The notes beneath the pieces are model-generated. The model saw nothing but the letters and a program-made list of their open reading frames with translations, made no database searches and was not told the DNA's origin. This document shows, piece by piece, positions 1 through 64,000 of a stretch of DNA of 64,000 nt. Source of the stretch: an uncultured Spirochaetota bacterium (GTDB lineage: Bacteria > Spirochaetota > Spirochaetia > SZUA-6 > Fen-1364). Location: assembly GCA_963781885.1 (NCBI GenBank), contig CAWAHW010000004.1, positions 640,001 to 704,000 on the forward strand, given 5' to 3'. Made by a program: the position numbers and the translations under genes. The first letter of the stretch is position 1. Each line of letters begins with the position of its first letter.

Positions 1-1176
<1,176 letters not shown>

Positions 1177-1323
1177 ATAGAACCTGACCTTGCGGCCAGG
1201 TTTTATACTTCGTTACCGCGCCTCCACAGCCTCGCTGACTTTGCGACTGCTTACGGCGCGTTTCGCCTTCCCACGGTTACCCATGGGCCGACGGACCCGC
1301 TCTTCTCTTTCTCCCCTTCCCTT

Positions 1324-1498
1324 TGCTGTCAAGGATCATTCCCTCTAAGGTTCACCCCAGAGGTCGCTTAAAAGGCCCTCGCGAACCCTTCATGCATTTT
1401 GCCCCAGAGACGGCACTTTCCCCCAACCTTTTTGATCAGAGGTTAGCACTTCACTTGCGGCAATTGAGAATATAGCCGCTTGCAATCACCAGTGTCAA
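1324..1498 (-). promoter_or_regulatory. rrn promoter and boxA-like antitermination element
   Basis: Minus strand TTGACA (1493-1498)-N18-TATATT (1469-1474), then boxA-like TGATCCTTGACAGCA (1324-1338) ahead of the 16S gene. Confidence 0.65.
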
Positions 1499-2070
1499 CT
1501 AGTTTTCCTGAAATTTCTTGCGAAATAGTAGCCGTAATCGGCCAGCGACCAGAGCGCAACGGCCGCCGCCACCACGAAAAGCCAGAATGCCACCTCCGCG
1601 GAAGGCCCCGCGCCTCCGGCGGGCCAGCCAAGCTTGTTCATGGAAAAGGCCAGAAGACCGCCGATTCCCGCAAAGGCATATACCCAGGCTTTCAGTTTCC
1701 CGCTCGTCCGCGCCGGCATGAGCACCCTGGCATGTGACATCATCACCCTGATGTATGCCACCGCGACGTCCCGATAGACCAGGATCAGGAAAATCCAGAG
1801 CGGGACAAGCCCGGAACCGACAAAAGCAAGGAAGTAAGTCAGCCTGCTGATGGAATCGGCAAAGGGATCCAGGACCTTTCCCAGCTCGCTCTCCTGGCCC
1901 AATTTACGCGCGAAGTAGCCGTCCAGGAGATCTGAAATCTCGATGAGGCCGAATACGACCCAGACCCCGATGAGCAGGAAAGGCGAGCCTTTGTCGGCAA
2001 GCTGGTAGAGCAGAAAGAATGCGGGGGCCAGAACGATTCTTCCCACGGTCAGCATCATCGGGAGGGTCAT
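1495..2070 (-). CDS. pgsA: CDP-diacylglycerol--glycerol-3-phosphate phosphatidyltransferase (CDP-alcohol phosphatidyltransferase)
   Basis: Motif DLLDGYFARKLGQESELGKVLDPFAD; hydrophobic; start taken at MTLPMMLT. Confidence 0.85.
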   Translation of the reverse strand: MTLPMMLTVGRIVLAPAFFLLYQLADKGSPFLLIGVWVVFGLIEISDLLDGYFARKLGQESELGKVLDPFADSISRLTYFLAFVGSGLVPLWIFLILVYRDVAVAYIRVMMSHARVLMPARTSGKLKAWVYAFAGIGGLLAFSMNKLGWPAGGAGPSAEVAFWLFVVAAAVALWSLADYGYYFARNFRKTS

Positions 2071-2188
2071 GCGAGCATAGTAGTGTTCCCGCAAGGTTCG
2101 TCAATCGGGGATGCATCGATGGGCGGGAGGCGCGCCCACCGGACAACCCGCCTTGACAGCGGGATGAAGGCACCATAGATTCGCCGTG

Positions 2189-3007
2189 ATGCCCGCGGAC
2201 AAGTCACTCACCAGAAGCATTGCCCTCCACGGCGTGCTCTTTTTTCTCGGCCAGACCGCGGTGCTTCTGGCGGTCACGATCGGCTATCGCATGGGGTGGC
2301 AGCGATTCGGGCTGTTCATGATCATCTCCGCCGCCTACCACGCGGGCCTCACCGTTCTCCTGGTGGTGCGCCGGGCGGATTTTCGCGTGGAAGGGGCCGA
2401 CGCTCCGCTCCCGCGCGTGAATCTCTCCAATACGCTGACGTTCGGCAGGCTCAGCTCCATACCGACCATCACGTACCTGATCGTCAAGGCATCCACCTAT
2501 TCCATCCTGCCCGTCATCCTGCCGTTCATCTGCATCGTGTTCGCAACGGATTTCGCCGACGGCATGGTGGCGCGCCGGCGCAAGGAGATCACGTTCGTCG
2601 GCCGGTACATGGATTCCTCCAGCGACTATCTCATGATCGTCGCGGTCTCCATCGTCCTGTTCTCCTACGCGCTCATCCCGCTGTGGTTTTTCCTGCTCGT
2701 CATGGGCAGGCTCGTGTTGTTCGCCCTCGGCATGATCTGGCTCACCCTCCGCGAGGGCAAGGCCAATCCACTGGCCACGTTCATCGGCAAGATGTCGATA
2801 TTCTCGCTCATGGTGCTGTACGCGATGGAGATCGCGCACCTCTTCGACGTTCCCTGGATCGGCGACGAGCGGGTCGTGACCGTCGTCGAATACCTTGTCG
2901 CGGTCATCGTCGCGGTGTCCGTCGTCGACAAGGCGATCTTCCTCGCGCGGCGATTCGCCGAGGTCCCCCGGAGAAGGCGGGCCCGCCACGCGGGCACGTC
3001 AGCCTGA
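2189..3007 (+). CDS. CDP-alcohol phosphatidyltransferase family protein with N-terminal membrane extension
   Basis: NLSNTLTFGRL...DFADGMVARRRKEITFVGRYMDSSSD motif; promoter TTGACA-N17-TAGATT just upstream. Confidence 0.85.
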   Translation: MPADKSLTRSIALHGVLFFLGQTAVLLAVTIGYRMGWQRFGLFMIISAAYHAGLTVLLVVRRADFRVEGADAPLPRVNLSNTLTFGRLSSIPTITYLIVKASTYSILPVILPFICIVFATDFADGMVARRRKEITFVGRYMDSSSDYLMIVAVSIVLFSYALIPLWFFLLVMGRLVLFALGMIWLTLREGKANPLATFIGKMSIFSLMVLYAMEIAHLFDVPWIGDERVVTVVEYLVAVIVAVSVVDKAIFLARRFAEVPRRRRARHAGTSA

Positions 3008-3808
3008 TTTCGCGACGATCTGCACCCCGCCGTCGTTCTGCACCATGATCCCGAACGAGTCGAACTCCTGCGCCCTCTTCAACGTCATTTCCACCTGCAC
3101 GGCTTTCACGCCGGGGATGCGCGTCTCGTTGCGCTCGAACAGGGACCAGAGCCGCTCGGAGATGCCCAGGGGATGGGCAAAGCGGAAATCGGTGTCCTGC
3201 TGGCGATAGGCATCGTTGAAGGACGTCATGCCCTCGAATCGGTACCACGTGCGGGCGCCGAGAAAGACGAACAGATCGCTGAAGATGACCACCTTGACGA
3301 TCGGCGCGAAATACGTGCCGTTCATCGTCAGGAGCACCGGCGCGTCGCCCTTGGGCACGAGCTCCAAGTGCATGGAGGAAGCGGTGGAAGAAAGCACCTT
3401 CACCTCGGCGATTTCCGTTTCACCCGTGAAGGCGCGGATGCTCTGGAGGAAAAGACCGAAGGAGAGGACCGCTGCCAGGAGGAGCACGACGATCGGGATG
3501 CCGAGCGATTTCTTGAATCGCAGGGCGGCGAAGGCGATGACGGCGGCAATGAGCGCGGCCCAGAGCATGCGCGGATCGCGAATCTTGCCGGCGCCGGGAA
3601 TGAAGACCGCCAGGAGCCCGAGGATCACGGCGATCGAAAGATAGATGCACGCGCCGACCCATTTCCACGTCCGTGCCCTGTCGGTGTCCGGCTTGTGGCG
3701 GACGCGCATCGAGGCGCGACTGGCCGCTGCACCGACGAAAAGACCTGCACACACGACCCAGACGAGCGGGCTGGACATCAGCGGATCGATCACCGGCACT
3801 CCACTCAT
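2999..3808 (-). CDS. hypothetical membrane protein
   Basis: About 4 TM segments then a soluble domain; GGAG RBS before MSGVPVID. Confidence 0.7.
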   Translation of the reverse strand: MSGVPVIDPLMSSPLVWVVCAGLFVGAAASRASMRVRHKPDTDRARTWKWVGACIYLSIAVILGLLAVFIPGAGKIRDPRMLWAALIAAVIAFAALRFKKSLGIPIVVLLLAAVLSFGLFLQSIRAFTGETEIAEVKVLSSTASSMHLELVPKGDAPVLLTMNGTYFAPIVKVVIFSDLFVFLGARTWYRFEGMTSFNDAYRQQDTDFRFAHPLGISERLWSLFERNETRIPGVKAVQVEMTLKRAQEFDSFGIMVQNDGGVQIVAKSG

Positions 3809-3848
3809 TTTTCTCCTCCCGGGGCGCGGCCCGCGCGCCGGACCGCGC

Positions 3849-3901
3849 AAATGTCACGGCGTACCGTGACCGCCAGAATGTCACGGCGTACCGTGACCGC
3901 C
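3849..3901 (+). repeat. 2 x 27-bp tandem palindromic repeat (G/A)AAT-GTCACGG-CGTA-CCGTGAC-CGCC
   Basis: Direct inspection; intergenic. Confidence 0.9.
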
Positions 3902-3902
3902 G

Positions 3903-5234
3903 TCAGTAGCGGTACGCGCTCCCGCCGATGAACTCCCGCAGCAGGGAACGCGCGGGCACGATGCCCTCGTCTTGCACGGCGGGTATCTGGTCGAAAAGCG
4001 TCCGCACGCGCACGGCGCGCTCGTATGCATCCTGCCTGTCGGCCACCCCCGCGCACTCCTCGATCACGGGAGCGAGATGCTTCTCCACCCTCGCCTTCAT
4101 GATCGGAAGCTCGTAGGGCAGAAAGCTGTTGACGATGACATGCGCGTGGCGCAGCTCCGGCACGATGTAACGCAGCTCCGCCCGGCGCACGAGGTGCCAA
4201 TGCCTGATCGTGGACCGGGGAGCATAGTTGCGGAACTGCATGTCGCGCACGATCCGGCGGAGCATGCGGATGTCCGCCCAGCGTATGTAGCGGCCGTCGG
4301 CGCCCTTGATCTGGGACAGCGTCTCGATGTACAGGCGGAACTTCATCTCTTCCGGGATGTTGCGCGTCATGTCGGGAAAGAGGCCGTGCAGCGAATCGAT
4401 GAGGATGACCGTGTTCTTTCCGATGGAAAGCTCATCGGTTTCCGGCTCCCGCTTTCCCGTCTTGAAGTCATAGCGGGGAATCTGCACGCTCCTGCCGTCG
4501 ATCAGCTTCTGCAGATGCTCGCTCAGGAGGGAGAGGTCGAGGGCCTGGGGGGTCTCGAAGTCGTAGTCGTCCTCGCCGACCCGGGGATGCATCTCCAGGT
4601 CGAAGAAGTAGTTGTCCACCGCAATGGAGGCCGTCGGGATGCCTTCCGTGGCAAGGCGCTCGCGGACCTTCAGGGTGGTGGTCGACTTTCCCGACGATGA
4701 AGGCCCGGCCACGATCACGACGCGCAGCTCGTCGCGGCGGGAAAGAATCTTCTCTACTGCCGCTTCCATCTCCCGCTCGTAAAATGCGTCCGATGCTTCA
4801 ACAAGGTCCGCGAGCTTTCCGATTGCGACCTGATTGGCCAGCTGCTCGAGCGTCACGCAGCCATGGTCCGTCGCCCAGGAGAGAGCCTCCCAGAGCTTGC
4901 GGTACGGGATATTCTCCTCCGAGTACGTGAGGCTCTCCCTGCCCGCGCGCTTCAGGGCATGCTCGTAGCGGTAGACGATGTAGGCTTTTGCGACGCGCGC
5001 GTGGCCGCGCTCGATCAGCGCCTTCTCCACCAGGTCCTGGATCTCCTCCACCGTGGGCCAGGAGGCGCGCCGCTGGCGCGCGGAGAGCAGGGCGATGACT
5101 TCATCGGTCACCCGCTCGGCTTCCTCGCTGTCCCTCCCGCCGCAGGCGACGGCCGCGCGGAAAACGGCGGAGGAGATCTTGTCCCGGCGGAAGGGCACCG
5201 CGCGGCCGTCCCGCTTGATGATCATGTCGCTCAC
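3903..5234 (-). CDS. ATP-cone domain plus uridine-kinase-like P-loop protein
   Basis: N-terminal IIKRDGRAVPF...VEEIQDLVEKALIERGHARVAKAYIVYR (ATP cone); Walker A AGPSSSGKST, DNYF, DFETPQALD, RMLRRIVRD. GTG start with GGAGG. Confidence 0.85.
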   Translation of the reverse strand: MSDMIIKRDGRAVPFRRDKISSAVFRAAVACGGRDSEEAERVTDEVIALLSARQRRASWPTVEEIQDLVEKALIERGHARVAKAYIVYRYEHALKRAGRESLTYSEENIPYRKLWEALSWATDHGCVTLEQLANQVAIGKLADLVEASDAFYEREMEAAVEKILSRRDELRVVIVAGPSSSGKSTTTLKVRERLATEGIPTASIAVDNYFFDLEMHPRVGEDDYDFETPQALDLSLLSEHLQKLIDGRSVQIPRYDFKTGKREPETDELSIGKNTVILIDSLHGLFPDMTRNIPEEMKFRLYIETLSQIKGADGRYIRWADIRMLRRIVRDMQFRNYAPRSTIRHWHLVRRAELRYIVPELRHAHVIVNSFLPYELPIMKARVEKHLAPVIEECAGVADRQDAYERAVRVRTLFDQIPAVQDEGIVPARSLLREFIGGSAYRY

Positions 5235-5256
5235 GGCGTCCTCCGCGCCTCCGGGC

Positions 5257-6999
5257 TCAATCCAGCGTCCGCGGCCGAACCTCCGTTTCGATCTGGGAAA
5301 GGAAATCGGCAAGGGGAATGAGGTTCTTCTGCTCCCCCGCGCGCGTGCGCACGGACACGCTGCGGCCGTTCTGCTCCTTCTCACCGAGGATCAGCATGAA
5401 GGGCACCTTCTGGTTCTGGGCGTTGCGGATCTTCGCATTCATGCGGTCGTCGCCGCTGTCGATCTGCGCGCGCACGCCGCGCCCCCGCAGCGCCTTCACC
5501 ACCTCTTCGGCATAGCCGACGAAGGCCGGCGCAACGGGTATCGCCACCGCCTGCACGGGTGCAAGCCACGCGGGGAAGGCGCCGCCGTAATGCTCCACGA
5601 GCACGCCGAAGAATCTCTCCATCGAGCCCAGGAGCGCGCGATGCACCATGAACGGCCTTTTTTGCGTGTTGTCGGAGGCGACATAGGTGATGCCGAAACG
5701 CTCGGGCTCGTTCCAGTCGAACTGTATCGTCGTCATCTGCCATTCCCGGCCGAGGGCGTCCTTGATCTTCAGGTCGATCTTTGGGCCGTAGAATGCCCCT
5801 CCACCCTCGTCCATCACGACGTCCAGCTTTTCCGTCTCTGCCGCGCGCCGCAGCGACGCGATGGCCTTCTCCCATGTCGCGTCGTCGCCGATGCCGCCGG
5901 CGGGCTTCGTGGCGAGGTACGCCTTGATGTCCGTGAATCCGAATGCCTTCCAGATCTTCAGGGAGAAGCGCAGCACCTCGAGGATCTCGTCGTCGATCTG
6001 CTCGGGCGTGCAGATAATATGCGCATCGTCCTGCGTGAAGCCGCGCACGCGCAGGAGGCCGTGGAGGACGCCGGACTTTTCGTAGCGATACACGGTGCCC
6101 AGCTCCGCCCAGCGCAGGGGCAGGTCCCGGTAGGAGCGCTGCTGGTTCTTGTAGATCATGAGGTGGAAGGGGCAGTTCATCGGCTTGAGGTAGTAATCCA
6201 CGTCGTCGATGGACAGGGGCGCGTACATGTTCTGCTTGTAGAAGCCGAGGTGGCCGGAGGTCTCCCACAGCCACCCCTTGCCGATGTGCGGGGTGTAGAG
6301 AAGCTCGTAGCCGTTCTTCAAATGCTCGGAGCGCCAGAAGTCCTCGATGGCAAGGCGCACGCGGGCGCCCTTGGGGTGCCAGTAGATGAGCCCGGCGCCG
6401 GCTTCCTCGTGGATGGAATACAGGTCGAGCTCCCTGCCCAGCCTGCGGTGGTCGCGCTTCTCGATCTCCTCCAGCTTTTTCAGGTGCGCGTCGAGCTCGG
6501 CGCGGGACTGCCAGGCGGTTCCATAGATGCGCTGGAGCATCTTGTTCTTTTCATCGCCGCGCCAGTATGCCCCCGCAATGGAGGTGAGCTTGAAGGCATC
6601 GGGCTTCAAGGCGCTCGTGTCGGCGACATGGGGGCCGCGGCAAAGATCGGTGAAGGTGTCCTGCGTGTACGTGGAGATTTGCTCGCCTTCGGGAAAGTCT
6701 GCAATCAGCTCCAGCTTGTATGGCTGGTCCTTGAACAGGTGCTGCGCAGCCTCCCTGCTCACCACGGCGCGCGAGAAGGCGTGGTTGCCGGCGACGATGT
6801 CGCGCATGCGCTTTTCGATCTCCGCAAGGTCCTCGCTCGTCACGGCGCGCGGGAGATCGAAATCGTAGTAGAAGCCGTCGTCGATGGCGGGCCCGATAGC
6901 AAGCTTCGCGCCCGGAAACATCTGCACCACGGCTTCCGCCATGACGTGAGAAAAGGAATGTCGGATCGCGTAGAGCGCGTCCTTCCGCGGATCGTCCAT
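5257..6999 (-). CDS. thrS: threonine--tRNA ligase (no N-terminal TGS domain)
   Basis: RHSFSHVMA, DLCRGPHV, RDHRRLG, KPMNCPFH, RVRGFTQDDAH, GAFYGPKID motifs; RBS GGAGG. Confidence 0.97.
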   Translation of the reverse strand: MDDPRKDALYAIRHSFSHVMAEAVVQMFPGAKLAIGPAIDDGFYYDFDLPRAVTSEDLAEIEKRMRDIVAGNHAFSRAVVSREAAQHLFKDQPYKLELIADFPEGEQISTYTQDTFTDLCRGPHVADTSALKPDAFKLTSIAGAYWRGDEKNKMLQRIYGTAWQSRAELDAHLKKLEEIEKRDHRRLGRELDLYSIHEEAGAGLIYWHPKGARVRLAIEDFWRSEHLKNGYELLYTPHIGKGWLWETSGHLGFYKQNMYAPLSIDDVDYYLKPMNCPFHLMIYKNQQRSYRDLPLRWAELGTVYRYEKSGVLHGLLRVRGFTQDDAHIICTPEQIDDEILEVLRFSLKIWKAFGFTDIKAYLATKPAGGIGDDATWEKAIASLRRAAETEKLDVVMDEGGGAFYGPKIDLKIKDALGREWQMTTIQFDWNEPERFGITYVASDNTQKRPFMVHRALLGSMERFFGVLVEHYGGAFPAWLAPVQAVAIPVAPAFVGYAEEVVKALRGRGVRAQIDSGDDRMNAKIRNAQNQKVPFMLILGEKEQNGRSVSVRTRAGEQKNLIPLADFLSQIETEVRPRTLD

Positions 7000-7059
7000 C
7001 ACGGGCCTCCCCCGCCATGCCCGCCGCGGGAATACGCGGAAGGCTGGCATCAGTCGCTC

Positions 7060-7448
7060 CAGATGACAAAGCCCCTTTCGGCTGGGCTCGTCCTCATCGT
7101 TGCCGCGGGCAAACTGCCCCGGCGCCAAGGACGAAAAGCCGACAGGGGCTTTCCGCGGTTCCACCTTGTTTCACGCCCGCCCCGACCGATTGCCACGGAG
7201 GACCGTGGCCGGGGGACGCGCGCGCTCTCTCTGCCCACTGACGGGGGACGACCGGCAGGCTCTTACTCGACCGCGCGAGCGATCTTTGGAGCCGCAGCTC
7301 GGGAGGGGTTTTCAGCGGGTGTCGTCCAGGCGCCTTGCAGCTCCCGCGCGCGACCGCGCGCTTCGGGCGCCCTCTCTCAGGCCGACTGTGGTGCGTGTCC
7401 GCCATGCGGTTCCCGGACCGGCCGCCTACTCGTCTCCGTCACAGCTTT
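7060..7448 (-). promoter_or_regulatory. T-box riboswitch, Thr specifier ACC
   Basis: Minus strand: Stem I base GCTGTGACGGAGACGAGTAG, AGAGAG bulge, GCTG loop, specifier GAAA-ACC-CCTCCCGAGC (ACC at 7307-7309), AGTA and CCGTCA boxes, T-box AAGGTGGAACCGCG (7154-7167), TCGTCCTT, and a downstream terminator/sequestrator hairpin. Confidence 0.9.
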
Positions 7449-7493
7449 GCCCGGAGTATCCGGAAAATCCGCCGCCGATGTCAAGTGGCCGCC

Positions 7494-7557
7494 GAATGCC
7501 ATGGCGTACCCTGGCCGCCGAATGCCATGGCGTACGAATGCCACGGAGTACCGTGGC
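7494..7557 (+). repeat. cluster of three GAAT-hairpin units (GAAT-GCCATGG-CGTA-CCCTGGC; one truncated copy; GAAT-GCCACGG-AGTA-CCGTGGC)
   Basis: Direct inspection; lies between two divergent TTGACA boxes (7479-7484 minus, 7571-7576 plus). Confidence 0.85.
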
Positions 7558-7608
7558 CGGCGTGGCCGCGTTGACACCTCCCCGGGCCGGCACTACACTC
7601 ACCCTTCG

Positions 7609-9001
7609 ATGAAACGCATCGACATCTACACGATCGACATCGGCGGCGGCCATATCGCCCCCGCCCAGGCGCTGAAACAGCAATTCGACATCATGGGATA
7701 CGAGGACCTCGAGGTGCGCGTCGTGAACCTCGGCATCGTCCTGCCGGCCACGTTCATGCGCTTCATCTACAAGCTCTACTGGGACAAGGCGCTGCGCTAC
7801 CCGCCCCTCATCAACGCATTCTACCGCGGGGCGGACAACCCGTTCATCATGAAGATCGTCGACCGTCTCCTGAGCATCCCAATCCTGCCGCGTTTCGTGC
7901 GATACCTGGAAAAGGAAAAGCCCGACCTGATCGTATCCACCTATTTCACCTTCACGCACTTCGTCGAGTTTCTCAAGCGCGTCGGGCAGATGGATGCCGT
8001 GGCGGTCGTGCTCAATCCCGAGCCATTCGATTCGCACTATATCTGGTTCTCCCAGGCCTTCGAATGGAGCATGGTCTTCTCCCACAAGTCCTACGAGGAG
8101 ATCATCGCCAAGGGCCTTCCCGCGGCAAAGGTCCGCGAGTTCCACTTTCCGATCAAGCCGAGCTATACCAGGCGGACGGAATCGAAGGCGGTCCTGCGGC
8201 GCCGCATCGGGGTCGCGCCGAAGCCATTCACGGTGCTTTTCTTTTTCGGCGCCGAGGGCGTCGGCCCGGTCCGCAAGCATATCAACGCCATGGTCGAGAA
8301 CGATCTTGCCGCCCAGGTCGTGGTGATCTGCGGCAAGAACGAGAAGCTGAAGGCGGAGCTGGACACGCTCGCCCGGGAGCTCACCGGGCCTCTCACACTC
8401 CACGTCCGCGGCTACGTGACGAATGTCTCCGAATACGTGGCCGCCGCGGACGTCGTGGTGGGCAAGTCGGGGCCCAACCAGGTCTTCGAGACGCTGCTGC
8501 AGAACAGGCCCCTTATCATCTCCAGCTACCTTGCGAATGAGAGGGAAACCTCGACGTGGGTCGTCGAGAACAAGGTGGGCTGGCTCACCCGCACGCCGAC
8601 GCACCTCACCGCGCTGCTGGCCCGGCTGGCATCGCACCCGTCGGTGATCAAGGAATACCAGGCGAACATCCGTGCGCTGAAGCTCCGTTCAGGGGCACCG
8701 GAGAATCTGCGAGTTCCTCTACGGCCTCGTGAGCCAGGATCGCGTGGTGAAGAAGAGGCCGATGGCGGATGCGATTCGACGGCTTCGGGAGGCCGTGCTC
8801 GCGGAGGGCGAGGCGTTGTCGCGCCGGTTCGATGCGTCCCAGGCTGAACGGCAGAAGCGCCGCGCAGATGCCCGCGTCACCGCCGGGAAGCGCCCGAATG
8901 TGCGCCACGCGGCAAAGCAACCGGCACCAAAAATCATCAAGCGGCCTTCCGCAGGCGCCGCCAAGCCCGCGGCCCGTCGCAAAGGTGGAAAGGCGCGCTG
9001 A
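7609..9001 (+). CDS. MGDG synthase/UgtP-like GT28 glycosyltransferase; probable 1-nt insertion near 8704
   Basis: GGGHIAPAQAL, PDLIVSTY, VICGKNEKLK, GYVTNVSEYVAAADVVVGKSGP. Removing one A gives GAPEICEFLYGLV... continuing to the stop at 9001 (uncorrected frame ends at 8847). Confidence 0.85.
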
Positions 9002-9076
9002 CGCGACGCGGTAATCCGCGTCATTCGACGCGACGCGGTAATCCGCGTCATTCGACGCGACGCGGTAATCCGCGTC
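9000..9076 (-). repeat. 3 x 27-bp tandem palindromic repeat GAAT-GACGCGG-ATTA-CCGCGTC-GCGTC
   Basis: Exact tandem copies filling the gap between two convergent stop codons; no unique spacers. Confidence 0.95.
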
Positions 9077-11067
9077 TACTTCCAGTCCCGGATGCGCTTC
9101 TCCAACGATGCCGCGGTGATCCCGAGGTGCTCGGCGATCTTCTGGTACGGCCCTGATTCGCCGAACCGGTCGATGCCTACCACCAGCGTCGTGGTATCAA
9201 AGGGGCCCTTCCAGCCGAAGGAGACACCCGCCTCGAAAATGACGAGCTTCGCAGCGGGAGGAACGAGTGATGCGCGGAAATCGGCCGGCTGCTTGGCGAG
9301 CAGCTCGCGGGAGAGCACGGACACCACGCGCACCTTCATATCGGTCAGGGCAGCCGCGGCCTGCAGCGCCACGGAAACTTCGGAACCTGTCGCGACGATC
9401 ACGACATCGGGCTTGCCGTCGCAGCTCTTCGCAATATAGGCGCCGCGCGCAATCGTCGTGCGCCAGTCGGGGTCCGCCTTGGGATACACGGCGATGCCCT
9501 GGCGCGTGAGTGCCAGCGCGCTCGGCCCGTCCGTCCGCCCCATCGCAATGCGCCACGCCATTTCCGTCTCTTCTGCATCACCCGGGCGCAGGAGCATGAG
9601 GTTGGGGATGGCACGGAGCGCCGCAAGGTGCTCCACGGGCTCGTGCGTCGGGCCGTCCTCGCCGACGAAGACCGAATCATGGGTGAGCACGTAGATCACG
9701 GGCAGCTTCGCGATGGCCGCGACCCGCACCGCCGGGCGCATGTAGTCGCTGAAAACCATGAACGTCGCGCAGAACGGCCGCAGCCCTCCGTGGTAGGCGA
9801 TGCCATTGCAGACAGCCGCCATGCCGTGCTCGCGGATGCCGAAATGAAAATTGCGCCCGAGCGGATTGGCCTTGCTGAAATCGCCCATGTCCTTGAGATT
9901 CGTACTATTCGACGGGGCGAGGTCGGCCGAGCCGCCGACCAGGTTCGGCACCACCTTTGCGATGGCGTTGAGCACCTGCCCGCCTGCAGCCCGGGTGGCA
10001 AGATTGTCCCCGAGCTTGAAGACCGGCATGGTGGCTTTGGAGAGGTCCGCCCCGCGGGCAAAGCAGAGATCCCATTCCTTCACCTTGTCGGGGTTTTCCG
10101 CACGCCAGGCGGCGAAGCTCTTCTTCCACTCATCGTAATGGGTCTTCCATTCCGGCTGCTTCGCCTTGAAATAGGCGGGGGCATCGGGGAAGACGTAGAA
10201 CTGGCTTCCGTCGGGAACGCCGATGGCCTTTTTCGCGCCTGCGGCTTCCTCCGCCCCGAGGGGCTCGCCATGTGCCTTTGCCGTGCCGGCGCGCGTGGGG
10301 GCGCCCTTGCCGATCACGGATTGCAGGAGGATGAACGTCGGGCGATCCGCGGCGGCCTTCGCGGTCTGCACCATCCCCATGATGCCTTCCAGGTCGTACA
10401 TGCTGCCGGACATTGTGCGCCAGCCGTAGCCCTCGTAGCGCTTCATGACGTTTTCGGAAAAGGCAAGATCGGTGGAGCCTTCGATCGTGATGCGGTTCGA
10501 ATCGTAGAAGACGATGAGCTTTCCCAGGCCGAGGTGCCCGGCGAGCGACGATGCCTCGGAGGCCACTCCTTCCATCATATCGCCGTCGCTCGCCAGGACG
10601 TAGGTCCAGTGGTCGATGATGGCGCGCGTCGGCGTGTTGAAGCGCGCGGCGAGGATCCGCTCCGCGATGGCCATGCCCACCGCATTGGAGATGCCCTGTC
10701 CGAGCGGTCCACCCGTGGCTTCCACGCCGGGGGTCACGCCCCACTCGGGATGACCGGGCGTCCGCGAGCCAAGCTGGCGGAAACCCTTGATGTCGTCGAG
10801 GCTGAGGTCGTACCCCGAGAGGTGGAGGAGGGCATAGAGCAGCATGCAGCCGTGGCCCGCTGACAACACGAACCTGTCCCGATTGATCCAGCCCGGATCC
10901 TGCGGCCAATGATGGAGCAGCTCGCCGTAGACGAGCGCCCCGAGCTCCGCGCATCCCATGGGAAGACCGGGATGTCCCGATTTCGCCTTCTCCACCGCGT
11001 CGATCGCAAGCGATCTGACGCTGTTTGCAACCGCCGTCAAAGCCGCAGAGTTCATCTCGTCCTCCAT
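9076..11067 (-). CDS. tkt: transketolase
   Basis: [54 protein letters not shown]. Confidence 0.97.
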
Positions 11068-11777
11068 GTAATTTCCGTTCGTTCTTCCGTGATGTCGATC
11101 AGGGCGTAGCGCCCGTTCTTGTAGGGGCCGACGTTGACGCAGGTCACCCCGCCGAGAGAATCCTCGCCCGCTGCTTCGTGGATATGCCCGCAGATGCAGA
11201 GATTCACCCGGCCGCTCCTGGCGGCATTCCGGGAGCCGCTCAACTCCGCGGCGGGCCGCGGAAGGGCGGCATTCCGAGGGCCGCTCAGCAGAAACTCCCG
11301 CACCGGTACGGAGCCCACGTGCATGCGGGTGAAGCTCTTGTCGATTTCCGTGGCGTGGGGTGGTGCGTGGGATACGAGAACCTTGCAGGGGGCGTCAGAA
11401 ATCTGCGCCCATCCTTCCGCGAGACAGCGCGCGGCCTCTTCCGGCGGGAGCTCCCACGGCGTGCGGAATGGCGACGGGGTGCCGCCGCCCAGCCCCATGA
11501 AACCGACGCCGTCTATGACGACTCCCCGTGCGTGAATGTCGATTCCCTTGTCGCCGAGATAGCGACGTACGCCTTCCCGGTCCATATTCCCGCCGACGGC
11601 GACCATGCGAACGCCCGCGCCCACCAGGGGGCCAAGAACGGCCTCCGCCTCCGCGTAGTCGCCTAGATGGGTGATGTCCCCGACGATGACCACGACGTCC
11701 ACCCCGGGATTCCGGGCCAGGACCGACTCCAGCCCCGCGGCCTCCCCATGAATGTCAGAAAGGCAGAGGAGCTTCAT
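11052..11777 (-). CDS. metallophosphoesterase (Icc-like) with an in-frame palindromic insertion
   Basis: SDIHG, VGDIT, GGNMD, SHAPP, CGHIHE motifs. Confidence 0.9.
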
Positions 11778-11783
11778 GTCCGT

Positions 11784-13289
11784 CTAGTGGTGCCGCCTTC
11801 GATGCTTCTTGTGCTTCCGGGAGCCGGTGTTCCCGGGGAAAGCCACGACGTTCGCCGGTGCCGATGCAGGCTGCGCGGCCGCCTCCGTGGCAAGCGCGCC
11901 GACGCCCGCGGCAGGCTCCGCGACGGGTTCCGTCGGAACGAATCCCTCGTCGGCTTCCTCCGCTTCCGCCTCTCCCTCGTCCGCCGATTCCGGCGCCCTT
12001 TCCACGGCGAGTGCCTTCTCCGTGGGCGCGATTCCGTACTTCGAAAGCTCGCTGGCCTTGCGCCTCTTGTCGCGGCTCTTCGTCCACTCGATGACGATGA
12101 AGGCCGAGATGAATGTCGAGTAGGTTCCTTCCACGATACCGACGATCATGTTGATCGCGAAGTTCTTGATGGTCCCCGTGGTGAGGATGGCCAGCGCGAT
12201 CACCGTGAGGAGCGTCGCCCCCGACGTGATGAATGTCCGGCTCAGCGTCTGCGTGACGCTCGTATCGAGGATCGTCCGCAGCGATTCACCGCGCATGAGG
12301 GAGTTGTTCTCCCGCGCGCGGTCGAAGTTGACGATGGTGTCATTGATCGAGTAGCCGAGTATCGTGAGGATGGCCGCGATGGTGCCGGCGTCGATTTCGA
12401 TGCGGAACACCGCGTCGAAGGACAGCATGACCAGCGCGTCGTGCAGGATGCCGAGGACTGCCGCGGCGGCGTAGATCCACGGGTGGAACCTGAATGACAT
12501 GTAGAGCAGGATGAGGGCGACCGCGATCAGGACCAGCCATATCGTCTGCGATGCCAGCGACTGTGCCATGCGCGGACCGACGAACTCGGTGCTCTTGATG
12601 ATGACCTGGCCCGTTCCATATCGGCCTTCCAGGGCGGCCAGGAGCGCGTTCTGGGTATCCGTCTGGAAGGTCTGCTCCGAGGTCCCCGCCTGCACGGGGA
12701 ATCGCGCGATGAACTCCTGGTTGGCAGGCACGCCGACCGCCTGGAGATTGTTCTCTCCCATGGTGGCAAGAAGGGCCCGGATGGCGGAGATGTCCGTCTC
12801 GACGCCGCGGCCGGCGCCCGGCGTCCTGTTGATCGTATACGGCGTTCCCGTGATCACCGCGGGGCGCGGGAGAGGAAGCAGCTCCGTCGGCGCGATGGTG
12901 GCATCGCCCTTCAGGACTACGCTTATTCCTTTTACCTGCTTCTGGATGGCGTCCGTGAGGTCTTTCACGGTGGCAAAGTTCTTGTAGACGAAGGGGAAAC
13001 TGGTGACGTTCCCGTTCGTTGCATTGGTCACCTTGAAGATGATGTCGCCGGGGGAGGTGATGGCCTGCTCGCCCGCCGGGATCGATATCTCCACCTTGTC
13101 GGGACCGGTGTACAGGACCGTGAAGCTCGCGGGGGCGACCTGGAACTGGAACGCGATACCCGCCTTGAAATCGACGCCGAGATTGAGGCCGTGATTGATG
13201 ATGTACCCGCTGATCCCGATGAGGATCAGGAGCGCCGAGAAGGCGAAGAAATAGTAGCGTGCACGTGAAAACCGTATGACTCGCTTCAT
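11784..13289 (-). CDS. secF: protein translocase subunit SecF
   Basis: NLGVDFKAG, EFVGP, GYSINDTIVNFDRAREN, TLSRTFITS. Confidence 0.95.
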   Translation of the reverse strand: MKRVIRFSRARYYFFAFSALLILIGISGYIINHGLNLGVDFKAGIAFQFQVAPASFTVLYTGPDKVEISIPAGEQAITSPGDIIFKVTNATNGNVTSFPFVYKNFATVKDLTDAIQKQVKGISVVLKGDATIAPTELLPLPRPAVITGTPYTINRTPGAGRGVETDISAIRALLATMGENNLQAVGVPANQEFIARFPVQAGTSEQTFQTDTQNALLAALEGRYGTGQVIIKSTEFVGPRMAQSLASQTIWLVLIAVALILLYMSFRFHPWIYAAAAVLGILHDALVMLSFDAVFRIEIDAGTIAAILTILGYSINDTIVNFDRARENNSLMRGESLRTILDTSVTQTLSRTFITSGATLLTVIALAILTTGTIKNFAINMIVGIVEGTYSTFISAFIVIEWTKSRDKRRKASELSKYGIAPTEKALAVERAPESADEGEAEAEEADEGFVPTEPVAEPAAGVGALATEAAAQPASAPANVVAFPGNTGSRKHKKHRRRHH

Positions 13290-15025
13290 GCGATCTTTCT
13301 CCAGGTGAGCCGGATCCGCTTCGTGTGGAGCACGTCGAGCTCGAAGTCGAAGATGAGCCGGGAGACGAACACCGCGGCGAACAGCGTGGCGACGTTGCCG
13401 ATCAGGAGCGTCCAGGCGAAGCCCTGGATGCTGCCCTTGCCGAGCTGCGTCAGGACGAGGGCCGCGATGATGGTCGTCACGTTCGAGTCGAGGATTGCAC
13501 TGAAGGCGCGTGAGAACCCGTGACTCACGATGGCCTGCGTCGTCTTGCCCAGCCGCGTCTCCTCCTTCATCCTCTCGAAGATCAGCACGTTCGCGTCCAC
13601 GGCCATACCGATCGTGAGCACGAGACCCGCGATGGAGGCGAGGGTGAGCGTGAAGCCGAAGACGGAGAGCACGGCGACGTTGATGTAGAGATGGAGGAGC
13701 TGCGCGATCACCGCGTTGAGGCCCGCGCGCCGGTAGTAGAGGAGCATGAAGAGCATGACGAGGCCGATCCCGATGACACTCGCCTTGATGCCCTGCGTGA
13801 TCGCGTCCTGCCCCAGCGACGCGCCGACTGCCTGCTGGCTGGTGATCTCCAGCGGCACCGGGAAGGAGCCCGTGCGCAACGTCAGCGCGAGATCGGTCGC
13901 CTCCGAGGCGCCGAATCCGTGCACGGCGACCGACGAGCGGATCGCGTCTTCGATCGTCGCCTGCGCCTTCACCTTGTTGTCCAGCGCGACGGCAAGGCGC
14001 TTGCCCTTGTTCGCGCTCGTGAGGTTGTAGAATGTCTCACCGCCCGCGTTCGTGAGCAGGAAGTTGACCTCGGGCTGTCCCGTGAGCGGATCCCGCACCA
14101 CCTGGGCGCTCGTGATCTCCGCGCCGTTCAGCCCGACCTCTTCCTTCAGCACCGTGTAGCCTTTCAGCTCGTCCAGGCCGTAGGAGTCCTTCTGGAAGAA
14201 GCCGCGGAGCACGTCGCCCTTGGGGACGACGGCGAGCACCGCCTGGTCCTGCACGTCGCCCGCGGCGTCGATGAGCACGCCGGGATGCTGCGCTTCGTAG
14301 GCCTTCACGGCCGCCAGCCCGTCCTCGTCCACGATGTGGAAGGTGAGCGAGCCTTTGCCCTGGATGAACCGGCGCACGTTCTCGGGGTCCGAGGTACCGG
14401 GGATCTCGATGACGATCCGATCATCGCCCTGGGAGGTGATGGAGGGGTCGGTGAGGCCGAACTGGTCCACCTTGTTCCTCAAAACTTCCAGGGTCTGCGC
14501 CATCTTGTCCTTGCGGTCGGCGGCGCTGAGGCCCTTCTTGTTCACCTGCTCCCAGGTGGCATAATCCAGCTGCACGGTGACGTACATGCCGCCGCGCAGG
14601 TCGAGACCGAGCTGCATGGTCTGGTTCTTAAGGTTCTTCAGGGCGATGATCTTGTCGCGATACCAGCCCTCGGCGTCCGAGGTGATGTCATCCCGGCTGC
14701 TGTACGCCTGCAGGACGCTCTGGATCGTCCAGGTGGCAGGGACGGTCCGACCGGCGCTCTGGTAGCGCAGCTTCGCCTTGTCGATGAGGAAGGAGTACTC
14801 CGCGGGCAGGGGATCGTTCGCGTTCGTGGCGACAAGCTTCTCCAACTGGGAGACTGCCTGGGAAGCCTCCTCCTGCGCATAGACCTTGATCTGCGTCCGG
14901 GAGCTTTCCGCCATGTCCTTCTCGGCCTGTGGCGTCTGAAAATACCACTGGATGGAAGGCTGGACAAAATAGTAGCCCACCGCGAGCACCGCGATGACAA
15001 TGAGGAACCGGTAGCGCTTTTTCAT
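13286..15025 (-). CDS. secD: protein translocase subunit SecD
   Basis: LGLDLRGG, VGASLGQDAI, GMAVDANVLIFERMKEE, AILDSNVTT. Confidence 0.96.
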   Translation of the reverse strand: MKKRYRFLIVIAVLAVGYYFVQPSIQWYFQTPQAEKDMAESSRTQIKVYAQEEASQAVSQLEKLVATNANDPLPAEYSFLIDKAKLRYQSAGRTVPATWTIQSVLQAYSSRDDITSDAEGWYRDKIIALKNLKNQTMQLGLDLRGGMYVTVQLDYATWEQVNKKGLSAADRKDKMAQTLEVLRNKVDQFGLTDPSITSQGDDRIVIEIPGTSDPENVRRFIQGKGSLTFHIVDEDGLAAVKAYEAQHPGVLIDAAGDVQDQAVLAVVPKGDVLRGFFQKDSYGLDELKGYTVLKEEVGLNGAEITSAQVVRDPLTGQPEVNFLLTNAGGETFYNLTSANKGKRLAVALDNKVKAQATIEDAIRSSVAVHGFGASEATDLALTLRTGSFPVPLEITSQQAVGASLGQDAITQGIKASVIGIGLVMLFMLLYYRRAGLNAVIAQLLHLYINVAVLSVFGFTLTLASIAGLVLTIGMAVDANVLIFERMKEETRLGKTTQAIVSHGFSRAFSAILDSNVTTIIAALVLTQLGKGSIQGFAWTLLIGNVATLFAAVFVSRLIFDFELDVLHTKRIRLTWRKIA

Positions 15026-15033
15026 GAAAGCTG

Positions 15034-15411
15034 TTACTCCTTGAAATCTCCCGATCCCGGTTCTTCCTTGCGCTCGAGAACCTGGGAGACGGCGCTCTTG
15101 GAGAACTTGATCTTCACGTTCTCATCGACCTTGATGATGACGACGTCGTCCTTCACTGAGTCGACAAATCCATGCTCGCCGCCGATGGTGACCACGCGGT
15201 CCCCGCGGCGGATGCTCGACAGCATCTTCTTCGCGTCTTTCTGCTTGCGGTTCTGAGGCCGGATCACCAGGAAGTAGAAGACCACGATGATCAACCCGAA
15301 GGTGACCAGCATGGTGACCAGTTGCGTGCCGCCGCCGCCCGTGGCCCCGCCCGTTCCCGATGCTTCCGTTCCGCCCAGGAGCAGCGGGAGAAAACTAGAT
15401 ATGCCTGTCAT
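15034..15411 (-). CDS. yajC: preprotein translocase subunit YajC
   Basis: FYFLVIRPQNRKQK...GDRVVTIGG; directly upstream of secD. Confidence 0.95.
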   Translation of the reverse strand: MTGISSFLPLLLGGTEASGTGGATGGGGTQLVTMLVTFGLIIVVFYFLVIRPQNRKQKDAKKMLSSIRRGDRVVTIGGEHGFVDSVKDDVVIIKVDENVKIKFSKSAVSQVLERKEEPGSGDFKE

Positions 15412-15568
15412 ATGGTATCCTTAAAGGATGAAGATGAATAACCGCGCAAACATACCATAAAGCCGGAGTGAGCGTCAACACGGCATGCACTGTACTCGGT
15501 GCGTTTTCTTTGCCATGCAAAGCCGCGCAGATGCGCATGCGGTGAAGCGCGGCGGGCACCCCCGCGGG

Positions 15569-16231
15569 TCAGCCGCGTTTGCGGGCACGGATCATCCTCG
15601 AAACGGCCCGCAGCCGCCGTGTGAACACCGCCTCCACGCGCGTGGAGGCATCCCGCACCTCGCGCATGCGCTCCACGAGGTACTCCAGGGCGGCCCCTGT
15701 CTTTTCCATGTCCGCGAGCGGCATGTCGGTGAGGTCGGCGTCGGTCGCGCCGAGATCGGGCCCGGCCAGGCGGAGGATATCGCCGATCTCGGCAAGGGTG
15801 TAGTTGAATGCCTGCAGGTCCTTGATGAAGGAGAGATGGGTCACGTCGCCGGGCCGGTAGAGACGGAAGCCCCCCTCGGTGCGGCGGTGGGGAGCGATCA
15901 GGCCCTTTTCCTCCCAGAACTTGATCGTGCGTACATTGATGCCGCTCCTCTCCGCGAGCTCTCCAATGGTGAGAAAATCGCTGCGGGAGACGTAGCGTCC
16001 CTTCTCGTCCTTGACGGGCAGCCCGACGCTCCGCTTGATCTTCTGGATTTCCGGGAGGGCATAACCAAGGGAGGAGAACTTGCGGATCAGCTCCCCTTCC
16101 TCCACGGCGGATTCAGGGAACACGTCGGTCGCCCCCGGCAGCGGGGCGATCAGGTCATTGTCGGTCCATTCCTCCAGCTCCCGCGGGGTGATCCTGAGAC
16201 GCTGGAGCAGCTCGTCACGGGTCAGCTCCAC
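15569..16231 (-). CDS. MerR-family regulator with two tandem HTH domains
   Basis: LTIGELAERSGINVRTIKFWEEKGLIAP.RTEGGFRLY plus a degenerate N-terminal copy. Confidence 0.85.
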   Translation of the reverse strand: MELTRDELLQRLRITPRELEEWTDNDLIAPLPGATDVFPESAVEEGELIRKFSSLGYALPEIQKIKRSVGLPVKDEKGRYVSRSDFLTIGELAERSGINVRTIKFWEEKGLIAPHRRTEGGFRLYRPGDVTHLSFIKDLQAFNYTLAEIGDILRLAGPDLGATDADLTDMPLADMEKTGAALEYLVERMREVRDASTRVEAVFTRRLRAVSRMIRARKRG

Positions 16232-16241
16232 GAGACCCCCG

Positions 16242-16535
16242 TCAGACGACCGTGATTTTCTTCACTCCCTCGGGAACGACGGAGACACCGAAGATCCTCT
16301 TCAGATCCTCCACGGAACCCACGGGAGCGGTTGTCTTTTTATTGTAGAGCACGAGGACCTCTTCCAGCTCCTGGGGCGCACCGCTGTACACCGCGGAGCT
16401 CACCGCCTGCTTGAACATCCCTGCCTCGGCGAGCTGGCGTGTCGAGCTGCCGCGATGCCGGCGCATATTCTTGCCGTCGATGATCGCCGTGCTTCCTTCG
16501 AAGCCGATGCAGAAGACGAAATCCTCCCTGCGCAT
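16242..16535 (-). CDS. small hypothetical protein
   Basis: 97-aa ORF with typical codon usage, promoter TTGCAC-N17-CAGGAT, coupled to the MerR gene. Confidence 0.75.
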   Translation of the reverse strand: MRREDFVFCIGFEGSTAIIDGKNMRRHRGSSTRQLAEAGMFKQAVSSAVYSGAPQELEEVLVLYNKKTTAPVGSVEDLKRIFGVSVVPEGVKKITVV

Positions 16536-16585
16536 GCGGCAATCCTGACAGATCGGGCATCGTTGTGCAAGGTATGACGAATCGC

Positions 16586-16612
16586 AAAAAAAGGCCGCCC
16601 ACGCGGGCGGCC
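16586..16612 (-). terminator. intrinsic terminator of groEL
   Basis: GGCCGCCC-GCGT-GGGCGGCC-TTTTTTT on the minus strand. Confidence 0.85.
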
Positions 16613-16634
16613 CCTGATTTGCAGGAACGTTGTC

Positions 16635-20102
<3,468 letters not shown>

Positions 20103-20104
20103 GC

Positions 20105-20773
20105 ATGGCGGGCATCGAGTTCTTCGACGTCGATCACACGCTGACGCGCCGTTCGTCCGGCGGCCGCTACGTGGCGCTTGCAATGCGGCGGGGTGTCGTG
20201 CCGCGCCGGCTCCTTATCGTGCTTCCGTGGTATTCGCTCACCTACAAGCTGGGCATCTTCCGGCTGCGCGCGTACGACGGGGGATTTCCTTACCTGAGCG
20301 GGCTTTCCCGCTCGACGCTGGAGAGCCTCGCGCGGGAAAGCTTCGAATCCACCCTGAAGAACGACCTTTTCCCCCAGGCGGTCGCGCTCGTGCGGCAACT
20401 GCGGGGGCAGGGCCGCGCCGTCGTGCTTGCCACGTCGTCCCTTGACTTCATCGTCGCGCCGCTTGCCGATCATCTCGGCGTGGACGGCGTGCTTGCAACG
20501 GCCCTGGAGTTCAAGGACGGCATCTGCACGGGACGCCTGGACGGGGTGCCGATGTTCCGCCGGGAGAAGAAGGAGCGCGTGCTCGCCTTCGCCTCCGCGC
20601 GGAACGCGCTCCCCGCGGACTGCGCATTCTATTCCGACAGCATCTACGACCTGCCGCTGCTCGAATCGGTGGGAAGACCGGTGGCCGTGAATCCCGACAT
20701 ACGCCTTCGGCGCATCGCGCGGGACCGGGGCTGGCCGATCATGGACCTGGAACGATCTCGCCCTGCTCGATGA
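20105..20773 (+). CDS. HAD-IB family hydrolase (SerB-like)
   Basis: FFDVDHTL, LATSS, FYSDSIYDLPLLESVGRPVAVNPD. Confidence 0.9.
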   Translation: MAGIEFFDVDHTLTRRSSGGRYVALAMRRGVVPRRLLIVLPWYSLTYKLGIFRLRAYDGGFPYLSGLSRSTLESLARESFESTLKNDLFPQAVALVRQLRGQGRAVVLATSSLDFIVAPLADHLGVDGVLATALEFKDGICTGRLDGVPMFRREKKERVLAFASARNALPADCAFYSDSIYDLPLLESVGRPVAVNPDIRLRRIARDRGWPIMDLERSRPAR

Positions 20774-21509
20774 GGACGGCGGTGCCGTCGCCCTGACGGA
20801 GCATCAAACGTCCCCTGTCGTCAACCCCCTCGATCGTACCTTCCATCGTTTTTCCCGAGCCCAGGAGATCGACCCGAATCCGCTGCCCCATTGAGGCGAG
20901 GCGCTCCCGCAGTCCCTGGCGCCACGCATCATCGCGAAGAGCCTGGCGCAGACGCGCCAGGAGCCGCGACAGCATGAGAGAGGCGCTCACCTTTTGCCCG
21001 GAGACCTGGAAAAGCGAGCAGGCAATGGATTCGATCTCCGCCGGGAACGACGTCTGCAGCAGATTGATCCCGACGCCCACCAGGAGGACGTCTCCCGCAG
21101 ATTCGCAGAGAATGCCGGCAAGCTTGCGGCTGCCCGCGACAAGGTCGTTCGGCCATTTGATCTTGACGGGCGCGCCTGACACATCCTCGACGGCGCGCGC
21201 CGCGGCGACACCCGCCCGCAGGGGAAGCTCATGCGGCGGAAAATCGACGTCCCGCTTCATCAGCACGACCGTGGCAAGAAGGCTTTCCCCGGGCAGGGAG
21301 ATCCACGTCCTTCCCGGCACGCGTCCCCGGCCGCGCTCCTGGAATCGGGCGTACACCACGCTTCCCGACGCGCAGCCGGTGCGCGCAAGCTCCCGGGCGT
21401 CGTCCATCGTGGAGGACGTGCTCTCCCGCGTGACGACCACGGCGCCCGGCCACGGGTTGTCGACGCGGTCGCGAAACGCAAAATGAAAGCCGCGGTCGCT
21501 TGTCTCCAT
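20739..21509 (-). CDS. birA: biotin--protein ligase (no HTH)
   Basis: STMDDA, QERGRGRVPGRTW, IKWPNDL, KLAGILCE, GVGINL. Confidence 0.92.
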   Translation of the reverse strand: METSDRGFHFAFRDRVDNPWPGAVVVTRESTSSTMDDARELARTGCASGSVVYARFQERGRGRVPGRTWISLPGESLLATVVLMKRDVDFPPHELPLRAGVAAARAVEDVSGAPVKIKWPNDLVAGSRKLAGILCESAGDVLLVGVGINLLQTSFPAEIESIACSLFQVSGQKVSASLMLSRLLARLRQALRDDAWRQGLRERLASMGQRIRVDLLGSGKTMEGTIEGVDDRGRLMLRQGDGTAVLIEQGEIVPGP

Positions 21510-21535
21510 CGCATCGATTATGTACCATTTTTTGC

Positions 21536-23031
<1,496 letters not shown>

Positions 23032-23035
<4 letters not shown>

Positions 23036-24003
23036 GCAGCGCGCTCGACCCCCGCACGATCGAGGAGGAGATCGCGCGGATCAGGGAAAAGGAATCAACG
23101 CCATTCTCTGCCGGGACAAAGACGAACCTCTTCACGCTCCTGATCTTCCGCGCGGATGCGGGCCCTGCCCCCGGGGCGGCCGATCCCGTGGAATCGACTC
23201 TTGCATACCTCCTGGGCAAGAGGCCGGCCCGGATCATCACGCTCACGCGGGCGGAGGCGGAGAAAACCGAAGCACTGGTGAGCGGTCGCTGCTACCCCGA
23301 CCGGCGGAACCGCGGAGTGTGCTTCGAGGAGGTCCGCATCGAATGCGGCGATGACGGGCTGGGCGCGGATCCGGGCGCGTGGGCGCCGCTTGCCATCCGT
23401 GACCTGCCGGTCTTTGCCTGGATGCCGGACGGCATCGACGAGGAAATGGCGCTCTGGGAACCCACGCTCCGGCAGGCCGGCGGCATCGTGGACAAGCTGG
23501 TGGTGGATTCATCCCGCGCGGCCCCCGAGGCCGCACGCGCAGAGAATGCGCTGCGGGGACTGGGCCGGCTCCGCGATGCGGTTGCCGACGCCTTCAACGT
23601 TTCGGACTTCTCCTGGCGCCGTGGGCAGGTGCTCCGCGAACAGTCCGCGCGCGCATTCGACCCGGTGGAGATGCGGCCCCGTCTCGCGGCCGTGCGCAGC
23701 GTGCAGCTCTACGGGGGATCGCCCGCCGAGGCCCAGCTCTTCTTTGCGTGGCTGCGCGCGCGGCTGGGGCGCAAGGTGGAGGTGGACCACGCGTTCGCCG
23801 GCCCTCTCGGCGAAGGTTTCAAGGTGACCTTCTCACTCGATGGAAGCCCCGCGGTGGATATCGGCTGCACGAAGGGCGGCTGCCTCTCACGCGGCGAGGA
23901 AAAGGCGGGTTTCCGGGCCCCCGTGGACGGGGAGATTCTCATGGCGGAGGTGGATGACTTCGCGCGGGACGCGATTTTCCAGGAGGTGCTCGTCCATGCA
24001 TGA
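23032..24003 (+). CDS. opcA: G6PDH assembly protein OpcA
   Basis: Between zwf and pgl with GTGA overlap; PARIITL, DLPVFAW, KLVVDS, DFSWRR motifs. Confidence 0.85.
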
Positions 24004-24793
24004 CGGGGCACCCGCGGAGACCGGAGAGCTGCGCACCATCGTGACGGAGGATCGGGAGCACCTTGCCGAGCAGGCGGGAGAGCTCCTGCTTGCCGTGATC
24101 GAGGAGGCAATTGGCGCCCGCGGCGAGGCATGGGTCATCCTTGCCGGCGGCACGACCCCCGGGCCCGCCTACGCGCGGCTGGCGCTGGGGCTGCGGGACC
24201 GCGCCGTGCCGATCGGAAAAATATCCTGGCTGATCGGCGACGAGCGATGGGTGCCGCGGATCGACCCGCAGTCGAACGAAGGCATGGCGCGGGAAAGCCT
24301 GCTGGGCCCCATCCGCGCGCCCGAGGCGACGATTGCCTCGTGGAACGCCGGCGAGGGCGATCCCGTGGAAAAGGCGGCGCGCTACGCGGCGCGCATCGAG
24401 GAGGCGCGGGCGCGCGGCGCGGGCGGCCCCGATCTCGTCATCCTCGGCATGGGTGCCGACGGCCACACCGCCTCGCTCTTTCCCGGCGCCACCGCGCTCC
24501 TGCCGGATGGCAGGCGCATCGCCGTGGCGCCGCGCATGACCGCGCTTGCCGCCGCCGTGGAAGGTCCGCCGTCCCGCGGCTGGCGGTTGACCCTCTGCCC
24601 TGATTTCCTTAGAACTTCACGGCATGTCGTGTTCCTGGTGGCCGGCAGCGACAGGGCGCCGGCGCTCCGACGCGCCCGCCAGGGAGACCCGGCGACACCC
24701 GCGGCCTGGATCCGGGGAGCGCAGACGCACTTCATCGTGACACGCGACGCCATGGGCACGGAAAGGGAAGCCGGCGATATCCGCTTTGCATAA
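23996..24793 (+). CDS. pgl: 6-phosphogluconolactonase
   Basis: LAGGTTP, GDERWVP..DPQSN, LGMGADGHTASLFPG. Confidence 0.93.
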   Translation: MHDGAPAETGELRTIVTEDREHLAEQAGELLLAVIEEAIGARGEAWVILAGGTTPGPAYARLALGLRDRAVPIGKISWLIGDERWVPRIDPQSNEGMARESLLGPIRAPEATIASWNAGEGDPVEKAARYAARIEEARARGAGGPDLVILGMGADGHTASLFPGATALLPDGRRIAVAPRMTALAAAVEGPPSRGWRLTLCPDFLRTSRHVVFLVAGSDRAPALRRARQGDPATPAAWIRGAQTHFIVTRDAMGTEREAGDIRFA

Positions 24794-24812
24794 AGGCACA
24801 GGAGAAAAAAAC

Positions 24813-25616
24813 ATGGACACCCGGCTTGCGCAGTTCGTGCGCGGCCTGTTCTTCGACATCCAGACAATCGAAGGCGTGCAGTCCCTGGAGATCTGGAACG
24901 GCATCCGCGAGCGCGACGACTCCTTCGAGATGACCCGTCTGGTGAAAAACTTCTACAAGATCGTCATCCCGCTCGTGAATGAACGGTGCTTCGGCAAGCC
25001 GTTCTCCCACCATTCCCGGCGGGCAAAGGCGACCGTTGCGGCCCTCATCGAGATGTTCGACGGCAGCCGCGAGTCGCCGTTCTTCGCGCGCTTCCCCTAC
25101 CCGCCGACGGGCGACGGCGACCAGAAGGAGCTGTACAAGGTGGTCAAGTCCGCTGCCGACACGCTGGTCACGGAGGCTGAGGCCGCGGAGGCGGCAGATC
25201 CCGTGACACCGGCTCCCGCTGCGGCCTCCCACGAGGTGTTTCCCGACGGGCTCTTCGATTTCCGCGAGATGAGGATCGTCGACAACGAGCTGCCCTACAT
25301 CATCTTCACGGACAAGGAGTTCCGCGTCATCCACGGGCTTGCCATCGTCTATCTCTGGCTCATCGACCTGGATGCGATATTCCTGGAGACGCTGGAGGAG
25401 CAGGGGGTCGATGCCGCGCTGCGGGAGGAATACCGGCAGTTCGGCCGCAAGGTCCACAAGGAGAACCCCCTCATCATCCATGGCAGACCGATGGACGCGA
25501 AGGCGCTCCTTTCGCACATCCACGAGCAGCTGAAGTACAAGGACTACCTGGACCTTTTCGAGAATGTCTACGCCTGGTTCGAGCAGACCCGCGACCGGCT
25601 CGGCGGGCAGGCGTAA
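24813..25616 (+). CDS. hypothetical protein
   Basis: AGGAG RBS and strong coding bias; no recognised motif. Confidence 0.75.
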   Translation: MDTRLAQFVRGLFFDIQTIEGVQSLEIWNGIRERDDSFEMTRLVKNFYKIVIPLVNERCFGKPFSHHSRRAKATVAALIEMFDGSRESPFFARFPYPPTGDGDQKELYKVVKSAADTLVTEAEAAEAADPVTPAPAAASHEVFPDGLFDFREMRIVDNELPYIIFTDKEFRVIHGLAIVYLWLIDLDAIFLETLEEQGVDAALREEYRQFGRKVHKENPLIIHGRPMDAKALLSHIHEQLKYKDYLDLFENVYAWFEQTRDRLGGQA

Positions 25617-25663
25617 CGGCGGGGGCCGCCCGGTTTCCCGGGCAGCCTTCCGCGGATAAGAGC

Positions 25664-27028
25664 TCAGCCGACCTTCGGCAGCTCCTTCTCGGCCTTCTGG
25701 ATCTCCTGCTCGGGGTACTCGTAGTCTTCCAGCTTCCCCGCGAAGTACTGCTCGTATGCCTGCATGTCGAAATGCCCGTGACCGGAGAGATTGAAGAGGA
25801 TCACCTTCTTCTCACCCGTTTCCTTGCATCTCTTCGCCGCGCGTATCGTCGACGCGATGGCGTGCGCGGACTCGGGCGCCGGGATGATGCCTTCCGTGCG
25901 CGCGAAAAGCACCGCCGCCTCGAACGTCTCTTTCTGCCGCAGGGCCTCGGCGCGGATGAGCCCCCGGTGATTGAGCAGCGACACGATAGGCGCGGCGCCG
26001 TGATAGCGCAGCCCACCCGCGTGCACCGACGGGGGGATAAATCCGTGGCCCAGGGTGTACATCTTGGCGAGCGGGATGAGCTTGCCCGCGTCGCCGAAGT
26101 CGTACGCGTACAGGCCCTTGGAGAGCGACGGGCAGGCGAGCGGCTCTGAGGCGATGAATTCGATCTTCCGCTTTCCCGAGATCTTGTCCTCCATGAACGG
26201 GAGGCAAATGCCACCGAAGTTGCTGCCGCCGCCGTGGCAGCCGATGACGATGTCCGGCATGAGCCCGAGCTCCTCGAGCACCGCGCGCGCCTCCTGGCCG
26301 ATGACGGTCTGATGCAGGAGCACGTGGTTGAGCACCGAGCCCAGCGAGTATTTCACGGCGCCGTTGGACGTGGCGGCGATCTCCACGGCTTCCGAGATGG
26401 CGATGCCGAGAGAGCCGGGATAGTTGCGCGCGTCCTGGAGCATGGCCGCCCCGATCTTCGTCTCCTTGGAGGGGCTGGGATGCACCTTGGCGCCGTAGCT
26501 TTCCATCATGATCTTGCGATACGGCTTCTGGTCATAGGAGGCGCGGACCATGAAGACGTTGATGTCGAGATTGAAGTGCGCACCGGCGAAGGACAGCGCG
26601 CTTCCCCACTGGCCGGCGCCGGTCTCCGTCACGAGCTTCTTCACGCCTTCCCGCTGGTTGTAGTACGCCTGCGGGATTGCGGTGTTGGGTTTGTGGCTGC
26701 CGGTCGGCGTGACGCTCTCATTCTTGAAAAAGATCATCGCGGGAGTTCCCAGCGCCTCCTCCAGGAACTTTGCGCGGATGAGAGGGGTCGGGCGGAAAAG
26801 TGAATAAACCTTCAGCACCTCGTCGGGTATGGCGATCTCCCTTTCCTGGGAGACCTCCTGCTCGAGAAGCCCCATGGGGAACAGCGGCGTGAAGGCCTCC
26901 AGCGGAACCGGCTTTCCGTCCGCGGGGTTGAGCATCGGCGGAATGGGCTCGGGGAGGGACGGCTGGATGTTCAGCCATTTCTTCGGTATTTCCCGTGTGG
27001 GAAGCTGGAAAATGCGGTTGTCGGTCAT
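25664..27028 (-). CDS. trpB2: tryptophan synthase beta chain type 2 (TrpB2)
   Basis: IPKKWLNI, GSHKPNTA, TETGAGQWGSAL, LGSVLNHV, HAGGLRYHG, LSGHGHFD. Confidence 0.95.
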   Translation of the reverse strand: MTDNRIFQLPTREIPKKWLNIQPSLPEPIPPMLNPADGKPVPLEAFTPLFPMGLLEQEVSQEREIAIPDEVLKVYSLFRPTPLIRAKFLEEALGTPAMIFFKNESVTPTGSHKPNTAIPQAYYNQREGVKKLVTETGAGQWGSALSFAGAHFNLDINVFMVRASYDQKPYRKIMMESYGAKVHPSPSKETKIGAAMLQDARNYPGSLGIAISEAVEIAATSNGAVKYSLGSVLNHVLLHQTVIGQEARAVLEELGLMPDIVIGCHGGGSNFGGICLPFMEDKISGKRKIEFIASEPLACPSLSKGLYAYDFGDAGKLIPLAKMYTLGHGFIPPSVHAGGLRYHGAAPIVSLLNHRGLIRAEALRQKETFEAAVLFARTEGIIPAPESAHAIASTIRAAKRCKETGEKKVILFNLSGHGHFDMQAYEQYFAGKLEDYEYPEQEIQKAEKELPKVG

Positions 27029-27070
27029 GGAACGTCTCCTTTCTCGTCTTGGCCGCCCGCACGGGGCGGA

Positions 27071-27164
27071 AAATAAAAAACCCCGGGCCTTGTGCCCGGG
27101 GTCTCGCGCATAAAAAAACCGCGGGCGGTTTCTCTCTCACTCGGGGAGGGAAACCGCCTGCGGT
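27071..27164 (-). terminator. two tandem intrinsic terminators in the trpB2 leader
   Basis: T1 ACCGCAGGCGGTTTC...GAAACCGCCCGCGG-TTTTTTT; T2 ACCCCGGGC-ACAAG-GCCCGGGG-TTTTTTATTTT. Confidence 0.85.
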
Positions 27165-27184
27165 CTGTAATGTCCTGACTCAGG

Positions 27185-27271
27185 TCAGGTGGACCGCGGT
27201 TTCCTCCCCCGGCTCCACCCCCACCAATTCTGCGGAACGCTGGCTGCGCGCGTCATGCCGTCAAAACTCAT
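27185..27271 (-). CDS. Trp leader peptide of trpB2 (MSFDGMTRAASVPQNWWGWSRGRKPRST)
   Basis: WWGW cluster; promoter TTGACA (27304-27309)-N16-TATAAA (27282-27287); overlaps the antiterminator. Alternative start at 27256. Confidence 0.75.
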   Translation of the reverse strand: MSFDGMTRAASVPQNWWGWSRGRKPRST

Positions 27272-27318
27272 GATGTGCATATTTATACCGATCCTGACGC
27301 GCGTGTCAACACCATTTT

Positions 27319-28329
27319 TCAGAAATCCACGAGCTCCAGCTCGAAGAGCACGAATGCGTCCGGCGGGACGATGTTGGAGTAGCCGTGGCTGCCGAAGGCA
27401 AGCTCGGGCGGGATCACGAGGCGCCGCGTCTCTCCCCGTTTCATCGTGAGAAGCGCCTCCGTCCAGCCCTTGATGGACAGCTTGTCCATCTGCACGGCAA
27501 CGGCAGACCCCGACGCCGAGGAATCGGCAAAGACCTTCCCGCTCAGGAGCATGCCCTTGTACGTGATGCTCACCGCGGCAGTTGCCCCGGGGCTCCCGCC
27601 CGATCCCTGCTTCAGCACCTCGTACATGAGACCGCTCTTGGTCGTGACGAGCTTCGGCCACTGCGTGTGGATGAGCGCCAGCGCGTCGGCGCGCTGGCTC
27701 TTCTTGCGTTCGGCGACCCCCTCCCAGGCGCTGGCGACCATTCCATCGAAGCTCTTCTGCGTCACCGTGAAGGCCCCGGCCGCTGCGCCGACCCGGATGA
27801 TGCGAACGCTCGTCATGTGGTCGCCTTCCTTGATGGCGTTCACCACGTCCTGTCCCTGGACGACGTGACCGAAGACGCTGTACCCGCCGTCCAGCCATGC
27901 CGCGGGACCCATCGTGATGTAGAACTGGCTCCCGTTCGTGTCCGGCCCCGCGTTCGCCATGGCCATGACGCCGGCGGCATCGTGCTTCAGGTCGGGCCGC
28001 GTCTCGTTCGGGATCTCGTAGCCGGGGCCGCCGGACCCGTCACCCTTGGGGTCGCCGCCCTGGACCACGAAGCCCGCCACGACGCGGTGGAAGGTGAGCC
28101 CGTCGTAGAACCGGCGGCCTGTCTGGCCGTTCGCCTTCAGCGTGCCTTCCGCGAGCCCCACGAAGTTGGACACGGTCATCGGCACCTTCTCGAACTCCAG
28201 CTGGCACAGGATCGTGCCGCGGTCCGTCTTGATCTCCGCGTACAGCCCGTCCGCCAGCTTCTGCGTCTGGGCCATGCCCGGCATCACCGCCGCGAAGGCG
28301 AAAGAGATGAGAATGATGAATCTGCGCAC
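27319..28329 (-). CDS. exported cyclophilin-FKBP dual peptidyl-prolyl isomerase
   Basis: Signal peptide; FHRVVAGFVVQGGDP, MANAGPDTNGSQFYIT; C-terminal TKSGLMY...IKGWTEAL..MKRGE..LVIPPELAFG. Confidence 0.93.
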   Translation of the reverse strand: MRRFIILISFAFAAVMPGMAQTQKLADGLYAEIKTDRGTILCQLEFEKVPMTVSNFVGLAEGTLKANGQTGRRFYDGLTFHRVVAGFVVQGGDPKGDGSGGPGYEIPNETRPDLKHDAAGVMAMANAGPDTNGSQFYITMGPAAWLDGGYSVFGHVVQGQDVVNAIKEGDHMTSVRIIRVGAAAGAFTVTQKSFDGMVASAWEGVAERKKSQRADALALIHTQWPKLVTTKSGLMYEVLKQGSGGSPGATAAVSITYKGMLLSGKVFADSSASGSAVAVQMDKLSIKGWTEALLTMKRGETRRLVIPPELAFGSHGYSNIVPPDAFVLFELELVDF

Positions 28330-28375
28330 GCGCTCCTCCCATCAGGCTCTGGTTGCCGCGGTCCCCGCGCACACG

Positions 28376-28900
28376 TCAAGGTCGGACCACCGCATCGATC
28401 TCGACCTCCGCGGGGTCGTCCGCCGACGCGACCACCTTCCATTCCTGGGCGTCGCGATCGAAGTCGGCGATTTTCTCAATGGGCATCTTGATGTACCGGC
28501 CCTGCCCCTCCACGGCCACGGTGCCATCCTCCAGCAGGATCTCACCCGTGCCTTCGAAGAAGCGCGATGCCTCCTTCACGATCCTGCCGATGACGCGCAC
28601 GGGCCGGTCCGTTGGCACCGGCTTCTTGAAACGCATCGTGAACTCCACGGTGACGCCCCAGACCTCGCCCTGGGAGCGGATCATGATGGCCCGTCCGATG
28701 GTCTCGTCGAGGATGGTGGCGCTGATCCCGCCGTGCAGCCGGCCGGGATAGCTCTGATGCTCGTCGCGCGCGGTGAAGATCGCCATGAGCTCCCCGCCTT
28801 CCACTTCGTAGAACGCGGCGTGGAGTCCGGCGGGGTTTTTCAACCCGCACACGAAGCACATCTTCGAGTTCTGCTGCTTGCCCGTGACTTTCCGTTTCAT
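28376..28900 (-). CDS. PaaI/hotdog thioesterase
   Basis: CFVCGLKNPAGL, HQSYPGRLHGGISATILDE. Confidence 0.9.
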   Translation of the reverse strand: MKRKVTGKQQNSKMCFVCGLKNPAGLHAAFYEVEGGELMAIFTARDEHQSYPGRLHGGISATILDETIGRAIMIRSQGEVWGVTVEFTMRFKKPVPTDRPVRVIGRIVKEASRFFEGTGEILLEDGTVAVEGQGRYIKMPIEKIADFDRDAQEWKVVASADDPAEVEIDAVVRP

Positions 28901-30582
28901 CCGCGCACGCTCCCTGCAACGACCTGCGATGCCTCGAAATACGACGGCCCGAGACGCCGCAGCACCTCGGCCACGTCGCGCTCGTCCCCCTCGACGCCCA
29001 GCGCGGCGAAGTTCTTGTCCCCGCGCGCGCCGAGCTGGAAGTCCACCACATTCACCCCGCGCGAGGCAAGCGCCGACAGGAGCACGAGGACGACGCCCGG
29101 CCTGTTGGCATGCACCGCCACGATCATGTGCCGCGAGATGGGGATGGGAAGCCACACGCCGTCCACCTCCAGGAGGTAGGCGGGCGCCCGCTTCAACGGC
29201 GGCAGCCGCATGCGGATCTCGGGCTTGATGTCCATGAATCGGTCCGCCGCAGTTCCCCGCACGAACTCCACGGCCTCGCGGATGCGCTCGCGCGGTCCTT
29301 CCAACGTGAGATACGCCGTCGCCGTGCCGTCCTGCAGGGAGGCGAGCCACGCCGTTTCGACATTGATCTCCTCCGATGCAAGGGTGTTGAGGAGGATGGC
29401 AAGAGTCCCGGGCGTGTCCTGGTGATGGGAGAAGAGGCAGACGATCTCTCCGCCGTCGTAGGCCGGCATGCGGTCGGAGATGGTGACGGAGCGCTCCTCC
29501 TTGCGCACGCGCAGGGCGTGAAAAGAGCCCAGGGATGACGACTCGGGAAACTCCTTTGCAAGGCTGCGGAATCCGCCGCCAAAGGATATGTGGGGAATCT
29601 CCAGCCTCTTCTCTTGGGCGAAGCGATGATTGAGGATCTCCATGCCGAGATTCAGAATGCGAAACGACGATTCATCGCGGGATCTGAGCGGCCTTTTTTC
29701 CGGGATGCCGCGGGAGAAGGAGACGTAGTAGCGATAGCCGGCCGCCTGCACCGCCCCCAGCCCCGCCGCGTAATCGCGGCCCAGGTCGTCGAGCGCGTGT
29801 GTATCGGTGCCGAGGGCAACGGGGATGCCGAGCGCCCGCGCGCGGCGGAGTATCTCGGGATGGGGGTAGATGCCGACGCCCTTGCGCAGGCCGGACAGGT
29901 TCACGTCCAGCGCGAGGTTGCGCTCCGCGATCATCTCCAACAGCGTGAAGAGCCGGCGGGCCGTTCCGCTGTCGGCGCCGTCCAGGTCGGAAAGGCAGGC
30001 GGGAAGCGGCGCGTAGAGCTTGGGCAGGTCGATGTGACCCACGACACTGATGGTCTGCCAACTGGCGTCCACCATTTCGATGAGCTCGTCGAAGTATGCC
30101 GCCCAGAACGGCTCCACGCCGCCGCGCGCGTCGATGAGCCTCTTCGTGTCCTCCGCGGAGCCGTCGTAGGGGATGCCGTTCGGCGCAAAATGCACGGAGC
30201 AGACCACGAAGTCCACGCCGTGGGCCTGGAAGAGCTTCGCGCGATTCCATTGCTCGCCCAGCCCGGTGCCCCGCCACTCCAGCTCCACGCCGCAGCGCAC
30301 CTCGATGCGGCTGCCCACGTGCTCCCGGAGCCTTCGGATGCGGTCGGGAAAATCGAAATAGGAGGCGTCCCCCCGGATGAACTTCACGTCCGTGGCGCGC
30401 TCGCTCGCGTAGCGGAAACGGGTCAGGCGCGGCGTGTGGATGACGAACGTCACCGAGGGGAAGCCCAGGGACACGGCGCGGTCAACGACGGACTCCAGGT
30501 CGTCGATGCCGTGTTTGACGTGATCGGCGCCCGTGCCGACGTGGATGCCGTGGGTTTCCCAGATGAAAGACGGCGCGCGCAT
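28897..30582 (-). CDS. PHP-domain (HisJ-like) phosphatase fused to two ACT domains
   Basis: HGIH, IHTP, GVELEW, CSVHF, GHIDLPK, GTDTH; ACT motifs HQDTPG..INV and HANRPG..VNV. Confidence 0.85.
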   Translation of the reverse strand: MRAPSFIWETHGIHVGTGADHVKHGIDDLESVVDRAVSLGFPSVTFVIHTPRLTRFRYASERATDVKFIRGDASYFDFPDRIRRLREHVGSRIEVRCGVELEWRGTGLGEQWNRAKLFQAHGVDFVVCSVHFAPNGIPYDGSAEDTKRLIDARGGVEPFWAAYFDELIEMVDASWQTISVVGHIDLPKLYAPLPACLSDLDGADSGTARRLFTLLEMIAERNLALDVNLSGLRKGVGIYPHPEILRRARALGIPVALGTDTHALDDLGRDYAAGLGAVQAAGYRYYVSFSRGIPEKRPLRSRDESSFRILNLGMEILNHRFAQEKRLEIPHISFGGGFRSLAKEFPESSSLGSFHALRVRKEERSVTISDRMPAYDGGEIVCLFSHHQDTPGTLAILLNTLASEEINVETAWLASLQDGTATAYLTLEGPRERIREAVEFVRGTAADRFMDIKPEIRMRLPPLKRAPAYLLEVDGVWLPIPISRHMIVAVHANRPGVVLVLLSALASRGVNVVDFQLGARGDKNFAALGVEGDERDVAEVLRRLGPSYFEASQVVAGSVRG

Positions 30583-30667
30583 GCCTTGAGAGTATACCGA
30601 CGACGGGCCTCCCGGCCAACGGCAGTGCTCGCTTGAAAGCGGCCCGGGATTATTCTATCTTCATTTC

Positions 30668-31105
30668 ATGGACAGCCGCGAGGTGATGAACAGGGTCGGG
30701 GCCATCATCGAGGCCCACGGGACCGGCGTGCTCGCCACGGTGGACGAGGACGGCAACCCGCACGTCCGCTGGCTCACCCCGACGATGCTCCGGGAGAGAC
30801 CGGGGGCCCTCTACGCCATCACCGCGCCGCGATTCTCCAAGGTGGCCCAGGTCCGCGCGCATGCCCGCGTGGAGTGGATGTTCCAGACGCCGTCGCTCGA
30901 CGAGGTGATCAGCGTCCGCGGGACGATCAACGCGGTGGAGAATCCCTCCCTCCGCGCGGAAGTGCTCGAGGTGCTCGGGCAGCGCCTGCAGACATTCTGG
31001 AAGCTCGCGCACGACGCCCGTGACCTCGTCGTGCTGGAAACAGTCGTCGAGGAGGCGACGCGGTTCCTGCCCATGGACGGCAGGAAGGACGTCGTTCGTT
31101 TCTGA
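30668..31105 (+). CDS. pyridoxamine 5'-phosphate oxidase-like FMN-binding protein
   Basis: VLATVDEDGNPHVRW, SKVAQVRAHARV. Confidence 0.85.
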   Translation: MDSREVMNRVGAIIEAHGTGVLATVDEDGNPHVRWLTPTMLRERPGALYAITAPRFSKVAQVRAHARVEWMFQTPSLDEVISVRGTINAVENPSLRAEVLEVLGQRLQTFWKLAHDARDLVVLETVVEEATRFLPMDGRKDVVRF

Positions 31106-31122
31106 AGGAGACACGCCCGCCC

Positions 31123-32106
31123 ATGGGAAATATCACCACAGAGCGCGTCGACGCGCGCCTGGAAACCGAATTGCTGTCAAAGATGCTCCTCATCCGCCGC
31201 TTCGAGGAGAAGGCCGCGCAAATGTACGGCCTGAAGAAGATCGGCGGCTTCTGTCATCTCTACATCGGGCAGGAGGCCGCGGCGGTCGGCGCCATCGCCG
31301 CCATCGACCTTGCCCGCGACTACACGGTGGGCGCCTACCGCGACCACGGGTACGCCCTTGCCTGCGGCATGGAGCCGCGGGGCCTCATGGCGGAGCTCTT
31401 CGGCAAGGCGACGGGCGTGTCAAAAGGCAAGGGCGGATCGATGCACTTTTTCGACGCCGCCCGACACATGTTCGGCGGCAATGGCATCGTGGGCGCACAG
31501 ATCCCGGTGGCAACGGGCGTGGCCCTGAAATGCCGCTACCGCAAGGACGGCGGCGTGGTCCTGTGCTGGTTCGGCGACGGCGCCATCCACCAGGGCTCGT
31601 TCCACGAAAGCCTCAACATGGCGAAGATCTGGAATCTCCCCATCATCTACATCTGCGAAAACAACCAGTACGGCATGGGCACCGATTTCCGCCGGGTTTC
31701 CTCGGTGACGGACTTCGTCGTCATGGGGGCTTCCTACGGCATTCCCGGTCGGCAGGTCAACGGCATGGACGTCATGGACGTGTACCGCGACGTCGCGCGA
31801 AGCGGCAGCCCAGGCCCGCGCGCGAATCCACGCCCGTCTTCCTCGAGGTGAAAACCTACCGGTACCGCGGCCACTCCATGAGCGACCCGGCGAAGTACCG
31901 CACGCCCGAAGAGCTCGAATCGTACAAGAAGCAGGACCCCATCCTGATACTGAAGAAGCCATATGGAGGAGTCAGGCCTCCTCACGGAGGAGCAGTACGC
32001 CGCCATGGACGCCGCGTCCAAGTCCGCCTGCGATGAGGCGGTGCGCTTCGCGGAAGAAAGCCCCGAGCCGGAACCCGGCGCCCTCTATGAGGACATCCTC
32101 GCATGA
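31123..32106 (+). CDS. pdhA: pyruvate dehydrogenase E1 alpha; several indels near 31800-31830 and 31957
   Basis: IGGFCHLYIGQEA, GKGGSMH, GDGA..NN; TYRYRGHSMSDPAKYR and EPEPGALYEDILA lie in other frames. Confidence 0.9.
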
Positions 32107-33080
32107 GTCTCATCACGTTCCGCGAGGCGCTGCGCGCGGCCATGGATGAGGAGATGGCCCGCGACGACGCGGTCATCCTCCTCGGTGAAGAGGTCGGGCA
32201 GTACAACGGTGCCTACAAGGTGAGCCAGGGGCTGCTGGAAAAGTACGGGCCGGACCGGGTCATGGACACGCCGATTTCAGAGGAAGGCTTCACGGGCATC
32301 GGCATCGGTGCCGCCATGGCGGGCCTGCGTCCCATCGTGGAGTGGATGACGCTGAACTTCTCCCTCCAGGCCGTGGACCAGATCGTGAGCAATGCCGCGA
32401 AGATGCGCTACATGTCGGGCGGCCAGTTCACCGTCCCCATCGTCTTTCGGGGTCCCAACGGACCGGCGGAGTTCCTGGGGGCGCAGCACTCGCAGGCGCT
32501 GCAGTCCCTCTACGCGCATTTCCCCGGCCTCAAGGTGGTCGCCCCTTCGACGCCGGCCGACGGCAAGGGTCTCCTGAAATCCTGCATCCGCGACGACAAC
32601 CCCGTTCTCTTTCTCGAATCGGAGATGATGTATGGGGTGAAGGGCGAGGTGCCCGACGATGAATACCTGGTCCCGCTCGGCAAGGCCGACGTCAAGAGAC
32701 CCGGGAGGGATGCGACCATCGTCACCTACTCCAAGCCCGTGCGCATGGTGCTGGATGCCGCGGAGGCGCTGGCCGGCGAAGGAATCGACGTGGAGGTGGT
32801 GGACCTCCGCACGATCCGGCCCCTTGACGAGGAGACGGTCTACGACTCGGTGCGCCGGACCAACCGCTGCATCGTCGTGGATGAGTCGATGCCATTTGCC
32901 AGCGTCGGCTCGCATCTTGCGTGGCTCGTCTCCCGGACGTGCTTCGACGACCTGGACGCACCGGTGGAGCTCGTGTCGGGTGAAGATGTGCCGATGCCGT
33001 ACAACCATGCCCTGGAGCTCGCCGCACAGCCTTCGGTTGCAAAAATCGTGGACGCAGTGAAAAGGGCGCTCTATGCCTGA
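32103..33080 (+). CDS. pdhB: pyruvate dehydrogenase E1 beta
   Basis: GEEVGQYNGAYKV, DTPISE, FRGPNG, AQHSQ. Confidence 0.96.
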   Translation: MSLITFREALRAAMDEEMARDDAVILLGEEVGQYNGAYKVSQGLLEKYGPDRVMDTPISEEGFTGIGIGAAMAGLRPIVEWMTLNFSLQAVDQIVSNAAKMRYMSGGQFTVPIVFRGPNGPAEFLGAQHSQALQSLYAHFPGLKVVAPSTPADGKGLLKSCIRDDNPVLFLESEMMYGVKGEVPDDEYLVPLGKADVKRPGRDATIVTYSKPVRMVLDAAEALAGEGIDVEVVDLRTIRPLDEETVYDSVRRTNRCIVVDESMPFASVGSHLAWLVSRTCFDDLDAPVELVSGEDVPMPYNHALELAAQPSVAKIVDAVKRALYA

Positions 33081-34311
33081 AAAAATCCTCATGATCGCGC
33101 TGTCTCCGACCATGGAGACGGGAACGCTCGCCCGCTGGCGCAAGAAGGAGGGGGACGTCGTTGCAAGCGGCGACGTTCTCTGCGAGGTGGAGACGGACAA
33201 GGCGACGATGGACTATGAGTCGACCGCGGAAGGCACGCTCCTGAAAATACTCCTTCCCGAAGGCGGACAGGCGAAGGTCGGAGAGGCCATTGCCATCGTG
33301 GGAAAACCGGGTGAGGACATCTCGGCCCTGCTCGCGGACAAGGGCCAGCCGACAGCAGGGACTGCGGCGAAACCTGCGCCCTCCGCGGCCGCCAGGGCGA
33401 CACCGACCGCGCCTTCCGCAGCGCCCGCACATGCCGGCACCGCCGTTGCCACGGGCCGCATCAAGGCATCCCCCCTTGCGCGCAGGATCGCGTCCGACAA
33501 GGGCCTCGATTTGCGCGCGGTCCGCGGCTCCGGGCCGGAAGGCCGCATCGTGAAGCGCGACCTGGACGGCCCCGCGGGTGCCGCCGTTACCGCCGCGCGC
33601 GCGCCGGCTGCCGTCCTGCAGCCGGGTCCCGGTGACGAGGTGATGCCGCTGTCCCGCATGCGCCAGATCATCGCGAAGCGTCTCTCCGACTCCATGTACA
33701 CCTCGCCCCACTATTACCTCACCGTCGCGGTGGGCATGGACGATCTGCTGGAGGCGCGCGTGCGCCTGAACGCCGGCCGCGCGAAAAAGATTTCAATCAA
33801 CGCCTTTCTCATGGCCATCGCCGGCAAGGCGCTTGCACGGCACCCGCGCGTCAACACGAGCTGGAACGGGGACGCGCTCCTGCACCACGCCACCGCGGAC
33901 GTCGGTCTGGCGGTCGCCATGCCGGACGGTCTCATCACGCCCGTGGTGAAGGACTGCGGCGGCAAGGGAATCGCCGCCATCGACGCGGAGCTGGCCGACC
34001 GCATCGAGCGCGCGCGAACGGGAAAGCTCGCGCCCGAGGAATACGCCGGCGCCACCTTCACGATCAGCAATCTAGGCATGGCGGGCATCGACGAGTTCAC
34101 CGCGATCATCAACCCGCCGGGCTCCGCCATTCTCGCGGTGGGCGCTGTCCGCAAGGAGCCCGTCGTGGCGGACGACGGCGCCATCGTCGTGCGGCAGCGC
34201 ATGCGCATGACCCTCTCCTGCGACCATCGCGTGATCGACGGCGCGGTGGGCGCGGCTTTTCTTCGGGAGCTCGCGGACATGCTGGAAAGTCCGCTTCTCG
34301 CGCTCGCCTGA
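33073..34311 (+). CDS. pdhC: pyruvate dehydrogenase E2 dihydrolipoamide acetyltransferase
   Basis: Lipoyl EVETDKATM, ASPLARRIA, TISNLG, DHRVIDGA. Confidence 0.96.
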   Translation: MPEKILMIALSPTMETGTLARWRKKEGDVVASGDVLCEVETDKATMDYESTAEGTLLKILLPEGGQAKVGEAIAIVGKPGEDISALLADKGQPTAGTAAKPAPSAAARATPTAPSAAPAHAGTAVATGRIKASPLARRIASDKGLDLRAVRGSGPEGRIVKRDLDGPAGAAVTAARAPAAVLQPGPGDEVMPLSRMRQIIAKRLSDSMYTSPHYYLTVAVGMDDLLEARVRLNAGRAKKISINAFLMAIAGKALARHPRVNTSWNGDALLHHATADVGLAVAMPDGLITPVVKDCGGKGIAAIDAELADRIERARTGKLAPEEYAGATFTISNLGMAGIDEFTAIINPPGSAILAVGAVRKEPVVADDGAIVVRQRMRMTLSCDHRVIDGAVGAAFLRELADMLESPLLALA

Positions 34312-34339
34312 CCTTTTCGACAGACAACGGAGGCATCAC

Positions 34340-35731
34340 ATGGCTGGCTTTGATTACGACGTGCTCATCATCGGTTCCGGCCCCGGCGGCTACGTCGCGG
34401 CTATCCGGGCATCGCAGCTCGGCCTCAAGGCCGGCGTCATCGAGCGGGACCGTCCCGGCGGGGTGTGCCTGAACATCGGCTGCATCCCTTCCAAGGCCCT
34501 CATCCACCAGGCCGAGCTCTTTCGCTCCCTGCCGGCGCTGAAAGAGATGGGAATCGCCGTTGACCTGAAAGGCTTCGACTACAAGCCCGTTTTCGACAAG
34601 TCGCGCAAGGCAGCGGAGACGCTGTCAAAGGGCGTGCAGTTCCTCCTGAAAAAGAACAAAGCGGAGCTCATCACGGGCGATGCGGTGATTACCGGCAAGA
34701 ATGAAGTGACATTAAAAGATGGAAGGAAGATCACCGGCAAAAACCTCGTGATTGCCACCGGATCCCGGCCGCGCATCATCCCTGGCTTCGAGTTCGACGA
34801 GGACAAGGTCCTCTCTTCCACGGGCGCCCTCATGCTCCAGAAGCTGCCGAAGAAGGCCATCATCCTCGGTGCCGGCGCCATCGGCGTGGAGTTCAGCCAC
34901 GTGTGGAGCTCGTTCGGGGTGGAAGTGCACCTGGTGGAAATGATGGAGCGTATCCTGCCGCTGGAGGACGCGGAGGCCGTGCAGGTGGTGGCGCGCGCAT
35001 TCCAGAAACGCGGGATCCAGATGTACACCGGTACAAAAGCCGTGTCGATGAAGAAAAGCGCCGCCGGCGTGAGCGTCGTGATCGAAGACAAGGCAGGCGC
35101 ACAGAAGACCCTGGACGCGGACCTGATCCTCGTCGTGGTCGGCCGCACCATCAACACGGACGGCATCGGGCTGGAGAAGCTCGGCATCACGCTGGAGAAG
35201 GGATTCATTCCGGTCGGAGACTACAACCAGACGAAGGTGCCCGGCATCTTTGCCGTGGGCGACGTGGTCTCCACTCCCCTTCTGGCGCACGTCGCCTTCA
35301 AGGAAGCCGAGATGGTGACGGAGTACATCGCGGGAAAGAAGCCACATCCGCGCCTGGATCCGCTCTCCATCCCCGGCGCCACCTATTGCGAGCCGCAAGT
35401 GGCGAGCTTCGGGCTGACCGAATGGAAGGCCAAGGAAAAAGGCATCCCCTTTGCCAAGGCGAGCTTCCCGTACCGCGGCGCCGGCAAGTCCGTTGCCATC
35501 GAACAGTCCGATGGATTCGTGAAGGTGATCTACGATCCCAAGACGAAGGAAATACTTGGCGCGCATATTGTGGGTGCCGAGGCCACCGAGCTCATCCACG
35601 AGCTGCTCCTGGCCCGCACGGCGGAGCTCCTGCCGGAGGATATCGCCACGATGATCCACGCCCACCCGACCCTGTCGGAGGCCGTCATGGAAGCGATGCG
35701 CACGGTGGAGGGCTGGGCGATACACGCCTAG
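34340..35731 (+). CDS. lpdA: dihydrolipoyl dehydrogenase
   Basis: GSGPGGYVAA, GGVCLNIGCIPSK, HAHPTLSE. Confidence 0.97.
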   Translation: MAGFDYDVLIIGSGPGGYVAAIRASQLGLKAGVIERDRPGGVCLNIGCIPSKALIHQAELFRSLPALKEMGIAVDLKGFDYKPVFDKSRKAAETLSKGVQFLLKKNKAELITGDAVITGKNEVTLKDGRKITGKNLVIATGSRPRIIPGFEFDEDKVLSSTGALMLQKLPKKAIILGAGAIGVEFSHVWSSFGVEVHLVEMMERILPLEDAEAVQVVARAFQKRGIQMYTGTKAVSMKKSAAGVSVVIEDKAGAQKTLDADLILVVVGRTINTDGIGLEKLGITLEKGFIPVGDYNQTKVPGIFAVGDVVSTPLLAHVAFKEAEMVTEYIAGKKPHPRLDPLSIPGATYCEPQVASFGLTEWKAKEKGIPFAKASFPYRGAGKSVAIEQSDGFVKVIYDPKTKEILGAHIVGAEATELIHELLLARTAELLPEDIATMIHAHPTLSEAVMEAMRTVEGWAIHA

Positions 35732-36073
35732 CGCGGTACCCCGCGCGTGGGGCGGCAGCGCGGTCGCTGCTGGCGACATTCTGGCCGCGCAGCGGACAGC
35801 GGGAGCCCGTCCCCCAGGGATGGCGAAGTCGGCCGAGCACAGGATGTGCGAAAGGCCGACCGTAGCCTTCCGCGCGTAGGGCGGCAGCGCGGTCGCTGCT
35901 GGCGACATTCTGGCCGCGCAGCGGACAGCGGGAGCCTGTCTCCATGGATGCATAGCGCGGTACCCCGCGCGGAGGGCGGCAAGCGCTTGCGGAGCAAGCG
36001 CTGAGAGCCGCGAGGCCGAGCACAGGATGTGCGAAAGGCCGACCGTAGCCTTCCGCGCGTAGGGCGGCAGCGC
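35729..36073. repeat. mosaic (BIME-like) palindromic repeat region, module order A-B-C-B-A-hairpin-C
   Basis: A TAGCGCGGTACCCCGCGCG (35729, 35953); B about 60 bp (35748, 35877); C about 60 bp containing GCACAGGATGTGC (35831, 36014). Confidence 0.9.
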
Positions 36074-36077
36074 CGGC

Positions 36078-36935
36078 TCACGGCGTAAGGAACGACACGA
36101 CCAGTTGTCTGACGATGTCTGGCTTGTCCGCCATTGGAACGTGACCCGCGCCGGCAATCATGTAAAACCGGACATCGGGCAGAAGTGACCGGAAGGTCTC
36201 CGACCAATGGGACGGAAGTATGGGGTCGTCGTCTCCCCAGAGCAGGAGCGTTCTCTGCCTGATGCGGGGCAGGACGCGGTCAATAGGATCCTGGCCAATC
36301 ATGTTTCTGGTAATCCTCGCCGTGGCGCGGGATTTCTCCTGATTCACGGTCTTCGGGGCATTCCTCAGGAATCCCGCGTCAATGCTGTCGCCAAGCTGGG
36401 CGAGGCCTGCCCAGGGTTCTTCTTCAACGGTCAGCCCAAAAGAGTCGATGAGAATCAGCCGATTGACGTAGCCCGACCACCGAAAGGCGAATTGCGTGGA
36501 TATCTTGCCGCCAAGGGAATGACCGATGAGATCGAAGCGGGAAAGCTTCTTGGCGATTGCAAAGGATCGCAGAAAGGCCACGAAGTAGGGCGTGTCGTAC
36601 GCCGCATTCGGCTTTGCCGAAAGCCCGAAGCCAGGCAGGTCTACTGCAATTGAATGATACTGCAGCGGCAGCGACAGCATGAGGGACCGGAAGTCGTTTG
36701 ACGTCGCCAGGTACCCGTGCACCATGAGGATCACCGGGTCCCCGGCCTTGCCCCTGCCCGCCTCCAGGTAATGGATGCGAAGGCCATTCACGGTGACCCA
36801 ACGGGTGAGCGGATCCACCGCTTCCGCGGCAAATGCGTGGGTGACGAAGAGGAGCATGACGCTCATGGCGGCAAGCAGCAGGCCCGAAGGGGCAAAGACA
36901 CGCTTCATGCTTCTTTTTTTCTGATAATTCTTCAT
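36078..36935 (-). CDS. exported alpha/beta hydrolase
   Basis: HGY, DLPGFGLS, GHSLGG, WGDDD, GAGHVP; signal peptide (start may be 36908). Confidence 0.9.
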   Translation of the reverse strand: MKNYQKKRSMKRVFAPSGLLLAAMSVMLLFVTHAFAAEAVDPLTRWVTVNGLRIHYLEAGRGKAGDPVILMVHGYLATSNDFRSLMLSLPLQYHSIAVDLPGFGLSAKPNAAYDTPYFVAFLRSFAIAKKLSRFDLIGHSLGGKISTQFAFRWSGYVNRLILIDSFGLTVEEEPWAGLAQLGDSIDAGFLRNAPKTVNQEKSRATARITRNMIGQDPIDRVLPRIRQRTLLLWGDDDPILPSHWSETFRSLLPDVRFYMIAGAGHVPMADKPDIVRQLVVSFLTP

Positions 36936-37052
36936 TCAAAAAGATAATCAATCATTCTCAAGTCGCCCAATCGACGTCTCCGCTCAACCAGTGGGCGATT
37001 ACTTCCGATAATATGTGCAGCAAGAGACCTTTTTCCCGAAAGCGAGGTGTTC

Positions 37053-37359
37053 CATGGACTTGAGCAAACAGATGAAGGAAGACGAGCGGGAAATCAAGAA
37101 CATCGTGAACGCGCTTGACTCAGCGAAGGGTCTCGGGCTCAAGGCTCACTGCGATCGCGTATTCGCTCGAAATCTTCTGTCGGGGAAACTTGCCCACATG
37201 CGTTCACTCGTGGATGTCGCGATGAGTGGACGGCACGGGCGTGCGAAGTCGATCCTCGAGTACAGGCTGTGCCTGCAATTCCCCTTCTATGCCCATATCG
37301 AGGCGATCTCCCTCCTGTCCGGCAATGAGGCTCCCGCGTATGGTCTCCTGGACGAATGA
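37053..37359 (+). CDS. hypothetical protein
   Basis: GAGG before MDLSKQ; no motif; lower-GC segment. Confidence 0.45.
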
Positions 37360-37392
37360 GAACCGATCACTATCCAGTGCCCGACGCAGCAT

Positions 37393-38190
37393 TCACTTGA
37401 AAAACATGATTGCACCGAAGGTGATGACCAGCAGGATGAAAAGGATGCCATAGACCTTTTCCAAGGTCTGCACATTGATCTTCGCCAGTATCCGGGGGCC
37501 GAGGAAACCGCCGATGACGGAACCGCCGCCCAGGAACAGCAGCAGGACCAGATTGAACTGGCCGACCACCAGATGACCGACAAAGCCGGAAACGGCGTTG
37601 AACAGCACCACCAGCACAGACGTCCCGACGACAACCGTCACGGGCAAACCCAGAATGTACAGCCCGGCCACGATGGATGCCGTCCCGCTGGTGCCAAAAA
37701 GACCCGCCATGATTCCCGACAGGGTCCCGAAAACCAGGCACAGGGCAATCCTTGAGCCGGTCAATGCCGGCGGCGTTTTCTTTTCATCGCCACGATTCTT
37801 GAGCCTGCTCCTGCTCGTGAGCACCATCGGAACGGTCAAGGCTATCGCATAGGCTCCGAAGAGTTTCTGCAACAGCGCTGACGAGACGCAATTCGATACG
37901 AAGGAGCCGCCGATTGCTCCCACGAGGCCTGAGACGCCGAAAATGAGACCCACGCGCAGGTCGATGTTGCCCTTCCGGTAATGCTCGATCGAACCCACAA
38001 TGACGGTAGGGATTGTCGCGGCCAGTGAGGTGGCAGCCGCCAGCTGCGTGGGCACGTGAAACAGCAGGGTCAGGATCGGAACGTAGAAAAAGCCGCCGCC
38101 GCCGCCGAATATGGTGACCAGAAGACCGATGACGATGCCGACGAGTGGCAGCCAAAGATAGCTGGGATCATACGTGAAGATCATGGTCAT
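37393..38190 (-). CDS. TSUP (TauE/SafE) family permease
   Basis: FGGGGGFFYVP, AAATSL, GLFGTSG, VGTS; about 8 TM. Confidence 0.9.
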   Translation of the reverse strand: MTMIFTYDPSYLWLPLVGIVIGLLVTIFGGGGGFFYVPILTLLFHVPTQLAAATSLAATIPTVIVGSIEHYRKGNIDLRVGLIFGVSGLVGAIGGSFVSNCVSSALLQKLFGAYAIALTVPMVLTSRSRLKNRGDEKKTPPALTGSRIALCLVFGTLSGIMAGLFGTSGTASIVAGLYILGLPVTVVVGTSVLVVLFNAVSGFVGHLVVGQFNLVLLLFLGGGSVIGGFLGPRILAKINVQTLEKVYGILFILLVITFGAIMFFK

Positions 38191-38680
38191 GGTGTTGACG
38201 CCTCCTGGTCTCCGTTCCCCGCCTTTTGCCGGTCGTTTCGGGCGGCCGTCCGCCCCGAATCCCTTCGACGACCGCGTCCAATCCGCGCTTGAAATGGGAC
38301 ATGTCCTTCGCGGGAATCCGCAGAAGCCATCCTCCGAGCAGCTCCTCCCAGCCAAGGAGCCTTTCAATGAGCTTCTCCCCCGCCGGTGAGAGTCGGACGA
38401 CGGCGCGACGGCGATCCGTGGGATCTTCGCTGCGGTCGACCAGACCCGCCCGCGCCAGCCTGTCGATCAAATGGCTTGCCGTGGGCTGGCCGATCCCAAG
38501 GTGCCGCGCGATCTGATTGACGGAGGACGTCTTCTCATGAGCGGTGATGAACAAGGTCCTCAATTGAGGCAGCGTGAGCTTCAGATCGAGCCAGGAGGGA
38601 GCTGAGGCGCGAAGAAGCTCGTGCAGCAGCTCTCGGACACGCTCGACAACGGCACGCGTGAGGGCGCTATCGGATGTCAT
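38168..38680 (-). CDS. MarR-family regulator
   Basis: LTLPQLRTL, TASHLIDRLARAGLVDRSEDPTDRR..VRLS. Confidence 0.92.
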   Translation of the reverse strand: MTSDSALTRAVVERVRELLHELLRASAPSWLDLKLTLPQLRTLFITAHEKTSSVNQIARHLGIGQPTASHLIDRLARAGLVDRSEDPTDRRRAVVRLSPAGEKLIERLLGWEELLGGWLLRIPAKDMSHFKRGLDAVVEGIRGGRPPETTGKRRGTETRRRQHHDHDLHV

Positions 38681-38703
38681 TCCATTGGCCTCTCCATATT
38701 AAT

Positions 38704-38757
38704 TACATCGATATCATCGATATAAATTATGTTATCGAATTATCCGGACATGGTCAA
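38704..38757 (-). promoter_or_regulatory. marR promoter and candidate operator ATCGAT-ATC-ATCGAT
   Basis: TTGACC-N17-TAACAT on the minus strand; inverted repeat at 38707-38721 at the predicted start site. Confidence 0.6.
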
Positions 38758-38920
38758 CAACAGGCAGGATGAAAAGCGCCACGGGGCGGCATGGGGAAGC
38801 AAATAAGGCGCTGGAAAGATGACGGCGGTACAGGGGGAGATCTCGGCGTCCCGCCGGGCGCACGCCGCGAGGCCAATCATCGGGAATTGGGTGCTTCTGA
38901 AGGGCTTTCTGTGGAAATTC

Positions 38921-38971
38921 TTGCCCGAATTCGGGCAAAATAATTGAAAAGCAGATAAAAATCGATATAAT
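38921..38971 (+). promoter_or_regulatory. perfect 18-bp palindrome plus sigma70 promoter of the orf-glmS operon
   Basis: TTGCCCGAATTCGGGCAA (38921-38938); TTGAAA-N16-TATAAT (38944-38971). Confidence 0.65.
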
Positions 38972-38980
38972 GAATCTTCG

Positions 38981-39241
38981 ATGAACCTGGATGAGTTCAG
39001 ACGCCACATCACTTCGAATTATGGGATCGCCGAAAGTGACTTTGAGCGTCTCCACGAGGAGTTTCTCTCCTACTTCGGCCGGACGTTGGAAGAGTACGTT
39101 CTCCAGCGCCATGCAGAGCTCCAGATGGCGGGAAAGAAAAATCCGGAAATCTACCGGCTCATCAAGGAGGAAGCCACGGCGCGCCGCTTCGGCGTGACCG
39201 GGCTTTCGGAACGAATGATACGACGCATCATCTACGGATAG
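38981..39241 (+). CDS. small glmS-associated hypothetical protein, HTH-like C-terminus
   Basis: 86 aa ending LSERMIRRIIYG; its stop overlaps the glmS RBS. Confidence 0.8.
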   Translation: MNLDEFRRHITSNYGIAESDFERLHEEFLSYFGRTLEEYVLQRHAELQMAGKKNPEIYRLIKEEATARRFGVTGLSERMIRRIIYG

Positions 39242-39250
39242 GAGAAACAC

Positions 39251-41088
39251 ATGTGCGGAATCGTCGGGTACGTGGGGTCGCGGAATGCCGTTCCCATCCT
39301 TATGGAGGGCCTGAAGCGGCTGGAATATCGCGGATACGATTCTGCCGGCATCGGCTGCGTGGTGCGGGGGAAGCTGAAGGTGGTGAAAAAGGAGGGGCAC
39401 CTGGCGAATCTCGAGGCGATCCTGCCGGAAGGGCTCTCCTCCACGACGGGCATCGGCCACACGCGGTGGGCGACGCACGGCGGCGTGAATGACGCGAACG
39501 CCCACCCCCAGACCGGAGCAGGCGGCAAGGTGGCAGTCGTCCACAACGGGATCATCGACAACTACGACGCCCTGAAGAAAAGGCTGATCGCGCAGGGCGT
39601 TTCATTCACGAGCGACACGGACACCGAAGTCATCGCGCAGCTTGCCGCGAAGTTCCTGGAGGCAGGCGATGACCCCGAGAGCGCCGTGCGGGAAACGCTG
39701 GGGCTCATCCATGGGACGTACGGCCTCGTCTTCCTGTTCGCGGATCACCCGGGGCTCATCATCGGTGCGCGCAATGGCAGCCCCCTGGTGCTGGGCGTCG
39801 GCGAAGGGGAGATGTTCGTGGCATCGGACGCCAACGCCATCGTGCGCCACACGCCAAAGGTGGTCTACCTGGACGACGGGGAGACGGTGGTGCTCACGCC
39901 GGAGGAGTTCAGCACGAAGGACCTGCGCGCCGCCGTTGTGGACAAGCGCGTGGAAACCATCGAGTGGGTGGCCGCCGACACCGACAAGAACGGCTACCAG
40001 GACTACATGCTGAAGGAGATCTTCGAGCAGCCGGAATCGGTGGCGCGCGCCTTCGGGGAGGGCGGCAGGCTCGTGCCGGAGTTCGGCACGACGAAGCTCG
40101 GGGGGCTGAACCTGGAACGCCGGGATTTCTTCGACATCCGCCGCGTGGTGATCATCGCCATGGGCACCGCCTACCACGCCGCGATGATCGGCGCGCATCT
40201 TCTGGAAACCATCGCCCGCATACCCGCGCGCGCCGAGATCGCCAGCGAGCTGCGCTGCCGCAATCCCATCGTCGAAAAGGAGACGCTGTACTTCGCCGTG
40301 AGCCAGTCGGGGGAGACGGCGGATACGCTCATGGCGCTGCGCGAGATACGCAGCAAGGGCGGCCGGGTGATGGGCATCATCAACGCCGTCGGCTCCACCA
40401 TGGCGCGGGAATCCGACGGCGGCGTGTACGTGCACGCGGGACCCGAGATGGCCGTGGCGAGCACGAAGGCATTCACGAGCCAGGTGATGAGCTTCGTCCT
40501 CATCGCGCTGCTCTTTGCGCGGATGCGCGACCTTTCCCTCGCAGAAGGGAAGGTCGCTCGTGGCGGAGATGGCGCAGATCCCCGGACCTCATGCGGCGCA
40601 TGCTCGCGCAGGCGGAGGAGGTGCGACGGGTCGCGCGCAAATACAGCGGCGCAAAGACATTCCTCTACCTCGGCCGCGGGCCGAGCTATCCCATCGCGCT
40701 GGAAGGGGCGCTGAAGCTGAAGGAGATCGCCTACGTCTTCTCGGAGGGCATGTCGGCGGGGGACGTGAAGCACGGGCCAATTGCCCTCGTGAGCGAGGAG
40801 ACACCCGTCGTCATGATCGCCGTCAAGGGCGACACGCTGGAGAGGACCATCGGCGGCATGGAGGAGATACGGGCGCGCAAGGGCAGGGTGATCGCCGTGA
40901 CCAATGTGGACGATCCCCGGATCACCCGCATCGCCGAGGATGTCATTCGTGTGCCGGAGACGCGGGAGGCACTCTCCCCGCTCCTCACCGTGATCCCCCT
41001 GCAGCTATTAGCGTACTACATCGCCGTGGAGCTCGAGCGGAACGTGGACAGGCCGCGCAATCTCGCCAAGAGCGTCACGGTGGAGTAG
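39251..41088 (+). CDS. glmS: glutamine--fructose-6-phosphate transaminase; indels near 40555-40590
   Basis: MCGIVGY, LEYRGYDSAG, GHTRWATHG, SQSGETAD, VASTKAF; EGALKLKE and PRNLAKSVTVE are in the second frame. Confidence 0.95.
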
Positions 41089-41164
41089 CCCCCGGCGGCA
41101 GGACGCCGCAAGCCCGCGCGATTCCGTTTGCCGGCAAAATCCCGCCGACGGTATCTTCCACACC

Positions 41165-42703
41165 ATGGCTGAAACGGCGCGAACCGGATCCGGCCCCTGG
41201 GTGCTCACGGCGACGATCCTCGCATCCAGCATGGCCTTCATCGATGGAACGGCCCTGAACGTGGCCTTGCCGGCGCTGCAGAGCTCCCTGCACGCGAGCG
41301 GGGAACAGCTCCTCTGGGTCGCGAATGCCTACCTGCTCATGCTCGCCGCACTGATCCCGATCGGCGGATCCCTCGGTGACGTGCTGGGCCGCAAGAAGAT
41401 CTTCGCCGTTGGCATCGTCCTTTTCATGCTCGCCTCCCTGGTCTGCGGCGTGGCACCGACCATCGGCTTCCTCATTGGCGCACGGCTCGTGCAAGGCGTG
41501 GGAAGCTCGCTCATGATACCGGGAAGCCTCGCCATCATCACCGCGTATTTCGGTCGTGAGAGCCGGGGAAGGGCGATCGGCACGTGGTCCGCCTTCACGA
41601 CCATCGTCACCATTGCCGGGCCGATTCTCGGGGGAGTCCTCTCGAACGCCGGATTCTGGCGCGGTGTCTTTCTCATCAACTTCCCGCTCGGCGTCCTGGC
41701 GTTGCTGGTCCTCTTCCTGAAGGTGCCCGAGAGCAGGGACGAAAAATCATCCGGGCGCATCGACTACTGGGGAGCGGCGCTGCTCGCCCTTGGGCTCGCG
41801 GGCCCCACCTACGGTCTGCTCTCCGCGCCCGATCTCGGGTTCGGCGATCCGCGCGTCTTCGGGACTCTGGCCGCGGGCGTGGCGGCGCTTGCCGCGTTCG
41901 TGGTGGTGGAGGCGCGGAGCAGACACCCGATGATACCCCTCGGGCTTTTCTCCTCCCGCACATTCAGCGGCGTGAATCTCCTGACATTCGGGTTGTACGG
42001 CGCCCTGAGCGTGGGCACCTTCTTCCTTTCGCTCAACATGGTGCAGGCGCAGAGCTACAACATGGCCGTTGCCGGATTCGCCTTCACGCCCTTCGCCCTC
42101 ATCCTCACCGCCCTGTCGCGCTGGGCAGGCGGCCTTGTCGACAGGGGCGGTCCCCGGTTGCCCCTCATGGTCGGGCCGGCCATCGCGGGTGGGGCATTCC
42201 TTTTCATGGCCTTCAGCGGTCTCTCCGACGGGCCGTCGCATTACTGGACGACATTCTTCCCCGGCATTGTGCTCCTTGGCATCGGCATGGGCATCACGGT
42301 GGCGCCGCTCACCACCTCGGTCATGAGCTCGGTGGCATCGCATTTCGCCGGCACGGCGTCGGGGATCAACAACGCGGTCTCCCGGACGGCGGGCGTCCTT
42401 GCCATCGCGGTGGTCGGCGCGGTGGCCCTCATCGTGTTTTCACACGCCATGCAGACGCGCACCGCGTCGATCCAGATAAGCGGCGAGGCGCGCGCGGCCC
42501 TGTCCGCGGAGGCCACGCGGCTGGGTGCAGCGGCCGTTCCCTCGCAGGTGGCCGCGGATCAGATCGGCGCGGTACAGACCGCCATCCGCCTTGCATTTGT
42601 GGATGCATTCCACGTCGTCATGCTGATCTGCACGGCGCTCGCCTGGATAGGCGCCGCACTTGCAGGAGTGTTTGTGGAAAAGAAGCTCGCGGCGGCAGGC
42701 TGA
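41165..42703 (+). CDS. MFS transporter, DHA2 (14-TM) family
   Basis: SSMAFIDGTALNVALP, GSLGDVLGRKK, GPILGG, ASGINNAVSR. Confidence 0.92.
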   Translation: MAETARTGSGPWVLTATILASSMAFIDGTALNVALPALQSSLHASGEQLLWVANAYLLMLAALIPIGGSLGDVLGRKKIFAVGIVLFMLASLVCGVAPTIGFLIGARLVQGVGSSLMIPGSLAIITAYFGRESRGRAIGTWSAFTTIVTIAGPILGGVLSNAGFWRGVFLINFPLGVLALLVLFLKVPESRDEKSSGRIDYWGAALLALGLAGPTYGLLSAPDLGFGDPRVFGTLAAGVAALAAFVVVEARSRHPMIPLGLFSSRTFSGVNLLTFGLYGALSVGTFFLSLNMVQAQSYNMAVAGFAFTPFALILTALSRWAGGLVDRGGPRLPLMVGPAIAGGAFLFMAFSGLSDGPSHYWTTFFPGIVLLGIGMGITVAPLTTSVMSSVASHFAGTASGINNAVSRTAGVLAIAVVGAVALIVFSHAMQTRTASIQISGEARAALSAEATRLGAAAVPSQVAADQIGAVQTAIRLAFVDAFHVVMLICTALAWIGAALAGVFVEKKLAAAG

Positions 42704-42733
42704 AGGCCGCAGCCCTGCGCTACCGGGCTGAGA

Positions 42734-42994
42734 TCAGCCGAAATTGCCCCAGAGCATGAGCAGCTTCGAGATCTGATCCGTGTCCACGACGTGCCGGGTC
42801 TTCTTCGTGATGATGCCAAGCTCGCTCTCTTTGAGACGGGAGGTCTGCGGCGGTCTGCCCGCCATGTAGCGCGTGTAGGTGATCCAGGAAAGCCCGGCGC
42901 CGTCCTTGTCGACCTTGTCGATGTAGAAAAGCACGGCGGGCTCCCCGTTCACCTCGTGCAGCCACCACTGGTTGTTCTGGAGTTGAGCGGGCAC
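42734..42994 (-). CDS. small hypothetical protein (PAQLQNNQWWLHEV...)
   Basis: Coding-like codon usage; TACACT -10 box 6 nt before GTG. Confidence 0.65.
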   Translation of the reverse strand: MPAQLQNNQWWLHEVNGEPAVLFYIDKVDKDGAGLSWITYTRYMAGRPPQTSRLKESELGIITKKTRHVVDTDQISKLLMLWGNFG

Positions 42995-43109
42995 AATGAT
43001 AGTGTAGCCGGCGGAGGCAGGGTTTTCCAATGACCGCTTCCGGCACGGGCGGCGTGTCACGCGGCGGTCGGCGTCGCTCCGTGGGCGCGCGGACGACTCG
43101 CTCGCGCCG

Positions 43110-45110
43110 CTACCAGGCAACCTCCGCAAACATGCCCGGGTGATCCGACGGACCCTCGGGGACGTAGCGGGCGTGAAGGACGCGCGCGGCGCGCGTGACG
43201 AATATATGGTCGATGCTGGCGGCCGGATCCGACGCACCGGGTTCCACCGTCCGCTCCTGCGCCGTGACCCACGCGTCGTCCAGGACGGCCGCGGTCTGCC
43301 GGTACTGCTCGGTCGTCGGATCAAAATTGAAGTCGCCCAACGAAATGGCGAGCGGCACGCCGGCGGCCCCCCGCGTGGCAGCGTCGATCACGAGCCGCTG
43401 CTGGGGCAGGGCGCCGTCGTTGTCGAGATGCGTGACAAGGACGCGCAGGAGCCTTCCCCCCGCGTCGACGTCAGCCTCGATGCAGGCGGTCTGCTCGCCG
43501 CGGGACGGCATGAAAAAGGTGCGGGCGTTGCGAATGGGGTGCCGTGAGAGAAGCGCCACCCCGAAGGTGCCGCTTTCGGGCAAAGGACCGTAGTAGGAGT
43601 ACATGCCAAGCCCGTCGGCGAAGAAGCGGACGACGTCCGCGTTGCCCCCCGCAATCCGGGCCGTATCCGACTCCTCCAGGCCGACGATGTCGGGATCGAG
43701 GCGACGGATCACCTCGCGCTGGGCCAGGAAGCTCTCCTGGCCGGTCGCACTGTAGCCCTGCTGGATATTGTACGTGAGGATGCGCAGGCTGCTCTTCAGG
43801 GGCGCCGGTGTCGGCCGCGCGGAAGAAAGCCCCGCAAGGAGGACAGACGCACCGGCAACGACGAGCGCTGCGATGAGCCATCCCGGCCGGCCATCGGACG
43901 CGACGCCCGCAGCGGTCGGCCGCGCGACCAGGAGCAGCGCGAGCGCCGCGAGCACGGCGGGGATGATCGTGACGAGCCAGAACTGGTTGCGGAAAAGGGG
44001 ACCGACGACGGGAATGTAGTCGTAGACCGTGGTGAATATCTGTGCGAAAGACAGGAGGAGCAGGAGCACGGCGCCAAGACCGAAGCCCGTGGCGATCTTC
44101 CGCGGCGAGGGCCGGCCGGAAAACAGAGCGTCCGCCATGAGCGCGAAGTCGGCATAGAGCACCGGGTGGAGCACGAGCATCGCCCAGAACGCAATCCGAG
44201 CCGCGGCGTCCGGCGCGGCGGCATAGAGCGGATACAGGGTCGTCGCGGTGAAATGCGGCTGGCGGAGCAGCAACGCAAGGGCCAGTGAGACGATAAAGAG
44301 AAGGTTCACGCAGAGGAGCACGACGGGCGAAAGGACGCGGCGGAACCCCGGCACGCCGAGCCAGGACCCGAGGAAAAGCGCAAGGGCGCCCGCCTGCACG
44401 GCGACCACCGCCGTGTCGCTCACCTCGCCCCATCGGGCGATCACGGTCGGGCTCGTGAATCCGAAGTACAGCATGATGAGGACGGCACAAAGGCCGACGC
44501 TGAGGCCAAATGTTTTCGCGCCGCCCATACGCGCTGCGCCCGGGTCGGCCTGGGGGACTTCGGGACGCAATTCGCCCGACGTCCCCGCGAAGAGCCGGCC
44601 CAGGAAAAGAACCAGACAGATGCCGGCAAGCGCCGCGGCCAGGATGATGGACCAGCCTTCGACGAAGAGCAGGCTTCCCGCTTGCAGGCTGCGCAGAAGG
44701 ATCGACAGGAGCACCCCGAATCCCAGCGCCGCGCCCTTCAGCGGCGGCTCGTCCGCCGACTGCCGCACGTGGCAGACAAGGAAAATGAGGGCTGCGCCGC
44801 ACCCCACCCCCGCGGCGAGCATGCGCCACCGGGTGGCAAGCGGCAGGCTGACTGCCCACGCCACAAGGGCAAGCGCGGCTGCCGCCGTGGCGAAGACCCG
44901 ACTGTCCATGCCTCGCGGAAAGAGCAGGAGGAGGAAGGGGGAAAGCAGGAAAAGGATGTAGATGATTTCCGGTGGTATATCAGTGCCCAGGAGTCCGAAC
45001 GTGTAGGTGGCTTCGATGAACCCGGTGATCAGGCTGAAGAAAACCATGAAGAACAAGGCGTCACGGATGCAGCTTACGACCGGAGCGTCCATTACCTTTC
45101 TCATTGCCAT
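43110..45110 (-). CDS. polytopic membrane protein with C-terminal EEP domain, Cwh43/PGAP2IP-like
   Basis: About 13 TM, then LTYNIQQG, DIVGLEESD, VTHL, LGDFN, IDHIF, SDH. Start may be 45104. Confidence 0.88.
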   Translation of the reverse strand: MAMRKVMDAPVVSCIRDALFFMVFFSLITGFIEATYTFGLLGTDIPPEIIYILFLLSPFLLLLFPRGMDSRVFATAAAALALVAWAVSLPLATRWRMLAAGVGCGAALIFLVCHVRQSADEPPLKGAALGFGVLLSILLRSLQAGSLLFVEGWSIILAAALAGICLVLFLGRLFAGTSGELRPEVPQADPGAARMGGAKTFGLSVGLCAVLIMLYFGFTSPTVIARWGEVSDTAVVAVQAGALALFLGSWLGVPGFRRVLSPVVLLCVNLLFIVSLALALLLRQPHFTATTLYPLYAAAPDAAARIAFWAMLVLHPVLYADFALMADALFSGRPSPRKIATGFGLGAVLLLLLSFAQIFTTVYDYIPVVGPLFRNQFWLVTIIPAVLAALALLLVARPTAAGVASDGRPGWLIAALVVAGASVLLAGLSSARPTPAPLKSSLRILTYNIQQGYSATGQESFLAQREVIRRLDPDIVGLEESDTARIAGGNADVVRFFADGLGMYSYYGPLPESGTFGVALLSRHPIRNARTFFMPSRGEQTACIEADVDAGGRLLRVLVTHLDNDGALPQQRLVIDAATRGAAGVPLAISLGDFNFDPTTEQYRQTAAVLDDAWVTAQERTVEPGASDPAASIDHIFVTRAARVLHARYVPEGPSDHPGMFAEVAW

Positions 45111-45116
45111 TCCTCC

Positions 45117-45138
45117 GAATGAGGCATCCTAATGCCTC
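45117..45138 (+). repeat. single GAAT-hairpin unit GAAT-GAGGCAT-CCTA-ATGCCTC
   Basis: Same 4+7+4+7 geometry as the arrays at 3849, 7494 and 9000. Confidence 0.6.
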
Positions 45139-45202
45139 TGGCGCGCTCTGGCAACGCTCCCTCGCCCTTGACGGCGCGTGAGGGCAGGCTTACGGTGTGC
45201 GC

Positions 45203-46000
45203 GTGACGACCGATTATTTCCCGGGCGATGTATACGCCACCCCGGAGAACGTGCCGCGCGCCAGGAGCGAATACGTCCTCCTCGGTTCACGCTGGAGCGT
45301 CTACTGCCATTTCTTCGCGACGATACTCCGAAGCCGCGCGCGTGCCCTGGCCGGCCTGTATGACGATGAGGCATGGGCGCGCAGCTCGCGGGAGGTCATC
45401 ACCAACCTGGAGCGTTGCAGGGCCCGCCTGCGGATCGAGGGCATGAACCGGGTGCGGGGAACGGACGGCCCTATGGTGTTCGTGTCCAACCACATGAGCA
45501 CGCTGGAGACCCTCGCCCTGCCGGGCCTGATCGTTCCGATGAAACCCGTGACCTACGTCGTGAAGGAGAAGCTCCTGCACGGCTTCTTCTGGGGTCCGAT
45601 CATGCGTTCCCGCGACCCCATCCCCGTGTCCCGCGCCGATCCGCGCGCGGACCTGGAAATCGTCCTGAGAGAGGGCGCTGCCCGACTGGCAGCCGGCATT
45701 TCCGTCATCATATTTCCGCAAGGCACGCGGAAGGACGTCTTCGTGCGGTCCGAGCTCAACAGCCTCGGCGCAAAGCTCGCGGCAAGGGCGGGCGCCCTGC
45801 TCGTTCCCATTGCGGTGAAGACCGACTACTGGGGCTCCAGCGGCATCTTCCGCGGTTTCGGGCCGATTCGCCGCGACAGGCAGATCCACATCGAGTTCGG
45901 CGAGCCCCTGTCGGTCTCCGGGCGCGGCAAGACCGAGCACGAGCAGTGCCTGGACTTCATCGAGTCGCGCCTGCGCACCTGGGGAGCGCCGATCGGCTGA
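45203..46000 (+). CDS. plsC: 1-acyl-sn-glycerol-3-phosphate acyltransferase
   Basis: NHMSTLE, VVKEKL, IFPQGTR, VPIA; promoter TTGACG-N17-TACGGT. Confidence 0.88.
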   Translation: MTTDYFPGDVYATPENVPRARSEYVLLGSRWSVYCHFFATILRSRARALAGLYDDEAWARSSREVITNLERCRARLRIEGMNRVRGTDGPMVFVSNHMSTLETLALPGLIVPMKPVTYVVKEKLLHGFFWGPIMRSRDPIPVSRADPRADLEIVLREGAARLAAGISVIIFPQGTRKDVFVRSELNSLGAKLAARAGALLVPIAVKTDYWGSSGIFRGFGPIRRDRQIHIEFGEPLSVSGRGKTEHEQCLDFIESRLRTWGAPIG

Positions 46001-46009
46001 GATCAGCGT

Positions 46010-47827
46010 ATGGCGAACGAACCCATGAACGGCACAACGACCCCGATAAAGCATCCGCCGCAGAGCGCGCCGATTGCGGGGCTCGTCTGGCTTGGCTGCA
46101 TCCTCCTCACCGTCATCCTGACGGGCTGCCCTCGCTTCTCCGGTTTCTACGTCGCATACCTATCGGTGTCTCTGGCGATCGTCGCTGCGGGTCTGCCGTT
46201 GATGAATGCCGTCTACCGCAAAGGAAAGAGCGCGACCGCACCGGGGCTTCGGAAGCTCACCGGCTATTCCGTCGTTGCGCTGTATATCGGGCATGCGCTT
46301 CCCCGGGTGGGATGGCAGAACGCGGGACTCATCACGGACGGCCGCGCGGCGTTCCTGTACGCGCTCACGCTTCTTTGCACGGCCGCGGGCGTCGCCTTCG
46401 TCGTGCTGATGGCGCGGGACCCGTCGTATCCCCGGCGGGAAAAAGACGCCAGGACAAAAAGACGCGGCATCGTCGCCATCGTTCTCGAGTGGGTGGACGC
46501 GATCGCGTCTGCCGTCATTGCCGTCGTGCTCATCGAGACATTCATCTTCCAGCTCTACCAGGTGCCGACTGAATCCATGGCTCCCCTCTTTCTCGCCGGG
46601 GACCGTCCGTTCACCGTGAAGCTCGTCTTCGGACCCCGCCTGCCCCTGACGGAATGGCGGCTGCCCTTCCTCCGGCAGCCGGCGCGCGGCGACGTGGTGA
46701 CGATCGCCAATCCCCGCTATCCCGAAAACTCCGGGACGAATCTCAAGAAGTATTTCTCCCAGATGGTTTTCATGGCCACGCTCACCCTGGTGAACATCGA
46801 CAGGACCACCGCGGACGGAACGCCCAAGGCGGATCCACTCGTGAAACGCATCGTCGGGGTCCCGGGTGAAAAGCTCATGATGGTGGACGACGTCCTGTAT
46901 GCGCGGACGGCGGCGCAGCCCGCCTACCGTCCCGTCACCGTGGACGTCGAGCGTTTCGCGCAGATCGACCTCTGGAAGCTCCCCCCCGACGTCCGCGACA
47001 AAGTGCAGACCGTTCCCCTGAGCGGGCAGACGAGGGCGGTGCTGGCGAAATGGGACGCGGCGAAGAACAGCGGGGATCCCGGCACCCTGGCCAGCCGGCT
47101 CCGAGAAGACTGGGTGCGGGTTTCCTCCCGCGCGGCAGCCATGCCCGTCGCGGCGCTTGCCGCTTTCGAACAGGGACAGCTTCCCCGCGTGAACCCGGCC
47201 ATTGCGGCGCTCCGCGACGCGGCGCTGCAGTTTGCTCCCGCCGGCGCATCGAATCCCATCTCGCGGACAGGGGCGGAGACGGAGGACCTGGGCCTTGCCC
47301 TTGCCATCGCGCGCTCTCCGACCACGCTCGCCGCCCTGAAGGAGTACGCTCTGGCGGGTCAATCCGGCACAATCGGCCCTACCCTCTACGAGCGCGGCTC
47401 GCACAACCTCAACCTCCTCGTCAAGATGAATCTGCTCGATCGCATCGACCGGGATCTCGCGCTCGTCGGAGGCGGCGCTTCATCTGAGACGATCGCGGCA
47501 GACGCGGAGAGGAGCCGCCTCCTCCGGGAGGCACAAGAGCTCGACGTGTACCTGGTGCGCTATTACGACATGCGGAACTTTCCGGAGTTCCCGGCGGGCG
47601 GCGCATTCCTTGGACCCGACCAGTATTTTGCGATGGGTGACAATCGCTACAACTCACTGGATTTCCGGTTCTCAGAAACAACACGACTCCGACCGCTGGA
47701 TTCCGCAGACCCTTCTTCCATCCTTTACCCGTCCATGCTTGATCCTTTTCCGTTGGAGAAACGGTTCATAGAAGGCTGGGCCGTCTTCAGGGCCTGGCCC
47801 TTTTCGCGGATGGGAGCGATCAGGTAA
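46010..47827 (+). CDS. lepB: signal peptidase I with N-terminal membrane domain and a large insertion
   Basis: VPTESMAP (Ser), RGDVV, LVKRIVGVPGE (Lys), YFAMGDNRYNSLDFRF. Confidence 0.85.
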   Translation: MANEPMNGTTTPIKHPPQSAPIAGLVWLGCILLTVILTGCPRFSGFYVAYLSVSLAIVAAGLPLMNAVYRKGKSATAPGLRKLTGYSVVALYIGHALPRVGWQNAGLITDGRAAFLYALTLLCTAAGVAFVVLMARDPSYPRREKDARTKRRGIVAIVLEWVDAIASAVIAVVLIETFIFQLYQVPTESMAPLFLAGDRPFTVKLVFGPRLPLTEWRLPFLRQPARGDVVTIANPRYPENSGTNLKKYFSQMVFMATLTLVNIDRTTADGTPKADPLVKRIVGVPGEKLMMVDDVLYARTAAQPAYRPVTVDVERFAQIDLWKLPPDVRDKVQTVPLSGQTRAVLAKWDAAKNSGDPGTLASRLREDWVRVSSRAAAMPVAALAAFEQGQLPRVNPAIAALRDAALQFAPAGASNPISRTGAETEDLGLALAIARSPTTLAALKEYALAGQSGTIGPTLYERGSHNLNLLVKMNLLDRIDRDLALVGGGASSETIAADAERSRLLREAQELDVYLVRYYDMRNFPEFPAGGAFLGPDQYFAMGDNRYNSLDFRFSETTRLRPLDSADPSSILYPSMLDPFPLEKRFIEGWAVFRAWPFSRMGAIR

Positions 47828-47856
47828 GAGCGCGGGCCCTCGCCCGCACCTTCCCC

Positions 47857-48489
47857 TTACAGAGACGGCCGCAGCGCGAGCACGAGGATGCGCACCCCGA
47901 GGCCCGCCACGATGAGGTTTCCGACGATGACGGCCCCCCGGCGGAACCGGGCGGACAGCCTGCCGTGGAAGAGGCTGCCGAAGCCGGCGATGAGCGTCTG
48001 CCACGAGAGCGACGCTGCCGCCGCGCCGAGCACGAATGCAAGCCTGTCGAGGAGAAGAGTGCCGGCGCCCTTCTGCCGGCCCAGGATGAGCGCCGCGAAA
48101 TAGACGACCGTCAGGGGATTCACCAGCGTGATGCCCAGAAACTGGACGTAGGTCGAAAGGGCTCCGCCCGCGCGCACGGGGCTGCCGGTGTCCTCCGCGG
48201 GCTTTTGCCGGATGCCCCGTATGATGCCGAAGGCGGCGAGCCCGAGCAGGACCGCTCCCCCGACGACGCGGACGTACACCGAGACCGGCGCAAGGAGAAC
48301 GACAAGCGCCGTCCCTGCGACGCTCGCCGCCGTGGCATAGATGAGATCCGCGGTCGCGGCTCCCGCGCCGGCGGCGAAGCCCTTGCGGAAACCCGACACC
48401 ATGCCGGTGGTGACGATGAGAATCGACACGGCACCCACGGGCACCGCGATTCCATAGCCGGCGAGAATACCGTCGATGAGACCCTGCAT
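47857..48489 (-). CDS. LysE-family translocator
   Basis: IAVPVGAV, GAATADLIY, ITLVNPLTVVYF. Confidence 0.9.
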   Translation of the reverse strand: MQGLIDGILAGYGIAVPVGAVSILIVTTGMVSGFRKGFAAGAGAATADLIYATAASVAGTALVVLLAPVSVYVRVVGGAVLLGLAAFGIIRGIRQKPAEDTGSPVRAGGALSTYVQFLGITLVNPLTVVYFAALILGRQKGAGTLLLDRLAFVLGAAAASLSWQTLIAGFGSLFHGRLSARFRRGAVIVGNLIVAGLGVRILVLALRPSL

Positions 48490-48695
48490 GCACCATCGTA
48501 GCTTGGCCCGCCGATGCGGGACAAGGCAGGCCGCGGTTTCGGCATATGACCGGCGGCCATGCCCTGTCATCGATCTTCGACACCGCGGCCCGCGTTTCGC
48601 GGACAGCCCCCCTGGCCCGCGCGCTCGTACGTTGGCAGCATCGGGGAAATGCGCACATTCGATCCCGCGTGACGGGTCCCCGGAGGGAGGTGTCC

Positions 48696-50540
48696 ATGAA
48701 AAAAACACAGCTCGCCGCCGGAGCCGCGGCGCTTGTCGTGCTGCTCCTTGGCTGCCAGACGGCAAAGCCCGCACTGGTCACTCCCGCGCCCAGCTCGATC
48801 GAAGCCGGATCGGCCGGCTTCTCTCCCAAGGGGGGCCCGGACCACGATTCGATACAGCTTGCCCTGCAATTCGGCAACCCGGAGACTGTTGCATCCTGGA
48901 AAGTGGCCCTCGGCACGGGCGGGACGCCGCAGAAGAGCTGGTCGGGCGACGCGAAGTATCTTCCGTCGAGCCTCACGTGGGACGGCACGACGGACGCGGG
49001 TACCGCTGCACCCGAAGGGAGCTATGTCGCCTCCCTTTCCATCACATACGCAAAAACCTATGAGCCGCAGTCGGTGGAAAGCAAAAGCTTCATACTCGAC
49101 GTCACCCCGCCGACGGGAAGCATCGCCCTCGATCCGCCCCAGTTCACCGTCACCGGCAGCGGTGTGCAGGCGCCCGTGCAGGTGAAGCTTTCCGCGACCT
49201 CCTCACTGGCGCAGATAAAGACGTGGTCACTCGACATCTATGACACGGCAGGCGCGCGTCTCCGGAGCTGGAACGGCACCTGGCCGGATTCCTCCGTCGC
49301 ATGGGACGGCACGTCGTCCAGCGGCTCATTCGTCGTGCCGACGCTCACCTATACGGCCGTCGCCACGGTGCGGGACGAGTTCGGCAATTCGGCGATCGTG
49401 AAAGCACAGGTTCCCGTGACGGCGGCGATCGTGGCCGCCGCAGCCCCGCCCGTCGCTCCGCCGGTGCCGGTCGTCCCGCTGCGGCCCGGTGCAAGCGCCG
49501 TGACGCCGCTTGCGGCCGGCTTCTCACCGCTCAGCCAGACCATGCCGCGCACCCTGGGCCTGTCGCTCGCCGTCGCCAACAAGGATTCCCTGAAGTCATG
49601 GCGTCTCACCCTCGCCCATGCATCGCACGGCGTACAGAGGACATGGTCAGGTGATGCAACCTCCCTGCCCGCCAGCGTGAGCTGGGACGGGGCGACCGAC
49701 ACGGGCGATCCAGCCCCCGAAGGCTCGTACACGGCCACCCTTGCCACCGACTATGGCAACGCGTTTGCCCCGGCTTCCGTCACGAGCGCGGCATTCATCC
49801 TCGACAGGACCCCGCCCGACGGGTCCCTCGCGCTGTCGACCGCCCTCTTCTCACCGATCGCCCCGACGGACACCATGACGCTCACCGTCGACGCGCGCTC
49901 GCCGACTGCGGGCATTGCGAGCTGGTCTTTGGACATCAATGACCCGGCGGGAAACCTGTTCAGGACTTTCAAGGGAAAGTGGCCGTCGAACACGGTGATC
50001 TGGGATGGAAAAGGTGCCGCGGGAGAGATGGTGCAGTCGGCGGAGGACTACCCCGTCGTTGCAACGGTCGTTGACCAGTTCGGCAATGCCGGGGTCCTGA
50101 AGACGACCGTGCCCATCGACATACTCGTGGAGAAGACGGCGACAGGCTACCGGATTCTGGCGTCCCGCATCTGGTTCAAGGCATACACGGCGGACTACGC
50201 GGACGTGGCCGCTTCTCTAGCAAAGCAGAACGCCGACAGGCTCGACGCTCTTGCAGCGAAGCTTGCGAAGTTCCCCGGGTACAAGATCAGGATCGTCGGC
50301 CATGCCGTGATGATCAACTGGAACGATCCCGTGCGCGGCAAGGCGGAGCAGGAACAGATCCTCATCCCGCTGTCGAAGGCGCGCGCGGACGCGGTCATGC
50401 AGGCGCTCGTGCAGCGCGGTCTCGACGCCGCACGATTCAGCACGGAAGGGGTCGGCGCCTCCGACCAGCTCGTGCCCGACAGCGACTACCGCGACCAATG
50501 GCAGAACAGGAGAGTCGCGCTCTTCCTGGACAAGGAATAA
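48696..50540 (+). CDS. lipoprotein with duplicated FlgD-like Ig domains and a C-terminal OmpA-like domain
   Basis: Lipobox LLLGC; repeated GFSP...LTWDG.TD.G..APEGSY...FILD.TPP.GS; LSKARADAV..GVGA..NRRV. Confidence 0.9.
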   Translation: MKKTQLAAGAAALVVLLLGCQTAKPALVTPAPSSIEAGSAGFSPKGGPDHDSIQLALQFGNPETVASWKVALGTGGTPQKSWSGDAKYLPSSLTWDGTTDAGTAAPEGSYVASLSITYAKTYEPQSVESKSFILDVTPPTGSIALDPPQFTVTGSGVQAPVQVKLSATSSLAQIKTWSLDIYDTAGARLRSWNGTWPDSSVAWDGTSSSGSFVVPTLTYTAVATVRDEFGNSAIVKAQVPVTAAIVAAAAPPVAPPVPVVPLRPGASAVTPLAAGFSPLSQTMPRTLGLSLAVANKDSLKSWRLTLAHASHGVQRTWSGDATSLPASVSWDGATDTGDPAPEGSYTATLATDYGNAFAPASVTSAAFILDRTPPDGSLALSTALFSPIAPTDTMTLTVDARSPTAGIASWSLDINDPAGNLFRTFKGKWPSNTVIWDGKGAAGEMVQSAEDYPVVATVVDQFGNAGVLKTTVPIDILVEKTATGYRILASRIWFKAYTADYADVAASLAKQNADRLDALAAKLAKFPGYKIRIVGHAVMINWNDPVRGKAEQEQILIPLSKARADAVMQALVQRGLDAARFSTEGVGASDQLVPDSDYRDQWQNRRVALFLDKE

Positions 50541-50563
50541 CAAAGAGTTTTGCTCCTCCTTTC

Positions 50564-50604
50564 GACTCACCCGCCGGCGTTGCCGGACGGGTGAGTCTTT
50601 TTTT
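50564..50604 (+). terminator. intrinsic terminator
   Basis: GACTCACCCG...CGGGTGAGTC-TTTTTTT. Confidence 0.9.
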
Positions 50605-50650
50605 GTCGGACAGCTTGACGCGCCCGCCACAAATCGTTAACTTCCCCGAC

Positions 50651-50716
50651 ATGGTGATGGGAAATACCCGCACAGCAAACTCGATCTCATGCGCGTGGTG
50701 GTGGTTCTGGATGTAG
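50651..50716 (+). CDS. trpL: trp operon leader peptide MVMGNTRTANSISCAWWWFWM
   Basis: Four TGG codons at the 3' end; promoter TTGACG (50615-50620)-N16-TTAACT; attenuator follows. Confidence 0.88.
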   Translation: MVMGNTRTANSISCAWWWFWM

Positions 50717-50790
50717 CCAGGACCAGGTCCGCGTAGCGCGGACCGACACGCAGGTTCTGGCGACAATCGCCAGGCCCTGCGACTTTGTGG

Positions 50791-50836
50791 AAAAGCCGTG
50801 GCGCCTGTACAACAGGTTCCGCGGCTTTTTCATTTT
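50791..50836 (+). terminator. trp attenuator terminator
   Basis: AAAAGCCGTGGCGCCTG-TACAA-CAGGTTCCGCGGC-TTTTTCATTTT. Confidence 0.85.
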
Positions 50837-50858
50837 CCGGGCATGCAAGGAGGTTTCC

Positions 50859-52272
50859 GTGGCAACGGTGATGGAAAAGGCAGACGTGACGATCAGGACG
50901 ATCAACGGGGAGCGCTTCACCCCGCTCGCCCTCGCGAAAAAGCTGGGCGCGCGCGTGCTCCTGGAGAGCGCCTCCTTCCAGCGGGGGCGCGAGCGCTATT
51001 CCTTCCTGCTCCTGAAGGAGGCGTTCCGCATCTTCCAGAAAGGGGACGATTTCTTCATGACGCGCGACGGCGTCACCCTGTCGGTGAAGACCCAGGCCCG
51101 GGACATCCTCGACGTGCTGGCGCATTTCAGCCGGCAGCACGACGGGCACGCGGCGCCCTTCCCGCTGCCCACCGGGGGCATCGGCTATCTTTCGTACGGA
51201 TACTGCGCGCGATTCGACACGATCCGGCTCCGCGACCGCAAGGACCCGATGGGGTTGCCCGATGCGCTTTTCCTCTTCGGCAGCGTCTTCCTCGTCTTCG
51301 ATCACTACACGGACACGATCTCCATCGTCGCGGTGAGCTATCGCGAAAAGGAGATCGACGGGCAGAGGGAGATCGACGAGACCGAGCATCGGATCAACGA
51401 CATGGACTTCAACTTCATGGCAGCGGCGCGCACCGACTGGAAAGTCGAAAGGATGGAACAGCCCGACGACCGGGCGGAGTACCTGCGCGGCGTCGAGGCG
51501 GTGCGGGAGGAGATCCGCAAGGGCAATCTCCTCCAGGGCGTGCTTTCCCGCCGTGTGCAGGTGCGCACGGACATGCCGGGCAATCGAGGCATACCGATCG
51601 CTGCGGTCGCTCAATCCCTCCCCGTACATGTTCTTCCTCGATTTTGGCGATTTCCAGCTCTTCGGCGCCTCACCCGAGGTGCACGTGAAGGCACGGGACG
51701 GTCGGGCCGTGATCCGGCCGCTCGCCGGCACGCGGCGCCGCGGGGCAAACGCCGCAGAGGATGCAGCGCTGGAAAAGGACCTTCTCGCCGATCCGAAGGA
51801 GCGCGCCGAGCACCTCATGCTCGTCGATCTCGCGCGGAATGACCTCGGGAGGGTGTGCGCCCCGGGGAGCGTCGAGGTGAGCGAGCTCATGGAGGTCGAG
51901 CGCTATTCCCACGTCATGCACATCGTCTCCACCGTGGAAGGGAAGCTCGCGGAGGGAATGACGGGCCGTGAGGCGCTGCGCGCGACGTTCCCGGCCGGCA
52001 CCGTTTCGGGCGCGCCGAAGATCAGGGCCATCGAGGTGATCGATGCGCTGGAAAGCACCGCGCGGGGATTCTACGCCGGCGTCGTGGTCCACGTGGAATC
52101 CGACGGATCGCTGGATTCCTGCATCACCATCAGGAGCGCGGTGAAGCAGGGCGACGTCGTGACGCTCCAGGCAGGCGCCGGCATCGTCTACGACTCGGTG
52201 CCGGATCGGGAGTATGAGGAAACCGAGGCAAAGCTGGCGGCGCTCGCGCGCGCGCTGGGAATGGGGGCATAG
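50859..52272 (+). CDS. trpE: anthranilate synthase component I; indel near 51580
   Basis: LLESA, RYSF, GGIGYLSY; then YRSLRSLNPSPYMF, KERAEHLMLVDLARND, TVSGAPK in the second frame. Confidence 0.93.
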
Positions 52273-52274
52273 CC

Positions 52275-53882
52275 GTGTACGTCATCATCGACAACTACGA
52301 TTCCTTCACGCACAATCTCTACCAGTATCTCTGCGAGCTGAGCGGCGCGCCGGTGGAAGTCTTCCGCAACGACCGCATCACCGTGGACGAGCTGGCCGCC
52401 ATGGAGCCGTCCGGCATCGTCATCTCCCCGGGACCAGGCCGACCCGAGGAGGCGGGCATCAGCGTCGACGTGATCCGGCGTTTCGCGGGCTCCATTCCCC
52501 TGCTCGGCGTCTGCCTCGGCCACCAGGCCATCGGCTGCGCGTACGGCGGCAAGATCGTCCCCGCCCGACGGGTCGTGCACGGCAAGACGGATGACATCAG
52601 CCTCGACGGCAGGGGGCTCTTCCGCGGCCTGCCGCGCACGGCGAAGTTCACCCGCTACCATTCGCTTGCCATCGAGGAAGAAAGCCTGCCGCCGGAGCTC
52701 GAGGTCACGGCGCGCTCCGCGGACGGGGAGATCATGGGCGTGCGGCACCGCGATCTCCTAGTCGAGGGGATACAGTTCCATCCCGAATCGATCGCATCGG
52801 AGCACGGGAAGCGCTGCCTGCAGAACTTCATCACCTACAGGCGCGAGCCCTTTCCCCTCTCTTCCATCCTCGCGGGTCTGCAGAACAAGCAGGCCATGAC
52901 GCGCGGGGAGGCGGAGGCATTCATGGACGAGATGACGGATGGCAGGCTCACCGATTCCCAGATCGCCGGCATCCTCGCGGCGCTGTCCGGTCCGCTCATC
53001 GGGCCGGAAGTGCTTGCGGGATTCGCCTCGGTGCTGCGCCGCAAGAAGGAGCCCTTCACAAGCAACCGCCCCGTGCTGGACACCTGCGGCACGGGCGGTG
53101 ACGGGCTTGCGACATTCAACATTTCCTCCCTTGCGGCAATAGTGGCCTCCGCATGCGGCGCGCTGGTGGCGAAGCACGGCAATAGGGGCGTGAGCTCGCC
53201 CAGTGGCAGCGCGGAGTTCTTCCGCGAGCTCGGCGTGCCCGTCGATGCGCCGGCGGCGGCCAGCGAAAAGCTCCTGCGGGAGACAGGCTTCTGCTTCCTT
53301 TTCGCGCCGCTCTATCACGGCGCCATGCGCCATGCGGTGCGCGCGCGCGCCGAGCTGGGCATCCGCAGCGCAATGAATCTCGTCGGGCCGCTTTCCAATC
53401 CCGCCGATGCCGCCTACCAGATCATCGGGGTCTACGACCCCGAGCTCTGCGGTCCGGTCGCCGAGGCGGCCCGACTCCTGGGGGTGCGCCGCGTCATGAC
53501 GGTGCATGGTGAGGACGGGCTTGACGAAATATCCGTGAGCGCGCGCACGCGCGTGGTGGAAATCGACGAGTCCGGGGCACGGCGCGACTACACCCTGGCG
53601 CCGGAAGAGTTCGGCATCTCGCGCTTCCCGGTGGAGCAGCTTCGCGGCGGGACGCCTGCGGACAATGCGCGCACGGCCCGGGAGATCCTGTCGGGCGCGG
53701 GACCCGCGGCCATGCGCGAGGCGGTGCTTCTCAATGCGGGTGCGGCTCTCTATATCAGCGGCATGGCGCGCAACATCGGCGACGGGTACCTGGCCGCGCG
53801 CGAATCGCTCTCATCGGGCCGCGCGCGGGCGAAGCTCGAACAGGTGCGCGCCCACGCGGGTCGGACCGCGGCGGCAGCATGA
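52275..53882 (+). CDS. trpGD: fused anthranilate synthase II / anthranilate phosphoribosyltransferase
   Basis: IDNYDSFT, SPGPG, GVCLGHQ, QFHPES; DTCGTGGDG, KHGNRGVSS, GLDE. Confidence 0.95.
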   Translation: MYVIIDNYDSFTHNLYQYLCELSGAPVEVFRNDRITVDELAAMEPSGIVISPGPGRPEEAGISVDVIRRFAGSIPLLGVCLGHQAIGCAYGGKIVPARRVVHGKTDDISLDGRGLFRGLPRTAKFTRYHSLAIEEESLPPELEVTARSADGEIMGVRHRDLLVEGIQFHPESIASEHGKRCLQNFITYRREPFPLSSILAGLQNKQAMTRGEAEAFMDEMTDGRLTDSQIAGILAALSGPLIGPEVLAGFASVLRRKKEPFTSNRPVLDTCGTGGDGLATFNISSLAAIVASACGALVAKHGNRGVSSPSGSAEFFRELGVPVDAPAAASEKLLRETGFCFLFAPLYHGAMRHAVRARAELGIRSAMNLVGPLSNPADAAYQIIGVYDPELCGPVAEAARLLGVRRVMTVHGEDGLDEISVSARTRVVEIDESGARRDYTLAPEEFGISRFPVEQLRGGTPADNARTAREILSGAGPAAMREAVLLNAGAALYISGMARNIGDGYLAARESLSSGRARAKLEQVRAHAGRTAAAA

Positions 53883-55303
53883 ATGTCCGGGACGGCATCA
53901 TCGCGCGGCGGCGGGAGCTCGTGCGCGCGCGAGGCCACGCGCTGGGCGCCGTCCTGCCCGCGCGGCGCGTCCATCCCCCGGTGCCTTTCGGCACGGCGCC
54001 CTTCCTGATCTGCGAAGTGAAGCGCCGCTCCCCGTCGAAAGGGGACATCGCCCCGGACATCGACGCGGCGGGGCAGGCGCGGGTGTACGCGTCCCAGGGG
54101 GTGCGCAGCATCTCCGTGCTCACGGAGACGGAGAGCTTCGGCGGATCGCTCGACGACCTGATGCGCATCAAGGCCGCGCTGCCCGAGGTCTCCCTGCTGC
54201 GAAAGGACTTTCTCTTCGACCTTGAAGACATCGAGGTATCGTGGCGCGCCGGCGCGGATGCCGTGCTCCTGATCGCCTCGATGCTGGAGCCGCAGATCCT
54301 TGCCGCCATGCACCGGCGCGCCCTGGCGCTGGGCATGGAGGCGCTGGTCGAGCTGCATGACGATGCGGACGTTGCAGCCTGCCGCGCCCTGGCGCCCCCG
54401 CTCACGGGTGTGAACGCCCGAGACCTTGCAACATTCACGGTCGATCCCCTGCATCCCGTGGCCCTGGCCGCGAAGATCGACTGGAATACGCGCCGCGTCT
54501 ACGAGTCGGGCATCCGCGCGGCTGAAGACATCCTCCTTGCGCGCGGCGCGGGCTTCGACGGCGTCCTGGTCGGCGAAGCGGTCATGCGCGAACCGCAGAG
54601 CATCCCCGGCCTGCTCGCCGGCTTCGTGCCCGCAACGCGCGACTTCTGGCCGCGCCTCTCCGCGCGGCGGAGGCCGGGTAGGCCACTCGTGAAGGTCTGC
54701 GGCATCGCGCGGTCAGCGGATGCCGAAAAGGCGCAGGCGTTTGGCGCGGACGTGCTCGGTTTCGTATTCGCCCCTTCCAAGCGCCGCGCCGACCCGGGGC
54801 TGGTGCGGGACCTGCGCGACCTGCCCGCGCTCAAAGTCGCAGTCGTGGTGAACGATGCAGGCGCGGCGCGCCTCGACCCCGACGTCGAAGCGCTCCTCTC
54901 CGAAGGTCTCGTCGATGCCGTGCAGCTCCACGGCGCCGAGCTTCCCGAGGACTGCGCAAGGCTCGCGTTCCCCTATTACAAGGCCATCCGGGTGCGAAAC
55001 GCGGAGGATGGTGATTCGATGGCGCGCTTCCACTGTCCCCGGGTGCTCGCCGATGCGTATTCACCCGATGCGGCCGGTGGCACCGGCCGCCGGATTCCCG
55101 CGGAGCTCGCGCGCCAGCTCGCCACCGACCGGCCCTTGTGGCTTGCCGGCGGCATCGGTCCCGACAACGTCGGAAGCATCCTGGATGACCTTTGCCCCGA
55201 GCTCATCGATTCGTCCAGCGGCCTGGAGGAAGCACCGGGGAGGAAGGACATGGGGAAGCTTGAAAAGTTTTTCGAGGAGATAGAACGACATGAAAAGGTT
55301 TAA
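53879..55303 (+). CDS. trpCF: fused indole-3-glycerol-phosphate synthase / phosphoribosylanthranilate isomerase
   Basis: EVKRRSPSKG, LRKDF, ESGI, LVGE; VKVCGI, VQLHG, GGTG, LAGGI, SSGLE. Confidence 0.95.
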   Translation: MNVRDGIIARRRELVRARGHALGAVLPARRVHPPVPFGTAPFLICEVKRRSPSKGDIAPDIDAAGQARVYASQGVRSISVLTETESFGGSLDDLMRIKAALPEVSLLRKDFLFDLEDIEVSWRAGADAVLLIASMLEPQILAAMHRRALALGMEALVELHDDADVAACRALAPPLTGVNARDLATFTVDPLHPVALAAKIDWNTRRVYESGIRAAEDILLARGAGFDGVLVGEAVMREPQSIPGLLAGFVPATRDFWPRLSARRRPGRPLVKVCGIARSADAEKAQAFGADVLGFVFAPSKRRADPGLVRDLRDLPALKVAVVVNDAGAARLDPDVEALLSEGLVDAVQLHGAELPEDCARLAFPYYKAIRVRNAEDGDSMARFHCPRVLADAYSPDAAGGTGRRIPAELARQLATDRPLWLAGGIGPDNVGSILDDLCPELIDSSSGLEEAPGRKDMGKLEKFFEEIERHEKV

Positions 55304-56507
55304 CGACTTCTTCGGGCAGTTCGGCGGCCGCTACGTCGCGGAGATGCTCCGCGCGCCCCTGGACGAGCTGGAAGCGGCATTCCTCGAAGCTTTGGACGAC
55401 GCAGCCTTCCGCGACCTGCTTGCCCTCACCCTGCGGGACTTTGCCGGAAGGCCCACGCCGCTCCTCTTCGCGGAGAACGCCACCCGGGAGCTGGGGGGCG
55501 CCCGCATCCACATCAAGCTGGAAGGGCTCGCGCACACCGGCGCGCACAAGATCAACAACGCCGTCGGCCAGGCGCTGCTCGCAAAGCGCATGGGAAAGAC
55601 GCGTATCATCGCCGAGACGGGCGCCGGTCAGCACGGCGTTGCCACTGCGGCGATCTGCGCGCGCCTGGGCATACCGTGCCGCGTCTACATGGGCGCCGTG
55701 GACATGCGGCGCCAGAAACCGAACGTGTTCTGGATGGAGCGCTACGGCGCGGAGGTGGTGGCGGTGACGGGCGGATCTGCCACGCTGAAGGACGCCGTGA
55801 ACGAGGCCCTGCGCGACTGGGCGGGGAGCTTCCAGGAGACGCACTACCTGCTGGGCTCCGCCCTCGGCCCCTCGCCGTATCCCGACATGGTGCGCGAGTT
55901 CCAGTCCGTCATCGGCCAGGAGCTGCGCGGCCAGATCAGGGAGAAAAGCCTTGACTGCGCGGCGCTTGTTGCCTGCGTCGGGGGAGGCTCGAACGCAATC
56001 GGCTTCTTTTCCCCCTTTCTTGAAACGGCGACCCCCGAGCTTATCGGCGTGGAGGCGGGGGGACGGGGCGCGGGCGTGGGAGAGCACGCTGCGCGCATGA
56101 ACGGCCGCGGACAGCCCGGCATCGTCCAGGGCTACAAGTCGCTCTTCCTCACGGACGCCGACGGTCAGGTCCTCTCCACGCACTCGATATCGGCAGGGCT
56201 GGATTACCCCGGCATCGGACCCCAGCTCGCGCATCTGGGAAGCACGGGACGCGTCCGATTCCTCACGGCCTCCGACGCCGAGGCGCTGGAGGCGGTGAAG
56301 TTCTTTGCCCGTACGGAGGGCATGATATTCGCGCTGGAGTCCGCCCACGCCGCGGCGGCGGTGATGAGGATCGCCCGCGACTACCCCGCGGAATCGTCGC
56401 TGGTCGTGAACATGTCGGGCCGCGGCGACAAGGACCTCTTCATCCTCGCGCGCGCGATGGACGCGGAGCCCTGGGCGGATTTCCTGCGCGAGGAGGCAGC
56501 CCGATGA
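55290..56507 (+). CDS. trpB: tryptophan synthase beta chain (type 1)
   Basis: HTGAHKINN, ETGAGQHG, VGGGSNAIG, SAGLDYPG, SGRGDKD. Confidence 0.97.
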   Translation: MKRFNDFFGQFGGRYVAEMLRAPLDELEAAFLEALDDAAFRDLLALTLRDFAGRPTPLLFAENATRELGGARIHIKLEGLAHTGAHKINNAVGQALLAKRMGKTRIIAETGAGQHGVATAAICARLGIPCRVYMGAVDMRRQKPNVFWMERYGAEVVAVTGGSATLKDAVNEALRDWAGSFQETHYLLGSALGPSPYPDMVREFQSVIGQELRGQIREKSLDCAALVACVGGGSNAIGFFSPFLETATPELIGVEAGGRGAGVGEHAARMNGRGQPGIVQGYKSLFLTDADGQVLSTHSISAGLDYPGIGPQLAHLGSTGRVRFLTASDAEALEAVKFFARTEGMIFALESAHAAAAVMRIARDYPAESSLVVNMSGRGDKDLFILARAMDAEPWADFLREEAAR

Positions 56508-57256
56508 GCCTGCCTTCACGGATCATGGCGCATCTCGTGGCGTATTATCCCGACCGGGCCGGCTCCCTCCAGGCGGCGCGCGGCCTTACCGACGGCGGAT
56601 GCACGTGGCTGGAGGTGCAGTTCCCCTTCTCCGATCCCACGGCGGATGGACCCGACATCCAGGCGGCCTGCGCCCGGGCGTTGGAGGCGGGATTCACGGT
56701 CAAGGATGGTTTCGCGCTCCTGGCAGAAATCTGCGCCGCGGTGCACGTACCGGTCTTCGTCATGAGCTATGCGAACCTACTCTTCACGCGCGGCATCGGC
56801 CGGTTCCTCGATGACTGCCGCGGCGCGGGCGCGCACGGCGTCATCGTGCCCGATCTGCCGCCCGACACCGACGAAGGGCTCTACGCGGAGGCGCGGGCGC
56901 GAGGGCTCGCGGCAATGCCCGTCCTGTCGCCATCGATTTCCGCCGACAGGCTCTGCCGCGCGGCGGCGCTGGGCACGGAGTACGTCTACGCAACGCTGCG
57001 CGCGGGAACTACCGGGCCACGCTCGACCGTGGACGATGCGACACGGGGCTTTCTGCGGTCCCTGGCAGAGGCGCGCGCGGCGCGGCCGGCAAAGATCATG
57101 GCGGGTTTCGGCATCGCCAGCCGCGCGCAGGTTCGCGCCCTTGAGCCGCACGTGCACGGCGTCATCGTGGGAAGCGCGCTCGTGCGTGAGATCGCCGCCG
57201 GCGGGGATCCCTACACGAGCCTGAAACAGAAACTGAAGGAGCTCGCGGGGACATAG
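56504..57256 (+). CDS. trpA: tryptophan synthase alpha chain
   Basis: EVQFPFSDPTADGPDIQ, VPDLPP, GTTG, GFGI, VGSA. Confidence 0.95.
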   Translation: MSLPSRIMAHLVAYYPDRAGSLQAARGLTDGGCTWLEVQFPFSDPTADGPDIQAACARALEAGFTVKDGFALLAEICAAVHVPVFVMSYANLLFTRGIGRFLDDCRGAGAHGVIVPDLPPDTDEGLYAEARARGLAAMPVLSPSISADRLCRAAALGTEYVYATLRAGTTGPRSTVDDATRGFLRSLAEARAARPAKIMAGFGIASRAQVRALEPHVHGVIVGSALVREIAAGGDPYTSLKQKLKELAGT

Positions 57257-57319
57257 GATCGGCCGCCCGCCGGCGCGGACAGGCCCGCTCTGATATCATT
57301 TGCCAAAGGAGAAGCTCGA

Positions 57320-58033
57320 TTGAAAGCAAACTTGAAACTCGCCGTCGCGCGGCGGAACGCGGCCCCGGCGATGACACTTGGCATCCTGGTGCTCCTCGCT
57401 TCCTGTTCCCCTGCCCGCCCGGCCGCCGCGCCGGTGGTAAGCGGTGCGCCGCACTGGGTGCTCGATCTCGTACCGGGACCCGCGTACCATCAGACCGCGC
57501 GATTCCTGCTATTCAAGATCCCCCTGTACCCGCAGGTTGCCTGCTGGGTCGAGACGCCGGACGGCGCGTACGTGGACACGATCTACGTCACCAGCAAGGT
57601 GGCGAAGAAGTCGTGGTACGGGGCCCCGTCCGCCGGAAGGCCGGAGGCCCTTCCCGTCTGGACGCACGCGCGGAATCAGCAGGTTCTTGCGGTTGATTCC
57701 GTCACCGGCGCGACGCCGCAAGGGAGCGTGCATCGCGAGGCCCTGCTGGCAGGCAGCCTGAAACCCGGCCGCTACGTCGTCAAGGTGGAGATCAACGGCA
57801 GCTACGATTACAACGCGCGCTACACCCGGTCCACCGCCGGCGTCAACGGGCAGCCGTCGGTTATCTACCGCGGGGAGCTCAGCATCGGCGACGGACAGTC
57901 GGATGCCGTTCTCGTTCCGTTCGGCACGGGCTCCCTCGATGGCTCCAACGGCGACATCACCCCGGGGCTCGACGGAATCACGACCGCCCTCGACATATTC
58001 AAATCGGTGGAAATTTCGTTCCAGCCTCAGTAG
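57320..58033 (+). CDS. lipoprotein, DUF2271-like
   Basis: LLASC lipobox; PQVACWVET..G.YVDTIYVT, RPEALPVW, DSVTGATP, GQPSVIY. Confidence 0.75.
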   Translation: MKANLKLAVARRNAAPAMTLGILVLLASCSPARPAAAPVVSGAPHWVLDLVPGPAYHQTARFLLFKIPLYPQVACWVETPDGAYVDTIYVTSKVAKKSWYGAPSAGRPEALPVWTHARNQQVLAVDSVTGATPQGSVHREALLAGSLKPGRYVVKVEINGSYDYNARYTRSTAGVNGQPSVIYRGELSIGDGQSDAVLVPFGTGSLDGSNGDITPGLDGITTALDIFKSVEISFQPQ

Positions 58034-58116
58034 AAGACGGAAGCGGCGCGGCCCCAACCATATCGGAGGTGACAAAATGAGGACCGGTCGGGGTTTCAGA
58101 AGAAGGAGTCATCAAG

Positions 58117-58548
58117 ATGAAGGAAAAGAGGACCTCTGAGCTTGTCGGTTCCGTGGTGGGAAATCTCATCGCCATTGCCATCGTCAACACGGTCCTGCTC
58201 TGGCGTCAATATACGAACGGCGTCGTGCTGGAGAGCTGGGTCGACATCCTGTGGGCGGCAAACCTTTCCCTGATCGTCCAGATCGTGGGAAATATCCTGC
58301 TTGCGTTATACCGGCCCGCTCGTTTCTATTCCCTCATGCAGGCCATCTACGCCGGCCTGGGATTCGTTTCAGTTCTGGTGTTCTACCTCGTTTTCCCGCT
58401 CGATTTTTCCCACGTTGCCGGAGCATGGCTGAATACCCTGTGCAGAGCCTTGCTCATTGTCGGAATGGCCGGAACGACCATCGGTTTCGTCGTCCAGCTG
58501 GCTCGAGCTGCATCCGGCACCCCCTACGCGCAGGCCGCGCCAGAATAA
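58117..58548 (+). CDS. hypothetical 4-TM membrane protein
   Basis: AAGGAG RBS; hydrophobic ORF. Confidence 0.8.
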   Translation: MKEKRTSELVGSVVGNLIAIAIVNTVLLWRQYTNGVVLESWVDILWAANLSLIVQIVGNILLALYRPARFYSLMQAIYAGLGFVSVLVFYLVFPLDFSHVAGAWLNTLCRALLIVGMAGTTIGFVVQLARAASGTPYAQAAPE

Positions 58549-58690
58549 GAAGGAAATGCCCAAGCCCCGCGCCCCCCGGCCGGGGCTTGGACTGCCTGTT
58601 TCGCTGGAAAATAACACAAAGCTAAGACTGCCTTAACGGTTCGCCTGCACATTCTGATCATCTCAGTTTATTGACCGCCTTATCCAATAG

Positions 58691-58730
58691 AAAAACGGTC
58701 TCCCGGGTTCCGGTGCAGACCGTTTTTTTT
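58691..58730. terminator. bidirectional intrinsic terminator
   Basis: AAAAACGGTCT...AGACCG-TTTTTTTT between convergent genes. Confidence 0.75.
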
Positions 58731-58778
58731 CAAGAGGCGGACGGTACGCGGCATATGCGCCCGGGCCCGCGGGAGCCC

Positions 58779-59807
58779 TTACCTCTGCACCCTCCCCGAG
58801 CCCGACCCCGCCATCAAGGCCTTCACCTCAGCCACGGACAGGAGCGGAAGGTCGCCGGGTATCGAATGCTTCAGGCATGAGGCGGCAACGGCGAAATCAA
58901 GCGCCTCCTGGGCCGACGGCAGGTGCGTCAGGCCGTAGATGAGCCCTGCCGCGAAGCTGTCCCCCGTGCCCACCCGATCGATGATGTCGCGTATCTCGTA
59001 GTGCCGCGAGACGAGGAACTCCTTCCCCGTATGGAGGACGCCCGACCAGCCGTTCTCGTCGGCGGACCTGCTCTCCCGCAGCGTGATAGCGATGGTCTTG
59101 ATGCTGCCGTGCGCCGCAAGCACCTTTTCGGCAAGAGCGCGGTACTGCGCGGGCTCCAGGTTCCCCGACTCGACGTCCACGGGCACCGACACCCCCAGCG
59201 CCTTCTGGCAGTCTTCCTCGTTCGCGATGGCGACGTCCACGAACTTCACGAGCTCCCCCATCACCTCGGGTGCGCTCCGGCCGTACTTCCAGAGATTCTT
59301 GCGAAAGTTCAGGTCACAGGAGACGGTGAGCCCCTTCTGCTTCGCGACGCGCACGGACTCCAGGGCGAGGTCCGCGGCGGATTGAGAGATCGCAGGCGTG
59401 ATACCGGTGATGTGGAACCACTCCGCCCCGGCGAACGCCGCGTTCCAATCGATGTCCCCCGGGCGGGCCTCCGCGATGGCTGCCCCGGCGCGGTCGTAGA
59501 TGACGACGGACGGTCGATGGTTTGCGCCCGCCTCCAGGAAGTAGATGCCCAGCCGCGCGCCCTTGCGCACGATGGGAGTCGTGTCGATGCCGTGGCGGCG
59601 CAGCTCCCCGACGCACGCGTCTCCAATGGCATTTGCGGGGATGACGGAGACGTAGGAGGTCGGGCAGCCGAAACGGGCCAGCGCCGTCGCGACATTCGCT
59701 TCCCCGCCGCCGAATGTGGCCTCCAGAACGGGGCTCTGGAAGAAACGCTCCGCCCCCGGCGGCTTCAGGCGCAGCATGATCTCACCGAACGTGACGAATC
59801 GCGGCAT
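58779..59807 (-). CDS. kdgK: 2-dehydro-3-deoxygluconokinase (PfkB family)
   Basis: [36 protein letters not shown]; adjacent to eda. Confidence 0.92.
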
Positions 59808-59817
59808 GGTGGCGCTC

Positions 59818-60777
59818 CTATTTCTGCAAGAGATGCAGGGCGAAACCCGAGACCTCGAGGTCGAGGTAGACGGCGATCATCTTGCCGTCCTTTTCCTTGG
59901 CGGTTTCCTTCCTGATGCCCACGCCCTTGCGCGTCATCCAGGCGATGGCGCGCGTGATATTGTTCGTCGCAATTGCAATGTGGCCGCGGGAGCCGAGATA
60001 AGGGCTCTTCATGAACTCGAAGCCCGAGCCCGCGAATGTGGAGCTGTTCCCGACCTTCACCGGGAAAAAGAAAAGGCGCGCCATGGTCTCAGCCCCCGCC
60101 AGCGCCGTCTCCGCCGCGCTCTCGTTGACGCCCAGGTGGGCAAGCTCGAAGCCCAGTGAGATCTGGACGGCCTCGCGGGCAAGACGCGTGATGTCGTCGA
60201 ATTTCCCTGCGGCGATCATCGATTCCTTTGCGATCCACGTCCCGCCCACCGCGTGCACGCGGTCGTAGGACAGGTAGTCGCGGAGATTGCCCGCCTCGAT
60301 GCCACCGGTGGGCATGAACTGCACGCCGGCGAACGGAGCGGCGATCGCCTTGAGGTATTCCAGCCCGCCGGACGCGCCCGCGGGAAAGAACTTCAGCACC
60401 GACAGGCCGCGCTCCAGGCCCATCTCGATCTCGGACGGCGAGCTGATGCCCGGGGCCACCGGATAGCCCTTCGCGATGCAGTGGTCGACGACCTTGGGAT
60501 TGAAACCGGGCGCCACGATGAAGCGCGCCCCCGCGGCCATTGCCCGGTCGGCCTGGTCCGTGGTGAGCACCGTGCCGGCGCCCACGAGTATGTCCGGCAC
60601 CTCGCGGGCCAATGACCGGATGGCCTCTTCCGCCGCTGCCGTACGGAACGTGATCTCCGCGACCGGCAGGTCGCCCGCAACGAGCGCACGCCCCAGCGCC
60701 GCCGCGTCGGATGCCTTGTCGATCTTCACGACGGGAACGATGCCGATCTCACCAAGCCGGAAAAGCACGTCGTGCAT
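59818..60777 (-). CDS. eda: KDPG/KHG aldolase with C-terminal extension
   Basis: EITFRT, VGAGTV, KFFPA, FMPTGGI; extra domain GFELAHLG...GHIAIATN. Confidence 0.93.
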
Positions 60778-60847
60778 CTCTGTCCCTCCCTTCCCCGCGG
60801 TGTCGCACCCGGGGCGCGCGAGCCGGCGGCTCGCGCCGCAAAGCAGC

Positions 60848-61822
60848 CTACGGCCGCAGGGGTTTGTTGACGGGGTACAGGGGCGGGCCGCCTTCCAGCA
60901 CGGCCGCCGCGTTCTTCGCGGCTTTGGTCTTCAGCTCCGTGAGGGATTCCTCGCTGTACCAGCCCGCGTGATCGGTAAGGATGACATTGTCGAATGTGCG
61001 CAGCGGGCTTTCCGCCGCGAGCGGCTCGGTTTCGAACACATCCAGCCCGGCGCCGCCCATGCGCCCGTCCCGCAGGGCCTCGATGAGCGCCGCTTCGTCG
61101 AGCACCGGTCCGCGCGACGTGTTCACGAGGATCGCCCGCGGCTTCATGGCCGCAAACTCGGCCTTCCCGATCATGTGCCGGGTCTGAGGCGAAAGAGGCA
61201 CGTGAACCGAAACGCAGTCGGATTCAGAAAGAAGCGTCGCAAGGTCCACGGGCGTGGCACCCTCTGATGCGACAACGGAAGGCGGAAGAAGGGGATCGTA
61301 GGCAAGGATCCGGGAGAAGCCCAGGCCGGAGCACTTGCGGTGCAGGCAACGACCGGTCTTGCCATAACCGAGTATGCCCAGCGTCCGCCCGGCGATGCGA
61401 TGGACGACATGACCCGCGTGCAGGTTCCATTTGCCCTGCCGGATCATCCGGTCCTTGAAGGCGATTCCGCGGATGCAGCCAAGGAGCAGGCTCAGGGCGT
61501 GGTCGGCGACGTCCTCATAGCAGTAGTCGGGAACGCAGGCCACCCAGATGCCCCGACTCGTCGCGGCGGGCACATCGACATTGTCATAGCCGACGCCGTA
61601 GCGGGAAATGACGCGGCATTTTCCCAGGCCGTCAATGACGTCGGCCGTCATCGGGAAGAGATTCACCAGGAGGGCGTCCGCATCCGCAAAAACCCGGCGC
61701 GCCTCCGCGGTCGACGATGAAGGAAATATCTCGACGCGTGCATCGAGAGGCGCAAACACCGCTCTCTCCTCATCGTAGGCAGAGTAGCGGTCGTCCGCAA
61801 TCACGACGTGGAAGCGACTCAT
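60848..61822 (-). CDS. D-isomer-specific 2-hydroxyacid dehydrogenase
   Basis: RYGVGYDNVD, GILGYGKTG, VNTSRG, LDVFETEP, DHAGWYS. Confidence 0.92.
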   Translation of the reverse strand: MSRFHVVIADDRYSAYDEERAVFAPLDARVEIFPSSSTAEARRVFADADALLVNLFPMTADVIDGLGKCRVISRYGVGYDNVDVPAATSRGIWVACVPDYCYEDVADHALSLLLGCIRGIAFKDRMIRQGKWNLHAGHVVHRIAGRTLGILGYGKTGRCLHRKCSGLGFSRILAYDPLLPPSVVASEGATPVDLATLLSESDCVSVHVPLSPQTRHMIGKAEFAAMKPRAILVNTSRGPVLDEAALIEALRDGRMGGAGLDVFETEPLAAESPLRTFDNVILTDHAGWYSEESLTELKTKAAKNAAAVLEGGPPLYPVNKPLRP

Positions 61823-62982
61823 GGTTCTCCCGGGCTCTCCCGCCCCTCCTCGAAGACAACTTCCCCCTCCGCGAACACCTTCACCGGGTAGCGGGTCACG
61901 TCGAACGGGTCCCCGTTCCAGCACGAGAAGGAGGCCCACTTCCCCTTGCCCAGCGTGCCCAGGGTGGCATCGATGCCGAGTATCTGCGCGTTGCGCCGCG
62001 TGATGATCTCGATGGCCTCCTTGCGGTTGAGACCGCAGCGCATGAACCAGCGAAGCCCGAGCAGGAGGTTGCGCTGGGGGATGACGGGGTGGTCCGTCAT
62101 GAGGCCGAACTCGACGCCGCTCTGGAGGAGGTGGCGCACATTACGCCAGTTTTCGTGGCGCAGCTCCACCTTGTAGGCGAAGGAATCCATCGGTCCGAAC
62201 ACGACCGGGATGCCCCGCTCTTTCAGGGCGGCGTAGATGTGCCCGTCGTTCACGTCGCAGGCATGCTCGACGGTGACGCCGATACCGAACTCCTCCTGCA
62301 CGCGGAGCAGGCTCGCGATGTCGTCGATCTTGTGCACGTGGACGCGGAGGATCTGTCTGCGCTGGAGGATATCGCGGATCACTTCGTCTTCGGCGCTCAG
62401 CGCGGAATCGGCGGTTGCCTTGCCGCGTCTCGCCTTTTCCAGCTTCCGCTGCACGGCGGCAAAGCGCGCCCGCAGCAGGGAGATCGCGCCCATGCGGGTG
62501 TAGGGCCTGTTCCCCTTCCAATCCCGCGTCGACATCGGGTTGTAGCCGAAGGCGGCCTTGATGCCCGATCGCGCGATCAGGGCCTCGGTGGTGGTCCGGG
62601 CGTAGTTGCGGATCACGGCGGTCCGTCCGCCGACGATGTTCCCGCTCCCCGGCAGCACGCAGGAATACAGGACGCCAAGCTCCACGGAGTCGCGGAACGC
62701 CGCGTCGTCCATCTGCACGGAATCCAGAGCGTCCGCGAGGAACAGGAGGGACTCCATGTGCTCGTTGGACTCCCCCTCGCTCCCCGGCTCGCCCGCCCGC
62801 TCCATGCCGATGTGGCAGTGGGCGTCGATGAACGCCGGCGTGACGACGGGGTATTTGCCGACGAAATCCCCCTTCGGCTCCATGGAGATGCCCTTCACCG
62901 CGTTTCCCTCGAACAGCAGGTGGACATTGCGGACCACCTCATCGCCGGTGTAGAGCGTTTCGGCAAAAACAGACTTCACCAC
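61819..62982 (-). CDS. amidohydrolase family protein
   Basis: PAFIDAHCHIG, PGSGN, KAAFGYNP, VHVH, EHA, TDHP. Confidence 0.9.
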   Translation of the reverse strand: MVKSVFAETLYTGDEVVRNVHLLFEGNAVKGISMEPKGDFVGKYPVVTPAFIDAHCHIGMERAGEPGSEGESNEHMESLLFLADALDSVQMDDAAFRDSVELGVLYSCVLPGSGNIVGGRTAVIRNYARTTTEALIARSGIKAAFGYNPMSTRDWKGNRPYTRMGAISLLRARFAAVQRKLEKARRGKATADSALSAEDEVIRDILQRRQILRVHVHKIDDIASLLRVQEEFGIGVTVEHACDVNDGHIYAALKERGIPVVFGPMDSFAYKVELRHENWRNVRHLLQSGVEFGLMTDHPVIPQRNLLLGLRWFMRCGLNRKEAIEIITRRNAQILGIDATLGTLGKGKWASFSCWNGDPFDVTRYPVKVFAEGEVVFEEGRESPGEP

Positions 62983-63104
62983 GGTGCTCCTTGTTCGTTT
63001 CACGCGGCATTGGAGGCCGCCGTTCTGCGCGGCGTAAAGTATAGCGAATCATGAATGTTTGACCAAGGGAGGTCCATCGGGTACAACCCATGCGGAGGAG
63101 CCGG

Positions 63105-64000
63105 ATGCAGGAAAAGGTCTCTGTCGAGGTCGTGGAGTCTTCCCGGACGAGGGCTGGAAAGGAGTTCGTCGATTTCCCGCACCGCCTCTACCGGGGCTGT
63201 GCGCAGTGGGTGCCGCAGTTCCGGCGCGACATCCGCATGGCACTCGATCGGCGGCACCCTTCCTTCGCGCACGTCGCGGCGTGCTTCTTCATCGCGCGCC
63301 GGGACGGGCAGACCGTGGGGACCATCGCCGCCATCGACAACGCGGCGTACAACGCCTACCACAAGACACGGCAGGGGCACTTCTACTACTTCGACTGCAT
63401 CGACGACCGCGCCGTCTCCCATGCGCTCCTGGAGGCGGTCTTCGGCTGGCTGCGCGGCCGGGGCCTCACCCGCGTCGTCGGCCCCTACGGATTCGGCTTC
63501 ACGGGCATGGGCGCGCTCGTGGACGGCTTCGAGCACCGCGCCGTCATGACGATGATGGGCTACAACCACCCCTGGTACGGCCCGGCGCTGGAGGCGGAGG
63601 GGTTCTCGAAGCTGCGCGACCAGTACTCCGCGTTCATCGATGCGGGGGCCTTCACGCTGCCGGACAAGGTCCGCCGCGTGGCGGAGATCGCGCTGAAACG
63701 GGGCAGCTTCGAGGTGCCGGACTTCCGCACGAAGCGCGCGCTCGCGCGCCGCGCCACGGCCCTCGCCAGGGTCTACAACGATTCCTTCCAGTCCCACGGC
63801 GATGAGTTCTACCCGTTCAGCAGCGGTGAGATCCGGCAGATCACTGCGGACCTGCTTGCCGTCGCCGACCCGTCGCTCGTGAAGCTGCTCGTCTGCAAGG
63901 GTGAGATCGCGGGCTTTCTCTTCGGCTTCCCCGACCTTTCCGCCGCGCTCCAGCGGTCCCACGGGCGGATCACGCCCTGGGGCATCATCGACCTTCTCCT
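63105..64000 (+). CDS. YghO-like GNAT-fold protein (partial, runs off the window; not in the ORF track)
   Basis: GGAGGAG RBS; MQEKVSVEV..FVDFPHRLY..WVP..HP..VGTIAAI..FDCIDD..GP..LVDGF..YNHPWY, open to the window end. Confidence 0.85.
   Translation, partial: MQEKVSVEVVESSRTRAGKEFVDFPHRLYRGCAQWVPQFRRDIRMALDRRHPSFAHVAACFFIARRDGQTVGTIAAIDNAAYNAYHKTRQGHFYYFDCIDDRAVSHALLEAVFGWLRGRGLTRVVGPYGFGFTGMGALVDGFEHRAVMTMMGYNHPWYGPALEAEGFSKLRDQYSAFIDAGAFTLPDKVRRVAEIALKRGSFEVPDFRTKRALARRATALARVYNDSFQSHGDEFYPFSSGEIRQITADLLAVADPSLVKLLVCKGEIAGFLFGFPDLSAALQRSHGRITPWGIIDLL

Follow-up and report, generated by a model that had tools for sequence, protein, structure and literature searches.

Family A, a REP-like hairpin repeat with a RAAT foot in the intergenic DNA of peat spirochaetes

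The window, a stretch of 64,000 nucleotides from an uncultured spirochaete, carries three arrays of a short hairpin repeat (family A), copies of a shorter hairpin (family B) and a lone hairpin of similar geometry. The first array lies 5 nt off the reverse TGA stop of an ATP-cone/uridine-kinase gene (3903-5234, minus strand), the second occupies the 86 nt separating the back-to-back -35 hexamers of thrS and a glycosyltransferase gene, and the third adjoins the stop codon of a transketolase gene. The features are as follows.

3849..3901, plus strand: family A array of two units, AAAT/GAAT-GTCACGG-CGTA-CCGTGAC-CGCC, period 27, the first foot being AAAT
7455..7484, minus strand: promoter-like site on the thrS side, TTGACA-18-GATACT, its -35 box 9 nt from the array 5' end
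7494..7519, plus strand: family A unit GAAT-GCCATGG-CGTA-CCCTGGC-CGCC, one stem mismatch
7520..7570, plus strand: nested family A pair, a guest unit inside the loop of a host
7571..7599, plus strand: promoter-like site of the glycosyltransferase gene (7609-8847), TTGACA-17-TACACT
9000..9076, minus strand: family A array of three GACGCGG-ATTA-CCGCGTC hairpins, linker GCGTC, foot GAAT, period 27
11211..11229, minus strand: family B unit GAAT-GCCGC-CAGGA-GCGGC, inside a predicted metallophosphoesterase gene (11052-11777, minus strand)
35763..35781, minus strand: family B unit GAAT-GTCGC-CAGCA-GCGAC, intergenic, within a longer repeat of about 80-96 nt
35892..35910, minus strand: family B unit, intergenic, in a second copy of the longer repeat that holds the 35763 unit
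45117..45138, plus strand: lone hairpin GAAT-GAGGCAT-CCTA-ATGCCTC, its stem unrelated to family A

The original prediction had united four of these loci by a common geometry, a GAAT foot followed by a 7-bp stem and an NNTA loop. This geometry does join the three arrays, but the hairpin at 45117 is probably a chance occurrence and not a family member, its stem being unrelated; a simulated level of 1-4 such hairpins per genome, at one mismatch or fewer, fits three loci with unrelated stems, 45117 among them. The three units proposed at 7494 are present but unequal, one having a stem mismatch and one being nested in the loop of another. The host is split after its loop into a left half (7520-7535, GAAT-GCCATGG-CGTAC) and a right half (7561-7570, CGTGGC-CGCG), and the guest between them (7536-7560) is a complete unit plus CGG (GAAT-GCCACGG-AGTA-CCGTGGC-CGG). 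The -35 box of the glycosyltransferase promoter begins immediately past the array tail, and the TGTCAAG block of the thrS-side promoter is kept in the orthologous regions of relatives. At 9000-9076 both the three hairpins and the period of 27 are as described, except that a foot is missing from the first hairpin, which overlaps the transketolase TAG stop (9076-9078). Folded as DNA, the window arrays give -16.9 to -31.6 kcal/mol (z -3.0 to -4.3), the array at 3849..3901 standing at -16.9 kcal/mol and z -3.0. Rfam covariance models matched none of the arrays, either over the whole window at the gathering score or over 3700-9200 at E up to 1.

The family A repeats are real and far above chance, as the genome-wide check proposed at the outset makes plain: a pattern search of the 4.64-Mb genome (G000) found RAAT with a perfect 7-bp stem and NNTA loop 154 times, compared with 0, 0, 0, 1 and 0 times in five Markov-3 simulated genomes, and 186 times when up to one mismatch was allowed, compared with 1, 1, 2, 4 and 4. 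When the 1854 perfect hairpins of 7-bp stem and 4-nt loop in the genome are sorted by 5' foot, AAAT (90) and GAAT (83) lead, and the next-commonest foot has 47. The unit is about 25 nt long and strand-asymmetric, with the consensus RAAT-GCCACGG-NNTA-CCGTGGC-CGC, in which a 5' RAAT foot precedes a GC-rich 7-bp stem, a loop of 4 nt with TA as its last two bases, and a 3-nt linker, CGC or CGG; its core is an 18-bp inverted repeat. The foot had been taken for an invariant GAAT; it is AAAT at 41 loci and GAAT at 32, and it is present in 131 of 136 later array hairpins, 26 of 41 first hairpins and only 21 of 43 single ones.

Stems do differ with pairing retained, but they are not free to vary, since GCCACGG/CCGTGGC dominates (37 locus-level stem types), followed by GCCACCG/CGGTGGC (10) and a few others. 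In an ascertainment-free set of units, chosen by 13 fixed positions only, stem pair 6 is G-C 51, C-G 11 and T-A 2 times, stem pair 2 is C-G 54, A-T 4 and T-A 2 times, and stem pair 4 is A-T 52 and G-C 6 times; one orthologous unit has the stem GCCGCCG/CGGCGGC in G005 and GCCACCG/CGGTGGC in G000. The compensated changes are real. Palindromes may also stay symmetric through intrastrand repair, for which selection is not needed. Family A is strongly conserved in sequence with a few compensated stem variants, contrary to the suggestion that it is conserved in structure rather than sequence and would escape ordinary repeat finders; these would see it, since a 21-nt pattern with two Ns matches 129 copies. 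The short subtype was correctly recognized, and family B is a second real hairpin family with the foot of family A: GAAT-GYCGC-CAGSA-GCGRC has 17 exact matches genome-wide, several of them tandem with period 24, and the foot of GCCGC-CAGGA-GCGGC is GAAT in 8 of 13 cases and AAAT in 5 of 13.

Family A comprises about 66 loci and about 187 units, and the expectation of a dispersed, mostly intergenic family of REP type is borne out, with 58 of 69 raw loci intergenic by our own gene calls (made with a crude codon-usage finder), coding sequence making up 84.5% of the genome. Among the 11 loci called genic, several involve ORFs made by the array itself or over-long calls. The intergenic loci divide into 23 divergent, 23 co-directional and 12 convergent, classes that hold 0.26, 0.57 and 0.17 of intergenic bases, a placement close to that of an element landing anywhere between genes, with some divergent excess. 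The divergent gene pairs in which this excess is found need no transcript end. Neighbouring genes are unrelated housekeeping genes (those for ThrRS, transketolase, Ffh, L20, flagellins, pyruvate kinase, RecN and others), and sharing no function they form no regulon.

The arrays are same-direction tandems of 1-17 units with periods of 24-36, uniform inside one locus and different from locus to locus. Their linkers of 3-14 nt are themselves repeated, so the arrays have no unique spacers of similar length of the kind that mark CRISPR. Neighbours within 150 nt include no true inverted pair, the two apparent ones being overlaps of one palindrome. A perfect outer helix of at least 6 bp brackets 10 of 66 loci, compared with 181 of 4890 control positions, and the nested architecture seen at 7520..7570 recurs at at least nine other loci, where one host has a stem (GTCACG/CGTGAC) unlike that of its guest. 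With respect to the flanking landmarks, TTGA[CGA] stands at 3-6 nt from 10 of 66 loci (1.3% of random intergenic positions) and CTA at 3-5 nt from 10 of 66 (1.6%). Arrays ending 3-24 nt ahead of a TTGA[CGA] box number 19 of 66, and in 10 of these 19 TAnnnT follows 16-18 nt past the hexamer. Eighteen array edges lie within 7 nt of a stop codon.

Family A is a genus-wide, genus-specific hairpin family in peat spirochaetes. With the 21-nt pattern as probe (no matches for the reversed control in G000), it was found in 18 of the 20 other genomes of the genus, in 1 of 4 belonging to the family's other genera and in 0 of 16 from the other families of the order, and in metagenomes it occurs in at least 122 stretches; viral contigs had none. 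The relatives are MAGs, many of them incomplete, and G000 itself is 92.6% complete. The consensus is identical across species, a uniformity that selection by a host protein, instead of continued spread, could also produce. The proposed comparison of orthologous sites revealed variation in both presence and copy number of the repeats, while the adjoining promoters and stop codons stay. At the PilZ promoter G000 has six units and G005 one, and the stretch from -35 to -10 is identical; at the 3' site of transketolase the numbers are three and one, with a rare stem and loop shared. Among the orthologous regions of the 21 genus genomes, the glycosyltransferase promoter has canonical units in G000 only, and the TTGAC-type -35 and TACA-type -10 boxes are kept. 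Of four aligned species only G000 has, in a 5' UTR, a nested double hairpin of 48 nt, and an insert of about 150 nt bearing repeats directly follows a TAG shared with the empty G005 site. These sites yielded neither a target-site duplication nor a clean filled and empty pair differing by one unit, and most gains are complex.

We favour, with somewhat better than even confidence, the reading that family A is a REP-like selfish or structural hairpin repeat, rarely inserted and locally amplified in tandem, and dependent on a putative factor that is not a RAYT. Units would seldom gain a new site, and would do so by inserting into DNA that is single-stranded or folded into a hairpin, at the few intergenic spots able to tolerate them: on the outer side of -35 boxes, immediately past stop codons and in 5' UTRs. 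Once there, the number of units would grow and shrink through replication slippage or unequal exchange. The putative trans-acting factor would read one strand as a folded hairpin, and for this reason the asymmetric foot and loop would be kept. Effects on the host, for instance as RNA 3'-end hairpins past stop codons, would arise incidentally at some loci, and the family would not exist on their account.

The main alternative is that family A is a RAAT-tagged class of REP whose single strand an HUH/Y1 enzyme cuts and moves, with the foot as guide tetranucleotide, the enzyme being an undetected RAYT-like protein or a resident IS200-type TnpA acting in trans. The geometry is that of group-3 REPs and of IS200/IS605 ends, with a 5' tetranucleotide, a short perfect hairpin and conserved loop positions, and the sharing of one foot by two different hairpin families, which occur within one array at metagenome locus L115, fits the idea of a tag. 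Nested units enter hairpin loops always after NNTAC, as expected of a single-strand-specific, site-specific enzyme. The original prediction looked to a Y1 or RAYT gene flanked by units, and none emerged: in none of the 21 genus genomes, G000 being searched with 16 kb of it withheld, does the RAYT model NF047646 reach its cut-off, although RAYTs are detectable by this search, since 1 of 14 control genomes passes. G000 has five Y1 genes, which by their scores are IS200-type and not RAYT (140-144 bits on NF033573, 35-39 on the RAYT model with its cut-off of 80), and in 11 TnpA loci examined no repeat units adjoin the gene. The resident IS ends are CCACCGCC-TATG-GGCGGTGG and CCACCTCC-TCTG-GGAGGTGG, or in a second type have other stems; one IS copy has a right-end hairpin, AAAT-CCACCGCC-TCAG-GGCGGTGG, that is loosely like a unit. 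Derivation of family A from IS200/IS605 as a non-autonomous element is not supported, as these end hairpins have other stems and loops. Across the genus Y1 presence and repeat load disagree, with units and no Y1 match in G002 (96% complete, 27 units), G012 (97%, 6 units), G010 (89%, 17 units) and G005 (69%, 46 units) and the reverse in G008 (four Y1 matches, two units) and G016 (two matches, one unit), an argument that is weaker than it appears because multi-copy IS are often missing from MAGs. Inverted REP/iREP doublets are absent as well, and the orientation of arrays against GC skew is only 39 to 27. We consider this alternative unlikely.

A bolder version, which we also regard as doubtful, would make RAAT hairpins a third class of tag mobile as single-stranded DNA, beside GTAG and CGTC, with a 25-nt unit and a non-RAYT enzyme. 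Insertion of the unit (foot, hairpin and CGG) may be site-specific, following NTAC where a hairpin loop is exposed and perhaps also beside TA-containing landmarks, namely stop codons and the upstream side of -35 boxes. The enzyme may be neither a RAYT nor a recognizable Y1 protein, or may be an IS200-type TnpA that works in trans on substrates differing from the ends of its own element. If true, no domesticated RAYT would be coupled to this REP-type system, whose mobile unit would be among the smallest known.

A function in host RNA appears to us improbable, whether the hairpins close transcripts at the 3' end, by terminating them with no U-run or by blocking 3' exonucleases, or stand right after stop codons to regulate in a translation-coupled manner, a type of role put forward for E. 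coli REPs. It draws on the stable folds of the window arrays and on the 18 gene ends close to an array, 14 of which face the 3' edge, where the mRNA has a hairpin and then AUUY (AUUU or AUUC); at C2:864243 G000 and G005 both retain 4-5 nt from stop to hairpin. A 2015 study by Liang, Rudd and Deutscher in Mol Cell reportedly shows that REPs within 15 nt of stop codons affect translation. GTAG REPs are described near stop codons, with REP termini supplying the TAG (PMC3733652). However, divergent genes flank 23 of the 58 intergenic loci, which stand upstream of both promoters and are not expected to be transcribed, and of the arrays between co-directional genes 16 are sense and 7 antisense, whereas a hairpin with a U-tail would require the reverse bias. 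A terminator scan of 3700-9300 left the three arrays there uncalled because they have no T-run, the best tail being ATTT or ATTC on the opposite strand, and neither presence nor copy number is conserved at orthologous sites. It is very improbable that the units are duplex-DNA targets, stacked ahead of promoters, of a nucleoid protein or a dimeric regulator, and so work as an activator or UP-like module or, where two promoters stand back to back, as a supercoil-absorbing cruciform, since the 18-bp inverted repeat, the 19 arrays before TTGA[CGA] and the filling of the 86 nt between -35 hexamers are set against compensated stem changes unlike selection by a protein reading two identical half-sites, an asymmetric foot and loop, 12 convergent loci with no promoter, promoters conserved among species where the arrays are not, and downstream genes without a common function.

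The preferred reading, of a REP-like repeat with rare insertion and local amplification, argues mobility from comparative patterns, as no mobilising enzyme was found. The tight spacing to TTGA[CGA] and CTA needs a target preference or function that this reading does not predict, and the 14 of 18 stop-codon edges that are 3' edges hint at host use.

As a short extragenic palindrome at high copy number, family A is a REP in the general sense. It resembles the GTAG and CGTC REPs in its short GC-rich extragenic hairpin with a conserved 5' foot tetranucleotide and conserved loop positions, its dozens to hundreds of copies reiterated head to tail, its copies near or overlapping stop codons with TAG over-represented, and its several hairpin classes per tag. 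The TAG beside some arrays is the stop codon of the neighbouring gene, present at the empty site too. Family A differs in that its tag is RAAT, GTAG and CGTC being absent from its foot on both strands, in that no RAYT was detected in the 21 genus genomes, and in its almost purely same-direction tandems of up to 17 units without inverted doublets, its units nested in each other's loops and its arrays often directly upstream of -35 boxes. Group-3 REPs are short perfect palindromes with an 8-bp stem and 3-nt loop in S. maltophilia and a 5-bp stem and 4-nt loop in Marinomonas (PMC3733652, PMC8266576). A REPIN is two inverted REPs moving as a pair and dependent on a single-copy RAYT (PMC3116915, PMC3337134). 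Family A is similar to the REPIN-RAYT system in being vertically inherited in a lineage as a palindromic population near one consensus, and differs in having neither inverted pairs nor a RAYT.

Gene-less derivatives of IS200/IS605 are named PATEs. IS200/IS605 elements insert next to a short specific sequence in single-stranded DNA (PMC3201880), and guides are the 4 nt 5' of the hairpin foot (PMC8266576, PMC3201880). For IS608, of which GAAT had been put forward as the right-end guide, the passages of PMC3201880 used here give the cleavage sites TTAC and TCAA and the left guide AAAG, and the string GAAT is absent from them. Family A has the 4-nt guide position of the subterminal hairpins and shares its genome with IS200-type elements, but its unit is one 25-nt hairpin instead of a left end and a right end, the resident IS ends differ in stem and loop, and repeat load and TnpA presence do not co-vary. 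Mycobacterial MIRU are 40-100 bp long and are not simple hairpins, and a terminator-like hairpin motif is also conserved in mycobacteria. Going by general descriptions of these elements, family A is like them in its intergenic tandems of variable copy number, its GC-rich genome and its hairpins at gene ends.

The genome under study (G000; 4.64 Mb, 61-64% GC, 7 contigs) carries a real, genus-wide family of REP-like hairpins with an RAAT foot, which has a tandem and nested architecture and is found without a RAYT, the TnpA-REP enzyme. Our structural scan, based on regular expressions, took in stems of any sequence. Among the 1854 perfect hairpins with a 7-bp stem and a 4-nt loop present on both strands, the commonest tetranucleotides at the 5' foot are AAAT (90) and GAAT (83), with the next commonest foot at 47, and when the foot is tabulated against the end of the loop the same two feet combined with TA (80 for AAAT and 74 for GAAT) are followed by a cell of only 13. 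With perfect stems, the pattern RAAT-N7-NNTA-rc(N7) is found 154 times, and allowing up to one mismatch raises this to 186, compared with 0, 0, 0, 1 and 0 perfect occurrences, and 1, 1, 2, 4 and 4 with at most one mismatch, in five order-3 Markov genomes. The dispersed footed hairpins of the original prediction are therefore far above chance (154 vs 0-1), relative to simulated sequence and to other feet alike. We list here the units in the window (C4:640001-704000), where family A is the main family and family B a shorter subtype.

Window 3849-3901: family A array, two GTCACGG-CGTA-CCGTGAC hairpins, period 27, with foot AAAT on the first and GAAT on the second
Window 7494-7570: family A array, one full unit with a stem mismatch, then a unit holding another complete unit in its loop
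Window 9000-9076, minus strand: family A array, three GACGCGG-ATTA-CCGCGTC hairpins, period 27
Window 11211: family B copy, inside a predicted metallophosphoesterase gene
Window 35763 and 35892: family B copies, within a longer repeat of about 96 nt
Window 45117: lone hairpin, stem GAGGCAT unlike other units, present in the sequence

All of the predicted window hairpins are present, although the 7494 locus proved to be a nested arrangement and the hairpin at 45117 is probably not a member of the family, its stem being unrelated and the number of such loci being at chance level. In the 9000-9076 array, the first hairpin lacks a foot and overlaps the transketolase stop codon (TAG). As single-stranded DNA, the three window arrays have folding energies of -16.9, -22.4 and -31.6 kcal/mol (z-scores -3.0 to -4.3). 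The window also contains a bacterial 16S rRNA gene truncated by the window edge, of which the 5' 1162 positions are present (1-1176, minus strand; 1125 bits) and, in the leader of the ThrRS gene (7124-7451, minus strand), a weak T-box-like match (23.4 bits, E 0.035, far below the gathering score of 93); the orthologous regions of the 20 relatives retain blocks of this leader.

The family A consensus is RAAT-GCCACGG-NNTA-CCGTGGC-CGC. There are 190 NAAT-footed units in 69 loci (36 single, 11 double, and arrays of up to 17 units), and array periods range from 24 to 36, most commonly 25 and 27. Three loci with unrelated stems (GAGGCAT at window 45117, TGTAAAA and CCTTCGA) match the chance level and were dropped from later counts, giving a set of 66 loci and 187 units. 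Within a locus the units of an array are alike, whereas from one locus to another the loop, the linker and sometimes the stem change, a pattern that points to local amplification. The foot had been described as an invariant GAAT, but it is in fact RAAT (AAAT or GAAT), found on 131 of 136 later array hairpins, 26 of 41 first hairpins and 21 of 43 lone hairpins; it belongs to the 5' side, as only 1 of 43 lone hairpins is followed by RAAT. No inverted doublets of family A units were found in the genome. For a view of the stem free of pairing selection, we chose units by 13 fixed positions only (168 units, 62 loci), and in this set pair 6 is G-C in 51, C-G in 11, T-A in 2 and non-paired in 5, pair 2 is C-G in 54, A-T in 4, T-A in 2 and other in 3, and pair 4 is A-T in 52, G-C in 6 and other in 5. 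Because these three variable pairs still co-vary, base pairing of the stems is maintained. The predicted compensation thus holds, but the stems are not free to vary as conservation of structure alone would have it, since they stay within a narrow set of sequences.

Nine or more loci contain a unit within a unit: the inner one is complete and carries an added CGG, and in every case this insert is preceded by NNTAC and followed by CGTGGC; the nested part of window 7494-7570 reads GAAT-GCCATGG-CGTAC / GAAT-GCCACGG-AGTA-CCGTGGC-CGG / CGTGGC-CGCG. A perfect outer helix of at least 6 bp brackets 10 of the 66 loci, compared with 3.7% of 4890 control positions. The host stem at C6:288069 (GTCACG/CGTGAC) differs from the guest stem (GCCACGG/CCGTGGC), and for this reason the two host halves belong together. 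The strongest hint that a unit, about 25 nt long, has moved as a module into an exposed loop comes from this nesting, for which a template switch is another possible origin.

The footed hairpins had been proposed as possible substrates of an HUH/Y1 transposase. Pfam Y1_Tnp identifies five genes in the genome, four of them in identical or near-identical copies of a 577-bp insertion sequence (IS) and one diverged.

C2:1128822-1129398, C2:1140964-1141540, C4:799708-800284 and C6 near 11,000: near-identical copies of the 577-bp IS200-type IS
C5 near 309,400: diverged IS200-type copy

The 577-bp IS encodes only a 150-aa TnpA, and all copies start with TTGAGTGAG; their left flanks have no obvious shared target, and the hairpins at the IS ends are other than the repeat units. 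The Y1 proteins score 140-144 bits with the IS200 model (cut-off 55) and 35-39 bits with the RAYT model (cut-off 80). The RAYT model gave no match above its cut-off in any of the 21 genus genomes, none of the 11 TnpA loci examined contains a repeat unit, and no nuclease or transposase was recognized by Pfam among 41 proteins neighbouring the arrays, so that the expected Y1 or RAYT gene flanked by units did not materialize. Y1 matches occur in 11 of the 20 other genus genomes, with a distribution that does not track repeat load.

Completeness, repeat units and Y1 matches in six other genomes of the genus
G002: 96% complete, 27 repeat units, no Y1 match
G012: 97% complete, 6 repeat units, no Y1 match
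G010: 89% complete, 17 repeat units, no Y1 match
G005: 69% complete, 46 repeat units, no Y1 match
G008: 85% complete, 2 repeat units, 4 Y1 matches
G016: 97% complete, 1 repeat unit, 2 Y1 matches

This comparison is not final because multi-copy IS elements are often lost from metagenome-assembled genomes (MAGs); a single-copy RAYT is expected to assemble. Mobilization of RAAT hairpins by an HUH/Y1 enzyme is possible, and what weighs against it is the failure of the RAYT model to find the enzyme across the genus.

The arrays lie mostly between genes. Using our own codon-usage gene finder (3976 genes, 84.5% coding), 58 of the 69 loci are intergenic, which agrees with the predicted bias, and several of the 11 "genic" loci are ORFs made by the array itself or over-long calls. 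The intergenic loci are divergent in 23 cases, co-directional in 23 (16 sense, 7 antisense) and convergent in 12, and the corresponding shares of intergenic bases are 0.26, 0.57 and 0.17. Relative to local GC skew, array orientations divide 39 to 27, a split too small to establish a replication-strand bias. Promoter-like and stop-like sequences adjoin the arrays: TTGA[CGA] starts 3-6 nt past the last hairpin at 10 of 66 loci (1.3% of random intergenic positions) and 7-24 nt past it at 9 further loci (5.1%), 10 of these 19 loci having TAnnnT 16-18 nt after the hexamer, and CTA, the reverse of TAG, starts 3-5 nt past the last hairpin at 10 of 66 loci (1.6% of random positions). In 80 metagenome loci analysed (86 arrays with enough flank), some of them orthologues of G000 sites, TTGA is found at 3-6 nt in 9 and CTA at 3-5 nt in 5. 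The window array 7494-7570 fills the gap between two back-to-back promoter-like sites, the only ones that a promoter scan found in 5.6 kb. With both edges considered, arrays have 18 gene ends no more than 7 nt away (TAG 14, TGA 2, TAA 2; one locus counted twice), and TAG accounts for 13 of 17 stops near arrays, compared with 34.7% of stops with a downstream spacer of at least 30 nt (p = 5e-4).

An RNA-level function for the host could be proposed as the general reason for the family, but 23 of the 58 intergenic loci are flanked by divergent genes, a setting in which no transcript is expected, and this speaks against it. At the stop-codon loci a host use is still conceivable, as 14 of the 18 nearby gene ends face the 3' array edge. 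The arrays have no Rfam family match, and no terminator-like site was called by the scan at the three arrays of window 3700-9300. The family is not a regulon, because the neighbours (41 proteins, Pfam) are unrelated housekeeping families together with a few proteins without a match, and a viral origin was rejected, as the 21-nt family A core pattern (two Ns, at most one mismatch) has no match in viral contigs.

The same pattern is matched 129 times in G000, where the reversed control finds nothing, and is present in 18 of 20 other genus genomes (1-46 matches), in 1 of 4 genomes from other genera of the family, in 0 of 16 from other families of the order, and in at least 122 metagenome stretches. 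Upstream of a glycosyltransferase gene, three elements are retained across the 21 genus genomes, namely a TGTCAAG-type box on the side of thrS, a TTGAC-type -35 and a TACA-type -10. The two -35 boxes stand anywhere from about 9 to about 150 nt apart; G000 is the only genome in which canonical units are seen here, several species have half-unit-like remnants, and two species carry a different RAAT-footed tandem in the 5' UTR. This tandem (GAAT-CCGCCGA-AATA-CGTCGGC-GCAAA, at least three units; stretches L036 of G001 and L035 of G017) lies just downstream of the promoter in the apparent 5' UTR, and a similar one (GAAT-CCGCGGA-GCAT-ACCGCGG, three units, period 31) is found at G000 C2:979917-979979. 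In the closest relative, G005, whose glycosyltransferase has 92% protein identity, the transketolase 3' site has one unit vs three in G000, with the same rare stem and loop, and a PilZ gene promoter has one unit vs six, with a differing compensated stem pair and an identical -35 to -10 stretch. Downstream of an HD-domain gene, an additional stretch of about 150 nt that includes units begins in G000 directly past a TAG common to both genomes, and at C2:789751 G000 has five units and a further piece of about 75 nt where G005 has a plain GCCGCGG hairpin after TAG. At C2:951,5xx, a promoter common to four species is followed in G000 only by a 48-nt nested double hairpin in the 5' UTR, and just upstream of the same -35 box there is a family A unit in G000 and a different small repeat in G005. 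Since orthologous sites differ in units yet keep promoters and stops, these alignments indicate that the repeats turn over while adjoining functional elements stay. Variation in presence and copy number is therefore observed, but a clean empty site was not obtained for the lone unit at C6:121522, where synteny on one side is not kept in the four relatives looked at. Contigs from one DNA sequencing run yielded just short pieces of the organism and its relatives, uninformative about variation of the arrays. Several other sites are not comparable in G005 because its contigs (C57, C151, C22, C320) end at or beside repeat arrays, and these contig ends also show that the arrays fragment short-read MAG assemblies.

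The short subtype, family B (GAAT-GYCGC-CAGSA-GCGRC), is as real as predicted and is a second family with the same foot, having 17 exact matches in G000, several in tandem with period 24; all 13 copies of its hairpin GCCGC-CAGGA-GCGGC carry GAAT (8) or AAAT (5). The basal stem GCCRC/GYGGC is common to both families, and at the metagenome locus L115 a family A unit is directly followed by a family B unit. The direct repeat of about 96 nt that carries the family B unit (window 35735-35830 and 35870-35950, 94% identical) has further partial copies on C5, C6, C7 and C2. Family B units also lie within predicted coding regions, including a ZapB-like ORF (C5:77511-77580, C6:403111, C4:163010), and with a period of 24, or 8 codons, these could be in-frame repeat insertions or gene-call errors. 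Some arrays adjoin a "head" element of about 60-70 nt (C2:789873-789950, C2:864314-864375, C7:556890-556952 and others; only 7 blast hits in the genome), which contains CAAC-TCCGC-[CT]AGGA-[GA]CGGA-AGG and has a CCACGG...CCGTGG hairpin (8-nt loop) at its end. Its inner hairpin, TCCGC-CAGGA-GCGGA, is a third small family lacking the RAAT foot, given that it has 17 copies with CAAC as the foot. Genome-wide there are about 364 occurrences of another hairpin, CGCCC-CGCGC-GGGCG, flanked by a constant GTCG...CGTG, whose appearance suggests a CRISPR repeat from one or several large arrays. At C4:161218-161331 (L051 719-832), about 114 nt match more than 20 places in G005 at 82-93% identity; this, too, is a dispersed small repeat and possibly a MITE.

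The usual explanation for REP-type repeats is their partner enzyme, and this family, from uncultured peat and sediment spirochaetes, shows the outward habits of REPs (extragenic position, a tag at the hairpin foot, compensated stems, closeness to stop codons) yet differs from them in its tag, its tandem and nested architecture and its lack of a RAYT in 21 genomes. Continued movement of the units would imply an activity that acts on hairpin loops; should they no longer move, they would show the reach of slippage and structural self-maintenance for a 25-nt palindrome. In practical terms, the arrays break MAG assemblies and, as seen in our own gene calls, yield false ORFs in GC-rich genomes.

With respect to described repeats, core 16-mer and 18-mer strings had no match in the literature searched, and 10-mer core strings matched unrelated primers and similar sequences. 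The passages of papers on REPs and spirochaetes that we consulted do not mention the family. In habit, the family is a REP-type element. It differs from the REP/RAYT system in tag and enzyme, from REPINs in having no inverted pairs, and from IS200/IS605 derivatives in its ends. Group-3 REPs have perfect short stems, loop determinants and a 5' tetranucleotide, and family A resembles them in all three (PMC8266576). With the tagged REP families it has in common that units are repeated head to tail, that they lie near the ends of ORFs and that TAG occurs where the two meet (PMC3733652).
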